A stretch of DNA of 64,000 nt from Guillardia theta CCMP2712. Taxonomy: Eukaryota > Protista > Cryptophyta. A program made the translations under genes and the position numbers. Shown in pieces: positions 1-64,000 of the stretch (position 1 is its first letter; the number at the start of each line of letters is the position of its first letter). The notes under the pieces are model-generated. The model was not told the origin of the DNA. It saw nothing but the letters and a program-made list of their open reading frames with translations, and did no database searches. Where the stretch lies: contig NW_005434505.1 of NCBI RefSeq assembly GCF_000315625.1, forward strand, positions 34,677 through 98,676. Reading direction: 5' to 3'.

Positions 1-1080
1 AGCGAGGAGAGAGAGAGCGAGGAGAGAGAGCAGGAGCAGGAGCAGGAGCAGGAGCATGAGAAAAGAGGTGTAGCAGGAGTAGGAGCACGAGCAGGAGTAG
101 GAGCAGGAGCAGGAGCAGGAGCAGGAGTAGGAGCAGGAGCAGGATCAGGAGCAGGAGTAGGAGCAGGAGCAGGAGCAGGAGCAGGAGTAGGAGTAGGAGC
201 AGGAGGAAGAGCAGAACAAGATCGAAGACGTTGAACTTGCTACAGGATGACCTCGAGCGCTCTGCTTACTCGTGACGGTCATCCCGGGATGCCATCAGCA
301 ACTGATCAGCATCCGAGCCGAAGCAAGGTGAGGGAGAGCGCCGAACGACGATGATTGAGAGGAGAGCTGAACGATGCGAGCAGGGTGAGGAGGCGGAGGA
401 GGAGAGGAAGAGGAAGAAGTCGGTCAAGGTGAGTTAAGACGCGGGACGAGGAAGTTACAGGCGGGTGAAGCAGGACAAGAAGCGGAAGAGGAAGGAGGTG
501 GAGGGGAAGCTGGGGGTGGCAAAGATCGAGGACGCGGAGGAAGACGAGGACGAGGACGAGGAGGACGAGGAAGAGGAAGAGGAGGACGAGGACGAGGAAG
601 AGGACGAGGACGAGGGAGAGGAAGAGGACGAGAACGGAGAATGAAGGATGGAATGGCAGGAGCTTGATTCAGAGGAGGCCTTCAGCTCCGATGGCTTTTG
701 TGCCTACTACTGCTTCGCTTGCGGCTCCTTCTCTCTTGCTGTTGAAACCTTCCTCCACCTCCTGCCGAGAAGAAAGACCGGTCGTTGATGCTGCTCCTGC
801 TCCTTTTCCTCTTGATCCTGCTCCTTCTCCTCTTGATCGTGCTCCTGAACCTCCCGACTCCTCCCACTCCCACTCCTACTCCTACTCCTACTCCTACACC
901 TACACCTACTCCTACTCCTACTCACGCTCACGCTTCCCCTCCCGCTTCCCCTCTTGCTTCTGCTCCAGCTCATACGCTTGCTTTGCTCCTGCTCCTGCTC
1001 CTGCCCCTGCCCCTGCTCCTGCTCCTGCTCCTTCTCCTGCTCCTGCCTCTGCTGCTGCTGCTGCTGCTGCTGCTCCTGCC

Positions 1081-1113
<33 letters not shown>

Positions 1114-1133
1114 GCTGCTGCTGCTGCTGCTGC

Positions 1134-1187
<54 letters not shown>

Positions 1188-3150
1188 NNNNNNNNNNNNN
1201 NNNNNNNNNNNNNNNNNNNNNNNNNNNNNNNNNNNNNNNNNNNNNNNNNNNNNNNNNNNNNNNNNNNNNNNNNNNNNNNNNNNNNNNCCTCTATCCCGCA
1301 TTCTCCGTCTCTTTGCTAATCGTGCTCTCCTGCTATTTGCTGCTCGCTCTCCTTGCTCCCGCTCTACTCTCAGCAGTTTATCCTCTCTCCCCTCCCTTGA
1401 TGTCCTTGGCTTCGTTGACGCGCTCCTAGGTCAAGATTTCTTCCACTGTGCTCACAGTGCAAGGGCTTCCTGCACTCGACGTCCTGCGAAGACTTCTGTG
1501 CTGCATGCAGTAAGGAGCGGCAGGAGCTGGAGCAGGAGGCCATGAGGAGGAGGAACAAAAGCGGGATCGGGAGGAGAAAGGGAGCGGGAGCGGGAGCAGA
1601 AGGAGCAGGAGGGGTTGGAGGAGGGATGTTTGTGTTTCGAGTTTTTGCAGTTTCTGTATGAATGTGCTACCCCTTGGAGGGAGACGGTGATGAACGACGG
1701 GAGAGGTCGCGAGCCAGGGCGAAGGGTAGAGGTAGAAGGAGGAAGGGGAAGCAAGGTGGGGGGAGAGAGAGGGAAGAGGAAAAAGGGAAGAGTCTGATGA
1801 CGGAGCAAAGTAGGACGGAGGGAGAAAGGGAGCGAGAGGGAGCGAGAGGGAGGGGAGGGAGGGAGAGTGGAGGGAGAGTGGAGGGAGAGTGGAGGGAGAG
1901 TGGAGAGAGTGGAGGGAGTGGGGAACGGGAGCGTTGGAGGAAGAGGAAGAAGAATCAGTTCTACGAGACTACATTGAACTTTGGAAAGCACAAAGGACCG
2001 GTTCTAATAATAATGAAAATAAGGGTAGGGTAGTCCCTCATAAAGGAATGGCATTCATCGGCCGCCTGGTATGGCGAGGAGGGGGGGGGGGAGGGAGCCG
2101 GAGCAGGAGCAGCAAGAGGACGAGCAAGAGGAGAAGAAGAAGCAGGAGGAGTGGGAGGAGAGGACGAGCAAGAGGAGCAGGAGCAGGAGGAGAAGGAGAA
2201 GGAGCAGGAGCAGGAGGAGAAGGATGAGCAAGAGGAGCAGGGGGAGCAGGAGGAAGAGGAGGAGTAGCAGGGGCGTGAGCGAGAGAACAACACGCATTAG
2301 GCTGCTTACCCCACCTGCAGCTTGTGCTCGCCGGCTTGTCGGCGTCATGCCTTGCCTTCAGCCCTCAGCTGACCCCAGGGCTCAGGAGGCAACTTGTCGT
2401 CTCCTCCTCCTCTCCTCCACGTGACGTTGACGCGCAGGGACGTGGCGGTGATGGCAAACGGCTATGGGGCGTCTCGCCGCACGTTCTTGAAGGAGACAGC
2501 GCTCATTGCAGGTTGCCCGTCCTTCTTCCCTCCCTCCCTCCCTGTCTCCCTCCCTGTCTCCCTCCCTCGCTCCCTCCCTGTTTGCCTCCCTCCCTGCCTC
2601 CCTTCCTGCATCTAGGCGCGCGCGCGCTCTCTTCCCTCTTCCTCCTCCTGACTATTCCCCGTGTCCTTTAACTGCTCTTGTTGTTCCTCCCTCTCTTCCT
2701 CTTCCTGCCTCCGAACGCTCCTCTTCCTTGTTCTCCTCCTCTTTCCGCGTTATCCTTCTCGACTTTCCCCTCCCTCTTGCTCCAATCACTCCTCCATTGC
2801 AGGAAGCTACATCGCTGCTCCGAGCTGGGCTGACGACAAGGGAGGGAAAGACAGTTCAGAGTCCAAGACACCAAAGGATAACGGCAGCAAGACCGCAGGT
2901 CTGCTCACCTCTCATCCCCGTCCTCCTTCCCGTCCCCGTTCTCGTCTCCAACAATCACCACCAAGTTCACCACTTTCTTCCCCCGCCCCACTCCCCATAC
3001 ACACTCTGCTGTTCCCCTCCTGCTTCGGTTCCCATCCCTCTCCCCCCCTTCTGCTTCTCGGCATTCTCCTTACTCCCCCCCGCCTCCAGCTCCCAACCCT
3101 CCTCCTGCAGATGAAGCCGACGCCTACGACGCCTCTCTAGGTGGGTGAGA
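1..3150 (+). CDS. Probable 3' part of a multi-exon gene of unknown function, with microsatellite-filled introns
   Basis: Short AG/GT-bounded complex segments between repeats, e.g. ~1430-1509 VKISSTVLTVQGLPALDVLRRLLCCMQ, ~2438-2511 DVAVMANGYGASRRTFLKETALIA and ~3110-3148 DEADAYDASLGG*. No recognisable domain. Confidence 0.3.
961..1186. repeat. (GCTCCT)n/(GCT)n microsatellite running into an assembly gap
   Basis: Seen directly; N gap at 1188-1287. Confidence 0.95.
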
Positions 3151-3170
3151 GGAGCGTCTTGTGTAGCGGC

Positions 3171-5375
3171 TCACTGGGACAGAGCAGGCGTCTTCGGCTG
3201 CTCTTTCTGGGGACTTGAGAGGAAGCCGAACTCGGGCAGCTGCCAGCCAAAGTCGAGCAAGGAGACCAAGTGAAAGTAAAAAGAGGCAAAGTGCCAACAG
3301 TGCANNNNNNNNNNNNNNNNNNNNNNNNNNNNNNNNNNNNNNNNNNNNNNNNNNNNNNNNNNNNNNNNNNNNNNNNNNNNNNNNNNNNNNNNNNNNNNNN
3401 NNNNNNNNNNNNNNNNNNNNNNNNNNNNNNNNNNNNNNNNNNNNNNNNNNNNNNNNNNNNNNNNNNNNNNNNNNNNNNNNNNNNNNNNNNNNNNNNNNNN
3501 NNNNNNNNNNNNNNNNNNNNNNNNNNNNNNNNNNNNNNNNNNNNNNNNNNNNNNNNNNNNNNNNNNNNNNNNNNNNNNNNNNNNNNNNNNNNNNNNNNNN
3601 NNNNNNNNNNNNNNNNNNNNNNNNNNNNNNNNNNNNNNNNNNNNNNNNNNNNNNNNNNNNNNNNNNNNNNNNNNNNNNNNNNNNNNNNNNNNNNNNNNNN
3701 NNNNNNNNNNNNNNNNNNNNNNNNNNNNNNNNNNNNNNNNNNNNNNNNNNNNNNNNNNNNNNNNNNNNNNNNNNNNNNNNNNNNNNNNNNNNNNNNNNNN
3801 NNNNNNNNNNNNNNNNNNNNNNNNNNNNNNNNNNNNNNNNNNNNNCGCTACTGCAAGAGCAATGATGGTCATCGCAGCGCAACTAGCACAGCAAGAACAA
3901 CAAGAGGTAGAAGAAGCGGCTCGGTGAGCATCATAGACGTACTCCGTCCCCCAACCAGGAGCAGGAGGAGGAGGAGGAGGAGGAGGAGGAGGAGGCGATG
4001 AAGGCTCCTCCAGCGAATGTTCACAGCGCCCCTCCGAGAAAGAACGACTTGCCTTGCCCTGAAACCGATTGTTCTGCCACATCCCCTCGTACTTGCTGCC
4101 ATCTTGCATCGACAGGGTCCCATATCCTGCTCCACCACTCACAAGCCTGTAAGAACGGCCCACTACCCTCTCACCGTTCTTCACTCCCCGCTCAAACTCT
4201 CCCTGATACCGCGTCCCGTGGATCGAGCAGCGCTTCTGCTTCACTCGTCATGCCTCATGCACCGCAAACTTCCCCTGCTACCGCTGAAGGCGAGCCTCTC
4301 GCACTTGCTGCAGCAGTCTGTCAGCTTTCATCTGCCCCAGCTCTCGCTCCTGACCTTGAAAAGAGTCTACGCTCAAGATCCCTCTCTCCCTGCCGGGGGT
4401 TTGACACCTCATGTCCTTGCAAGAAGCCTTCAGAACAAGTTTCTTCATCCCTCCCCCAACCTCGATCGCATCGTTCCACATGTAACTCCCTTGCCCGTGC
4501 ATCAGGTCGTTTTCCCACTGCCCCTCGTAAACGTCTCCATTCTTCCATATGCAGATCCCCTATGGCACCGTCACCCTCCTCCTCCTCCTCCTCCCTCCTC
4601 CTCCTCCTCCTCCTCCTCCTCCCGCCAGCATCCCAACTTGGTTGTCTACCTGCCCGTGTGCCTTCCCATCGATCACTTCACCCTGATACTGCGCGTCGTC
4701 CATGCGAACGATCTGAACACGATAGCTCACAATCCTGGCACAGCAGAAGCGAACACTCACATTCTCCCTAGACATGCGGCCAGGAAGAGAGCTCTGAGGC
4801 TACAAACAGTCAGAGCTACTCACACAGTGGTGTCTTACTCGGCTCGTTTCCTTGCTCGAACTAGAGTTCGGTTGGAGCTCCGTCGTCTTGCCATAGCTCA
4901 CTCTGCTGTGAGGCCAGCACAGCTTCAGGTATGTGGCACAAGCTCAAGCTCAGTCATCGTGTTCACCTCGATCTGTTGGAGCCCTTGCGTCCGTTCACTT
5001 TCTTCCATTCACTTTGGTGTTAACTGACGTCCTCGAGATAGCGATCAAGAATACCTGCGTGCTCCGAGCACGAGTCAGCTCTGTCGATGCCATGGCCGAA
5101 GCTTCGTTCGCTGCTTTCTGTATCGATTGAATCTAGCGCAGGCTATCAGGAAACAGGCAACAGATCACGGGAAAGACGCGAGAACCATCGGTCCCTAATC
5201 GGTACCGACGAAGAATCATGGGACACGCTGATACTGGAGCTGCTGCTGAGAACCTCCGACTAACTTGTTGCAGACTTGCTCTCCTCGTCCATCTTCTCCT
5301 CCTCCTCCTCTAGCCTTCACTCTCCTCAGCCGCCTCCCTGCGCTCCTCGACATTCCCACCTTCTGTCGCCCCTGC
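3171..5375 (-). CDS. MORN-repeat protein (multi-exon, spans an N gap; ends approximate)
   Basis: Exons encode YQGEVIDGKAHGQ, GTYTWKNGDVYEGQWENDLMHGQGSYMW, RYQGEFERGVKNG and GYGTLSMQDGSKYEGMWQNNRFQG, matching the MORN consensus YxGxWxxGxxHGxG. Confidence 0.8.
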
Positions 5376-5599
5376 ATCTCACCGACTCGATGGTCGCCCT
5401 GGTCAATCTTCAAGTACTCTTGGGGTGGGGTCATTACTTGAGCATGAGTGTTTAGACCGGGTAATCTGAGTGACTTTTACGATATTTGGATAAGGTAGGG
5501 TGGTAAGCAGGAGGGGTCATACCTGCGGTTCAGGCCAGAACTGACCGAGCCCCTCATACAGCCCCCAGTTCCCCAAGTCAGCCGTCAAAAGCATCAAAA

Positions 5600-8500
5600 T
5601 AGATACAGTTTGACTAGCTGTCTTCGATAAGGCGTGCAAGGTACTGAAACCATGCATGTTTCGCGATAAATGTATCTATGAACTGCTCGGCAACGCATTT
5701 TATCCAAAGACATTCATGTTCACCTTCATGTGCATCATCTACACACATTCCACCTTCAACACACATTCCACCTTCAAGGCTTTGGATTGAACTTATATTT
5801 GGATTGAACTTATATTTTCATCTAGACTTCCCTATTTCTTCACTCCTATCTCTCTCCTCTCTAGTGCATATGATCATGATGTTCCAATCCCTCCTCCTAC
5901 CATTTGCTTCTGTTACTCTACTCCCCCCTCCCCCCCCCTCCCCCTCTCCCATGCCTCATCCCTTACATTGTCCCACTCTAACCATCCCTCATTCATTTTC
6001 TTTCCCTCCTGTGATAGGTCTCAACTCTCTCACTCTCCCCTCCTTCCTCGGCATTCATGATGGTTTCTTCCGAGCCTTTCCTCCCACTCTCCACAGGTTC
6101 TGCTTGCGACTATCAGTCTTGGTTGGTCTGCGCTCTCTGGCAAGCATCCATTTACCCCAACCTATCTTGTCCGCGTCTCTCTTGTCATCTTTATTCATAG
6201 CAAGCTTTCAGTTCCACTCAGTTCTCTGGCAAGTTTCTCATTAACATCACTGCATAGCTCCCGGCTGAGCTGTCAGTCACAGCGGGTTCATCAGGCTGCG
6301 ACTCCTCACCGGGGCCACCTGTCACATCATCTGCTGATGCGTCTGCAACAATCTGTTCAGACGTTGGTGCAACGCCTTGACTGCGATTGTTTCTCCATAC
6401 AATTCCCAGATTCTTGTAGTAAGTAATGTACGAATATGAACAGAACTGTTTCCGCGTGCCAAGGTCCACCCATGCGTCTTTCCCATAAACTGTCTCAACC
6501 ACTTGACGAAATCCTGTACTGTAACATTGCATCAGGTTCTGCGGCACAATCTCTTCTCCTTGTCCCAGTACCCCCCGTTCCCGGCAAATCCTTTCCACTT
6601 CATTCATGACCACCCTCGCTTTGTTGATGTTCCTCCTTGTGTTGTAGTCTGTGATGTCATCCCAGTATTGTTGAAGCAGAAGGTATTTCAATGGCCGGAT
6701 CCTCCGCACTTGACCTTTGTCGTCAATTATGTCCTGTCCAATATTCCACCACATGAACATGCTCCTCGTCGGCACCCGCAATGGGAAGGTAAAGTTGCTT
6801 GGAACCATGTGCTTACCCTGTCCATCCATCTCCCCTTCCCAGTCGAAATCGTCTCCCCCTACCTCCAATCCGCTGCTCGCACGTAGCACTGCCTGCCCAC
6901 TGCCAATGGATTGGTTCGGGTTCACTTCTTGCTCACCTCCATGTCCATCGGCTGGAGAATCCAGCCTCTCAGGCTCCATCATGTCCCTCGAATCATTGTG
7001 GGCGGCCACTCGGTCACCTTGTATCGCGGGGATGTTTGATGTGCCCAGAATTTTCATCAACTCTGCCCTTATCAACTCTTTGATACTCTCCGTTTGCTTC
7101 TGAATCTGCGCCTCTACCACGTTCTTGACGATACCTTCGATTCCTGCCATCACCTGGCCCAATACACCACCACTGCCCATACCTGCATCTGTCTCAATTC
7201 CCCGCATCCTCGGTCTGTTCGTGGCACTACACTGTCCACTGCATGTTGTACCACTGTTGCTGTTTGACAAGAATAGTTCCTGTGCCTGCCCTGCCACCGT
7301 ATCATCCCTTTCTGTACTTCGAACAACAGTGAATGGAAGTGCTGAACCGGTGAAATGTGCCCTCATCTCCTGCCTGATTTCTCCCAATTCCCTCAAGATG
7401 TCAGTCTTGGACGGGGTTCCACTGGCGGTCATCCCACATTCTGTACATCTGTGCACGGGTACGACAACCTCTTTTCGAAGCAACATGAGTCTTCTTATCG
7501 TGTCCGCACCGAAAATACCAAACATAGGCATCCCCCATATGAAATGATCATTGTCAGGATACCATCCTTGTAAGGTAGGGAGATGATACAGAATGCTCGC
7601 AAGGAAGAATTCGGTACATTTCTTAAAACCGTTCGGAAATTGCTCGTATCCATCGATGAAACGCTCCCAGCCTATCTGTTTAACCTGTCTCAACCCTTCC
7701 TGTGTGAAATGCGGAGGTAAAACCCCAAAATTGGCCGTGGTGCTATCGTTCCCTGCCAGTATTCTTCCCGCGAACTGATCTCCTCCCGTCCCACCAAGAA
7801 TGTATCGATCCTGTGTATCTCCTAAACATAATTCACTCAGTATGATGACGTGAAGTCCAACTCCCTATATGTCATACCTATCTTCCAGTTGGCCCTTATG
7901 TACACTGTTGGTGCTCCTGAACATGTTAAGATCAGCTGCCATTCCAGATTGATAAAACATCATACCTGGGCCATCCAGCATCCCTAGAAGGTGGGAAATA
8001 CTACCCTTTCTTAGCGATTGCGTGCCAGGAATTCCAAAGTTGTCAGGTTGTTCCTCGCGTAAAACCCTTTTCAAAAGCTGTTGAAATCGATGTTTTTGGT
8101 CCCTCCCAATCAACAATTTGCTGCCTTGCTCTGGCATGCAAATTCCTCTGCATGCGAAGGTGTAAAGCCCAAGAATGAGGATCGGGCAAATTTCAGGGCT
8201 GTGCGGAGCAGCGAAAACATGTTTCACACGAGTGCTATTCATATCCGTGCCTATGCCTGCTTGGTCCGTTCTAGTCGGAAGCAACACTACTTTCATAGCG
8301 TCTTCTTCCCACGACAGGTGTTCCAAACGAAGGATGTCCAGTGACACACTCCGACACACCAGGTTCCACATAAGGTTGGTGCATAGCCAACCGAAAATCC
8401 ATGAGTCCCCGGGTTCTGTGCTCCCCCTGCGAGGTTTGATCTGTCTCACAAAGTTGCACAGCATTCGATACTGCTGCATGTTGATGACTGTTCGACCTTC

Positions 8501-9850
8501 TTCCATGGACATTATCCCTTTGCTCTTCTTTTGTGCGACCACCTCCTTGTGTGACTGCATAATGTCCTCCAGTTCAAGGTCCAATGAAACATCTTTTGGT
8601 ATCCCCGTCGCTGTGAACGGTATCTTCCTTCGCTTGTACAGATATTTCAAAGCACTTTTGTACCCTCGGATGGTGGACATCGCAATGGTTGCTTTCTCTG
8701 ATGCTTTTGTGGAAGCAGATCCTTCACCATTCTCCGCAACGTCATCTTCGTCTTGTCCATCCCCTTCGCCGATGTCTTGGCTGTTGTGCATAGACGATGA
8801 CGCGGCTTCTTCCGACGCTGTTGATGCGGTGCTATGATGGTTACCAGTTTGACCTCGTGGTCTCTTCCTTGCTCGGGCCAATTGGTCATTTCCAGACAAA
8901 TATCGGAAAAAAGCGAGAAGTGGTTCATATGGAAGTGGTACCTTCAAATCATCCAAAGCTTCAGTCAAAGCGCAATGATAAGCTGTAAAGGATTTGAAGA
9001 AAAGGATCATGGCGAATATCCGATATGCATAGGTTTTCTGCGTGCTGATGTTGACTCCGTGCGATTCTAAGTTCCTGAATGCTTGCACGTTGCTGTCACT
9101 GTTCGTTGCCATCGGTGTGTTGGGATCATTGAAAACGGACAGTATGTCAGACTCGTCATCTTCACGCATCCGTTTACGTGGCCTGCCAACCACCCCAAGC
9201 CTCTTGCCTTTCTGACATGTTCCGCAATAGTCCCCTCGATCGCTATTAGCACGTTGGAAGGCGCATAAGATATGGAATTTTTTTTGGCAACCTCGGCATA
9301 CCTTCAACTGTGCATCATCTCTTTCCTGCAACTGACAATCAGGTCCAAATAAGCATGTATTGCCATCTTCAGTCGCCATGTCTTCCTATCTTGTTGCTGC
9401 GTGCTTTCCGTTCCGCTGGTATATTGCGATGTTTTGCCCCAATCCTGAAACATGAATAGGTAAGTCTGGTGTAACATTGAAAGAAATGCTTTGCAAACAG
9501 CAAGAAATGAGTGCATACCGGATGATGAAGGATGAAATCAGTTCGAAGGCGATAATGGTATGCTTGTGATTGTGATGGTACTTTCAAAAGGTTACCCTCA
9601 TCCTCTATCGACTTGTTTTTCTTGGTTTTGAATTCCCTTGTAGGACCGGTCCTATTCATAGTTTTAACCCCCCCCCCCCCCCCCTCCCCCCATCTGGACC
9701 CCTCTTTGTTTTAGGAGCCCTTTTTTCAAATTTTACCCAAAAAAAGAATCCTAAGCTTTTTTGGGGAGCCTGGGATTTTGTATTCCACACTCGACGGTCA
9801 CACGCCTTGATAGACTCGATACGGAGTCCGTGGGCATTCCAGTCAAAACC
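5600..9850 (-). mobile_element. Crypton-like DNA transposon (boundaries approximate)
   Basis: Tyrosine recombinase gene with no RT or integrase, in a block compositionally distinct from host genes. Weak inverted words AAGGCGTG (5629) and CACGCCTT (9801) lie near the presumed ends. Confidence 0.7.
6218..9379 (-). CDS. Crypton-type tyrosine recombinase, ~1018 aa, with N-terminal PHD finger and C-terminal GCR1_C-like region
   Basis: Exons 9379-7966, 7916-7878 and 7821-6218 join in frame via GT-AG introns of 49 and 56 nt. Motifs: MWNLVCRS (catalytic R), TRTDQAG, KHVFAAPHSPEICPILILG, GTQSLRKG, YIRANWKIGDTQDRY (W, catalytic Y), GGDQFAGRILAG, FGVLPPHF and VPSNFTFP..MFMWWNIG..IRPLKYL. Confidence 0.88.
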
Positions 9851-10061
9851 AACGTGACATGCTGACATACCACCCCACCCAATAATATACTTTTCGTTAG
9901 TTGGAGCGGTTGAGATATATTTTCCAAGAAGTCTGAAGGGCGCCCCTGTGAACCGAGCAGAAAACAAGAGAGGGACAAAGCTAGTGAACGAGAGATCGGT
10001 GGGAAGAGAAAGAGAGCCAGCAGGATCAACAAGTTGAGACACCACAGCCAGCAAGACAAAC

Positions 10062-10493
10062 TTGGAGCATCTCGTACAACAGATCGTCTCCCTCTTGAAA
10101 AGCATGACGACTGGACACTCTTCTTCGTCTCCCGCCGCTTGCCTTGCTGTCAAGATCGTTCCCCGCAAGCGCAAGTTCGAGTCCCGCAACCGCCGCCCCC
10201 CCACTCTCGACTCCGCCGACGCCGTCCGCGCCCTCATGCACCTCAGCCAGCGGGAGGCAGCGGAGCAGCTCGACATCTCCCTCACGGCGCTCAAGAGCGC
10301 GTGCAAGAAGATGGGGATAACGGGCTGGCCGTACACGCGCAAGGAGAAGCTGGCAGCCGCCAAGGAGCAGCAGGCGGAGAAGGAGAGCGCGTCATTGATG
10401 GAGGAGGAGGAAGAGAGGGAGAGTCTGACGAGGATATTCCGGACATGGCGGACGATGGAGATGCTGGAGGAGGTGATAGGGCTGATTGAGTAG
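10062..10493 (+). CDS. RWP-RK domain transcription factor, copy 1
   Basis: KIVPRKRK...ADAVRALMHLSQREAAEQLDISLTALKSACKKMGITGWPYTRK matches the RWP-RK pattern (LxxxEAAxxLGxxxTxLKxxCRxxGIxRWPxRK). Confidence 0.85.
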   Translation: MEHLVQQIVSLLKSMTTGHSSSSPAACLAVKIVPRKRKFESRNRRPPTLDSADAVRALMHLSQREAAEQLDISLTALKSACKKMGITGWPYTRKEKLAAAKEQQAEKESASLMEEEEERESLTRIFRTWRTMEMLEEVIGLIE

Positions 10494-11001
10494 CAGAGGG
10501 AGTACCTTACAAAAGGGGCCATCTACCAAAGGTGTCTCTGCGCTGAGAGGTGCCCTTTTTTTTTGCTGGGTGTAGTTGAGATTATACCACTTGTTATTCA
10601 TAAAGCTTTAGTGTCTTTTGAACTGATTGTTGAACATTCTCTGCACACTGTGTAAGTTTCAACACGACCAACGAAGCTAGGGAGGTTCCGAATCGCTGAA
10701 CGCAACCACGTGATAAGCATCCTAACATTGCTGGAGCAGAAATGATGAAGTCTGTTGTTGTTCATCATTTCCTCGGACATTCCAAACAGAGTCCTTCTTT
10801 CGCCTACTTTTCTTCTTTCGATTCATTGATAAATATACAGCTTGTTCCCTACAGCTGCATGATTGTCTTTGCATCAGGGGAACGTTACAAAGGTGTCGCA
10901 AATGAAGACGACGCAGCAGCTGCTGCTTTTGCATCTGCAACCACAACAGATGCAGCAACGGCAGGATTATTGTGTACAGGAGGAGGAGCAGCAGCAGTAT
11001 T

Positions 11002-11097
11002 ATGAGCAGCAGCAGGCAGCAGCATTATGAGCAGGAGCATTATGAGCAGGAGCAGGAGCAGGAGCAGCATTATGAGCAGGAGCAGAAGCAGCATGAT

Positions 11098-11193
<96 letters not shown>
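11002..11193. repeat. (GAGCAG)n microsatellite with CATTAT variants
   Basis: Seen directly, in the spacer between the inverted RWP-RK copies. Confidence 0.95.
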
Positions 11194-11372
11194 TGAATGG
11201 AGCTTCAATATTGTTGAATCGTTACTAAATCCTCTTCTCCCTCCCACTAACCCCCATCAGAAGCAGAGCAAGAAACCTTGCATTCCATAAAGTTTGTAAT
11301 ACAAAAATAAATCGCGAGTGGAGTCTAATCACAACAGTTTCATGTCTCGCCTTTCTTGTATCCCTCCCTCTG

Positions 11373-12005
11373 CTACTCAATCAGCCCAATCACCTCCTCC
11401 AGCATCTCCATCGTCCGCCACGTCCGGAATACCCTCGTCAGACTCTCCCTCTCTTCCTCCTCCTCCACCAACGACGCGCTCTCCTTCTTCGCCTGCTGCT
11501 CCTTGGCGGCCGCCAGCTTCTCCTTGCGCGTGTACGGCCAGCCCGTTATCCCCATCTTCTTGCACGCGCTCTTGAGCGCCGTGAGGGAGATGTCGAGCTG
11601 CTCCGCTGCCTCCCGCTGGCTGAGGTGCATGAGGGCGCGGACGGCGTCGGCGGAGACGAGGGTGGGGGGGCGGCGGTTGCGGGACTCGAACTTGCGCTTG
11701 CGAGGAACGATCTTGAGTGAGGAGGGATATGATAGGTTCATACCAGTGGGAAAAGTACAGGAAGGAGGAGAAGGAGCAGTAGGTTGGGGAGAGGATGGGG
11801 AGGAGGAGGAGGACGGGTGATTGAAGGGAGGAGGAATCGATGATGTTTCAGTATGCATTGCTGCGAGGCGTAGCTGCGAGAGGTAATTATTATATTTTGG
11901 AAATTTTTTGTTGTTTCGAGAACCCCACCCACTCGATGCGTATTGAGACAAAGAGGTCCAGAGGACCCCCTTGTTCGCCTGGTTTCCACAGGGGTACTCT
12001 ATCAT
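11373..12005 (-). CDS. RWP-RK domain transcription factor, copy 2 (start codon uncertain)
   Basis: Near-identical inverted copy of the copy 1 domain and tail, with a different Ser/Pro-rich N-terminus. Confidence 0.85.
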   Translation of the reverse strand: MIEYPCGNQANKGVLWTSLSQYASSGWGSRNNKKFPKYNNYLSQLRLAAMHTETSSIPPPFNHPSSSSSPSSPQPTAPSPPSCTFPTGMNLSYPSSLKIVPRKRKFESRNRRPPTLVSADAVRALMHLSQREAAEQLDISLTALKSACKKMGITGWPYTRKEKLAAAKEQQAKKESASLVEEEEERESLTRVFRTWRTMEMLEEVIGLIE

Positions 12006-12260
12006 AAAATAGATATAAGTGGGGGATAGTTATTTTTCTATAACAGTTTTAAGAATACCGCACCAAACCAGGATATGCCTTAAACCCATCCGTAAAACTC
12101 TACCTCTCGAATCGTTGCGTTGTGAGAGTCAAGGCAAAACTGCCCCCCGTAAAACATTGTAATCATTAACAGTCCCATTCAATCATTGCGTTTTGAGGTA
12201 CACACAGCTGTTTATAACGCAGAACAATCCACAGCAAACAAAGGACAACAAAAACAGACC

Positions 12261-12794
12261 ATGGCATCAAACTCCAATACAAGCTCCTCTCCCTACGCTC
12301 CCTCCAATCTCTCCTCTTCCCCCTCTTCTTCCTCCTCCCCTCCACCTCCCTTACCCAACCCCATCCTCGAACGATCCTGTCCTGCTTCTGTCAAAATCGT
12401 TCCCCGCAGACGCAAGTTCGAGTCCCGCAACCGCCGCCCCCCCACTCTCGTCTCCGCCGACGCCGTCCGCGCCCTCATGCACCTCAGCCAGCGGGAGGCA
12501 GCGGAGCAGCTCGACATCTCCCTCACGGCGCTCAAGAGCGCGTGCAAGAAGATGGGGATAACGGGCTGGCCGTACACGCGCAAGGAGAAGCTGGCAGCCG
12601 CCAAGTGTCTTCAAGGTCTTGATAAGGAACCAGCTGTTGAGAGTAGAAACGAGGAGGAGGAAATCGAGTCTGACGAGGATATTCCGGACATGGCGGACGA
12701 TGGAGATGCTGGAGGAGGTGATAGGGCTGATAGGATAGTCGGGACTGATGGTTGCTGTTGGAGGACCACCGCCGACAGAGTACAAGCGCAGTGA
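12261..12794 (+). CDS. RWP-RK domain transcription factor, copy 3
   Basis: ATG at 12261 (MASNSNT...), same RWP-RK core; tail read in a different frame from copies 1 and 2. Confidence 0.85.
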   Translation: MASNSNTSSSPYAPSNLSSSPSSSSSPPPPLPNPILERSCPASVKIVPRRRKFESRNRRPPTLVSADAVRALMHLSQREAAEQLDISLTALKSACKKMGITGWPYTRKEKLAAAKCLQGLDKEPAVESRNEEEEIESDEDIPDMADDGDAGGGDRADRIVGTDGCCWRTTADRVQAQ

Positions 12795-13283
12795 TATCAC
12801 ATTGAATCATATCGTATTATAGTTTATTGATAGCAGAGAACTGTTCGCTTGCCATGCTCTTTCTGTTGATAATGTAAATTAAATACTTTCACAACTTCAC
12901 GTTATGTGCTCACATATAAGTGCGTTCGAGGAGATCGGCGGGAGGGAGGGAGGACGAGTTCAGCTGACATACTTGTCGTTACCTCATCGAACACCGTTTA
13001 CGTCTTACTGCGCATGCTGTTGCTATGCTGGTTCTGGTAGAGGAGGAAGAGGATGCAACGAGGATCAGGAGAGGATTAGAGTTGTGTTGTGAGGGATAGA
13101 ACAACAGGAAGTGAAGGAAAGGAGCAGAGAGAAGAACAAAGGAAACAGAAAACAAGTTTCACAACAATCTTTCTGTGCTCATTCTGTTTTATTTGCCTGT
13201 CCCGCATCTTCCTCGGAGCAACAAATCCATGTTGACCTCACCCTCTGCTCTGCTCTGCCCTGGGCTGGACTGGTCTGCTGTCC

Positions 13284-16200
13284 TCACCACTCAGTTCTCC
13301 TCTCAGCAATGTCACCGTAGTAGACCGTCACGGCCTTTAGACGACAGTTGACAAGATTCTTCTCCACCTCCACCGGATATGCATGCCCGCAGAAGTTCGA
13401 CCCTCCTGCTCCTGCTCCTGCTTCCGCTGCTTCCGCTGCTCCTGCTGCTCCCGGCTCCCCTGGAATGGCTGCTAGCGCTACGAGCTGAGCAACGTTGATG
13501 TTCCTGGAGACCAGAGAGGGAAGGGAGCACAAAAAGACAGGGAAGTAAGATAGTAGGACAACCAGCGAAGGGAGAAGGAGAGGAAAAGGTATCAGAAGAT
13601 GTTAGGATGTTTATCTTTGATCAAAGAACAATGTCGACGGAGAAGAGAAGCGGGAGGAATGAAAGAAAAAACAAAGAAGAGAAGAGTTGAGGAAGAACTG
13701 AGAAGAATGGCAGAGAAGGAATTCAAGGTAGGAGCAGAGGCAGGAGTAGGAGCAGAAAGAGAGGGAGAAGCAATCCATCAAGGGGTTCACTCACTTGGGA
13801 AGGTACATGGCGACGGAGGTAGCGATCTGTAGTAGGATGATGAGCTCAGGAACAGGCAGGAGGAGGAGGAAGAGAAGGAGGAAGGAGGAGTTGGTAGTGT
13901 TGGCGGTGGTGGAGGACGAGGAAAGGACCTGAATCGAGTGACGAAAGAGCACCTCACAGTCAATGGGAAGTTGATGCATGTCAAACACCTGCTCGAAATC
14001 AATGCAGCTTCTTCCTCCTCCTCCTCCACTTCCTCCTCCTCCTTGTCTCGTCTTCGTCTTACATGCGCGTTGGAGTACTCAGGTCCTCCCCAAGGAGGAG
14101 CTAGGAAAACAACATCCATCCACGTTGAAAAGCAGCCAGCTGGAGAAACCGTATGAGTCAAGAAGAGAAGCACAGACAGCGAGGGGGAAGGAGAAGGATG
14201 GGGACCAAAACGAGGAGGACGAGGAAGACCAAGGGGGACGAGAAGGAGGAAGAGGACGAGGAGGACGAGGAGGACGAGGATGATGATGAAGGATCGAAAA
14301 AAGGATGAAGGTAACGGGGGGGGGGGGACAAGGAGAACGTAGTTGCCATGGTCTCACATTTCGCAAGCTCTACAAAATTGCCAACAATGAACTCAATCTG
14401 GAGATTCAAACGTCACGGGTTCTCTTCCTTCACACTCTCCCTTTGCGACCTTATGGTCTACTCCGTAGATCTTGGCGTTGTGCTTGGCGAGTTTGATCTT
14501 CTCGGGATCTGACAAGATGAGTTCATCTTCATGATACATCTCCTCCCCCTTCCCCTTCCCCTTCCCCTTCCATTCCCTCCCCCTGCCCTTCTACTCCCCT
14601 TACCATCCCCTCTCCTCCCTTTCCCTCTCCTTCGCTCCCCCTCCCCTTCCTCATCCTTTCTTTCCCTTTCCATGTTGCCATCCTTCCTACGTGTCCTGTC
14701 TTTCTTTGCATCTTTCACCCCCAAGAGCCAAACTCCCTTCCTACTCCTCCATCCCCTCTCTTCCCAACTCATCTCTATGTTCTGATCTTTGAACTTTTCG
14801 GCTCCTCCTCCTCCTCCTCCTCCTCCTCCTCCTCCTCCTCCTCCTCTCACCGATGTCACACGCCCACACCCGGCGGCACGTCTGAGCCAGCTGGATAGCA
14901 TTTCCTCCTGCTCCACAGAAAGCGTCGAGAACAAAGTCTCCCGAGCATCTTGAACGTGCGTGAGAGAGAGGAGGGGAAAGAAAAGAGGCGGCAAGAAGGC
15001 GAGAGAGAGGAGGAAGAGGATGGAGGGGAAGACGAAAACGCGAAGAAGGAAAGAGAAAAACGATTTGAAGTACATAAGGGGGAGACACACGAGCAGTGGG
15101 GAGAGTGAAAAGAGGCCGGAGGATGCTACGAAGAAGGGACGGCAGCCAACACTAAGAGATGGAGGAAGAGGAGGAGGAGGATGAGGAGAACAAGGACAAG
15201 AACGACTAGGAGGAGGAGGACAAGGAGGACAAGGAGGACAAGGAGGACAAGGAGGACAAGGAGCAGGAGAATGAGGAGCAGGAGGAAGAGGAGCAGGAGG
15301 AAAAGGAGCAGGAGGAAAAGGAGCAGGAGGAAAAGGAGCTGGAGGAAAAGGAGCAGCCTGAGGATGAGGACAAGGAGGAGAGGGGGGTGAGCACTTGAAC
15401 GCGTGATGCTTCGAGAGCTCCTCTGGTGTGACCGAATACCAGCTCTCTCTGTCCAGCTTGAGATAAAGTTAGCCCGAGCTGGGAAGAGGCCGCAAACAAA
15501 GGGGAGGTGGGTAGCAACCTTGATCCCGTGGTCGTAGAGGGAGAAGAGCGTGTAGCGCAGCTTCCAGTACTTCTTCAGCTCTTCATCCTTCTCCAGCTCC
15601 ACGTCCTCCTCCTCCTCCCCCGAGATCATGTCTGCCCAAACGTTTCTAAGCTCCTGGCCGGGCTGTGAGCTGAAACCCAGCTCGGCAGACCTTGGCAGGA
15701 GCGGAGGAGGTCTGTCTTCTTCCTCTTACGCAAGTTGGTGAACTTGTGCCTCCTGATCACGATCGAGTCCCACGAGCCACGGGCGCCTCCGTCCTCCATG
15801 TCGAAGAGCTCGACGAACCTGAGGAGGAAGTGAGAAGTGTCGAGGTGACGAAATTAGATGGTGAGAAGATGGTGAGAAGATGGTGAGAAGATGGTGAGAA
15901 GGAAGTTGAGGAAAGGAGTGAAGAGAGATGGTTGAGATGGTTGAGATGGTTGAGATGGTTGAGATGGTTGAGATGGTTGAGATGGTTGAGATGATTGAGA
16001 TGGTTGAGATGGTTGAGATGGTTGAGATGGTTGAGATGGTTGAGATGGTTGAGATGATTGACATGGTTGAGATGGTTGAGATCACAGAGATGATTGAGAT
16101 GTTTGACATGGTTCGGAACATGAAATGGCAATGATATCACAAGGCACAATGCCGGCAACATCGTGAGATGAATAAAAATCAACTTCACGTGAAGATCATA

Positions 16201-19200
16201 GATGAGATGCTAAAAGAAGAGAACAATCATGCAAGCACAGGTCGAGTGATAGCACGAGCAGACAATGATATCCATCAAAATGCAAGTTAGATCATCACCG
16301 TCTACTCCGCGGGTAATCGCCATCGACGAAAATCTCATCATATCGTCTCTCTTGTCCTTCAACTTCATTCTCCTCATCTGACTTACAAGTAAAACATCGC
16401 AGGAAACTCAAAAACTCCGAAACGACCTGAAGGAGCCGATTGCTGTTCGTCCCTCTCCTCCTCCGCTTCACTGTCAGAGTGAAACTTGACATGGACTCCT
16501 CCTCCTGCCATCGGTTGTCAGCTTGGCAACACATGCAGAAAAGAAAGAAGGAGAAGATAAAGATCTGATGTTGTCATCCTTGATACAACTTTCAAACTGC
16601 TGCCACATAACATAATCCAAGAATACCCTGCCCCCCTCTTGTATGTTCGTGAACCACTGACTACCCTTTCTCCCCTCCCTCCTCCCCTCCCTCCCCCTTC
16701 CCCTTGAAGTTGGACAGCTACAAGATGTTGCTAGAGCAGCTTAAACCGTAGGGTGCATAGAGTATTCATTTCTTCACCTTTGTTGGTCTTGGAGGTTGTA
16801 TGGACTCCCAACTAATGGGGTCAGATTCAAAAGAAGAGGCGAGAAGAGAGAAGGGAAGAGATACAGCAAAAGGAACAAAGGAACGAACGAGAGGAAAAGT
16901 GCAGAGCAGAGCAGAGCGAAGCAGAGCAGGGCAGGGCATGACAGGGGATGGCAGGGCAGGAGGAACAATTTGCGTCCTCCATTGAAATATGTCTTCCATT
17001 GAAAGCAGAAGCGACAAAGACAAGCAAAAACAGGAAAGCAAGTGCAAGGAGAGAAGAAGACGAAAGCAAGTGCAAGGAGAGAAGAAGACGAAAGCAAGTG
17101 CAAGGAGAGAAGAAGACGAAAGCAAGTGCAAGGAGAGAAGAAGACGAAAGCAAGTGCAAGGAGAGAAGAAGACGAAAGCAAGTGCAAGGAGAGAAGAAGA
17201 CGAAAGCAAGTGCAAGGAGAGAAGAAGACGAAAGCAAGTGCAAGGAGAGAAGAAGACGAAAGCAAGTGCAAAGAGAGAAGAAGATGAAAGCAAGTGCAAA
17301 GCGAGAAGAAGACGAAAGCAAGTGCAAAGAGAGAAGAAGACGAAAGCAAGTGCAAAGAGAGAAGAAGACGAAAGCAAGTGCAAAGAGAGAAGAAGACGAA
17401 AGAATGTCGCAAGCTGACAGTTGAAAACCTCACCTCCGACTCGTAGTAGGCTGAAAGTTTCTGTTTCCTGTCTTCTAGAGCAGCCTGCAGGCAAAACAAA
17501 TAAAAGAAACCGATCAAACACAAGAAACAAGACAATTGACATGGAGAGATGATTCTCCACCTTCTTGGCTAGTTTGTTCTTAACAAGCTGCAGCTGATCT
17601 TGCGTTTGCTTACACTTCAGTATGGTAGCAGGAGCCGGAGGCTAAGAATAATAGTTAGATGACAAAAGTAAAGGAAGAGAAGAGAAAAGAAGGAAGCAAG
17701 AGAGAAAAGGGATGAACAGATGGAAGCGAGCGAAAAAACAAGAGGAAATAGTCAGTTGAAAAGAAGAAGGGACAATTTTTGAATAGAAGAGGTGGTGGCG
17801 GAAAGATTTCAGGAGATTTACGAAGACAAAGTAGGGCAGAGAGAGGAAGAGAGGGAGGAGAAGCGTTCAAAACCTCAACAATCTCCCCATGGAGAATCAA
17901 AGATACAATGTCCGGCACTTCCGTGTTGATCCACTTTGAGACCGCTGGGGTCAAGACAACATTTTAAGTCAAAGAGCAAGTGAACCTGATTCGTTACTTG
18001 TGTCGATCCCTCCTGCAAACATTGACTATTCAACACTATGAATCCTTCCCACTCCTCCTCGTTCCCTCCCCTCCTCCTTCATCTTTTCCCCCTCCGTCCT
18101 CCATCCTGCCTTTGACTCCTGACTCTTGCCACGTCCTCCCTCCTCCCTCCTCCCTCCTCCCTCCTCCCTCCTCCCTCCTCCCTCCTCCCTCCTCCCTTCC
18201 CCTTTCCCCTTCCCCTTCCCCCTTCCTTCCTTCTTTGTCTTCTTCGTCATCTTTTCTTACCTCACTCCCCGCTCCTCCACCTCTTACCGTCTGGGTACAT
18301 CGCAACCAAACAGGATAGTTCTCATCAGCGAAGTACCCAGCTGAAATCCAGCTGAGCATTTGCATCACGGTGAAGGGCCCGTAGATCGGCTGCTCCACAT
18401 CCTCCCTCGCCTCCTCCGCCTCCGCTTCCTCGGCCTTCTCCTCCTCCTTGTCCTTCTCTACCTGCACACGGACCGCATGTCATTCAGGTTTCGTCCACCT
18501 GCTACTTCACCTCTCCTCCTTCCTCCTCTCTCTGCTGCTCAGCGCTCAACACCACCGGCAGATACTCCCATACTATACAACTCTCATCTGTGAAAGCGTG
18601 AGGAACAGGCCGCGAAGTGCAGACGGGAAGGAGGAAAGAGGAGGAAGCAGAAGCAAGGAGGAGGAAAGAGGAGGAAGGAGAAGCAAGGAGGAGCAAGGAA
18701 GAGGAAGGAGGAACGGAGAGTGTGGAGAGGAAGACAGAACACGAATGAGAGAGAGAAGAGGAGGCTAGCAAACAGCAGGAGCAGGGGAGAGTGACAGCAA
18801 GAGCAGTACCATAGTTTCGCTCTCTCAGGTAGAGAGCGGCAAGGGATGCTCTTGCTCGAGTCGTCATCATCGGAGACGTGACGTCAGCGTCTCTGCAGTA
18901 GATGGTGGTCTGAGGGCGGATGAGGTGCCTGCAGTCGCGTCATGCAGGTTGGCTAGATTGAGCGCCTCCTCCTATCTTACGTTGCCACCCGCTGCTGGTC
19001 CTTCTTCCTCCTCTTGGTGAGGTCGTTGGCGGTGAAGCTGCACGGCAGCCCCAACTTCTTCATCTGCTAAAGGGATGAGATGAGACGAGACGAGCCAGCA
19101 AGAGCAAGCGACTTCAAGGTCACCTCCTCTCTCAGAGACTTCGTCTCCTCGTCTCCCATCTCCTCCTCATCCTGCTTGCCCTGTGCCTCCTCAGGCATGG

Positions 19201-19900
19201 TTTGATCCCCTTGCTCGAGGTCCTCATCAGATGCTTCATGGGAGTCACTGTCTTGGTAAGTATCATCTTGATCACTCTCATCGTCTCTGCCCTCCTCCTC
19301 GTCCTCGCTCTTCTCGCCATGCTTGTCCACCTCGCCTAGCTCCTCCCCTCCTGCTTCCACATGCTCCCCACCATTCTTCTTCGTGTTCGCCTTGTTCACT
19401 TGATTCTTCCTCGATGCTTCTCCTGTCGTTGTTGCTGCAACAGTGAAGACGACATCAGGCATGCAGCAGCAGAGGCCCTCTCCCCCGGGCACGGGGAGCG
19501 TAGAGGGAGCATGCTGCTCGTGCTGCATTTTGAGGGACCTGGAAGGGAGGCCAGGAGGGCGGGTGTGTCTCAGGAGAGAGCGAGCGAAGGGACGCGGGGG
19601 CGAGGAGACATCGGCAGGGGAGGGGGGGAGGAGGAGGAGGAGGAGGAGGAGGAGGAGCGGGAGGAGCAGAGGAGTACAAACTATCTTGTTGATCCGCCTC
19701 CCTCCCTTGCTTCCTGCCTGAGCTTGAGCTAGCGGTTCTCCTATTTTTTCGAGCTAACCTCAGAGTCTAGATAGTTCGTTCTGGAGGACAGCGGTATGTA
19801 CAGGGGATCTAAGGTGAATTGAGTGGAAACTGGCTTCGGAAACGGGACAGCAAATAGGAGCGAGCACATGAACTCAACAACTGCGACGAACTTCGGAATC
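13284..19900 (-). CDS. TGS1: Trimethylguanosine synthase (cap hypermethylase) with probable upstream GYF domain; multi-exon, 5' end uncertain
   Basis: Exons encode KKYWKLRYTLFSLYDHGIK, WYSVTPEE, VLDAFCGAGGNAIQLAQ, KIKLAKHNAKIYGV, IEFIVGNF, DVVFLAPPWGGPEY, MYLPK and VEVEKNLVNCRLKAVTVYYGD. An upstream MKKLGLPCSF motif (~19035-19065) resembles the TGS1 MxxMGLPxxF motif. Confidence 0.9.
15925..16100. repeat. 9-bp tandem repeat (GAGATGGTT)n in a TGS1 intron
   Basis: Seen directly. Confidence 0.95.
17034..17401. repeat. 28-bp minisatellite (GAAAGCAAGTGCAAGGAGAGAAGAAGAC), ~13 copies, intronic
   Basis: Seen directly; variant units cluster at the right end. Confidence 0.95.
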
Positions 19901-19959
19901 ATCCGAGTTGTTGACAGACAGCATCATCAACGTTGCGACTTTCTGTTTCATTCATTTCA

Positions 19960-21906
19960 CTTGTCCTAGTCCGTCTGGTACTTATACACTCCTGCGCGAG
20001 TTCCAGCATGATATGATCACCAGATGCGATCTCGGACTGCCGTCACTTCACACCACCTCCCTGAGTTCACCCCCAACCTTGCTTTGTGTCTCCCTGACAC
20101 TCGCCCAGCAGGGCAAGCGCTTCATGGGAAACTGCCAACGTGCGGAGCACGGCCTGTAGCACTACAACAGTACGGTACACCAACACCATGACCATACAAG
20201 TATCTGGCGACTCAGTTACATCATCCTTGCTGTTGCCCCACCATGATGTCTCTCTCCTGCCCTGTTTGCTCATGCTAGACTGATCTCTGGAGGAGGCATT
20301 TCCTGAAGACCAAGTCACCACGACGACATTCCGACACATGGCATGAGCAGGGAAACAGACTGACCTCCATAAAGTCACTCCCCGGTGTGTCGCTTCTCCT
20401 CCCCCGCGACGTCACGCTCCGCAGCACATGCAGAACAGCCATGGAAGCAAAGATGCCCACCCGCTTGAAGATCTGCTTCTTCTTCTGCTCCCCTTCCGCA
20501 CCTCCCAGAGAGTTCGACCTGTTTGAAAGCGTCAGGATCACGGCTGCTACAACCACTCATCTAACCTAGAAGAGACTTGCTGGAGTTTCTCCAGGAACTG
20601 GCGAGGTGACTCGGTGCTCAGTCGGTTTGTGACCATGGCACCGAACTTGGTGTTGGCAAGTCCACCAGGGTCAACGTGTGTGATTAGGGTGAACTCAGTC
20701 TTGCTCGGGTCCGAGGAGACTTTCTTGAGCAGGTTCGCTCCCAGAGGCATGTTCATCCTCGTATACCCCGGCGCATGCTTCGCAAGCGGGTGGTCCTCCG
20801 CCCTGTTCACTATCAACTTGGCATCCTCCCCGATGCTGCGGTAGTGAACGCGCGTTACAAACTCTCTCGACCATGGCCTCCCGGTCCGGGTCTGCGTGAT
20901 CTTGGTATCTTCACTCAGCCACTCGAGGTCTAAGATCTCCTTGCAGTACTCGTTGTACTCGTGGGCCCGAGCGTTGTCCGTGAACAGCTCGAACACTTTC
21001 TCTAGCGGGGCATCGATTACAGCTGTCGCCTTCACGCACGCAAACTTTGACGCCGAGCCAACTTTCAGCCCCGCGATCTCCAGGTCTGCTGGTAGAAATC
21101 TGCGCCAGACTTTGATGTTTCCCTCGGAGCTAACCTCCTCCCACCCATCGGATTCCATCACATCGATCGTGGTGGAAACCAACATGTCATTCACCCACTG
21201 CACGTCCTTCTGCCTCCAGCTTAGATCCTCAGCTTCTTCGTTGAAGGACATGAAACGCAGTTTGGATACCATCACCGGAATGTTCTTGGCGTTCAGGATC
21301 TCATTCCGGAAATCGACATTCCTACAATGCTTCTCTGTCGACTCCACCATCTGCAACATATGGTTCCATCCCTGACTAGGATTAATCCACAGCTGATGAT
21401 AAGTCAGAGCCCGCTCAAACTGCACGGCAAAGTCGTTCCACGGACAAAGCTCTTCACGCTTCTTCTTCATCAGTGCGTCCACCTCTGAAACGCAATCCCC
21501 CAAGGCTCGAAACAAATCTTGTGTTCGGTCCAAACATGTCTGCACACAGTTTTTCCCTCCTCTTAGCCGTTGTGGCATGCAGACATGCATAGTGCTGTCT
21601 GCTTCTTGCCGAAATGTTTCCCACCGCTGCATGCTTTGACATTGCTGTGGATTCACCAGTCCACGGAGACTGTTATCCAATCCAACCTGTGCCCAACCAA
21701 GAGACAAGAGAGAAAGAGAGAGATGTCAGTGCAACGCTTTTCAAACTCTCGGTGGCATTGCTCACCTGTACTGACGTGCTGTCTCTGGAATGTGCATTTA
21801 CAGGTCCGCTGCACGAGACAAAGCAGCAGACTAGCTGGATCGCAAGAAGGGACGTACAGGTGCAAGGAGAGGTCAGGGACCCTTCTCCCAGCCGTTTCTT
21901 CCGCAT
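19960..21906 (-). CDS. START/SRPBCC lipid-binding domain protein with signal-peptide-like leader and RLRGG motif (3' end approximate)
   Basis: Main exon has DGWEEVSSEGNIKVWRR, ACVKATAVIDAPLEKVFELF, REFVTRVHYR, EDHPLAK..GYTRMN and TEFTLITHVDPGG. First exon MRKKRLG...LLAIQLVCCFVSCSG splices in frame. Confidence 0.8.
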
Positions 21907-22805
21907 GGTTCGCTTGCGTTTGACGTTCTCAAGACAGTAGACTTTCCGATACTACCTCAGGCTGACAATGGCACATATAATTATCACTTGCTTCCTTCCG
22001 CCGGCAAAGACCCATCCAATCATGCTACCAACTCGCAACAGAAGCCATGCGGGAAGAAGAGGAGGCGCATGTCAGTTGTCTCGAAGCTCATCTCATCTCA
22101 TCTCATCTGTCGTATCCTACCAACGTTCTTCTTCAACCTTGTCAAGCCTGTCAACTCCCATGCCTCGTTACTACGAGATCACACCGCAGTACCAACACCC
22201 CCCCTACCCACCCTTGATACACATTTAACCCACCGGTCTGATGTATTACCCCAATTATTAACCTTGTCTGTGGTGGTAGGGGTTACAGCTACCACCCTCC
22301 CGGGGCATTCTTCTATGCTTGGAACCAGATACCGTAGACCGCTAACAGTACCCCCGCCATCCCAAACAAAAGTCCATAACACAAGGTATCTTCTGTCTGC
22401 ACCTACACCTATCAATTTCACCAAGTATTGCACTAATGAATTTCCAGATACCCATCAGATCATGGACCCAGAGTGTTACACCATCACCCCCTCATGTACC
22501 ATACCCTACCCCTCAAGCTCACCACCGTGCTGTCCCATCATCCATTCTTTGGGAGGCTTTAGAATAAGTTTTAATCGCTGGATACCATCAAAATGTTTTA
22601 TAATACAAAATATATTGTTATTGAAAACTTGTCTATAGAATATATATAATTTATTTCTGATTTATAAAGAAGTTGAAAGAAATGGTACAAGATGTCACAG
22701 ATATTTTGTACCAAAAAGCAACAAAACCAGGTACAGAAGTTGCATTTAAAACAATAGATTTGTTTTATTAGTGTTTTGTTGACTCCCGAGGCCCCGGGGG
22801 CCTCA

Positions 22806-23187
22806 GGGCCGTTTCCCGCCGGCTCCCAGATTCCAGATTTTTTACTTTATTGAAAGTGATTTGAAATTTACCCCGAAATATTCACCGGTGCCTTCAATAC
22901 ATACTGCCAGGGGGTGGGGTCCCCTGCCTGTTCATATTTGATGCTCCCAGCATACCCTCCCTACATTCTAACAATTTTTCTCGATTGAGCTGATAGTATA
23001 TTTCAATATAGTGCCTGCCCATTCGAAAAGCAAAATCTGGGAAAGTCAACCGCATCGTTTCATTCTCAAATTAAAATGACTTATAGTTGAGTTTTCCAAA
23101 ACATTTGGAGGAGAAAAAAAGAAATTGACTTATATTTGTATGAAAAAATCTGGAATCTGGAATCTGGGAGCCGGCGGGAAACGGGCC
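22806..23187. mobile_element. PIF/Harbinger-type MITE, 382 bp
   Basis: TIRs GGGCCGTTTCCCGCCGGCTCCCAGATTCCAGATT (from 22806) and their reverse complement ending 23187. 3-bp TSD TCA at 22803-22805 and 23188-23190 in a C-TNA-G context. AT-rich non-coding interior. Confidence 0.88.
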
Positions 23188-23476
23188 TCAGTTAGGCCCG
23201 CGCAGTCGCCGGGACACCGGAGCCGGGCCTCTCATGTCTAAAACTTATTTTTCATGTACGGAATATATATGAGTTTCTTGGTACGAACAACAGAATTTCA
23301 ATCTCTACATATGGTACATACATTATGGATACAGGAGAACAGATGATGGTAGAATATTCATACCAATTCTTTCAATACCTATACTATTTGCTTATTAAAG
23401 TTTTTTATATAGCCTTATCGATTGATTGAATCGTAACCATCTCTAAAACATAATTTCTGCTCTGGTACAAACAGAA

Positions 23477-24880
23477 ATGTTAAAAAAGGATATTTATAAT
23501 CATCCCCACGACAGAGGGAGGGAGGTTGTTGTTACCGCAGCGATGATAGAAGCTGCGGTATTGCAAGGAGTACATAGGCATTCATGCAATATATATGTTG
23601 CGAATGACTCCATCATGGAAACAAACGAGCAGCAAGATTTCATTCGTCCTGCGCATTTCCATGCTGTTGATTGATACCCCGCTCCTAAAAACTCCTCCAT
23701 ACAACACTTCAGATTTCCTCTCATCGTCACCTACGTTCCCATCTTCTGCCAGCTGAACAACGTTTCTAGTCGTTGTATTCTTCAATTTTGTGGATTTTTC
23801 CCTCTTTGCGCCTGTTAGTGTTGGAGGGGTTTTGGTGATAACCTGAACAATGCTTTTTCCATCAATTGAGCATACGTGACTTTTACATGACAGAATGATT
23901 CGAAGCTCCATCGGTTTGCGGCAAACCGTACAGGTGTGGCTGCTTTTATGATCTCCCCTTACAACAGCGCTTGCTGAAGCATTTTCGGCCTCAGTTTCAA
24001 CAGAAACGGTTGATATGGGATCGCATCAAGGAGATCTTTGTACAGGTTGTTGTTTGATTAACCCAGCATGTCTGTGTTGAAAGATGTGCTCCATCTACAG
24101 GCTCCAAATCTGTCTCCTTCACAGTCTGCCATGAACGCGCTTGGGTTTCGCAGGGAAGCTCCGGCGAGTAAGAGCATCAAGGTGCCCTTCGTCATCTGTT
24201 GATCACTGCGCACCAACGTGATCAAATCGTGCAGGAAGTTCCTGTCATTCCTCGCACGGCTCCTGGTGCCCAGTTCAAGATCAGATACTTTGATCGTAAT
24301 TGCCTTCCTGATGGCCTGCTGCTTCTCAATCGCGCGGCAGGTGATACCGTCAAGCCAACAGATTGGAACTACAAGGATAGCGAGGGGAAAGTTGCAGCGG
24401 TATTTCCGACGGTGAGAAAGACTTGTGTGGCTTGACTTGAGTTTTCTAGGTGTCGCCTTTGAAATACATGGACGGCACTCCCTACCTGACCCAATTTGCT
24501 CCTGTTCCTGACATGCCAGCTCATGTAAGGCTCGGAACAATGTTTTGCCTTGAACGCGTGCTTTTCTTGATTGGTTTGTACAGCTTCCACGACAGTCGGC
24601 GGACTGGATCAGGCCAGGGCTTCCGCCATGTGCAGGTACTTGATTTCGAATTGAATGCCTGATTTTCATGCTCCCCTTGATGCCCTGAAGTTCAACCTAT
24701 CGCGTTGATGTTCTTGACTGGTTCTTGGCAGGACATCCCTATAAGCTCAAGCCCACTGTCCCAGAAACCTATCAAGACTAGTCTAAGCCCTCCCTTTTTT
24801 CGAATGAGCGTGAGGATGCCGCACAAGTTCACCAGTCACGTCTCAACATCACGGTGCTAAGCCTGATACCATCATAAACA
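23477..24880 (+). pseudogene. Hypothetical multi-exon gene, apparently degenerate
   Basis: Exon-like pieces (MLKKDIYNHPHD..., QEVPVIPRTAPGAQFKIRYFDRNCLPDG..., VSPLKYMDGTPYLTQFAP) with GT-AG boundaries but stops or frame breaks between them. Confidence 0.35.
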
Positions 24881-25188
24881 TTGAGCCTGTAAACATCAGC
24901 GGAACCATCCTGACAATCAGGAGAGCCTGTCGAGGAGGCTTGACCCCGACAAGGCACTGTCGCACAGGCCATACTATGCGGCGAGAAGGGAAAATACTGA
25001 CAAAGAGAAACAACCCAAATCCTGCCTACCGTAGTACTGCCTCCGATACCCGGTCCAGTGCTCAGGTCCGATCCCCAAATCCGATTTGCAAGTTGGGCGG
25101 CAGATTGAATCTGCCAGTGACCGGGCTTTAAGTTCAGTGCCGACCTTACCGTCAAGTTACCGCATATCATAGCCTCCTGGTTCAAATC

Positions 25189-25244
25189 TTTACTCAAAGT
25201 TAAGTTAAAGATCAGTACGAGGAACGAGGACAATCAGGAGAGTC
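25189..25244 (+). repeat. Dispersed ~45-nt core repeat, copy A
   Basis: TTTACTCAAAGTTAAGTTAAAGATCAGTACGAGGAACGAGGACAATCAGGAGAGTC; also at 28029, 49102(-), 49181(-), 58250 and partially at 24912. Confidence 0.9.
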
Positions 25245-25290
25245 ACCTAGTAGTATGCCGGTAACCGGTCAGGGTGGCCGGGCCGCGATG

Positions 25291-27911
25291 CATTCCATGG
25301 CATTTACTAACGCCCAATTATAAATTAATATCCTTTTAACAAACACTTGTACCTGTTAATTTGATCATAAGCATACAGTTTTTAGTCAATTTTGTACCAG
25401 AATGATTTGTACCACTCAGTACTCTTTTATATTTGTTTTAAGCATTTGAGTTCCGGCTTACACGCCTCTTGGCTGCTCTCTTCCCTGTGTACCGGTATGT
25501 TTGTCTGATATTAAGGGGGTAGGGTTATTCGTATATTTCGATACACGCTCATGAAATCTTATTAGTGTCAGCCATTGACGAGTGTAGTAAATCCAGCCAA
25601 TAAGTATTTTTGTTTTCAAATCAAGGAGTCGTATGCCAGCTAGCAACGGCAATATTTTTTTTCTACACCGGTTGTTTTATATAGATACCTACCCCATGTC
25701 TATAGGGTGCCACCGAAACACAGGTCCCCTTGCCCCCGATCAAAGAGCAAATAAAAATTCATTAAAAATCCTGAGATCCCCATTGCAAGTATCCCTCCCC
25801 TCCTCCTTCCTGCTCTTCTCCCTCCCTCCCTCCCTCCCTGCTCCCCTCCCTTCCTCCCTGCTCCCTCCCTCCCCCCTGTTCCCCTCCCTCCCCGTTGCTT
25901 CCCTTTCCCTTGCGCTCCAGTTATAGACACCAAACAAATGAATCTTCACCGTCGTGTATCAGCAACAAATGGAATTCAGAGAAGGCGAAGGCAGGAAGAT
26001 TTCGATACATTCTTGGAGCAGGAAGAGACTTGTGATGAGTCAAAGACACCTGAAGATTTGAAGCTTCGAATGATCCTGCATACGTCAGTTGATGATCGAG
26101 ACTTGCCCAGGATGTACTGGAAAAAGCCAGGCAGTAATTTGAATATTATGCTTGAGCCTGGCACAGGGGTTCAATATCAGTGTGAAGATCACAGGGGCGT
26201 TGAAGTGAATCGACTGGGCATGATCAAATCGCTGCACTCAGATGCACAGGTTGTCGAAGTGTACATCATGTACAATGGAGTCCTCTTGGAACATGTAGAC
26301 GAAACCATTATAACTAATCGAGTGCCCTGTGTGGCCCTGAAAAGAATTTTGAACAAAGTTGGAAACCGTGATTGTTATCAAGCAATTTACAAGGATACGG
26401 ATGAAATAAATGCTATACCAAAAATGTGTTTCTTCAGCTTTCCTTGCATGTTGGAGCATGCCAACGATGATCTCCACGATAATTTCAGAGTGCATGGGTA
26501 TATATTTTTTCATGAAGACGACATCGAAAATAATAAATACTGTGAAATCTCTCACTTCTCGATTGCAAACCCGGCACCACTCGTTGAAAAGATGGCGCAA
26601 ACAACTTTCTGTTCAGCGGCGGAGTACAATCGGATTTGTCGAGATATGACCGAGGTCAAAAAGATGTTCAATCAGTGGTTGAAGTCAAGGAGTGAGACCT
26701 TTGAGAAAAAATTTTGTTTGTTGTTTTCCATTGATTTTCGTTGCTTTCGATTGCTTTACAATTTTTGTTTGTTGTTTTCCATCGCTTTACGTGTGACATG
26801 CTCGTCACAAGCCATGTTTATGAACTCCGAAAACCTCAGCATCTTTTCGCTGCCTGTTTCACAACCTCGGAATCATCGCCGTCTTTGTCCAAACCTACAT
26901 CCGCAAGATGTTCCTATTCGCTTGGGCACCCGCTTGTCTCCATGCTTCTGTTCCCTACAACTGATAAAAACATTACATTCGCAGGAATGATATTCAATGG
27001 AGACTCTACCTTATGTCTTAGCTCGCTGGTTCTGATACTGAGAAGTCCTGAGGGAAGTTCATTCACATCCGGCATTCATGGCGTTGAATAGTTCATCGAT
27101 CTTACACTTGCGATCTATTTGCAATCAAGTTGCCTACACGACTGACATGCCTTATGCTTATGTGCTTGGTTGACACAGAGAGGAGGAAGTATGGGTCTTG
27201 TAGAATGCCAACCAAAACAACAATCAATTGCCTAATCAGAGAGATCCTTTACGAGAAACAATCTTGACACCAAACAACTCTACAGTCAGAGATGTGCTCG
27301 AAGCTCAATCATACGAAAGAGGGTTGTGGATGCTTGATCACCAAAAACGAGCAAATTCTCCATCTTGCAATGAGCATCAAAAGGATTCGAAAACAGCCCT
27401 AGGCTCTAGAATCCATGGTGATGCTGATTCCTACAGCTTCCTTTGAAAAACAAGCTCGAGCTGTTTGAAACGTCGTCTTGCAGTATGCCGCAAAAAGTAC
27501 AAACATTCACACATGATTCAACCTTGGATGGCCTGGTGCTTGAATACGATGAAAGAGCCATTGGCTGAGAGCCATCTGGGATGCAAACAAACGCCGCCTG
27601 CGCCGGTGGGTGCGGATGCAGCAATGGGGGAAGGGTAGGGCAGGCGATTTTGGTTGTATATGCACCCCCCAGGCGTGTAAAAGCGTGTAAGGTCAAAAAT
27701 AGTTTTAATGTTTGAAACCTTGTTGTTTGGAGGAAGCAAGAATACTTGTAAACCTAAAACTGCTCGACACGGTCCCCGATTCAAACATACTTTCAACCAT
27801 TATCGAAGTTTCTGGTACAAATTTTCAGTGCGCCGACCATTCAAAAATCCTGGGCTGAGGTACCCCGCTCGAAAATGATCAAAAGCGAGCATTAGAAAAT
27901 GCCATGGAATG
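25291..27911. mobile_element. ~2.6-kb TIR element with no recognisable transposase
   Basis: 23-bp TIRs CATTCCATGGCATTTACTAACGC (25291-25313) and rc of 27889-27911 CATTCCATGGCATTTTCTAATGC, 2 mismatches. AT-rich subterminal regions. TSD unresolved (GATG left, GATC right). Confidence 0.72.
25938..27640 (+). CDS. Element-borne hypothetical protein with a BAH-like segment (long first exon, further small exons)
   Basis: ORF 25938-26990. RLGMIKSLHSD..VEVYIMY..ETIITNRVPCVALKRILNKV loosely resembles the BAH pattern. Likely donor at ~26691. Confidence 0.5.
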
Positions 27912-28028
27912 GATCATCCGACTCGGATGACTCTGTGAAAGACCGTCTGAGTCGTGCGAATTAAAGTAAAATCTTGCGAATCTTAGCAGGAGTTAAACTG
28001 AGACGGTCTCCTGCCTGTGACTCATTCA

Positions 28029-28061
28029 TTTACTCAAAGTTAAGTTAAAGATCAGTACGAG
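28029..28061 (+). repeat. Dispersed core repeat, copy B (3'-truncated)
   Basis: TTTACTCAAAGTTAAGTTAAAGATCAGTACGAG, identical to the first 33 nt of copy A. Confidence 0.9.
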
Positions 28062-29032
28062 CCTCCGAGCAAACGGCCGGCGTGACTCCTTCAATAATTT
28101 AAAAGGGCTTTCTGGCAGGAGGTCCCCGGAGCTTCGGAAGTTCGGAAAGGGTCGGCGGTGACGGGTGACAACGGCGGAGAACCGGGCTCGGAGGCTCGTG
28201 TAAGACAGGACCGTACAATTGAGTCACGGGGATACGGTACACTGATACCCTGGCAATCCGATGACTAGGCTTATGGCGCCGATGGTGGTGACCCATGGCT
28301 TTTTAAATTAATACTGCGATTAAGAAATCGATGAGCATGCGAGGTTGTGATGGTAGTACGTAAGATAGAGAAGCTTGCTGATGGCGGCCTAGCAGGGAAG
28401 AGGCACGAGCCTCACATGGCCGACCCAAAGGCTATAGGTAGGCTATTGTCCCTTTCCACTTACTATGAAAATTAAGAAAAGTCCAACCTTGGGGTATGGG
28501 GAGGGAGATAGATGAAGGACATCACGGGACGGCAGGGGTGGAGCACGAGACGAGAGCAAACCCTACTGAACGACGAGAGGAGATATTGGTAGCCCACCAG
28601 ACCACCGGTGCTTGCTTCTGGTAAAACAGGGGTACATCATATGAAACCACCGGTCCTTGAAAAGGTAAATTGAGGGGTAAGGAGGCGGCGTGCGGAAGAC
28701 GCGAAAGTGACTTCTTTCGCACCTGACCTACAAAACAGACTCCGGCAGGAGGGGTCCTTTTGATTGATTTTAGTGGGGTGATGGGGGTCCGAAACGGGGG
28801 TGACAATAGAAAGAAGGTGAACTGGTCATCACATAGCTCGAACACAGCGTTTCGGGAGAACCCCTACCACCTGTTCTTACCATCTTTAAACCGGTACTTC
28901 TAGCCGGCCCCCAAAGTGATAAGATTACAACAGGGAGCTATGATTCAATAGCTCCAACCTTCGTCCCTCCTCAAACTCATCCTCCCCTTCTTGGCGTACC
29001 AACGTACCTCCAACCAGTCCGACTTTTCTCTT

Positions 29033-29954
29033 ACCTCCCCTCCTTCCCTTCGCTCCATCCCTGCCATCCCTCCCTCCTGCCACTACCCAACATCCTCCTC
29101 TCCTCCGCCCTCCCTCCCCCGACAAACAAGCTTTCCGCGCTTCATTGCTCGACAACAAGCATCCCCGACGACCGCTCGTCTCCCCTGGACTCTCTCGCAT
29201 GCTAGGCTTATTGCGCTTATTGATCTTGGCCGCGTCTCTGGTGCTCGCGGCCTCCACCGCTCTCGCCTCCTCTCCTCGTGCTCCCAAGCTTTCCCGCGTC
29301 TCCATCGACGTGGATCTCTCTGGACTGCTGCCGGCCAAGACCAGGCCTCTACGCCCTGACGTGCATGGAAGCAGCATGGTCAGCTCTCAGAGCGAGGGGC
29401 CTCGCGCAGGCACCCGCTGTATCCGCCTCCGCGGAGGCAACTGCCTCGACTCCTCCGCCAACCTCGCTGAGCTCACGTCGACGGTGAGCGAGCGAGTGCC
29501 GCTGAGGAGCGAGGGGGCAGGATGCAGCACAAGGCGATGCTGGAAGCTCAGCAGGACGGTGGAGTAGAGGAGGAGGAGGGCGCCAGTATTCTTTGACCAC
29601 GAGATGTATTCTTTAGATGTACCACTAGCTGATATGGATTGTGAATGAATCAACTATCCCTACTCATCAGAGTGTCTGTAGCATCGCATGCGCTCACCGA
29701 GCCCTCAATCTCATGGCGCGAGACGCGTAGACGGGCCAGCATGTCGGCGACATGCGCGAAGACGCTCGAGAGGGAGCGGGGGCCGTCATGTGAGGCTGGC
29801 GATGTCAGAGAGGTCGGTGAGGGAGAGGGGCCTTGAGTCTTGAAACCATTCCTTGATGTGGGTCTGCTGGCGGTTGGCCATGGAGAGGAGCCGGGCGGAG
29901 TGAGAACAGTTGGGGTAGGCGAAGAAGGCAGCATGGCTGGAGAGGCTTGTCAGA
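29033..29954. repeat. Left arm of a ~920-bp near-perfect inverted duplication
   Basis: Reverse complement matches 32477-33398 with only scattered substitutions. Confidence 0.95.
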
Positions 29955-30080
29955 CTCGTGGAGGAGAGGGGAGGGGAGATGATGGGAGGGGAGGAGGGGA
30001 GGAGTGGACCAGTTGCCGGAGAAGCAGGAGCTCCGAACGCACGCGAGGCCTCTTCCGTCCACACCAACACCGAGGCCTGA
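29199..30080 (+). CDS. Signal-peptide + RLRGG protein, copy 1 (downstream exon structure uncertain, possibly pseudogene)
   Basis: MLGLLRLLILAASLVLAASTALA is a clear hydrophobic leader, followed by CIRLRGG (29424-29438) and a GTGAGC donor at ~29484. Confidence 0.5.
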
Positions 30081-30099
30081 CCAACAAGGTCATGTGGCC

Positions 30100-31700
30100 C
30101 CTTTTTGTTTCTCTCTTCCTCCTCTGTTGCCCGTCACCCCCTGTCTCTCCGCCGCCCCCGCTAACCCTGTACCTCCTCTCACCGCAATCTTGGAAGAGAC
30201 AGTCGTCTATCGCTGCGGCCGCCACGTCCGTTACCGTTACTCCGCATCCCAAGCTGCCGAAAGGAGCTTCGCCATGAGTCTCGTCTTGAAGGATGACACG
30301 GAAAGGCGATTGAAGATTAAGATCTCCCATCTCCTGCCACACGTCACCCTCATCCCCACTCATGCTCTTGCTACCTTGCTGTCCTGGTCCTTCCCTCGAT
30401 GAACAATCTGAGCACATGCATGCAGCAAACCGGACGGTCGGAAGCTCAACTTGACGCTTTCAAGCATCTCGCTCACTTGCAGCGTGGTGACTTCCTTGTG
30501 AGGCGCATCAGAGGGACTGAGAGAAATCTCCGCGCATGCCTGGCTGCCGTCGTTGATCGGCGGCGGGTCCCTCGCAATCACCTCGGCAAGATGCTCAACT
30601 TGAGCTGGAGCGAAGAACTGAAACAAAGGCAACAGCATCACTGTCACTGCCGGCAAACTAGACATCACGACGAGCCACCTGTGCTGCGTTCCTCTTGCTC
30701 GCCCCGATACCCCTGAGGGTGCTGTACCGAATAACCAACGTCGAGCAGTGCATCGCAGTGATGCCGTCCTCCGCAGGCTCCTCTGGAGACAGCCCCCCGA
30801 CATGGGTGGCTACCAAGGTGCAATTAGATTGCAGCGAGAGACCTGAGTCGCGAATCATCTTGTGCTATGAGTAATCCTTCACTCACAGCAACACACTCCT
30901 TGCCCGCAGAGGACAGAGCAGGCAAACATCGCCCAGGGTCCTCCTTGCACGTGCAAGAGGATCTGGCAAGCCCTCAAAGTGAGTCAAGCAGGAGGAGGAG
31001 GAAGAGGAGGAGACGTCAGCTGAGTCGGCAGAGGAGAGTTGGAAGCGGAGAGATGTGATGGAACCACTGCAGCCTTTGGCGAGGACGTACTTGCCCTCAA
31101 GAGTCTGTAGCATGAAGGTGTTAGCTCGGGAGTGGTGCAGGCAAACAAGTTGATACGGATGAGCTGAAGTTGGTGAGAACAGACAGCACTCCCTCGGTCC
31201 TCACACCTCCTTGGCAGAAGCTGTAAGAATCTAGTCGTGCTCCTCTTTGATCCGCCGGCTGCTGCTCGCTCTGCCCTTCGAAATGAAGAACCCTCTCTCC
31301 CTGCGCGGCGTCTCAGTTCAAACGGGCGGGAAGGGAAGCAAGAGAACATGGAGAGGGAAGCAAGAGAACTCACTCCGTGGAACTTTGACGTCACGATGGT
31401 CGTGCGCCTCTTCTGCCTGCTCGCATGTCTCCCTCTGGGAAAGATTATTCTCCCATCCCTGTTCGCTCTGTGTATGGCAGGACGTAGAGAGCTTCTGTAT
31501 GTTCAGCTTTCTGTGAGGAATGACAATGCAAGAAGAGAAAAGAAGAAGACCTGCTCTTCACCACAACATCTCGATCTGAGATATCTGCAAACATTCGCCG
31601 AGAGCAGAGTTCAGACAGAGCAAGGAGAGCATGATGCCCGATAACTGTCACATACCAAGTGAGCGAAGGAGAGTGAGGACAAGCCATCAGGAACATGAAT
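30100..31700 (-). CDS. Hypothetical multi-exon gene between the inverted arms
   Basis: Series of minus-strand exon-like segments (ALYVLPYTERTGMGE, MLQTLEGKYVLAKGCSG, LQSNCTLVATHVGG, QFFAPAQVEHLAEVIAR, DLNLQSPFRVILQDE). Confidence 0.45.
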
Positions 31701-32379
31701 CATGACTGCAGACTGCAAAAACAAGATGCAAACAAACATCGACAACACTCACAACACCTCCACTGTTTCATTACACACTTGTTTCCCCTCGTTCCGATTG
31801 GAGCTGCAAACTATCAGACGATGACGCCCATCGAGGCGGGAAGGATGAGAGAAGAAGCAGAACAAGATTCGTCAAGGTAGTCCTCATCTCACAGACTTGT
31901 CTCCTCGTAGAATCTCAGGTGTAGAACGTCCATCTTGTTCTATTGCAGTCTCTACACTTGGCTTTGTAACCTGTACGTGTCCTGGCTTGCTAGCACAACG
32001 GACAGACATTGAGCGAGAAGGTGGAGCAGCTTGCTCCTCTCCTCCTCTACACCATGTCTCTGCGTACCCAAACCAGCATCAGCCCTTCTGCCATGATGCT
32101 CCTGCGGCCTACCCCAGGCAGCTGCCATTTTGCCACATGGGGTTCGGAATTGTAATAAGAAGAAGGTTTCATGCATCTGCCTATAGATGGAACTAAGTAT
32201 CATATTGAGGCGGGCTTGTGTAAGAGATACAACCCGTCACAACGCCAAATAGCGCGCATGGCGTGCACGTAAGGGAAGAGGATCAGGTCAAGAGCAGTGC
32301 ATGGAGAAGATCTTGAGAGACATGAATGAATCATATGATATCAAGATGTTATATGAATTCACTACGCCAGAATTGATAG

Positions 32380-33232
32380 GTCATCCAACGGATGCTTCTC
32401 CTGCGTTCGGAGCTCCTTTTACACCAGCTAGGTGATAGCTCCACTCGGCCTGAACTACAGCCCTCCATGAAGCTACTCTGACCAGCCTCCCCAGCCATGC
32501 TGCCTTCTTCGCCTACCCCAACTGTTCTCACTCCGCCCGGCTCCTCTCCATGGACAACCGCCAGCAGACCCACATCAAGGAATGGTTTCAAGACTCAAGG
32601 CCCCTCTCCCTCACCGACCTCTCTGACATCGCCAGCCTCACATGACGGCCCCCGCTCCCTCTCGAGCGTCTTCGCGCATGTCGCCGACATGCTGGCCCGT
32701 CTACGCGTCTCGCGCCATGAGATTGAGGGCTCGGTGAGTGCATGCGATGCTACAGACACTCTGATGAGTAGGGATAGTTGATTCATTCACAATCCATATC
32801 AGCTAGTGGTACATCTAAAGAATACATCTCGTGGTCAAAGAATACTGGCGCCCTCCTCCTCCTCTACTCCACCGTCCTGCTGAGCTTCCAGCATCGCCTT
32901 GTGCTGCATCCTGCCCCCTCGCTCCTCAGCGGCACTCGCTCGCTCACCGTCGACGTGAGCTCGGCGAGGTTGGCGGAGGAGTCGAGGCAGTTGCCTCCGC
33001 GGAGGCGGATACAGCGGGTGCCTGCGCGAGGCCCCTCGCTCTGAGAGCTGACCATGCTGCTTCCATGCACGTCAGGGCGTAGAGGCCTGGTCTTGGCCGG
33101 CAGCAGTCCAGAGAGATCCACGTCGATGGAGACGCGGGAAAGCTTGGGAGCACGAGGAGAGGAGGCGAGAGCGGTGGAGGCCGCGAGCACCAGAGACGCG
33201 GCCAAGATCAATAAGCGCAATAAGCCTAGCAT
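32380..33232 (-). CDS. Signal-peptide + RLRGG protein, copy 2
   Basis: First-exon translation identical to copy 1; diverges inward of 32477 but retains GAPNA. Confidence 0.5.
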
Positions 33233-33398
33233 GCGAGAGAGTCCAGGGGAGACGAGCGGTCGTCGGGGATGCTTGTTGTCGAGCAATGAAGCGCGGAAAG
33301 CTTGTTTGTCGGGGGAGGGAGAGCGGAGGAGAGGAGGATGTTAGGTAGTGGCAGGAGGGAGGGACGGCAGGGATGGAGCGAAGGGAAGGAGGGAAGGT
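32477..33398. repeat. Right arm of the inverted duplication
   Basis: Reverse complement of 29033-29954. Confidence 0.95.
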
Positions 33399-34712
33399 CT
33401 AGGAGCAGTTTGCTAGAGTTGAGTGGCTGGTTGCAGGAGGTTGGAATGGAGGAGGGGAGTTGAGCTTCTTCATTCCTTTCTCCCTGTGGTAAAGGGGGCC
33501 GGCTGCATGGACCGGTGGTATGATCCACTAACAAGGGGGTACATGTGGCCACCAAAATACTCAAAACCGAGGCTTTTCGTTTGTTCTTTTTTGTGTGGAT
33601 TCAGAACAAACTACGAATTTGGCCCTTTATATCACCCCTACCCCCTTCTGTTTCTACCCCTACCCTTTTTGGTCCTATTATAAACGGTCACAGGACCCCT
33701 ATTGTGAAACATTGACGCACCCCACCCATATTTTCCCGATGCAACCCCACCATGATTTTGACTGTTATGGGCCAGGTGTCCTTCTTACCATCATAGGGAA
33801 GCAAGGATTTTGTATAGGTCTCCTCCAACACACTTTGCGATAGAGATGACCCTGACGTTTCAACTAGTACCACCCTGAGCAGCTGCAATAGACTGTAAAT
33901 AGAAATATCTAGAAGGGGGAGCCGTTCGCCATGCAACACTACTGGCACGGTTCTTTACTTGGCCAACCGGTCAGACCCCACCCTCCTGCTCTAGCCCTTG
34001 TTTCAGTCGGAGAACCCGGTGGTCGATCTCCCATCCATTCGTTTCTGTTACCGTTGCTTTCTCGTTGTTTTGGAGCCGATAAGTTTTGAGTCGGTGAGTC
34101 AAACTCGGTCAGTTGTGGCGTTGCTGTGGTACCCTTGGCTCTCTAAAAAGTTTTTATCTGTACCAAGTCATCAAGACCAAAAAGGACTACAACTGTACCA
34201 AGTTTACCAAAAAGCATTTTGTATTTCCGTACAAACGATGCCAAATTTGGAGTTACGGTAGTGGCAGTGATTTTGAGGAGTACCGGCAGTAGCAGACGGA
34301 ATGTTTCGTTTTTTTGGGTGACTTTATGCCCTCAAGGGATCTGACTATCTCAGCAGTCACGAATCTCTCCCGGCCTTAACAGTGCGGGAATTGCCCGAGC
34401 CGTCAGCAAGTCACGCCATGCAAAGCTCAGCCGAGAGTCACACCACTCAGGTGACTGTCACATGTACGGTACCGTCACCGCCGGTATGGTCTGCCGGAAA
34501 CAGTCGTGACGGTCGGTCCCGCTGAGTCGGAACGGTAACGGCGGCGTTCAACGGTTGAACCGTTGATCATCAGGTGATCTGTTGTGAGCACGGCCGGCCG
34601 CCCGCGCGGCCGGGCCGGCCGGGCCGCCGGGCCGCGCGGTTGCAACCCCGGGGGGGGCCGCTGAGTGCACGGCGGCCGGTCACGTTGCCCGGCCCCCCCG
34701 GGACTCGGAGCG

Positions 34713-34747
<35 letters not shown>

Positions 34748-34907
34748 ACTGATCGGGCCACTGCCGCGCACCGTGACTGACGATGCCGTCATCAGTGACA
34801 GAGCCACGGTCGGACCTCACCGGCCCCCCCGGTGGCCGGGCCGTGGCATCACTGACTTCTGATCCGCACGGAGTCGGGCCGTCCAACTTGTTTGTCCGTT
34901 GACAGTA

Positions 34908-37900
34908 ATGGCACCGGCCAAGAAGGGGAAGGGAGGGAAGAAGAAGACATCGCAAGGGAAGAAGGAAGACCGTCTTGCTGCGGTTCCTGCTCTTGACCTC
35001 AAGTCTCATCGCTCTGACTCGCCAACTGCAGCAGATTGGCCCGCTGTTCAGTGATGGGTTGATAGATCCTGTAAAAGGAGGTAAGGTGTTTGCAGCGAGA
35101 CTGGGAAGAAGCTACGAGATCACGGCACTCTCATGTGATGCTTGTTTTCAGCGATGTGAGCTTGAGATAGGTTCCCCCTGGAGCTGTCGAGACCAACAAT
35201 GTGATTGCAATCAAAGTGTTCGAGTTCGAAGGCAAAGACCCCGAGGGTTTCACGATGGAGGGAAGAATCGTTAGCAATCGGGTTGAGATCATCAACGGCG
35301 CACAGGTTTCTCGCGCTGACATGTCATCGTCCTCGTAGGTAGAGATTCATCCCTTCAACATCGAGTTCATCCAACCCGTCGAAGTGAAGATACCGCACTG
35401 CTGCGCAGATGAAGATGCGCAGCAGACCATGTATGCAGCCTCCTTCAGCGTTCTTCAGGACGGCACTCAGCTCGCACAAGAGGCGACAGGAACGATGGTA
35501 TGGTGACTGGTGCCAGACATTCTGCCTTGTTCTCATGACTGCATTCACATCTCAGGAAGCAGAGAATGCAGACTTGCAGTGGGAGTTCCACAAGTTGCCT
35601 GTTACCAAGGTGGATATTGAGAGAGGAGTTGCAACGATCAACATCAAGTCCACTGGCATCTATTACATCTGCTCGTCTTCGGCTCACAACATGGACTTTG
35701 CGGTGCATGCGATGGCTACACGGGATGACAAGAATCGTTGACCTGCTGTCAGGTCTGCACTTACGACATTCCAGCGATCAACAAGGCGAGCGTGACAGCA
35801 TTCAACGCTGTTGCGTTTGACTGGGTGCTGGATGAGTATCTGAGGTCCTTTCAACATTGACTTGCTACAGATCACTGGCAAAGTTTCCCTCTGGCCTCGG
35901 ACTTCCTTCAACCGTCCAATCGGCGCTGACGGGCCGGTGAGGGTCAAAAGAAGCTCCAAGTAGGAGGAGGAGCAGACTACCTTGTGCTCCCCTGACATGA
36001 TCCGCAAACAGAGTACTGGTTGACTTCGAAGCCAAGAGAACGAGAAGCCTTCATAGCAACAACGTCTCCACCTACGAACAAACGTGTGAGGCCCTCCCTC
36101 CTGCCTCGTCGCTGATGCTAGTCTCCTCAGCTTCCATCTTGAAGGATGCAAAACGGATGTTCTGACCGGGCTACCAGCGGGAAGGTGACTCTTTCACGCT
36201 GTTCGGACTTAGATTAAATGGTTGTCGTAAGGAATGAGACGCGAACAACACACCTGGATGCAGACATCTACGAGAAGATGTGCGTGTCTTGGCTCATGCA
36301 ACGCCTTGACACTGGAGCAGAAACTATGTGATCCGGGTTATTCCAGAAGACCTTGCCTCCACGCTAGAGAATGCAAAGAAAGAACTAGAAGATGTGCGAG
36401 TAATACGTCACGTCATTGCCTCTGATGCGCGCATCTCAAGGTCCGCCAGCGCATTCAGAAAAAGGAAGAGCAGTCAAGTGTCATACGAAAGCGAACTGAA
36501 TCTCCGTCGAGCAAAATGTTCCTTCGATGCATGGAACCTTTGCCTTTTGTATGTTTGACATGTGCGGAACCCAGGTATTTCTTAAGCATCAAAGAAGCCG
36601 AGCAAGATGTCAAAAATGCATATGAGATGTAATGACGAGGAAAGCAACTCGCTGCACATTGTGAGACTTGTATCACTAGGTGTATCGCATACCTCGAGAA
36701 GGCCGACGGTGCACATGATGGTGAACACTTCAACAGCATCCTCATACGTCATAACGAGCTGATCATGCACAGAGAAATCAAAGGAGAGTGGCAAGCAGAA
36801 CCTACCTCAATGGCGAGGCAATGATTTGCACTTCTACTTCGGAGTGAAACTGATTCCAGAGGCTGGGTGAGTGAGAATGATGCAGCAGATCCGATCGGTG
36901 AATGTTAGCAGGTTCACACCTGAGAACATCATCACTCAAATCTCGCTCATCTATCCGAGCGCGACCAACGAGAAAGTTCAATTCCTCGAGGTTCCTCCCC
37001 TCGCCTCTCCTCCTGCTAATGTGCACAAAGGTGCCTGAGATCCCTCAGCCATCAGCTAGAGCGAGGAAGGTCCGAGTAGGATCAGAGAAGAGTCAGATCT
37101 ACAGCTTCAGCCCTGTGAGGCTCCTGACGGCTTCTGCCTGCTGCTTACTTTGAACAAGGTTATCACTCGTGCTACCTTCGCTGAGCTTCGAGTCAACATC
37201 AGTCTTGGTGACTGGAACAAGAGATGTCAAGTTCCTCTGTCGACGCAGGAACAGATGCTGAGCGACATCAGAACCATCGTCGAGTCTCACTGCTTCGGCA
37301 AGGAGCTTTCCGGGGCTCGCTTCATATCTTGTACCTTGCGCGATGCCATTTGCAAGTCACTGAGATCGAGCCAGCAAACGGGAAAGTCTTTGAGAAAGGA
37401 GAGGAGGGGCAGGTACGAGTTCAGTCTCTCCGACCGAGCGTCGGGCTGTGGGGCCGGCTCAGTCGAATGAGCGAGGACATGTGCCAACGCTTCGCTGCGC
37501 TCCCAAGTGAGTGAGCCCTCAGCCTACCGCCCAGTGACGCTGAGCTCGCAGACATTTCCTTCTCCTTCTGTCCTGACCGCGAGCCGATCGCCAGAGCCAT
37601 CTTTGAGGACATGAGGGCGAGGGGGTTCCCGGTAACGGCGACCTCGTTGCTGCAAGGGCTCTGACTTCGAGCGCAGCTGACAGACTCTAAGGAGGACAAG
37701 CAGTCGCTAGGGCTTCTGATCTGCTTCCCTTCTCCTCTCTACACGGAATGCACGAGCTGCATGGAGCAATATAATCGCCACCTCCAGCTCGGACTCCCGC
37801 GTTTTCACTTGTGGACCATGGCGTTCGACGTGCGAGGATGGTTGAAAAACATGGTCAAGGAGCAGGTTGGCGGGAGGGGGAGGAAGGGAACGACGGTGAC

Positions 37901-38311
37901 AAGTCTCGCAGGTGGACAAGTCATTCGAGTATGAGGTGGAGACCAACGAAGAGGGTCTGATGTCGAACAAGGTCAGCTGTAATCTTCGGGGAGAAGGCCT
38001 CATTTGCTCGCAGGATGTGGATGAGATTGCAGTGAAGGTGCTGGAGGAGTACAAGAAGTCTGTGCCCGAATACCAGCAGATAATGAGCTCTTTCATCGTC
38101 CTGCCCATGTTGCGGCAAGAAGACGAGGGGCAAGACAATCACGACAGTCTAATTCAGACACAGAAAGAGAAAGTCATGGTATGTTTCGTATGACAATGTC
38201 ACTCATACACTCACGACGATGCAGGAGCTCGTTAACAAGAAAAGCATACCCAAGGGACGCAAAAAATCAGTGAGCGCAGCGAGCTCGAGGAGGAAAAGTT
38301 TGAGTTCTTGA
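34908..38311 (+). CDS. Multi-exon ZU5-domain protein
   Basis: Starts MAPAKKGKGGKKK. Exons at ~35160-35430 encode PGAVETNNVIAIKVF..IVSNRVEI..HPFNIEFIQPVEVKIPHCCA, resembling ZU5 (SPxVxxxPxxxxFxxPVxxxIPHCA). Many ~50-nt introns follow. Confidence 0.6.
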
Positions 38312-38379
38312 AGAAGGCTACACACGCTTGGTGACTCGACTCCGGCTCCTGCCCTTCTTGGGCTTCTCCGCGAAAGGAG

Positions 38380-38950
38380 TTCCTCCTTTAAACATGAAGT
38401 CGTTGGTGTCCGTCTGAAGAGAAAGTCGCGGATCAGCAGCTCCTCAACATCAAAGGTCGCAGATACCACAGAGCGCGGAAGTTCGTCTACCGCAAAGTGG
38501 TGCAAGCTAGTGACCGAGTCCTCGGCCACCGTCTTGATCGGCTTGAAGCTATCATGCACGGTCGTCCAAGATTCTCCAAGAGCATCCTGAACCTTCTCGA
38601 AGTTCGTGTGGATCCCCTCCCCCTGCAGACTCCTGCCCAGTCTCTGTCCGAAGTTGGACATCCCTTCTCCTAGATCGGATAACGACTGTTTCACCTGCTC
38701 GGGCTTCAGAGCATGGACATCGGACCGAGCCGAGCTGACCTTGTCCCAGCTCTCTGTCAGGAATCCTTGAGACTCGTCCGCTTTGGTGGAGGGATCATGC
38801 GACATTCTAGCAAGCAAGTGAGATGAGCAGCGTCAATCTCGGCGAGTCAACTCTATTCAAGTGCATCTCCTACTCAAACCTCTTGCCCGCCTCTTGGACT
38901 CCTATCGCCGTCCCCTCGCTTTCTACACGCCTCACCAACCCCCTCGTCTC
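38380..38950 (-). CDS. Hypothetical protein with amphipathic, LEA-like composition
   Basis: ORF 38203-38817 (GFLTESWDKVSSARSD..SLSDLGEGMSNFGQRLG..) plus a probable upstream exon. Confidence 0.45.
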
Positions 38951-39185
38951 CTCGTCGTCTCCTCCTCGCGTTCCCCTCACTCTGCATCGGTGTCTTCGAT
39001 CTCTATCCTCGTGATGCTCGTTCTCCTCCTGCTTGTCGCTCCTCGTGCGTCCTCGCCCTCCTCTGCATCTGCCAGGGTCTGCAGACCGCCATGCCTCCTC
39101 CTAGAGAGTCGCATGATTTCAAGCCCGCCTCAATAAGATTTTTTTAAACACTAGTTTGAACATGGCGCGAACGCGAGGGCAAACA

Positions 39186-39967
39186 ATGGCAGGCCTGTTT
39201 CCCCCTACCAGAGAGCAGGAGGATGAGATTGAACATGCCTTCTCTCTCATAACAGTTCGTTTGCTATGATGTCTTGTGGCTCAATCTTACTCGTGAAAAG
39301 CAGGAAGGAAATGATGACTACGTTGATTTCCATCGAGTCAAAGTAGTCCTCAAAGCTATGGGCATGCAGCCGAGAAAAGGAGAGCTGCAACAGGTTTTCC
39401 TCTCCCTCTGTTGTCTTCATTCTCTGCCCTGCGAGGCCTCGTTGAGCATAACCTGAACTGTGCTTTCCCTCTGTCAGACGCTGGAGGTTGCATGCCCTCT
39501 GTCCGATGGCTCGCGGATCTCTAAGGAAGAATTCACTGCGATCGTAAGCGTTTTAAAGACAAACATCTTGTTCTCCTCGCCAAGTCACTTCTCAATAGAT
39601 GATGCGCTTTCTTGCTCGACGGGATTCAGCAACCAGGCTGATGCAAGACTTTGACACGATCGATTATGGTTCAAGCTCAGATGTACTTTCCTCCAGAGTG
39701 CTGATATACGGCCATGTGCAGGATGCAAAGGCTTCATTGACATTAAAGATCTTCAGAGACTTTCGAAGAATGTTGAAGGGGAATCTCGACCAGATTCGGT
39801 CTTGAGGGAGATGTGAGCCCTGCTGATGAAGAATGTCCGTTCCTGACTGTTGCTCTAGGATAAGAAACTTTGACAAAGATGGGGATGGCAAATGGAAATT
39901 CGATGAATTTGTTACAGCTTTAGGTTACGAGCTTGAGAGAAAGAGGGGGATTGAAAACATCTTGTAA
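39186..39967 (+). CDS. Centrin-like EF-hand protein
   Basis: Spliced product EQEDEIEHAFSLI..VDFHRVKVVLKAMGMQPRKGELQQ..ISKEEFTAI..FDTIDY..KGFIDIKDLQRLSK..IRNFDKDGDGKWKFDEF; only the last EF-hand is canonical. Confidence 0.8.
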
Positions 39968-40941
39968 CATAAATTTCATTAGCCGCTCAGCCACAACTCT
40001 GACATCAAGTTGACACAAAATCACACTCGCTGTGTCATAGTTTAGCAACAACACTGACACTTGGCAGGACCTGAAACTAGTTGTAGAGTATTCTTTTCTG
40101 TGCCGCTCACAGTTTCACCTGCTACAGCCTGCATCATAAGAACTTGCTAAGTCGGGTGTCAGTAGGCTCGCCGGCGCCGTGGCAACCGTCGCCGTCGGCC
40201 GCGCCCTCAAAGGCTGCCGAGTCAGTGAAGAAGCGAGCTACTGAGTCGGAGGACACCGATCCCCTACTTGATCGGACATGTCACTTCAAGCCGTCCGCCG
40301 TTGAAGGCTCGGCGCGGCGTGCCACTGATCAGCCTTCAATGAGTCCGACCCCACCGGGCGCCGGGCCGGGCTTCTGACACTGTGACGCGGCCGGGCCCCT
40401 AGGGGCGGCGTAGCATCATCGTCACGGTGACCCGGTCGCCTCAGTCAGAGTGTCGGATCCGGATCTTGCTTACTTAGGCTTCCATAGGCTGCCTCAGAGG
40501 TGAGGCTATTGAGCTGGCCAGGACAGCGAAGATGGATCCATCTTCAAATAGCTCGGGCCATGGCCCTTGTGGGACAGCTGCCTTGTTGTCTTGACAAGTC
40601 GTTGGGCCTTGTCAACCTAGTGCGCCGGCGCACAGTTTTTTGGTATGGCACTGGAGGTCGCAATGGGGAGCCGCTTGCTTCTTGGGTTCGGATGCTTACA
40701 GTGACACATCGGTATTGCAGCAGCTGACTCACTGTATCGAACTCGGCCCACTGCCAGCCTGTATCGTAGTAGCAGTGATCGGACTCAGCGAAGTTGGACG
40801 AGGATCGCTATCCGATGATCAGACTTAGTTAGCACAAGTTCTGCAGCATCTCACGACTCCATCAATCAAACACTCTCAGTTGACAAACAGAAATATTTTG
40901 TTCGAAAGTGAAAGCTGGAAAACTTCTCCGTGATCAGATAA

Positions 40942-42000
40942 GTGATGTCCACATTTCCGGGCAAACACGCCATGAAAGAGAAGAGAGGTGGAGAGACTAG
41001 GTGTAACAGTAACAAACATTTGACTGGCTGGTTGAGAGATGTTCCACTGGAACAGAACGCAAGGCTAAGGAAACAATGCTTGGACAACATCATTCACCAT
41101 CGCATGCCGAACGAGGAAGCCGTTACATCACAGTCGCAAGTAGATGGCGATCAGACGAGCTTCCTTGCCGACAGTGCAAGTGGACACGCGGGAAGTGCTG
41201 ATGGCCAGCCCGCAAGGATGGAGGAGAAATGTCCTGACTTCACTAAGGTATGGAGGCCATTGGATGAGACCAAGTCGTACCCGGGAGGTTTCTGTGAGAA
41301 AACTCCAACCAAGCTCAACACGAGCACATCTCCAATCTATCGAATACCAGCCAACATCTGTCATAGCAAGAACTCTTCTATCATACAAGGACTCTACGGC
41401 TTTGAGGTGAATTCCTCCAAAGAGGAACAAGACAGGAAAGGGTCGGCTGGCTTAAACGAACAAGTGCAATCAAGGATCGAGTGGATAACCTCGGCAGATT
41501 TAAGCTTCTTGAATTCAAATATGGATCGTCAAGAGGATTTAAAGGCATCTGAGGAAAACATGACGACGAATGAACATGTTTCACATGCTTTGAGGGAACA
41601 ACACAGATGCATTTTCTTGTGCAATTCGCTTCTACAAGAGGTACCCAACAGAGTCTGGATAAACTTGTGTCTAAGTTTACGAATCAGGTTTCGAGCATAC
41701 GCACAAGTCTTGCTGAGGAGCTTGAGAGTGTACTTTCTTGACTTGCCCTTATCTCAGCTTCAAGGTTAAAATGATGCTGTCTGCAGATTTCAGCTTGTCT
41801 GCAGTCGCCTGAGCAGCACAAAGTTATTGGGAAGGTGATCTTGTTGCTATTGATCCTCTCAGTGACTCCGTCCTGAAGCTTTCATATCGGGACAAAAAGG
41901 ACGCAAAGGAAACCCGAGGTAACGCGGTCAAGGAACAAAGAGTGGAACTCAAGGCCAAACTCCCTACCAGCAGATATTTCAGGCTTTGAATGATACTTGA
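40942..42000 (+). CDS. Hypothetical protein (multi-exon)
   Basis: 275-codon ORF plus downstream exon-like segments; no recognisable domain. Confidence 0.45.
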
Positions 42001-42187
42001 GAGCTGCACACAGATAATAATTAATCAAGGCAATCTTAAATACATTCTCGATAGATTGAGCAGACGTCAAGACGAGGAACGAGCTTGATCCTTTTCGACC
42101 CAAATACAGAAGATCTTTCTAGTCAGTAAACTCGTGTTTCCAAAAGTATCTTTATGTCTCTATTCGTAAATTGATGTGGCAGTGATG

Positions 42188-42440
42188 TCTCTATCGGTCT
42201 GCTCATGTAGTCTCTATCGGTCTGCTCATGTAGTCTCTATCGGTCTGCTCATGTAGTCTCTATCGGTCTGCTCATGTAGTCTCTATCGGTCTGCTCATGT
42301 AGTCTCTATCGGTCTGCTCATGTAGTCTCTATCGGTCTGCTCATGTAGTCTCTATCGGTCTGCTCATGTAGTCTCTATCGGTCTGCTCATGTAGTCTCTA
42401 TCGGTCTGCTCATGTAGTCTCTATCGGTCTGCTCATGTAG
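42188..42440. repeat. 23-bp minisatellite (TCTCTATCGGTCTGCTCATGTAG) x11
   Basis: Perfect tandem copies with no spacers. Confidence 0.97.
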
Positions 42441-42764
42441 TGTCTGTTGATGCAGTCGCATGTAGTCTCTTTGAAGCTTCATACACTCTGGTTGTGGATG
42501 AGGCGTTTCAAACAACCGTCATTAGGCCCGGCAGGGGGTGGGGTGGGGGTCCCAATTTCCTGTTGTTAGCAGTTCGAGGGGTAGGGTGGAGAGGATAAGA
42601 AAACCGACATGTCCGCTAGGTAGAAGACATGTACAGGAATCGAAGTAGAAGCTGATTGGACGAGTTGACGTTACAGACTGCCTTGATAACAACATCACAA
42701 CCATCATCTCTCGTGTCTGATTGAAGTACTTTGGACTTTAAACTTCTTTGGATAGGCTCGAAAC

Positions 42765-45700
42765 ATGTTCAAGACACATTGCTCTGCTTTCATCTTGGCT
42801 GCCCTCCTGGGCTCCTCTAGTGCGCGCTGGACAGACACTTCATTGCTGACCGCCAACACCTTTCATGGACCAGATTTGAAATGGAAAGGTGACGTGACTG
42901 TAGATGGAAATACATACATCCGCAAAGTCGGGACTTCATACGTGGCAAAGTCTGTCATCACCGGGAAAGACTCTTTCTTCCCTTCTTCATTGCCCAATTC
43001 TTTGAAGAAACGATTCATATATCCTGATTCTACCCACCCGAATCTAGCGTTTTGGTTCACTCCAGACGTTTTTGATGAGGCAGGAGTAGCTGATGGACAG
43101 TATGTTTCAGTTTGGAAGAACGTGGCTAACATCTGCTATTATGGGTAAAGCCGTGAAGTTTGTTCACAGGCCAAATTTAAAATGTTCACGCAGGCATTCA
43201 GATTCCACCAGCTGCACTCCAGACAAGATCATGAACAAAGCACCGGTTGGACCCAACACCGCCCATGTCGAAACCCTGAAACAGCCAAATCCAGCTTATC
43301 AACCAACCTTCCATCGAAACGTCCTCCATGGTCATGGCAAGTGTTTGTGATTGTGAAGATGAAGGCGTTGTTCATGTAACATTGTGCTCAGGTGCTTTGA
43401 GGTTCGCAAGAAGTGATCGCCTTGGATTTCAAGGCAGCTTCATGGATATGTATAAGACATGCACGACAGTAGAATGTACGACGGCAGACACTGGACTTGG
43501 CTTCGTTACAGACTGGACAAACTCGCAATCATCAGCCCTCAATACAGAATTTACCATTTTCCTGGTTCTTAAAACGTTTCAAGACAGTTTGGATGTCAAT
43601 CCAATGGGACTTCTGAATGTTGGAGATGAACAAAATCAAAACGGGTTCGGACTGTATAAAACAGATTACAAATGTCTCCCTGAATTCCGTGGGAAAATTT
43701 TAAATGGTTTATCACTATCAAATAATCTCGTCAGCCTTGTTTCCATGTACTCTCCAAGTCCTGATATAGGCAAATACAACGGAAGACGCCTTCTGATATA
43801 TGACACACAGACGCAAGATTCGATTCCAATGAAGAAAGTCGTCTTGAATTGCAAGATTTCAAGCTATAGGATTGCACTTATCCTCAATCAGGATATCTCA
43901 GGGACAATTACGAGCGTCTTAGTGACCGGTGGTAACGGTGTCATTGCTGGAATCCCACAGAATCTAACTATTTATGCCTCTGTTGGATTGACCGATGGCT
44001 CTAAGGCCTCGCTCAACGTAACGAGCATTGCAGCTTCTAGCGGCAACACATTGCTCCAAATCGAGAGTGTGACGCTACCAGCCAGTGCAACTGCAGGGTC
44101 CAACATCTTCATCGGAGTCAGCCCGGGTGAATTTTACACCGCTGCCTTGGAGGACTGTCTCGGATCCACAACAACAACCGGAGTAGCAAATCCGATATTT
44201 CTCTCAAGCGCTTCTTATGATGTTGAAATAGTCAGAACCTCGAATTCAAAATGTCCTCAAGGAAAGTTCGAGCAATTCAGCACGATTTCGGCATACTATG
44301 GAAGCAGGTAACGCATGGATGAAACCCAAACAAGGTTGTTTTGCTGATTACTATGGCAGTGCTGATGATCAAGGAGACAACGGTTGTTTCAGTGAGTGCT
44401 CTAGGTTTGGATGTGACGCAAGATTCTCGTATTTCGGAACTTTGAGTTGGGAATTACAAAGCGGGATAAATTCATCAGAGACAAGTCTGACCATCCAGAG
44501 CAACTCCTACGACTTGCTCACCATCTCGCTGCAAGATCAAATTTTTGTCGACGATTATCTGCAACTTGAACAGGAAATTGTTCAAGTCACGTCCGTCTCT
44601 GCCGGATCAGTTACCGTCACTAGGGGCCAACTCCAAACAACTGCAGCTGACCATGCAATCAATACTGTTCTATTGCCTGTGAGCAAACCGAACACTTGCG
44701 TGAAGAAGTGGGGGTCTCAGAGGGTTTTACAAGACCCTGACAGACAATGGAGAATAGTAACAATAAGAGTGCAGGGTAATGAGTCGAAGGTGTACATAGA
44801 CGGGCTTCATGATGGCTGCTCAAACGCCGATGGGTGCTCTCTCCAACCTCCAGTCTCTATCCTTAGCACTGCTTCTGTGCTTTCAAGCTTGAGACTTGGC
44901 ACTATCGGCGTCAATTCTGCTGATGGAATTGTCAGATCAAGCTTCTCAAATGTGGACATCGCTGAAGTTCTGATTTATGACAAAGCTCTTTCAATGCAAG
45001 AGATGGATAGAGTTGGATATTACCTTTCTGTCAAGTTTGGAATCAAAAGCTTTCGAGTCAACAAGTTCATTAGATCTCCGACGCGCACGGGAGCTGTTTT
45101 GTTTGAACACGGTGAAGAATGCGATCAAGTGCTCTACAATGGTCATACCTCTCAGTTCTGCGATGGATTTTCAGATCCGAATGGATTACACGTCGCATCA
45201 AACTGTGTCATTGACGGCGAGTACCTCACACTCTCCAAGTACAAGGCAGATGCAGACACAGACAACTATTATGTCGGCATGCGCCTGGTAGTAACTGCTG
45301 GAAACAGGAATTCAGATGGATCAATTCAAAGCGCGGTAGGCGAAAGTTGCATCATCACAGGATATGATGCCAAACTCAGAAAGGTCGCATGCGATTTGAC
45401 GGATTCTGGCAACTATGGGTACTTGCTGTGGGGCGGTGCTGCGTTTCCATGCGTCAATTCAGGACCTCACCCAACTCTTGGAGGGCAATGCGGAGCTCAA
45501 TACGTGCAGACCGACGCCATTCTAGCATCAGACACCTCAGTCACAGTCACTTGGGCCCCCAAGAAGTTTCAAACTCCAATCTATGCCACTCTAGGAAACT
45601 CGCAGGCTCTTGAAGTGATACTGATCAACTCGATCTCAGTTAGTGACATCTCCTATCAGCTGTCTATCACTCGCGGCATGGGTCCAACTCTTGCTCAAAA

Positions 45701-47483
45701 TTTCTCTTGGAACGTCCTGAAAGAGATGCAATCAGCGTCGCGAATAGTCTATGCACGTTCATTCCTCGTTCGAAATGTGTCTGCGGGGAGTCAGACTCTT
45801 TATGTTGCTACGGTGATGGACAAGTGCCCAGAAAGGATTGCAGACCCGCTGTGTCCCCTGGCGAACGATCATATTGGTTACCTCAGTGCCAACCTCGCCA
45901 ACCTCCTGGTCAAGTTGAGTCATTCCACCTCAAACTCGTCTTTCTATGTCACCTCCATCAAATTTGCGCAGTGGACTTTGCAACAAGCAGTGGATAGCGC
46001 AACCATGGAGTTCAAAGTTAGCGTGCCCACACAAAATGAAATCCAGCCGAACGATTACCTTCAGATAGACGGAGAATATGTTCAAGTCACGGCAGTCTCA
46101 TGGTCCTCACAGTCAACAAACCTGACAGTTGTGAGGTCACAGATGGGTAGCTCAGCAACCGCCCATCAAGCCTCGAGTACTTTGACTTTGGTCCTGGTTG
46201 ACAAGAGACCGGTTCTTGTCTTGACTTGTTCTGCTGCGTCCACGACAGACATGGACGCTTCATCGGGGTATTTGGTTGATTTTGCATGGATGCCTCAAAG
46301 TTCCTTTGTGCCAAACGACAAGTACCTGCAAAACGTGGGCAAATCTGAATATTCCATTGAAATCTGTGACAAGTACAATGCTCCATTTAGTCAGGACGCT
46401 CCATTTCAAGTATTGCAAGATGAAAATCTCAACAGACACTCTGTTCGCGGGGCTGACTCTGCCATTACCACTGAAGGGTTCACACACCTCGGGTATGTCT
46501 CAAGCGTGGGTGTTGTGCAGAAGCAGAATTACTTGTCTTCGATCTCGGGGGCTGCGAACACATCCTTGTTTGAGATCAAGGGATGGTACCTGACGCCCTC
46601 AGACCTCGACATCACTGGCGGCGACTCCAACTCCTACATCAACGGGCCCAAGGCGGAGAGAAACTCCAACTACCTGCATGTCAGCCTGGGATCGCATGGG
46701 TCCGATGCGGTGAGCCTCAACTGCCACATCGTTAGCGTCCCCGAGGGCTTTTGCGAGAAGGACTACAGCATCCCATGCAGCTGTCACATGACTGCCAACT
46801 GTTCGTCAGAGTGCTCGACCGGCTACTGCCTGACCGGGCCCTCGTCTGGCCTGGATCACTCCTGGTATGGGGTGAAGAAGCCGTCCATCTTGTGCGATCT
46901 CACCGAAGATGCTCATGCGCACCAGACCCTCAACATCTACTGGCACGGAGTCGTGACATCGCTATCCAACTGGTACAGGACGCCGACTCCGGTCGTGACG
47001 TCCTTGAGCCCTCCAATGGCTCCTTACTATGGTGGAATCTCCATCACAATCCGGGGGATGTTCTTCGGAGGAGCAGCGACGTGGCGAGGACGGGCGAGGA
47101 CAAAGTCTCCGAGCGTGATGATCATCGGCAAGAGCATGATACGCAAGTGTGACAATGTCGAGTATATTTCTTCTGGCCAGCTTGTTTGTACTCTGCCAGC
47201 TCTTGCTCTCAGCAAGCAAATGTACGATCCTGTCACGAGAACTATTGTTGTGAACGTTTTAGTGGATACTGGAGAGAAGAGGAGCCATCAAGACCAGCAC
47301 TCGAAGTTCATCTACACATCCATTCCTGCTTTTTTCAGCTGCGACAACATAATGGTTGCTCAGAACGACTGCTACAATTGCTGTCGCAGGTCATGTTTTA
47401 CTGATGTGAGGACTCAAACGATAGATCCTGCGTCAATCGATGCTGTATGTACATCAAATTGCACCGCTTATTGTCACATGTGA
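42765..47483 (+). CDS. Large secreted Cys-rich protein with split LamG/ConA-like domain, internal beta-rich repeats and IPT/TIG domain
   Basis: Signal peptide MFKTHCSAFILAALLGSSSA. LamG-like halves LAFWFTP..DGQYVSVWKN and DIAEVLIYDKALS..YLSVKFGI. IPT motif TPVVTSLSPPMAPYYGGISITIRGMFFG..LVCTLP. Three short introns in the 5' part. Confidence 0.75.
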
Positions 47484-47561
47484 GGAAAAGATATTTTGTT
47501 GAGGAAATATGCGGTTTGTTTGGAATATGATTAAACTTGTTAATCTAACATCGATGTGACA

Positions 47562-48772
47562 TCACTTCTTCTTTTTCCCAGCTGCTTTTCCCTTCTTTCC
47601 CTTCTTCTTCTTCGGATTCTTGAGGTCAGACACACACTCTCGAGCGAGATGCATGCGGATGTTGCATTGCAGAAGGGTTGCAGCACGAAACTCTCTTTCC
47701 GCCGCCGCAACTCGCATGGCCTCAAGTTCTTTCATTCTCCTCTCTTCGTCTTCCTTGGCTTGTCTTGCAGCGATGTCTTGGTTGTATCGCTTCTCCAGCT
47801 CGTACAATCTCAATAGATCAGATTCACGTTCTTCTTTCAAGTTCTCCAGCTCCTTTGTCTTGAAAGCCAAGTCCGCCTCGAACTTGTGATCCCATGCCTC
47901 AGATTTCTCGGACATGGCAACTAACTTCCTTCTCTGAAATTCCTGTTGAAGCTCGTTGGCTTGTTTTTCTATGTCGATTTCTTTCTCGATCTGTTCAATC
48001 CGATCTTGCAATTCTTTCATCTCTTTTTCTCGTTCTCGCTGTGTGCAGTGGTAATTCGCTTTAAACTCCTTTGCAAGATATCGAAGCTCGATCGCAGTCT
48101 CCGATTTCTTCGCTTGCAATGTTTCTTTCAACTCCGCAATCAACTCGTTCTTGCTCAAAACCTCTCTCTCAAAGTTGCTTCGTTCTTCGTTGAGCTCTTG
48201 TTTCAACCTGGCCACAGACTCGCTCAGCTCTTTCTCACGCGCCAGAACTACTTTCATGTGCTCCATCATCCGCTGGCCTTTCTCAACAACTTCCGCCAAA
48301 GAGTTGAAACTTGCAAATTGCATTTCATGTGCTGGGTTGACAAGTAGAGTCTCAAGCGCTCCACGTTCAGCTCGAATCTTTTGCATATTCCCTTCTAAGT
48401 TTGGGTTGTCTTGCAAATTTCTTGTCAAAACTTTGGTGCTCTGCCTCAGAGACTGAGCGACTTGCTGGATCTCATTTTCATTCGCCTGATACTTCATTCT
48501 GTTTGAAATGCCTTTCATATTCCTCCTCTCTTGAATGAGCTCTTCGTATCTCCTCTCCAAGGACCTCTGATCCTGCATAATCCTTGAAATCTCTTCTCCC
48601 AGCATACTTCCCAGCTCCTCATTATGGAAATCTGAAGTCAGAGATGCAAGGATTCCTAGTTTTTCAACCTGGCCAGCACGAGTCAAGCACATCAGATCAG
48701 GATTGACTGAGGTACCGCTGTTTCAATTGTGGCCGTAATCCGCTGACACTCGACCAGAGTGAAAGAATCCAT
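47562..48772 (-). CDS. DRC9: Dynein regulatory complex subunit 9 / IQCG-like coiled-coil IQ protein
   Basis: MDSFTLVECQRITATIETA|VEKLGIL..ERRYEELI..LRQSTKVLTRNLQDNPNLEGNMQKIRAER; C-terminal IQ-like motif AATLLQCNIRMHLAR and a KKKKGKKGK tail. Confidence 0.8.
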
Positions 48773-49101
48773 CCTGCTGCATGAAGTTACAAGAGCATCA
48801 AGAGATTTCCTCCAAGCTGAGAGCAGCTTGCATAATTAACATCAAACATGACTCCTTTCGGCGTTGAATTCTTCGCCTCTAACTTCAGGCTGACTTTGCG
48901 CTCTTGCTACTTTGTTGCCCTCCACTGTGTGCCTATCACAACATCGCGTTCTCGTCTTCCTCTCTTGTCTCTCCTCGGCTTGTTAGCACTGAGCTCGCAC
49001 TAAGAGTCATGCAGCTGCCATGATGGCACTGCCTGCAAACGTGCGGGGGCTTGCCCATCATGCTGCTGCCTGGCCAACGGCCGTCCGATCAGATCGTGGG
49101 C

Positions 49102-49212
49102 CTCCTGATTGTCCTCGTACTGATTTTTAACTTAACTTTGAGTAAAGTCGGACCGAGTAGGCCCTCCGACAGTAGTCAGGTTGTCCTCGTACTGATTTTT
49201 AACTTAACTTTG
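49102..49212 (-). repeat. Two copies (C, D) of the dispersed core repeat in the divergent intergenic region
   Basis: CTCCTGATTGTCCTCGTACTGATTTTTAACTTAACTTTGAGTAAA (49102-49146) and TTGTCCTCGTACTGATTTTTAACTTAACTTTG (49181-49212). Confidence 0.9.
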
Positions 49213-49383
49213 TACCGTACTAGCCTCTTGTCGCCTGAAAGCCTACTTAAGTTAAAAACATGAAAGTCGAGCGATGTCGCTGTGGCCGCCGCCGAAGGCA
49301 TGAAACGCATATTTCAAGTTTCATGATTTGGAAGCTGATATACGGGGTACTTCACCTGAAATACATCCTGGACCTCATCGATC

Positions 49384-50012
49384 TTGACAGTTTCACACTG
49401 CATTGAATATACAGATTGCAGGCACATGTGCTCGGATATCAAATTTGAGTCAACGCTCTTCAGCAGACTCCGATCATACAGACGGTCTTTCTGTTCAAAG
49501 TCTCGAGGTGCATGCTGCGTTTGTCTTGTTACTTGCCCGGCACTGCATCATGTGCTCGCAGACCATCGGCAAAGCTGCGTGTGTTGTGTTACGATCATGA
49601 TACGGAGACGGTGGTCGACATTGCAAGCTTGCAGCCTTTTCAAGAGGGTACAACTGTACAAGCCTGACGGAGATAAGCTGCACGGGGAGAGCGAAGAGGT
49701 GATTGAAATGGGATGTCAGAGAAGAGAAGGGAAGAGAAAAACGACGAGAATTCTCGTGACGACGAGAATGTATTCAAAAGAAGGCATAATTGACCTTTCT
49801 AATGCAAACAAGGACGAGTTCACGGAGGGTCATGTCAGACTTGCTTGTGAGGTTCAAACATGTTTAAGTTTCCTCACTTGTCAGTCTCTGATATGTACAA
49901 ACGCTCGCAGTTCACACCCGCGTCGAGCTCAGACGATGTTGAGATCGACAGCAAGCAGGAGAACAATCATAGTTTGCAGTTGTTGGAGGACAGGATCGAG
50001 AACAGAGAGTGA
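49384..50012 (+). CDS. Hypothetical multi-exon protein (may extend past the MITE to ~50329)
   Basis: Exon-like segments ending ..DEFTEGHVRLACE|FTPASSSDDVEIDSKQ..EDRIENRE. Confidence 0.4.
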
Positions 50013-50057
50013 GTTCAGCCCTGTGGTTGTGTGTGCAGGTTTGAAACATTCACAGTA

Positions 50058-50247
50058 GGTGTGTCCGGTGCGCTACTGTCGGTATTTTTCCTGGTACAAA
50101 TTTCACCGACAGTTCGTTAAATTTCAGTACAACCGTTCTCAACGGTAAACGTACAGACAACAGTACCCTACCGCCGACAGTTCTTACTATTTGTCAAATC
50201 CAATACGGCCAGAATAACGTCACCGACAGTAGCGTACCGGACACACC
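50058..50247. mobile_element. 190-bp MITE flanked by TA (Tc1/mariner-like target)
   Basis: TIRs GGTGTGTCCGGTGCGCTACTGTCGGT and ACCGACAGTAGCGTACCGGACACACC (1 mismatch), TA on both sides within a CAG-TA-CTG palindrome; internal CCGACAGT repeats. Confidence 0.85.
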
Positions 50248-50516
50248 TACTGGAGAGGCCAAACGCGAGACCCGATTTGCATGGAAAACATCTGGAAATG
50301 ATTTCATGACGAAATTTTCATGTGAAAATTAATTATTGTTTTTAACGACTTATAATTATTTTCTAAAAGTCACACTGTGAACTGGGTGCGTGTCACAGGA
50401 TCTCAAGATTCAATTGGTACAATTTCATCTCATTGAAAACGAACTATAATAATAATAATAACAAACCAATATCAGGAAAGATTTCGCTTTTGCGCTCGAC
50501 CCAGCTGTTTTGTGTA

Positions 50517-52480
50517 TGAACGCGGAGATGTCGTACAGTTCCAAGCTGTCCAGCTCTCTTGTGCTCTTCTTTCTCATCAAAAGCTCAGTGCAAGGTGATC
50601 GCATTTGTGGCAAGGACAAGATTCTCAACCAAGCGATGTGTACGAGCTGTTGCGACATGCAACATCTCCCCTGCTCGACAGACAAGCAGTACTCGACTTG
50701 TTGCGTTGACTCAAACTGTACGGCATCAACACGCAGCGGAGCCAGTTGTACAATTTCAAGCCCATGCTATTTTGCGATGCTCGACTACTGCTGCACACCA
50801 TGCCCCCCGGGGAATTTTTCAACCGACACCGCTCAAGGATCAGGTTGTTTCCCTTGCTCGCAAGATCAGATAGTCACCGATACTGGTTGCATCCAACGGA
50901 ATACCTCGAATAAAAAAGATCCGGCGCGTGAAAATCATCCCCAGAAGCCCTGGTTCATGAAGAGTGGCCTATCTTCTATCGCCTTCATCGTCATTCTCTC
51001 GCTCCATTTCTTTGTAGTCTTCATCACTGTCGTCTTGCAGAACTGCACTGTCGATCAACAAGATACCCGTTTTGTCGGCAAGTGCTTGCTCCCGGTGCTA
51101 TGGTTCGTGTATGATATTTCGTTCATGAGCGCAAGGTTCAACTGGTTCTTGACATCCTCGGAAGCTAGGGAAATGATGACATACAGTGTCAATGGCAACC
51201 CTGACAATCTCATATGGCTGTCCAAAGATGACATTAAATACCAAACTTGTGCCCCCCCCAGCTCGCTCAGCTACATCGGGCAGAATGCAACTTTGTGCAA
51301 GTTTAGCGTGTTTGAATTCACGACCAATATTCTTGGGCAAGAGAGCAAATACGAGAACAACTCGTCCAAGTTTAGTGTTGGCCTAGGACTCATCATTTGG
51401 TCCTGCATTTCCATTTACATGATGATGAAGCAAGCGGACCTTGAGAGTGAGTGGAAAGAAGATGTTGAATGTGAGGAGGAGAAGGAGAAGGAGAAGGAGG
51501 AGGAGGAGGAGGAGGAGGAGGAGGAGGAGGAGGAGGAGGAGGAGGAGGAGGAGGCCCACAGCGCTAGTGATGTCGTCCCTGGAGTCAGTGCTACGGAGCA
51601 GCCAAGAGCAGTGACAGCGATTGCAGTCAGCAGCCCCTTCGAGACTAATCAGAAAGGATGCCACCAGACAAAGTGGGAATGGCTAAAGCGCAGAGCTCTC
51701 GGGGTTGTGATCTCATCGCTTCTGGCGAGCCAGCAGTCGCTTGTCTTGCTTCCTCTGACCTCGATGGAGATCACACCGCACTGCTATGAGCTACAGAGCG
51801 ATCTCCCGGTCACCTCAAGGCAGGCAGCGTGCTGGCACAAGTGGTCTACCGCAGGGATACCTTACGGAGTTCCTGCTATCGCGGTTGGCTTCTTGCTCAC
51901 CTTGATATGTTACCCGGACTCGGACAAGGAGGAGGCTGGTTGCTGCATATCCTTGATCACGGGGCTCCTGTTCTTGACCGGAGTTGTTTTGTTCCTCACC
52001 GGAGTCGGGCTCTTCTTGTTTTGGCTCTTTGGTGGCATCATCATCGGGGCTTGGTTTACCTACACCTCAACGAAGATTCTTCTTGACCTGGCTTTCACAA
52101 AGATCTTTGCTCCCGTCCTCATTCTTATTTCTAGTGACTTCGTCTTGCAATACGCCGTTGTACCGACTCGCTGCACATGGTTTCGAGTTCCTCGAGGGAT
52201 CGTCAGTATGAAGATGAACCTCTTCCATGTCAAAGCTCGAGTGGACGGCCGGGTTTCCTCCGCCTTCCGAGAGCTGGCAAAGAGGTACCTGCCCTGCTGC
52301 TCGTGCGACTTCCAACCTCAGCAGCAAGGGAATGGCCCTTCCGAGTCCAGCCTTACGAACCAACCGTCTGATGAGGCGATCAGAAACGTCGTGGATACGA
52401 TGGAGAAAGCCCTGGAAGTGCAAGACAAACGAAGCAAAAAATCGCGGCGCAGGGAGAACTTGCATCCTTATGACGTGTAG
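50517..52480 (+). CDS. Multi-pass membrane protein with N-terminal Cys-rich (TNFR/ephrin-receptor-like) ectodomain
   Basis: Intronless ORF with signal peptide, CTPCPPGNFS..GCFPC repeat, several hydrophobic helices and a poly-Glu loop. Confidence 0.7.
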
Positions 52481-52600
52481 CCTTCACATTGAACGGTGTT
52501 TTCGGACATGTCACAGTGCTGAGTGCTTGCTATAAGCCTGAATTCATTCCTGAGATGTTAACTAAAGTATAGTATAACCCGACCGGCGGCGACCGGGCCC

Positions 52601-52864
52601 GAACCGGGCCACTCGCCTCCCCAGCCTCTCCCGGACTTCTATGAAGTGGAGCGCCTACTCGCTGATCGAACGCAGCGCGGACGCAAGGAGTATCTCGTTC
52701 GCTGGAAAGGTTTCTCCTCTGCTGATGACACATGGGAACCAGTGGAACATCTCGTTCGCACTCGAGCGCTTCGCAACTTGGTTCAACGCTACGACAGGGC
52801 CAAACAGCGTGAGCGACGTCCGGTACCTTCCTCTGCTCAGGGACGGCGTTCACGCCGCCTTTGA
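52601..52864 (+). mobile_element. Orphan chromodomain fragment, resembling a chromovirus integrase C-terminus
   Basis: PPQPLPDFYEVERLLADRTQRGRKEYLVRWKGFSSADDTWEPVEHL; aromatic cage residues present; no in-frame ATG and no upstream pol. Confidence 0.7.
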
Positions 52865-53875
52865 CCGCTCTTTGACTTTGGTCTAGGTGCGAGTTTGCGG
52901 GAGCGTATCAGAGCAAAGAAAGCGAAGTTTTCTGAGTCCTGAGCACTCCAAGAAAGCGCAGAAAGAGCGTATCAGAGCTCATAGGATAGCGAGCCCAACA
53001 CAGGAGCGGTCAACACTCGAAATGTGGACAGCACACAAGGATAGCCTCTACAACTATCCAGACGAAAGACAGTGATTCTCTAACGGCTACTTTGGTTCAG
53101 AAGTCGGACCCCTCCGGGACGGCTTCCCTATAGTATCAAGCACCGGTGGAGCTCTCCTTTCTGGTAGAAACAAGAACAGGAGCAGGGCATGGACCAAAGG
53201 GGCCATAGCGACGGCACGAGGCAGGAAGACTCGTGCAAGCGAGGACCACTACCCCTGGGACTTCCACAGGGCTATAAAAGGATCAAGATCTTCATCTCTA
53301 GGTGGTCTGTCTTCCCTCCCTCTGTGTACCACGCATTTCCCTGTGTTGGTGTGGTTGCTGCAATAAAGCTTGATAATACTGTCTAGCACCTTCTGTGTGA
53401 TCCAGCGGAGGTTCTTTGAGCATTCGCTTGGCTAGTGTGCAACCCGTAAAGCTTCGGGGTGTAACATAAATTGCAGCCACGGCCACAGCGGCTCAACTTG
53501 AAGGCTTGGCAAGGCCCGGCAGCGCCCTGTCCTTAGTCGCGGCCACTGGCATCATCAAGTCGCGGCCCCGCGGTGAAACCGGGCGGGGCGGCCGCCATCG
53601 ATGGCGGCATGAGTACCGTACAGTCACAGCGGGCCTTGCCGCCAGCCACCGGCATGACTGGCACTGCGCCGCCGCGTGTGCCGGACGGTGGGTGGCCCCG
53701 GCGGGCCGCGCCGGCGGCGGCGGGCCGCGGCGGCGGTGACTCACCCCGGTTCCTTCCTCGTCTCAGGCGGGCCCAGTGGAGTGGCGGCAGGGCGCGTCCA
53801 TGCCAAGTGGAGCGAAGAAACTTCGGAGGCACAAGCAGTCGGAGGCACAAGCAGTCGAAGCTGAAGGCTGACACA

Positions 53876-54471
53876 AGCTAAGACTGAGTGAGCATACCAG
53901 CTAAGACTGAGTGAGCATACCAGCTAAGACTGAGTGAGCATACCAGCTAAGACTGAGTGAGCATACCAGCTAAGACTGAGTGAGCATACCAGCTAAGACT
54001 GAGTGAGCATACCAGCTAAGACTGAGTGAGCATACCAGCTAAGACTGAGTGAGCATACCAGCTAAGACTGAGTGAGCATGCCAGCTAAGACTGAGTGAGC
54101 ATACCAGCTAAGACTGAGTGAGCATACCAGCTAAGACTGAGTGAGCATGCCAGCTAAGACTGAGTGAGCATACCAGCTAAGACTGAGTGAGCATACCAGC
54201 TAAGACTGAGTGAGCATACCAGCTAAGACTGAGTGAGCATGCCAGCTAAGACTGAGTGAGCATACCAGCTAAGACTGAGTGAGCATACCAGCTAAGACTG
54301 AGTGAGCATACCAGCTAAGACTGAGTGAGCATACCAGCTAAGACTGAGTGAGCATACCAGCTAAGACTGAGTGAGCATGCCAGCTAAGACTGAGTGAGCA
54401 TACCAGCTAAGACTGAGTGAGCATACCAGCTAAGACTGAGTGAGCATACCAGCTAAGACTGAGTGAGCATA
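53876..54471. repeat. 23-bp minisatellite (AGCTAAGACTGAGTGAGCATACC) x~26
   Basis: Tandem copies with a recurring A>G variant (GCATGCC) in four units. Confidence 0.97.
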
Positions 54472-54492
54472 TCAGTTTTAAGGCTGGTGAGT

Positions 54493-57400
54493 ATGGCAGA
54501 AACGAAAGCTGAAAATTGCGTTGACTCCATGAAGACATCTCGAATATTGAAAACATACATGTCAGGGCGCTGGTTTTGAACCTCGTGGTGTGCACTGCCA
54601 GCCATGTCGAACAAAATGTAACGTGATCAAGATATGAAATATCATCGAGAGCTTGCAGAACTTGCTCGGGAGGGTAAACTCACATCCTTCGATGCTTCCA
54701 TGGCAGACCTGCTCTGTGATTCGGACGAGCATGGTTGGCTGCAGGATGACCTGCAAGGCTGCAGCATTCGTGGGCCTGGGTTCTCTTTGGACGGCTCCAG
54801 CATAGTTCACTGGGAGGTGGCAGTTCGTGGTATTGGAGGCGAAGTCTACAGCGCGTGCCTGGTAGGAGGAAGCGATTCTCAAGGTCGCCCCGATCGACTG
54901 CAAGCCGCTGCGGAGTGTGAGAGTGAAGACCTGGTGAAGGCTCTGATCGATTGCTCTCTTGCCAGCAACGGCTTCGCACAGGAGTTCTCTTCCTCTTCGT
55001 CCTCCGCAGCCCGCGAATACGAGAGAAGTTTAGACCTGGACCTGGTAAGGGTTGTGCTGCCTTCCGCCTATCTCAAGCGTGACTTGCCGTTGTTAGATTG
55101 TGAATCATAGCTGTCCTGAGGCTTGTGACATCCTTGCAGACCTCCGCGACTTCTTGCACAAGATGCAAGCTTTGTCCTCTACCACGACAACTGCACATCA
55201 TGATCTTTCTTCGCAGAATCAGACAACTGCCTCACCCGAGGGAAAGCAGACAGGAGCAGGAGATAAGCTTTCCAGAAGTCTTGTAGACGAGGAACGAGGT
55301 CTGGTTAAGGTGAACGAAGGCTTGCCAAAACTTCATCGAGTCAATGGCTCGTCGCGCTCAGCGCAAGGGAGTCGAACTCATGCAGGAACAGAATCATCCG
55401 ATCAGAATGCAAACAGCATTCTATGCACATCCATCACATCGCTGACAGTATCATCAATCCAGGGGCTTCAAGGGGAGGAGATGCAGGACTACAAGAGTGA
55501 AAAGTTCGACATACTTGAGGAGGAAGTCCAGCTAGTTCTGAAAGACCTCACGCTCAAGTTGTTGGACATTGATCGGCTTATTTCTGTACGAGAGTTGGGA
55601 GAATTGATCCATGAAGATGAGAACAAAAGATTGCAGACTAGACGTGACATTCTTCGAGATTGTTCAATACTTGTGCTACTCGTACAACCAACTTGGTTGT
55701 CCACTCCTTTTGTTTCGCAGGTTTTTGATCTACTCTGTGTCAATCGAGCAGTTTTTATTGTCTCCTTATCCAAAGACCCCGTCGACAAGATAGATCTCGA
55801 GATAAACAATCAAAATCTACAAATTTTTGACAGCAGGGGCCCATCCATTGAACGGCTTGTCCATCTGATCAAAGCAAGAACTTCTCCAGGCCGTGAAGAA
55901 CACGGAGCAGATATCGTCACCATAATTTACAGGTAGAGGCTTTATCTGGTTTTTTTCCTCACGACATTGGCAGTTGGAAGAACTCTTTGGATGCATACGA
56001 GCAAGGAAGCATACCCTCCTTGAATTCTTGTAGAAATTCTTTCGAAGATCCCCGTATGATTCAATACCAGCTTCAAAGATACTTTGATGGCATTAATGGC
56101 TTTCACTGTTGGATTGATATTGAACATGGCAGTGACTTGATGAGATTTGGGAGACTCTCGTCGCATTTGAGGGCTCAATACAAGTCAAAATGCGTTATCG
56201 TTGCTGCAAGTGACGATTTATTGGCTGATAGCGAAAATTTCCTCAGGGAATTCATGCTTGAGTCTGGTTTCCATCTTTCAATTCCCGTTGTCGTTGTTCA
56301 GCTTGGTGAACTCCAACCTGCAAACAAATCTCTGTATGATAGCGACTTACAAAGGCTGTTGCTTGCTCACAAGTCAATCCGATTCTCAGGTATTGAGGAA
56401 AAAGGGACATTCGAAATGCGTGTTCACCAATTGGCACGATTGGTAGAAAAAGAGATAAGGATGCAGTCTTGCATCGAGAATAGCGTGCCTTTGATTCCCC
56501 GACCTCTCATTGTTCATCACACTGGACAGAATTCAAGCAATGACGCCAGGAACTCTCACTTTGAAAGCTTCTCATTTCTGCGCAACGCAAGGATGAGAAT
56601 TATGAACAGATTTCTGCGAGTGACAAAGGTCTGTCGTCATGGTGACATGCACCTTGTTCCAGGAGATCTTTGCGCGTTTGTTGGTTTTGAGCAGGAAGCT
56701 CTTGCAGTGGAAGCATACAACCCACCGTCATCCAGAGTCAGAGATCAGTTGCAGTTGATCAAGGGAGAACGGATCAAGCTCCTCCACAAAATTCCTCTGG
56801 AAGTCGAGGACGGATTATGGTATGAAGGACAAAATAAAAAAGGTAGAAAAGGACTGGTGCCTTCAAGTCATCTTCAAGTTTTGAGCGCTGGAAACAAGAT
56901 CTGGGTGTGCGATTCTGTGCATCAGGTTGGATTGTTTGACCATGAGAACTTTGAGAACAGCTTCGATGAAAGCCATTTCAAATCGGAGATGAGTGCTGAA
57001 GATGCAAGCCGAGCTAGCAGTTTCAACGAGCTTGTGAACAAGTATGGTGAATTCTTCCAGTCGGTGTTGGCAAAAGCTTTGGACATTCAAGTTGTTGACT
57101 CAGCTGCCCATAAGGTGCTAATGTTGACACAAGAATGCAAGCTAGAAGACTTCCAGGAGCTGACGCGAGACATGGAGTCGACGACCGTCCTATCAAGGGA
57201 TGAAAAGCAAGAAGCTTTGGACGAGGCAAGGAAGAGCTTGCTTTCATGGTATGAGAGAGTTATTCTTGAGACGATTGAAAGGATCAAGATGAAACGAACC
57301 ACTATGGATTACGATATGAAGATGCTCAAGATTCTGGATGTGACATTGAAAGATGTTTTTCTCAAAGGAAAGAGGCACTTGATTCCTCTCTCTTCCTTCA

Positions 57401-58173
57401 TCGAGAATGATCATTGTGTTTACAATCGGATCAGCCTCGTTGACTTGATTCAGCAAGTGCGCCAAGCTTTGCTGGTGGAATACCCAGTTGACCTGCAGAA
57501 CGCTCGCGATGGCGAATTTCTGGATACAGAAGAAGACTGGCAGAGTCTGTTTGACAAGGTTGTGAGTGACTGGCATGGCGAGAATCAATTTAGCGGGACT
57601 CTCGTGCTCTACGTCATTCCCAAGCAGCAAAGGACTCATCACTTGATGGGCGTACCCCGACATGTCGACATGCATCACCATCATGATGAAGTTCAACTGA
57701 TCTGCTCGACAGTGATTTTAGAACGCACTCTCCCAGGCACCGCGAGACGAGACATAGACTTGCAGCCGTTGAAAGATGTCATCGCGACATGTCAGAGCCA
57801 TACAGTTGCTGTCTCAGGCATCAGAACCTCCATGGCATGGTCCCTCGTTCGACAGCTCCTCTGCAACATGTTTGGCTGCTGTGTGCTGTTGGAATACACC
57901 CCCTTTGACATTGCTGGAAACCTGGAGAAACAAGGAAAGGATGGACAGGGGAAGGGAAAAGTGCGGAAGCCACCCAAGAGCAGCAGGGGGCTAGCGAGCA
58001 AACACTCGTCAACCAAGACGATCCGGTCAGAAGCCGAGTGGAGAGAAGCGATCTCGCGGGTGGTGATAGACTCCAAGACTTACAACATCCTTGGCAGAAA
58101 GTTCTGCGTGGACTTGCTCCTTGATGCAGTACAGGACCTGAAGCCTCATACTAGTAGAACTTGCGCCTGCTGA
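54493..58173 (+). CDS. Multidomain protein: TIR-like x2, SH3, PB1-like (5' exons approximate)
   Basis: SH3: ALAVEAYNPP..QLQLIKGERIKLL..WYEGQNKKGRKGLVPSSHLQVL. TIR-like: ILRDCSILVLLVQPTWLSTPF and DPRMIQYQL..GFHCWIDIE..SKCVIVAASDDLL. PB1-like: DGEFLDTEEDWQSLF..TLVLYVIP. Confidence 0.65.
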
Positions 58174-58249
58174 TGGTCAACTGTGAAGTACTATTCAGAA
58201 ATAAAATTTCAACAGTTGACGTGTGGCTCGGCCAGACAATCTCACTGTC

Positions 58250-58285
58250 TACTCAAAGTTAAGAACGAGGACAATCAGGAGAGTC
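58250..58285 (+). repeat. Dispersed core repeat, copy E (internally deleted)
   Basis: TACTCAAAGTTAAG-AACGAGGACAATCAGGAGAGTC, upstream of the actin gene. Confidence 0.85.
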
Positions 58286-58619
58286 CGTCGAGCCTCCGGT
58301 CACCAGTACCTGCAATGCCGATCGGACGGCCGCGTGACTCACGGCCCGTGCTGGTACTAAGGCTGCGGGACAGGCTGCGGGGCCAGCTGCGGGCAGTGGC
58401 TGCCGGGGGCTGGCCGGGGGCAGGGCCCGGCCGGCCAGCAGGGCGGCCAAGGAGACTGCAGAGGGGATGCAGGAGGGGATGTGGGCCGGGCTTGGGCTGC
58501 TGCTGGGGCTGGGACAGGGCCCGGGGGCTGGGATGTCAGTGTGGGATGCTGGTGGGATGTGGGCCATCGATTGTATGGGGCTATCAGTGCTTTGACAGCT
58601 GTCGCATCACCAACTTGAA

Positions 58620-60595
58620 ATGAGCGGCAGCGAAGACGAAGAGTATGAGACGGGAAGGTGAGAAGAGAGATGGAGCGATGTCGGTAGTGTGAGGCTTGTT
58701 CTGCTTGAGATGAGTGGTCGACGTCTGCCTCCCAAAATTTTCTCCCCTTCTGCTTTCAAACTTTCTCTTTTTTGGTTGTCATTTTCTCGATCCCGTGATG
58801 TCATGTTTTCAAACACAATTGATACTGTTCACTTCAGCGTTATGCTTCCAAATAAGATCGTCGCAGCAATTGATACTGAATGTCAATGATACAGGCCAGT
58901 GGTGATAGACAATGGCAGTGGAAGAATCAAAGCTGGTTTTGCTGATGATGAGGTACCTCACAACCTACTAGCTTCACTACAGGTTAATTTGCGCAACAGG
59001 CTCCTCGGTGTGTCTTTCCATCCGTTGTAGGACGTCCAAAGCAGAAGGGTGTCATGGTGGGAGCAGGACAACGGGACTGTTATGTTGGCGATGATGCGCA
59101 GGCAAAGAGAGGAATCCTGAAGCTGAATTACCCCATTCAGCACGGTAAAACATCTAGCGAACCTCATAGCAGATGCATCGCTTGACTCGTTTGCAGGAGT
59201 TGTGACCAACTGGGACGACATGGAGAAGATCTGGCATCACACTATTTTCAATGGTGACCGGCGAGCGTGTGAATGATTCATGTGCATGATTGACGTTCGT
59301 ACAGAGCTTCGAGTTATACCGGAAGAACATCCTGTCCTATTGACGGAGGCTCCTCTGAATCCCAAAGCCAACAGAGAGAAGCTGTGTGAGATTTTCTTCG
59401 AAGTTTTCAACTGCCCTGTAAGCAGTAACTCCTCTGTCCTTCTGCTCATGATGACCTAACCGCAGGCCTTCTACGTCGCAGTGCAAGCAGTAATGTCTTT
59501 GTATTCCTCGGGAAGAACAACAGGAATAGTGCTGGATGCTGGTGACCAAGCTGTAGTTTTGATTCCTTCGCTTGACTGACGTCAACAACAGGTGATGGAG
59601 TTTCACATACTGTACCAATCTATGAAGGCTATGCTCTTCCTCATGCCATTCTCCGTCTGGATTTGGCTGGTCGTGATCTGACGGAATACATGTGCAAACT
59701 TTTGACGGAAAGGTGACCAATCATTCTTGAAACGCCTTGCTAGCAAATTCAATCCGTTTGAAGGGGATATTCTTTCTCGACATCTGCAGAGCAAGAGATT
59801 GCTCGCGATATCAAAGAAAAACTCTGTATGAAGATCTTGTACATTTGTAGTTCAAAATGTGTAACCCTCAGTAGGCTTTGTAGCGCTGGACTTTGATGAA
59901 GCCATGAAGAAAGCCGCTGAATCCAATGACCTGGAGAAATCTTACGAAATGCCAGATGGACAGGTAACACTCAACCAGAAGTTTCGACCAGCTGTTGAAA
60001 CATGACAGGTCATCGCAATTGGGAATGAGCGATTCCGTTGCCCTGAAGCCCTTTTCAAACCCTCTCTCATCGGGCTGGAGAACCCAGGCGTCCATGAGAT
60101 GACGTACAACAGGTTGTCTGTCTCACGAATTAGGCAATTCAACCTCACGCGTCCTCAGCATCATGAAGTGTGATGTCGATATCCGTAAGGTAGGTTCCGC
60201 TGACACCTGTTCTTTGCTGTATTTCAGCTGCTGACCGACACATTACTTAGGACCTGTATTCCAATATCATCATATCTGGAGGAACAACCATGTATGAAGG
60301 ACTTCCAGAACGATTGCAGAAGGAGATCACTGCCCTTGCCCCACCTACAATGAAAATCAAAGTCATCGCGGGAGCGGAGGTGAATGCTTTCCATATTGCT
60401 CACAGGACACTAAAAGTCTCCCAGCGCCAGTTCTCTGTGTTCTGCGGTGCAGCTATCCTGGCCTCGCTTACCACGTAAGGCACTTCTCTTTAATTCTAGG
60501 ATACGTAACGCGTGAAAAGTTTCCAAGATATGTGGATTTCGGTAGATGATTACAAGAACTTTGGTAAGACCATCGTTCATCGCAAGTGCTTTTAA
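58620..60595 (+). CDS. Divergent actin, about 13 introns
   Basis: Spliced product [119 protein letters not shown]. Confidence 0.93.
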
Positions 60596-60798
60596 TAGAC
60601 AAGGTAAGAAAGAGTGTCAGCCGAATGTTATAGCTGCGCTAATAAAAATTTGCAACTGAAGCAATTGACCTGCGAATTACCGAAAGCCTACATCATCGAT
60701 GTTTGCTTGCTACACCACCACAAGCTAGACAAAAAGCCCAGTTCTATGCTGAATCACAAAAGTGACGCACACGTAGATCAATCTCCGTGTAAGTAAAT

Positions 60799-61537
60799 TC
60801 ACATAGGAAATCCTCCTGTTGAAAACCTGACCGACAAATGTCATAACGAAGCGAAACGAGGACGAGACTCACTCTTCTGGGTACTTGACCTTCACTGTTG
60901 TCAACCAATCACCTGCAGAGGTTGGCAGCAGACCCATCGAACCGAATCTGATGAAACACTTATTTTCCCTGCCAGTCATTCTAAAGTTCAAACCTGTTCG
61001 TAATATATAGCAGCACTCCAAGTTGGCACGCAATGAAAACGAGCTTGTGGATGAGCAAATCAACGCGCAATTCCTTCGCAGTCTCTTCAATAGCCTTGAA
61101 AGCTGCAGGCATGCTTTTATCGGAGTTAAGTCATAAGAGCATGAGTACCAGGTCCAATAGACATCAACCCACGAATGGGGCCCATCAGCTGGTAAAAAGT
61201 GAAGATTATGTTCATGATATGAACACCGGAGCCCATCATCCACATCATAAAGGCTGATCAAGCGTGAGTTGAAAAAATGTGAAAACAAACCTTTGAAACC
61301 CACACCTGTCATCATGAACTGCTTTCCTGGTTGCAAGGCGACGTCCCATGCTCGTTTCTCGATGAACTCTCGTTTCTTCTCAATCGTGATCACCTTTTTA
61401 ACCTGTGCTGAGTCCTCACGGGGTTCTAATTGTCCTGTCGGCTCGATAGCTCCCGACACCGTAAGCGCGTTGCGCTCACTACGGGGGAGACCATCGACTC
61501 CGAAGACCCAACGACGACTTGGGAAATTCGGCGCCAT
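60799..61537 (-). CDS. EMC4: ER membrane protein complex subunit 4 (TMEM85/DUF1077)
   Basis: KRAWDVALQPGKQFMMT|AFMMWMMGSGVHIMNI..PIRGLMSI..KLVFI..FGSMGLLPTSAGDWL; last exon FSTGGFPM*. Confidence 0.88.
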
Positions 61538-62269
61538 GGAAGGTCTGAGGAACAAAGAAGTCAAAGCTTGTTGATTTGTCTATCAGTCAAAGATCAGTGT
61601 GAGAGAACGGGCACATCAACATATTGGCGCTAGCTGTTCAAGGACTCATTGCATCTCATCAGAACAAAACAGATCGAGGCTGCACAAGAGCAGATGAAAG
61701 TAAGGGGCATGAATCGCAGGAAGAGAATAAGCGAGAAGGCACAAGACAACATGAAGCAGTGCAGGGCAGCTTGTGCCCCCCCTCTCTCCTCACTGGCTGC
61801 TCTCTACTTCCCTCCTCCCTCCATCGCTTCTGTCCATTCTCGCACGCAGCCTTGCTACACGTTACATCATAGTTTCACTACTGTAACCGACCGGCAGGGA
61901 AGGACCGGGGCCCGGGCGCGGCCATTGGCTTTTTTTTTATTTAGGGGCCCAAGGTTGACTGAAAATATTTTTTCTAGAAGTTGACTGGAACGATTTGACA
62001 CAACGACCGCCAGCACCAGGGAAAGGATAATGGAGGGAGCAACGCGGAGCGATGAGAGGAGCCTCGAAATCTGCATGGTTGACTGATCGCTGCCAATGAC
62101 CTTAGGGCAGTGTCCCTTGAGTCTCGTGGTGAGAACTTGAAGCTTCAAGCCTGCTCGAAAACAAGGTTTGAACCGTCACGGTAGCGCTGACATCTTCAAA
62201 GCATCCTTCCAACTTGATCGTCAGTGGTCTCGAGCTTGGCGCAGGCCGTTCAAGAGAGGATACCATTCA

Positions 62270-63040
62270 ATGTCCGAAGAGAAAGAGACTGGCAGTGGGT
62301 CCACTGAAGATCGGCCACGCCCCGCCACGCCGGATGGGTCTACACCGAACAAGTTCATACAAATATCAGATCGCTTGTTGTCAGCATTGATAAGATTTGT
62401 TCTTGCGGTCACTCGGTCCTTTTTGAGTTTGATTGGATGGCGAAAAAATCAAGAGGATCGGAACAAAGAAGCAACATGCAAGGCTGCTCAGTCCAAAACT
62501 CTTGACTCTGACCAAGAGGCAGGCCCAATTTTCGATCGGATGGCCCCAAGCACCAAATCAAACAGTTTGAGTGGCAGGGAAGAAGGTGTCTCAACAGCAT
62601 CTACTCAAAGCGCTTGTGCCACAGGAAAAAAGAAATCCATATCAAACTTTGAGCTCAGGCGGCTAAACCTCCGCTGCAAGATCTTGGAAAACCCCAACGA
62701 AGCGTCAGTTTGTAGCTGCTGGCGGTGTGTGAAGCGCATGAAGTCTGAGCTCTTCTCTTCATTCGAGTTTGCTAAATCTCAGGGTCATATAGTTGTGACA
62801 TCGGAGGGTCAATCTATGTTTCAGCAGGAGCGTAAGAAGCGTCACTCTCTAACTTGATGTCTAGCTGTGTGCTCTGCAAACAGCACCAGCTCGCGTGCTC
62901 CAAATGTCTCGTGTACAGTCCAAACTCTAAACAGTTCAAACGTCAGATCCAGAGCTCTTCCTGTCAACTTTGATCGAGTTCAAGTGCTAATCGGCTTTTC
63001 CCTGTGACTTGTTTTCTAGCCTGACTTCTAAATCTAGTAA
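62270..63040 (+). CDS. Hypothetical protein
   Basis: Part of a 229-codon ORF with exon-like continuation; no recognisable domain. Confidence 0.4.
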
Positions 63041-63099
63041 ACTCTTCCAGCAAGTGAAGGGGACGCCTGATTCAGACCTGTTTGAATTTACTTTCTAAT

Positions 63100-64000
63100 G
63101 AGACATCGATCATCTCCTGCTTGTTATTGCCTTGTCGTTCTTGGATGGCACCGTTGATCTCAACCCTAACCTCATCTCCTTCTTTGCCACTGACGTCTCA
63201 ACATCTTGAACGACTTTTCGGTTTGTTGTCTCTTTCATCTTCGAATCAGCCTTGATGCCTTGCCCAGACGTTGCGAGAGGTTTCAAAGGTTCTGACGTCA
63301 AGTGAGGTCGATAGCATTCGTAGACATGAGATTACCTTCCACTTGAAGCATAGACTCCATAGTGGGAACAAGATGCCGCATGTTCTGTACCTACACACCC
63401 ACGCACGTCATGACCCTCTCATCTCCAGCAGTCGTTATTACCATTCTTTTGAGGTGTTCGGAGTTGAAGCCAAACTTCGACAGTGTCATCCAGACCTGAG
63501 CGAACTTGAGACCTCTGCAGCAAACATTTCTATGCACCTTTCCCAGCGACACTTTTTCCCACCAATGTTGGATACGTTGAATGACCTCTGGCAACAAAGC
63601 GGCCATCCGCACTCGGAGATCACGAGCGGCGGAAGACCCTTGGAGTATACCACTATGCGGGAAGTGAGCGCACAGAGAAAAGAAAGATACCTCCTACCGA
63701 TAAGGAAACTTGCGGTTTAAAGCCTCCATCTCTCCTATTGATAAGAGGTGATTGCCGTCTCCCAGAACAAGAATTGACTCCAGATCGAAGGCTTTGCACT
63801 CAGTCATCAATCGGAAGGCAGAGATCATCAAGAAGTCTATGATCTCAGGATCTTTCTGGCTGAAGTCCATTCTGCTCTGGTCAGAGCGAGATCTGCCGAA
63901 CCAGTCTGCAAGCGAGGGAGCTGATCTCCTATTGGTGTAATCATGAAAGATCAAGAAGTGAGTTCCTCCCTCCTGCGATGTCTGTACAATCACATAGTTC
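63100..64000 (-). CDS. 3' part of a hypothetical multi-exon gene running off the window
   Basis: Exon-like ORFs 63694-63993 and 63110-63301 on the same strand. Confidence 0.4.

What the first reader, a model, noticed from the sequence alone, without database searches (positions are those of the whole stretch)
6218..9379. Intact spliced Crypton-type recombinase with an N-terminal PHD finger
Seen: the two long ORFs are one ~1018-aa gene once introns 7965-7917 and 7877-7822 are removed, and the 39-nt micro-exon supplies the conserved W (IRANW). The N-terminus CLFGPDC..CRGC..HILC..CGTC is a C4-H-C3 pattern. Established: Cryptons are tyrosine-recombinase DNA transposons described in fungi, animals and stramenopiles, and PHD fingers read histone H3 tails. 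Inference: a chromatin-targeted site-specific recombinase, possibly a little-described lineage in this host group.
Basis: partly seen in the sequence, partly recalled or inferred. Interest (0 to 1): 0.75.

Follow-up and report, generated by a model that had tools for sequence, protein, structure and literature searches.

The report
Crypton jumping gene with PHD-like finger
This is one copy of a multi-copy "Crypton" jumping gene in the alga Guillardia theta whose cut-and-rejoin enzyme carries an extra zinc finger resembling chromatin-reading PHD fingers; the finger is a lineage-specific add-on not found described for Cryptons, but this copy is probably crippled.

Summary
On the minus strand, two long ORFs are joined by two short GT..AG introns (7965-7917, 7877-7822) and a 39-nt micro-exon into a 1018-codon frame. 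Both introns are conserved in position in paralogs down to 45% identity. Transcripts of one paralog are spliced exactly there.

A predicted structure matches Cre, XerH, lambda Int and Flp, so the protein is a tyrosine recombinase. The gene fills a ~4.15-kb repeat unit. The genome (Guillardia theta CCMP2712) holds at least 77 related stretches. A sister subfamily has 4-bp direct terminal repeats (ATAC) and internally deleted derivatives. This is a Crypton-type transposon, not a host gene.

The N-terminal C4HC3 finger is real and conserved in four subfamilies and in Hanusia phi. Every method ranks PHD fingers first, but none significantly: "PHD-like", with histone reading untested. The finger-bearing proteins form one clade inside a very large finger-less family (8054 cluster representatives, no Pfam match).

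"Intact" is too strong. This copy alone has Arg for the catalytic Lys and Gln for the active-site His, and lacks the sister type's 3' terminal ~220 bp.

The scan noted the same architecture elsewhere in this genome.

The parts
5632..9777 (-). Repeat unit of this Crypton copy (~4.15 kb). The 5' end, upstream of the gene, lies near 9771-9777. The 3' boundary near 5632 is where homology to the sister copies stops.
   Evidence: blastn and genome DNA search: 87-90% identity to G000:C16:250329-254725 and to C276 over window 5629-9568 and 9709-9765. End alignments are A1 and A2. Window 4800-5628 is unique in the genome.
7966..9379 (-). Exon 1: start codon at 9379, 471 full codons plus the first base of a split Gly codon. 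It encodes the finger, a SAM-like core-binding domain, an acidic low-complexity insert and most of the catalytic domain.
   Evidence: ORF. AF2 model with mean pLDDT 83.2, pTM 0.74; residues 177-218 are disordered. Phage_int_SAM_4 is sub-threshold in 7 of 15 family members, best E 7.9e-4.
9215..9355 (-). N-terminal cross-brace zinc finger, C4HC3 (C9, C15, C28, C31, H36, C39, C52, C55): PHD-like.
   Evidence: Regex and alignment show that 7 ligand positions (C9, C15, C28, C31, H36, C39, C52) are invariant columns; the eighth is Cys or His, and in Hanusia P0003 and the C105-type MAFFT places it in gapped columns. This holds across four G. theta subfamilies and Hanusia phi P0003. pLDDT is 87-91 in the exon-1 model. 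PHD families rank first but sub-threshold.
8351..8353 (-). Arg343, the Arg-I of the catalytic set. Conserved.
   Evidence: R in 96 of 99 rows of alignment A7.
8270..8272 (-). Residue 370: Arg in this copy, where the family has the beta-hairpin catalytic Lys.
   Evidence: K in 95 of 99 rows; this copy is the only R. The residue lies in the loop between strands 361-364 and 386-389 of the model. Its equivalence to Cre K201 is inferred from position.
8018..8020 (-). Residue 454: Gln (CAA) in this copy, where the family has the His of the H-x-x-R box.
   Evidence: H in 95 of 99 rows, Q in 3. The sister copy C16 reads GTHSLRKG, the window GTQSLRKG.
8009..8011 (-). Arg457, the Arg-II (SLRKG). Conserved.
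   Evidence: R in 95 of 99 rows.
7917..7965 (-). Intron 1 (49 nt, GT..AG, phase 1).
   Evidence: Sequence. The position is conserved in six paralogs while the sequence is not. The homologous intron is removed in MMETSP transcripts P0024 and P0027.
7878..7916 (-). Micro-exon (39 nt) encoding APTVYIRANWKI. Trp at 7885-7887 is the His/Trp-III position.
   Evidence: Conserved in paralogs and in all distant homologs as (L/I)RA(G/N)W.
7822..7877 (-). Intron 2 (56 nt, GT..AG, phase 1).
6218..7821 (-). Exon 3, stop codon included. It holds the nucleophile Tyr in DRY at 7802-7804, the LPPHF motif and a long C-terminal extension.
   Evidence: The Y column is at least 90% conserved in A7.
6416..6847 (-). 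Conserved C-terminal domain of the family (W-x-G-x-x-H-x-V-P ... W-x-x-W ... R-I-x-P), function unknown.
   Evidence: Conserved from cryptophytes to stramenopile and metagenome homologs. No Pfam match. Atlas neighbours are oomycete proteins and a GCR1_C/NDC10_II cluster at 0.85-0.87, a lead only.

Best explanation
Window ~5632-9777 is one copy of a Crypton-type DNA transposon of Guillardia theta. Its single three-exon gene encodes a 1018-residue protein with these parts: an N-terminal cross-brace (PHD-like) zinc finger, a SAM-like core-binding domain, a Cre-like tyrosine-recombinase catalytic domain, and a family-specific C-terminal domain.

By analogy with Cryptons, active members are excised as circles. 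They re-insert by recombinase-catalysed exchange between a short sequence at the element's ends (ATAC in the sister subfamily) and a matching target.

The finger was added once, in the Guillardia/Hanusia lineage, to an otherwise finger-less and very widespread recombinase family. It most likely tethers the recombinase to chromatin or to DNA. That step is inferred, not shown.

This particular copy keeps an open, selectively constrained frame. However, it has Arg for the catalytic Lys, Gln for the active-site His, and no counterpart of the sister type's 3' terminus. It is therefore probably a weak or immobile copy rather than the active master.
For: Gene model:
- Intron positions and the micro-exon are conserved in six paralogs.
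- Paralog transcripts P0024 and P0027 are spliced at both sites; I checked this against locus L008.

Recombinase:
- The AF2 model has pLDDT 83.
- Foldseek top hits are Cre (E 4.8e-5, probability 1.0), XerH, lambda Int, Xer and Flp, plus the Crypton-related QRICH1 and Ndc10.
- The R, K, H-x-x-R, W and Y columns are at least 90-95% conserved in 99 sequences.

Transposon:
- 77 tblastn matches in the genome.
- 87-90% DNA identity to the C16 and C276 copies extends into non-coding flanks and to a shared 5' terminus.
- The sister type starts ATACAAGG... and ends ...GGGATAC.
- Internally deleted derivatives exist whose right-terminal ~67 bp are identical at C74, C601, C14 and C11; C66 is 97%.

Finger:
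- 7 ligand positions are invariant and the eighth is C or H, in four subfamilies and Hanusia.
- PHD ranks first in Pfam, PDB profile, Foldseek and Atlas searches.
- The finger-bearing rows form one clade (SH-aLRT 98) nested among finger-less relatives.
- None of the other ~200 family members fetched has the pattern.

Constraint: dN/dS is 0.28-0.32 against the C16 copy, with dS 0.17.

Crippling:
- K370R is unique among 99 rows; H454Q is shared with 2 others.
- In Cre, K201R has only weak in vivo and no measurable in vitro activity, while H289Q stays active (PMC2943603).
- The C16-type 3' terminal ~220 bp is absent from the window.
Against: - No Pfam, NCBI-style or PDB sequence match ties the protein to any recombinase family. 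The fold match rests on a predicted model with TM-scores of only 0.3-0.57.
- No transcript or gene model of this copy itself was found.
- Transposition, circles and empty sites were not observed.
- The termini of this copy are not defined to the base.
- All evidence for a PHD fold is below significance, and VIA ties PHD with FYVE, AN1, RING and the DNA-binding piggyBac finger.
- The excess of replacements on the window lineage is not statistically significant: 16N:10S against 5N:7S, Fisher p = 0.31.
Confidence: 0.8

Rival explanations
1. The finger is not a histone reader. Like the cross-brace cysteine-rich domain of piggyBac transposase, it binds DNA (the element's ends or the target), or it mediates multimerisation of the recombinase.
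For: VIA-align lists the piggyBac cross-brace finger (5lme, Z 2.3) within 1 Z unit of the best PHD, FYVE and AN1 rows. RING fingers such as listerin and APC11 also appear. The first ligand pair has an atypical C-x5-C spacing. Pfam PHD stays below its cut-off in all subfamilies. The sister subfamily inserts with a defined short sequence, ATAC, which needs DNA recognition.
Against: PHD families fill nearly all top ranks in Foldseek and all ten top named Atlas clusters. The core LKVC-x2-C-x4-H-x2-C resembles the PHD core (alignments to Hop1, UHRF1). The protein already has a SAM-like core-binding domain and a conserved C-terminal domain that could recognise DNA.
Confidence: 0.35
2. This copy is a domesticated host gene: a Crypton-derived chromatin or DNA-binding protein kept for a cellular function, no longer a transposon.
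For: The 1018-codon frame is open with dN/dS ~0.3. Two catalytic positions are substituted. The 3' flank is unique, without the sister type's terminus. An earlier scan note (s1-432775, not tested here) reports another Crypton-derived gene in this genome with a dead active site.
Against: Non-coding homology to the mobile C16 type runs on both sides of the gene, up to the shared 5' terminal sequence. Divergence is only dS 0.17 from a copy whose subfamily has identical termini at several loci. R, R, W and Y are kept, and Lys-to-Arg and His-to-Gln both occur in natural recombinases (PMC2943603). No transcript or gene model of this copy was found. Constraint of this size is usual between transposon lineages.
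Confidence: 0.08
3. The recombinase belongs not to a Crypton but to a fragment of a larger element, for example a polinton-like virus or another cargo-carrying element that uses a tyrosine recombinase.
For: Polinton-like viruses of cryptophytes often encode tyrosine recombinases (PMC12220804). The left side of the C16 and C276 copies is shared for more than 2 kb.
Against: Window-to-C16 homology is confined to ~4.15 kb, almost filled by this one gene. Deletion derivatives of 95-350 bp carry both termini. The neighbours in the window are unique sequence and an RWP-RK gene. Many metagenome homologs sit on 2.5-5 kb contigs as single genes.
Confidence: 0.04

Closest known systems
CryptonS elements of stramenopiles (Kojima & Jurka 2011, PMC3212892)
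   Same: A single-gene DNA transposon of 3-4.7 kb encoding a tyrosine recombinase. It has no GCR1_C or DUF3504 Pfam match and a conserved family-specific C-terminal region. It has short (4-7 bp) direct terminal repeats and non-autonomous deletion derivatives. Profile relatives include an oomycete (Lagenidium) protein and chrysophyte proteins.
   Different: The host is a cryptophyte, which is not in the published host lists I could search. It has an added N-terminal C4HC3 finger that was absent from every non-cryptophyte relative fetched. It has two conserved short introns with a micro-exon. The terminal repeat is ATAC rather than TATGG or CTGTAAG. Membership by phylogeny could not be tested because no Repbase sequences are available here.
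Cre / XerH / lambda Int tyrosine recombinases
   Same: The predicted two-domain fold and the catalytic set R..K..H-x-x-R..W..Y in the same order.
   Different: About 10% identity. The protein is three times longer, with an N-terminal finger, an acidic disordered insert and a ~500-residue C-terminal extension. In this copy Lys is replaced by Arg and His by Gln.
PHD fingers (Pfam PF00628), e.g. of MLL3, Pygo, KDM5B, UHRF1
   Same: A C4HC3 ligand order with PHD-like spacings after the first pair, a short beta-pair followed by a helix in the model, and an aromatic residue before the last pair in most subfamilies.
   Different: The first pair is C-x5-C. The score is below Pfam's cut-off. The last ligand is His in one subfamily. 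There is no evidence of histone binding.
Transposases carrying PHD or PHD-like fingers (Ginger1 and Mutator transposases, PMC2836005; piggyBac cysteine-rich domain, PDB 5lme)
   Same: A mobile-element enzyme fused to a cross-brace zinc finger.
   Different: Those are DDE transposases with the finger at the C-terminus. Here the enzyme is a tyrosine recombinase and the finger is N-terminal.

Membership tests
Crypton (tyrosine-recombinase DNA transposon) | Encodes a tyrosine recombinase (fold and catalytic R-K-H-R-H/W-Y) | tested here: met
   Foldseek: Cre, XerH, lambda Int, Flp at probability 0.99-1.0. Catalytic columns are at least 95% conserved in the family. In this copy K is R and H is Q; R, R, W and Y are kept.
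Crypton (tyrosine-recombinase DNA transposon) | No reverse transcriptase, no LTRs or TIRs; the recombinase is the only gene in a compact element | tested here: met
   The repeat unit is ~4.15 kb, of which the gene takes 3.16 kb. The end alignments show no LTR or long TIR. The short overlapping ORFs were not scanned one by one.
Crypton (tyrosine-recombinase DNA transposon) | Multi-copy and mobile, with non-autonomous derivatives possible | tested here: met
   77 protein-level matches. There are several subfamilies. Deletion derivatives have identical right termini at C74, C601, C14 and C11, with C66 at 97%. Actual movement was not observed.
Crypton (tyrosine-recombinase DNA transposon) | [quoted passage not shown] | tested here: inconclusive
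   The sister C16-type reads ATAC-AAGG ... GGG-ATAC in 5 of 6 independent right ends and 2 left ends. For the window copy the termini could not be fixed to the base, and no empty site is available.
CryptonS group | Clusters with Repbase CryptonS recombinases in a phylogeny | not testable with these tools
   No Repbase sequences are available. Indirect support only: oomycete and chrysophyte proteins are strong profile hits.
CryptonA / DUF3504 (PF12012) | Match to DUF3504 | tested here: not met
   No DUF3504 hit at E <= 1 for this protein or for the 24 family members scanned.
CryptonF | C-terminal GCR1_C DNA-binding domain (PF12550) | tested here: not met
   No GCR1_C hit at E <= 1. There is only a language-model lead of 0.85 to a GCR1_C/NDC10_II cluster.
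PHD finger (PF00628) | C4HC3 ligands in cross-brace order with PHD spacings | tested here: met
   C-x5-C-x12-C-x2-C-x4-H-x2-C-x12-C-x2-C, conserved in four subfamilies and Hanusia. The first spacing is atypical.
PHD finger (PF00628) | Score above Pfam's gathering cut-off | tested here: not met
   14.3 bits (window) and 16.9 bits (best paralog) against a cut-off of 24. Hanusia gives PHD_NSD at 13.3 bits against 23.9.
PHD finger (PF00628) | PHD fold | tested here: inconclusive
   The finger-only model has pLDDT 66; within the exon-1 model it is 87-91. Foldseek top ranks are mostly PHD, at E >= 0.26. VIA Z <= 2.9 is tied with FYVE, AN1 and RING.
PHD finger (PF00628) | Binds histone tails | not testable with these tools
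   This needs peptide arrays, ITC or NMR.

The most novel reading that the evidence does not exclude
A cryptophyte-specific Crypton clade has recruited a histone-reading PHD finger. Recombinase-mediated integration would then be steered by chromatin state, for example to promoter-proximal nucleosomes; this copy sits ~290 bp upstream of an RWP-RK gene. That would be a tyrosine-recombinase counterpart of the chromodomain targeting of chromoviral integrases.
Probability: 0.2. Interest if true: 0.7.

Novelty: new variant of a known kind. Interest (0 to 1): 0.45.

Why it matters
Cryptons are the least understood class of eukaryotic DNA transposons. Activity has been seen directly only in Chlamydomonas (PMC9977147).

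This report adds four things:
- A host group (cryptophytes) that the Crypton literature I could search does not cover.
- A recombinase family of at least 8000 sequence clusters that Pfam does not recognise at all.
- A clear case of a single, datable gain of a PHD-like finger by a tyrosine recombinase.
- A gene structure with a conserved 39-nt micro-exon carrying a catalytic residue.

If the finger reads chromatin, it would be a natural example of a site-specific recombinase coupled to a chromatin reader. That bears on how transposons choose targets, and on recombinase engineering.

If it does not, the finding is still a useful annotation. The G. theta gene models for this family are fragments of 177-212 residues.

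Tried and rejected
- **Sequence-only family assignment failed.** Pfam on both ORFs, on 15 family members and on 10 further members gave nothing significant. A family profile against PDB sequences gave only chance hits to radial spoke protein 9.
- **GCR1_C identity of the C-terminal domain.** It was suggested by the Atlas (0.85) but found no HMM support. I kept it only as a lead.
- **Neutral decay of this copy.** Pairwise dN/dS is 0.28-0.32. Lineage counts with C49 or C51 outgroups give omega ~0.35-0.45 on both lineages. The threefold excess of replacements in the conserved core of the window lineage is not significant (Fisher p = 0.31). So neither 'decaying pseudogene' nor 'fully constrained' can be claimed.
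- **Expression of this copy.** Word searches with exon 1 and exon 3 found no identical or near-identical model or transcript within the length limits. This says little about longer or shorter records.
I could not see whether P0001's contig is cDNA, so I used the MMETSP members of its cluster instead.
- **Kojima & Jurka's supplements** hold no CryptonS protein sequences, so no direct comparison was possible.
Full report
**Observation**

The window is G000:C169:34677-98676 of an 87-Mb, 669-contig assembly. Paralogous proteins are identical to GUITHDRAFT models of Guillardia theta CCMP2712, and one such model lies on a contig of 1,226,574 bases. That is exactly the length of G000:C7, so the genome is G. 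theta.

On the minus strand, ORFs 7865-9379 and 6218-7693 exist as described. I read the junction:
- Exon 1 ends at 7966 with one base of a Gly codon.
- 7965-7917 is a 49-nt GT..AG intron.
- 7916-7878 is a 39-nt exon encoding APTVYIRANWKI between two split Gly codons.
- 7877-7822 is a 56-nt GT..AG intron.
- 7821 onward continues in frame as DTQDRYILGG... into the second ORF.

The total is 471 + 1 + 12 + 1 + 533 = 1018 codons.

I did not build, search or fold a joined protein.

**Is the splice model real?**

Three independent lines say yes.
- In an alignment of the junction region from six paralogous loci (45-89% protein identity), the micro-exon and the flanking exon ends are conserved with mostly third-position changes. 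All GT and AG dinucleotides are invariant, and the intron interiors are unalignable (A3).
- Distant homologs from metagenomes and from Hanusia read contiguously through both junctions, e.g. ...GP-x4-(I/V)-x-(L/I)-RA-x-W-x-x-G-x5-Y....
- MMETSP transcriptome ORFs P0024 and P0027 (713 aa) belong to the paralog at G000:C103/C105. They contain LEGPG-VPTVYIRANWRI-GDTEDRYIV, which matches exons separated by GT..AG introns at the homologous positions of locus L008.

This is transcript evidence for a paralog, not for this copy.

**What the protein is**

Sequence libraries are blind to it. There is no significant Pfam hit for either ORF, for 15 aligned relatives or for 10 further relatives. Only Phage_int_SAM_4 appears, sub-threshold, in 7 of 15 members, and there is no hit to PDB sequences.

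A profile search of 1.84 billion representatives nevertheless found 8054 clusters at E <= 1e-3 and 1975 at E <= 1e-30. Named members include an oomycete (Lagenidium giganteum), chrysophytes (Pedospumella, Mallomonas) and a finger-less G. theta protein, GUITHDRAFT_113076.

With a 99-sequence alignment, AlphaFold2 gave a confident model of exon 1 (mean pLDDT 83.2, pTM 0.74). Foldseek against the PDB returned these matches:
- Cre recombinase at the top (E 4.8e-5, probability 1.00).
- Then XerH, lambda integrase, archaeal Xer and Flp.
- Also QRICH1 and Ndc10, both known relatives of Crypton recombinases.

The family-invariant columns are those expected of a tyrosine recombinase:
- Arg343.
- A Lys in the loop between two strands (position 370).
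- The H-S-x-R-K-G box (454-459).
- The Trp of the micro-exon.
- The Tyr of DRY in exon 3.

**Why it is a transposon**

The exon-1 protein has 77 matches in the genome. At the DNA level the window copy is 87-90% identical to copies at C16 and C276 over window 5629-9568 and 9709-9765. That span takes in ~590 bp downstream and ~400 bp upstream of the gene. Outside it, the window sequence is unique.

C276 is a ~99% duplicate of the C16 locus, including 2.2 kb of flank, so it is not an independent copy.

The C16-type element is bounded by ATACAAGG... on one side and ...CTTGGGATAC on the other. This is a 4-bp direct terminal repeat, as in Cryptons.

There are also internally deleted derivatives: ~350 bp at C74, and ~95 bp at C14 and C11. 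Their right-terminal ~67 bp are identical at C74, C601, C14 and C11, and 97% at C66. That points to recent activity of this sister subfamily.

These features fit the published description of Cryptons, and of CryptonS in particular: a compact single-gene element, no TIRs or LTRs, short direct terminal repeats, deletion derivatives, no GCR1_C or DUF3504, and a conserved C-terminal region (PMC3212892). They also fit the integration model supported by the active Chlamydomonas Crypton (PMC9977147). Placement among Repbase groups could not be tested.

**The finger**

Residues 9-55 read C-x5-C-x12-C-x2-C-x4-H-x2-C-x12-C-x2-C.

Seven ligand positions are invariant in four G. theta subfamilies (window/C16, C49, C51/C59/C168/C22, C105/C103/C48/C7) and in a Hanusia phi transcript. 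The eighth position is Cys or His.

The finger lies in the same uninterrupted exon as the core-binding domain, so the fusion is not a gene-model artefact.

The evidence on what kind of finger it is:

| Method | Result |
|---|---|
| Pfam PHD | top hit, 14.3-16.9 bits against a cut-off of 24 |
| Finger profile against PDB sequences | Hop1, UHRF1, KDM5 A/B/D, CHD4 and WSTF PHD fingers, plus listerin RING, at E 0.2-5 |
| Foldseek with a finger-only model (pLDDT 66) | almost only PHD fingers, at E >= 0.26 |
| VIA-align against 48,161 chains | Z <= 2.9, with FYVE, AN1, PHD, RING and the DNA-binding piggyBac cross-brace finger tied |
| Protein atlas | only PHD clusters among the top named hits, score 0.83 |

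My conclusion is that this is a cross-brace, PHD-like zinc finger, at about 75% confidence. Histone reading is unproven, and DNA binding is a live alternative.

**Origin of the finger**

Among 213 family proteins fetched, only Hanusia P0003 carries the pattern; the G. theta copies were translated from loci.

I built a maximum-likelihood tree on the core-binding and catalytic columns, leaving out the finger's own columns. It used 99 rows, 321 columns, LG+G4 and SH-aLRT support, and no rows were removed. The eight finger-bearing rows plus the 5'-truncated transcript P0024 form one group with support 98. This group is nested among finger-less sequences. Its nearest neighbours are the finger-less G. 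theta GUITHDRAFT_113076, and then P0002 and P0097.

So the finger was gained once, before the Guillardia/Hanusia subfamilies diverged. The midpoint root was used only for drawing, so direction rests on the overwhelming majority of finger-less relatives.

**State of this copy**

Against the C16 copy, dN/dS is 0.28 (exon 1) and 0.32 (exon 3) at dS ~0.17. Most of the divergence therefore happened under purifying selection.

Yet the window copy is the only one of 99 sequences with Arg at the Lys370 column, and one of three with Gln at the His454 column. Its closest paralog has K and H.

In Cre, all K201 substitutions lack measurable in vitro activity, and K201R is expected to be about 100-fold down. 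H289Q remains active but accumulates covalent intermediate. Among natural recombinases, 3.8% have Arg at the Lys position and about 1% have Gln at the His position (PMC2943603).

The window lineage also has 16 replacements in the conserved core against 5 on the C16 lineage. With 10 against 7 synonymous changes, this is not significant.

Finally, the C16-type continues ~220 bp beyond the point where window homology stops, and that terminal segment is nowhere in the window.

I read the copy as an old, probably weak or immobile member with a still-open frame, not as 'intact'.

**Comparison and novelty**

It works like a Crypton and passes the tests that could be run. It is not a DUF3504 (CryptonA) or GCR1_C (CryptonF) type, and it most resembles CryptonS.

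Full-text searches found no paper linking Cryptons to Guillardia beyond a passing mention. None describes a PHD-bearing Crypton. PHD fingers are known on DDE transposases such as Ginger1 and Mutator (PMC2836005), so the principle is not new.

I rate it a new variant of a known kind, of moderate interest.

The scan has noted the same architecture on other DNA of this genome (s1-450818). It has also noted a putatively domesticated relative (s1-432775), which I did not test.

**Shown and inferred**

Shown:
- Gene structure.
- Recombinase fold (predicted).
- Multi-copy repeat with defined termini in the sister type.
- Conserved C4HC3 finger confined to one clade.
- Copy-specific catalytic substitutions.

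Inferred:
- Circle-mediated transposition.
- Equivalence of residue 370 to Cre K201.
- PHD fold.
- Any chromatin targeting.

Noticed in passing
window 10062-10493 (+): The ORF next to the element's 5' end has a significant RWP-RK domain (E 1.7e-11). The Crypton's 5' terminus (~9777) lies ~290 bp from it, head to head, so the insertion sits in a gene-proximal upstream region.
   Followed up: partly
window 9668-9695: A C-rich homopolymer-like tract (about 25 C in 28 bases) sits in the element's upstream non-coding part. It is absent from the C16 and C276 copies, which have unrelated sequence there.
   Followed up: no
window 10885-11247: A long triplet repeat encodes poly-Leu on one strand and (EQ)n on the other.
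   Followed up: no
L014 (G000:C276:1-6395) vs L018 (G000:C16:250306-256692): The C276 contig start duplicates the C16 locus at 98.6-99.96% identity, including 2.2 kb beyond the element, and then diverges at the element's right end. This is either an assembly redundancy or haplotype, or a recent segmental duplication bounded by the transposon.
   Followed up: partly
L020 (G000:C170:93200-94000): The 3'-terminal region of the C16-type element is tandemly duplicated (two ~170-280-bp units at ~99% identity) without the recombinase gene.
   Followed up: no
L019 (G000:C74:33300-34000), hypothetical circle junction: Joining the C16-type right and left ends through the shared ATAC gives an imperfect palindrome (GGCGCCCT ... 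AGGGCGC and AGAATC ... GATTCT arms). This could be the pair of inverted recombinase-binding sites around the crossover. It was computed only as a fold of the joined ends.
   Followed up: partly
protein family as a whole (P0002-P0213): A recombinase family with 8054 cluster representatives at E <= 1e-3, found in oomycetes, chrysophytes, cryptophytes and many metagenomes, has no Pfam model. G. theta's own gene models for it are fragments of 177-212 residues.
   Followed up: partly
P0091 (GUITHDRAFT_113076, G. theta; elsewhere in the genome): A finger-less 794-residue paralog, nearest outgroup of the finger-bearing clade, also has Gln at the active-site His column.
   Followed up: no
L017 (G000:C49:466000-475999): A 76%-identical copy has lost residues ~75-293 (the core-binding domain), has Gly in place of the micro-exon Trp and Lys in place of the box His. 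It is a clearly degraded relative.
   Followed up: partly

What the first reader, a model, noticed from the sequence alone, without database searches (positions are those of the whole stretch)
24900..58560. Dispersed ~45-nt core sequence in GC-mosaic islands, varying as if copied by a template-jumping polymerase
Seen: TTTACTCAAAGTTAAGTTAAA(G/A)ATCAGTACGAGGACAATCAGGAG(AGTC) occurs at 25189(+), 28029(+), 49102(-), 49181(-), 58250(+) and as a fragment at 24912. All copies are intergenic, with no TIRs, TSDs or poly-A tail. They differ by truncation and by jumps near internal microhomologies: ACGAGG is duplicated in copy A, and copy E jumps from GTTAAG straight to AACGAGG. Each runs into non-alignable GC-rich DNA built from recurring words (GATCGGAC, CGTGACTC, GAGCCTCC, GGCCGG). 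Inference: this fits no standard MITE, SINE or satellite. It could record repeated synthesis from a short RNA or DNA template (telomerase-, RT- or Pol-theta-like) at open chromatin. This is my best candidate for an undescribed system.
Basis: partly seen in the sequence, partly recalled or inferred. Interest (0 to 1): 0.85.

Follow-up and report, generated by a model that had tools for sequence, protein, structure and literature searches.

The report
Cut-off tails of a retrotransposon
The repeated 45-letter sequence is the last stretch of a reverse-transcribed mobile element of the alga Guillardia theta, left thousands of times as very short, front-truncated copies near gene starts: an ordinary kind of mobile DNA, not a new system.

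Summary
The core sits at all six stated places, no shuffle reproduces it, and its flanks do not align. Public reads settle what it is. In two DNA runs the core has about 6,000-8,000 times single-copy depth. At least 20 other loci carry head-to-tail pairs in which the upstream copy keeps its full end and the next copy starts at a variable point after 2-40 spacer letters. This is the signature of target-primed reverse transcription with 5' truncation and template jumping, as in a LINE-type (non-LTR) retroelement. Longer copies continue about 17 nt past the core, and copy B has a 12-bp flanking duplication. RNA runs show no abundant discrete RNA. The core is not the G. theta spliced leader, and Rfam gives nothing. 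I could not fetch the full-length element, so its link to an RT gene rests on an earlier scan report (s1-433747: tail of a 4.35-kb LINE) and on a 4,150-nt RNA contig with the core 17 nt from one end. The scan noted what appears to be this motif on other DNA of the same genome. The 'recurring GC words' are only weakly supported here.

The parts
49102..49146 (+). Copy C: 45 nt, the longest uninterrupted copy; element sense strand is +, ending ...TTTGAGTAAA at 49146
   Evidence: summed contig depth about 607,000 against 72 single-copy in X1 and 36,000 against 5.8 in X2, with a sharp edge at 49146-49148.
49181..49213 (+). Copy D: 32-33 nt, 5'-truncated and lacking the last ~6 nt, 34 nt downstream of C in the same orientation (head-to-tail pair)
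   Evidence: The same arrangement occurs at 20 or more other loci (tables 5 and 5c).
25189..25244 (-). Copy A: core with a 7-nt tandem duplication (CCTCGTT/CCTCGTA on the sense strand), extending 4 nt into the family's upstream sequence (AGTC)
28029..28061 (-). Copy B: the 33-nt tail only
28062..28081 (-). 20 extra nt at the 5' junction of copy B. Together with the last 5 nt of the core they form a 14-nt perfect inverted match to 28186-28199, so the junction lies in an ACGAG microhomology
   Evidence: (I1).
28016..28027 (.). Left copy of the 12-bp direct repeat flanking copy B (candidate target-site duplication); the right copy is at 28082-28093
   Evidence: 11 of 12 identical, abutting the fixed end, 0 of 500 shuffles as good.
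58250..58285 (-). Copy E: tail with about 12 nt lost internally and the last AAA read as AGA. The stretch to about 58345 shares words with B and C
24912..24944 (-).
   Evidence: It matches the loose-end consensus obtained independently from X1, X2 and X7.

Best explanation
The core is the 3'-terminal stretch of a retroposon family of Guillardia theta. It ends ...CTTAACTTTGAGTAAA, with or without a few A. New copies are made by target-primed reverse transcription: a nick in the target primes cDNA synthesis from the 3' end of the element's RNA. Synthesis usually aborts after only 17-60 nt. The reverse transcriptase often jumps to the 3' end of another template RNA, which produces head-to-tail strings with a few untemplated letters between copies. 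The 5' end is then joined to the target at microhomologies. Shown here: the copy number, the fixed versus ragged ends, the tandem strings, the extension beyond the core, one TSD, and presence in four independent runs. Inferred: that a long RT-encoding master exists, that template jumping rather than repeated insertion makes the strings, and that the GC-rich gene-upstream islands are preferred targets because they are accessible or carry a favoured nick site.
For: All unless stated. Depth on the core against single-copy depth is 607,383/72.2 in X1 and 36,156/5.81 in X2, and 1,421 and 826 contigs were laid. Loose ends pile up at 49146/49147/49148 (60, 81 and 19 contigs in X1), and the sequence beyond them is heterogeneous (agreement 0.37-0.40) but starts A-rich. 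Depth is 320,064 at 49116 and 606,277 at 49125, the gradient expected from 5' truncation. In the 'goes back' and 'skips' joints the upstream copy always ends at 49145-49148, while the next copy starts at 49102, 49103, 49104, 49105, 49111, 49112, 49117, 49120, 49125, 49129 or 49130, with spacers such as AGA, AA and GG or 9-40 nt. No strand-changing joints were listed. Three runs give the same upstream continuation ...CCTCCTCGACT before 49102, and fragment F matches it. A minor variant (T>C at 49125, 15% of depth) is carried by A and B, and the major variant by C and D, which indicates subfamilies. Copy B has a 12-bp TSD and a microhomology at its 5' junction. A 4,150-nt RNA contig in X7 carries the core 17 nt from one end. 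General properties of non-LTR elements match: 5' truncation; 3' ends with poly-A, short repeats or neither; TSD, deletion or blunt insertion; template jumps; microhomology (PMC2881922). As an unverified lead, an earlier follow-up on other DNA of this genome reported what appears to be the same motif as the tail of a 4.35-kb LINE (s1-433747).
Against: I did not see a full-length element or any RT or endonuclease ORF; none is in the window (only some ORFs scanned). Only 1 of 5 copies shows a clear TSD. The A-tail is very short. Copies are far shorter than usual for LINE insertions: most are under 45 nt, and only about a third of the contigs that hold the 3' end run on past 45 nt. A short master RNA therefore remains possible. 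The summed contig depth is only a proxy for copy number.
Confidence: 0.8

Rival explanations
1. A short non-autonomous retroposon (SINE-like or 'solo tail', master RNA of about 60-150 nt) copied in trans by a LINE reverse transcriptase, rather than the tail of the LINE itself.
For: Most copies are 45 nt or shorter, and the shared extension could be traced only about 17 nt further. No long copy lies in this window.
Against: There is no tRNA-, 5S- or 7SL-like head and no Rfam match. RNA level is low: 58 reads among 19.8 million in X24. An earlier scan report describes a 4.35-kb element with this tail, and a 4,150-nt RNA contig has the core 17 nt from one end.
Confidence: 0.12
2. A selected cis-regulatory word (an AT-rich, TATA-like promoter module) kept at gene starts, not a mobile element.
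For: Copy C ends 40 nt upstream of the 5' end of the RNA contig of the minus-strand gene, which reaches 49062. The core is 30-40% GC inside 55-75% GC surroundings.
Against: Selection on a binding site does not explain thousands of copies with a truncation gradient from one fixed end, head-to-tail strings with untemplated spacers, or subfamily variants. Only three independent islands were seen, so the orientation bias is not significant.
Confidence: 0.04
3. DNA-level copying at breaks: Pol-theta templated insertions, or a tyrosine-recombinase (Crypton) site, or a Helitron or MITE end.
For: The 5' junction of B looks like a templated insertion from 115 nt away at a 5-nt microhomology. A Crypton lies in the same window.
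Against: There are no terminal inverted repeats. There is no Helitron-type hairpin or CTRR end (and the sequence itself). Templated repair copies nearby sequence, not one 45-nt sequence thousands of times with one fixed end.
Confidence: 0.03
4. A spliced-leader or other small RNA gene family. This was my first guess, because ...ATCA|GTACGAGG looks like a splice donor.
For: A donor-like GTACGAGG lies inside the core, and copy A is followed by a TACTAAC-like box. That box turned out to belong to the TIR of an inserted transposon.
Against: The published G. theta spliced leader is a different 17-mer (PMC5619915) and is absent from the window. Rfam gives nothing. RNA abundance is low and falls on both strands. 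There is no stable fold.
Confidence: 0.01

Closest known systems
5'-truncated ('dead on arrival') copies of non-LTR/LINE retrotransposons made by target-primed reverse transcription
   Same: Fixed 3' end, ragged 5' end, thousands of dispersed copies, an occasional TSD, microhomology at the 5' junction, and subfamily variants.
   Different: Copies here are extremely short, typically 17-45 nt, whereas hundreds of bases is usual for L1. The A-tail is only 0-3 nt. Copies cluster in GC-rich islands upstream of genes. The master element was not seen here.
R2/CRE-type (restriction-like endonuclease) site-specific non-LTR elements and their end-to-end template jumping
   Same: Head-to-tail junctions in which a complete 3' end abuts a truncated copy with a few extra letters, as described for the R2 reverse transcriptase (Bibillo and Eickbush 2004, cited in PMC2881922). 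No long poly-A. Other first readers called retroelements of this genome CRE-like.
   Different: The clade was not tested here. The 3' flanks are heterogeneous (agreement 0.37-0.40), so there is no single strict target site, unlike R2, CRE or SLACS.
Spliced-leader relics in dinoflagellate genes (recycled cDNAs)
   Same: Short, tandem, truncated copies of one leader-like sequence upstream of genes.
   Different: The core is not the G. theta spliced leader. The fixed end is on the opposite side, and the copies are not joined to intronless retrogenes.

Membership tests
Non-LTR (LINE-type) retroposon inserted by TPRT | All copies share the 3' end while 5' ends are variably truncated | tested here: met
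   loose ends concentrate at 49146-49148, depth rises from 320,064 (49116) to 606,277 (49125), and second copies in tandem pairs start at 11 different positions.
Non-LTR (LINE-type) retroposon inserted by TPRT | A full-length master encoding reverse transcriptase (and endonuclease) that ends in the same tail | not testable with these tools
   The rest of the genome could not be reached. The only leads are the earlier report s1-433747 and a 4,150-nt RNA contig with the core 17 nt from one end.
Non-LTR (LINE-type) retroposon inserted by TPRT | Target-site duplications of variable length, or deletions or blunt joins | tested here: inconclusive
   copy B has a 12-bp repeat, 11 of 12 identical, and 0 of 500 shuffles scored as well. 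A, C, D and E have none above chance.
Non-LTR (LINE-type) retroposon inserted by TPRT | 3' end with poly-A, a simple repeat, or neither | tested here: met
   the loose-end consensus starts AA, AAA or AAAG after ...GAGTAAA. A short A-run is compatible with the family (PMC2881922).
SINE | A Pol III-type head derived from tRNA, 7SL or 5S with an internal promoter | tested here: not met
   ARAGORN found 0 genes and Rfam 0 matches. The copies consist of the tail only.
MITE / TIR DNA transposon | Terminal inverted repeats and a fixed-length TSD | tested here: not met
   no inverted partner of the core ends. The only TIR pair nearby belongs to the separate 2.6-kb element at 25291-27911.
Helitron | 5' TC, a 3' hairpin followed by CTRR, insertion between A and T | tested here: not met
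   The end reads GAGTAAA. There is no significant hairpin (z-scores 0.35 to 1.4).
Spliced-leader RNA gene of cryptomonads | Carries the 17-nt leader CTCGGCGGCTGGTCAAG followed by a GT donor and an Sm site, with about 20 genomic copies | tested here: not met
   PMC5619915. The leader is absent from the window, and the core has thousands of copies and low RNA.

The most novel reading that the evidence does not exclude
The element's reverse transcriptase works mostly in an abortive, serial template-jumping mode. It writes strings of 17-45-nt tails specifically into GC-rich, palindrome-bearing islands at gene starts, possibly at GAGTCAC-type words. These thousands of AT-rich tails have become part of the promoter architecture of G. 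theta. The shuffled 'vocabulary' of the islands would then be partly a by-product of repeated nicking and microhomology-templated repair at these sites.
Probability: 0.12. Interest if true: 0.55.

Novelty: new member of a known kind. Interest (0 to 1): 0.25.

Why it matters
The result removes a candidate 'undescribed system' and explains a motif that several first readers flagged independently across this genome. For Guillardia theta annotation it means that several thousand short AT-rich patches in intergenic GC islands should be masked as retroposon tails. They should not be read as promoter motifs, small-RNA genes or recombination signals. The modest points of real interest are how short the copies are and how strongly they cluster just upstream of genes. 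These could be used to study insertion targeting and abortive reverse transcription in a cryptophyte. I found no open paper on the mobile elements of this alga.

Tried and rejected
Spliced-leader or first-exon reading: rejected after reading Roy 2017, the window search, Rfam and the RNA depth. The TACTAAC 'branch point' after copy A is part of the TIR of the 25291-27911 element.

RNA structure of the tail on either strand: not better than shuffles.

Alignment of the GC-rich flanks between copies in both orientations: only one 13-mer beat the shuffles.

Attempts to reach the full-length element or more G. theta loci all failed. The exact-pattern scans of metagenome contigs and viral contigs were empty. 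The look-up of encoding contigs on two window ORFs found nothing on record. Protein searches with the Crypton ORF and the TIR-element ORF returned no G. theta paralogues.

Literature searches for the sequence itself and for G. theta non-LTR elements found nothing relevant.

TSD search: only copy B is positive.

Word enrichment: GAGTCAC occurs 12 times against about 7.8 expected in the window, which is not significant by itself, although 5 of the 12 lie within 100 nt of a copy.

Full report
OBSERVATION. Reading the sequence gives six pieces:
- A, 25189-25244(+)
- B, 28029-28061(+)
- C, 49102-49146(-)
- D, 49181-49212(-)
- E, 58250-58285(+)
- fragment F, 24912-24944(+)

A self-blastn of the window links these pieces only through the 23-45-nt core. 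Local alignment of the adjoining 50-320 nt in both orientations beats shuffled controls only for one 13-mer shared by C and E. The core is 30-42% GC and its surroundings reach 75% GC. The description of A (duplicated ACGAGG) and E (internal loss) is correct. nhmmer and blastn-short with a 62-nt consensus find no further significant copy, apart from a weak inverted candidate at 49245-49264.

THE ORGANISM. Earlier follow-up notes of this scan name the genome as Guillardia theta. The best named relative of a window ORF is from Hanusia phi, a cryptophyte. I did not verify the species independently.

WHAT THE READS SHOW. I laid four public runs on window 48400-49600: X1 and X2 (DNA contigs from different years and studies), X7 (contigs, probably RNA) and X24 (raw RNA-seq reads).
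- Single-copy sequence has word depth 72.2 in X1 and 5.81 in X2. On the core the summed depth reaches 607,383 and 36,156, about 8,400 and 6,200 copy equivalents. This is a proxy, because contig depths are summed. 1,421 and 826 contigs were laid.
- The element is present in all four runs, so it is not an assembly or library artefact.
- On the + strand the repeat ends sharply. Loose ends lie behind 49146, 49147 and 49148 (60, 81 and 19 contigs in X1). What follows is heterogeneous (agreement 0.37-0.40) but begins with one to three A.
- Toward the other side the depth falls from 606,277 at 49125 to 320,064 at 49116.
- Contigs that continue past 49102 share ...CCTCCTCGACT in three runs. Fragment F in the window carries the same continuation. 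The unit is therefore not a discrete 45-mer.
- Tables 5 and 5c show at least 20 other loci with two copies in direct order. The upstream copy always runs to 49145-49148. The downstream copy starts at one of eleven positions between 49102 and 49130. Between them lie AGA, AA, GG or 9-40 other letters. No inverted joints were listed. C and D in the window form such a pair.
- A T>C variant at 49125 makes up 15% of depth. A and B carry it; C and D carry the major form.

INTERPRETATION. Three features stand out: a fixed end, a ragged opposite end with a steep length decay, and head-to-tail strings in which a complete end abuts a truncated start with a few extra letters. Together they mark target-primed reverse transcription by a non-LTR retroelement. 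Synthesis starts at the RNA 3' end, stops early, and may jump to the 3' end of another template. The review PMC2881922 states several relevant properties of such elements:
- They are often 5'-truncated through incomplete reverse transcription.
- They end in poly-A, short repeats or neither.
- They give target-site duplications, deletions or blunt insertions.
- They involve template jumps and microhomology at the 5' junction.

It also cites the end-to-end template jumping of the R2 enzyme.

Copy B fits this in detail. A 12-bp direct repeat (11 of 12 identical) abuts the fixed end and recurs 54 nt away (0 of 500 shuffles scored as well). The 5' junction lies in an ACGAG microhomology. The next nine letters are a perfect inverted copy of sequence 115 nt away (I1). 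This looks like a templated fill-in during end joining, but it is a single case. The other four copies show no TSD above chance.

WHAT IS NOT SHOWN. I could not obtain the full-length element. The window has no reverse-transcriptase ORF among those scanned. Scans of the metagenome and viral collections for the tail were empty. Two exact-protein look-ups and two protein searches gave no further G. theta loci.

The link to a long RT-encoding master therefore rests on two things. One is a 4,150-nt contig in X7 that carries the core 17 nt from one end (record 18). The other is an earlier follow-up of this scan on other DNA of the same genome, which reported a 42-bp motif as the tail of a 4.35-kb LINE left in about two thousand short copies (s1-433747). 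I treat that report as a lead, and only its truncation signature was tested here. A short non-autonomous master RNA remains a rival at about 12%.

RIVALS REJECTED.
- My first guess was a spliced-leader-like exon, because ...ATCA|GTACGAGG resembles a donor. The published G. theta leader is a different 17-mer with about 20 genomic copies (PMC5619915) and is absent from the window.
- Rfam and ARAGORN find nothing, and neither strand folds better than shuffles.
- In X24 only 58 of 19.8 million reads touch the core, on both strands. About a third of them come from one variant locus. There is therefore no abundant discrete RNA in that library, although small RNAs may be lost in such libraries.
- There are no terminal inverted repeats and no Helitron-type end.

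RELATION TO GENES AND ISLANDS. All copies are intergenic.
- C and D lie between a minus-strand gene and a plus-strand ORF starting at 49384. The minus-strand gene's RNA contig reaches 49062 and has a confirmed 47-nt intron at 48667-48713.
- E lies 77 nt after the stop of the upstream ORF and 335 nt before a downstream ATG.
- A and B belong to one island split by a 2.6-kb TIR element (25291-27911). Without that element they would lie 163 nt apart.

The 'vocabulary' of the islands is weakly supported here. B and E share CGAGCCTCCG and GGCCG(G)CGTGACTC in the same order, and C and E share GATCGGACGGCCG. The 8-mers are otherwise near expectation. GAGTCAC/GTGACTC recurs at junctions: in B's repeat, in A, in E, and in one RNA loose end. 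It may be a target preference or a promoter word; I could not decide which. Other first readers flagged such islands genome-wide. They are a separate question from the core.

VERDICT. The finding is real, and its 'template-jumping polymerase' intuition is apt. But it describes a known kind of object, the truncated 3' tails of a retroposon family, which this scan already met on other DNA of the same genome. I found no open paper describing it. I rate it a new member of a known kind, with low to moderate interest, mainly for the unusually short copies and their clustering at gene-upstream islands.

Noticed in passing
window 25291-27911: A 2.6-kb element with ~24-nt terminal inverted repeats (CATTCCATGGCATTT...) is inserted into the GC island between copies A and B. 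It carries a 350-aa ORF (25938-26990) with no Pfam match. The only database relative is 89% identical over a quarter of its length. Already noted as s1-439828.
   Followed up: partly
window 49270-49342: A second, different repeat: contig depth is about 55 times single copy in X1, with a sharp edge at 49270. Other copies are preceded by ...CCCCCGCGCCATGCC (agreement 0.72-0.98).
   Followed up: no
window 49147 onward, in run X7: Eight RNA(?) contigs run about 31 nt past the element's 3' end. Their low-agreement consensus contains GCTGGTCAAG, the last 10 nt of the published G. theta spliced leader (PMC5619915). Some copies may lie beside spliced-leader genes, or this may be chance.
   Followed up: no
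window 27940-28310: The island around copy B holds nested inverted repeats: 27940/27997 (13 nt), 28014/28220 (11 nt, GTGACTCA/TGAGTCAC), 28057/28186 (14 nt, perfect) and 28095/28301 (10 nt).
   Followed up: partly
window 29033-29954 and 32477-33398: A 922-bp inverted duplication at 99% identity.
   Followed up: no
window 10143-10502, 11364-11716, 12385-12731: Three copies of a ~350-bp segment, 89-97% identical, in +/-/+ order. They correspond to the RWP-RK triplet noted as s1-439744.
   Followed up: no
window 17034-17413, 42187-42470, 53873-54499: Tandem arrays with 28-bp, 23-bp and 23-bp offsets, 95-99% identical.
   Followed up: no
window 48667-48713 (minus strand): A 47-nt GT..AG intron of the minus-strand gene (ORF 47562-48692, weak IQ motif) is confirmed by an RNA contig. 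The transcript contig reaches 49062, 40 nt short of copy C.
   Followed up: partly
window 7865-9379 (minus strand): The Crypton-type ORF has its best named relative in Hanusia phi (34% identity over 50% of the query). No close G. theta paralogue is in the protein collection.
   Followed up: no
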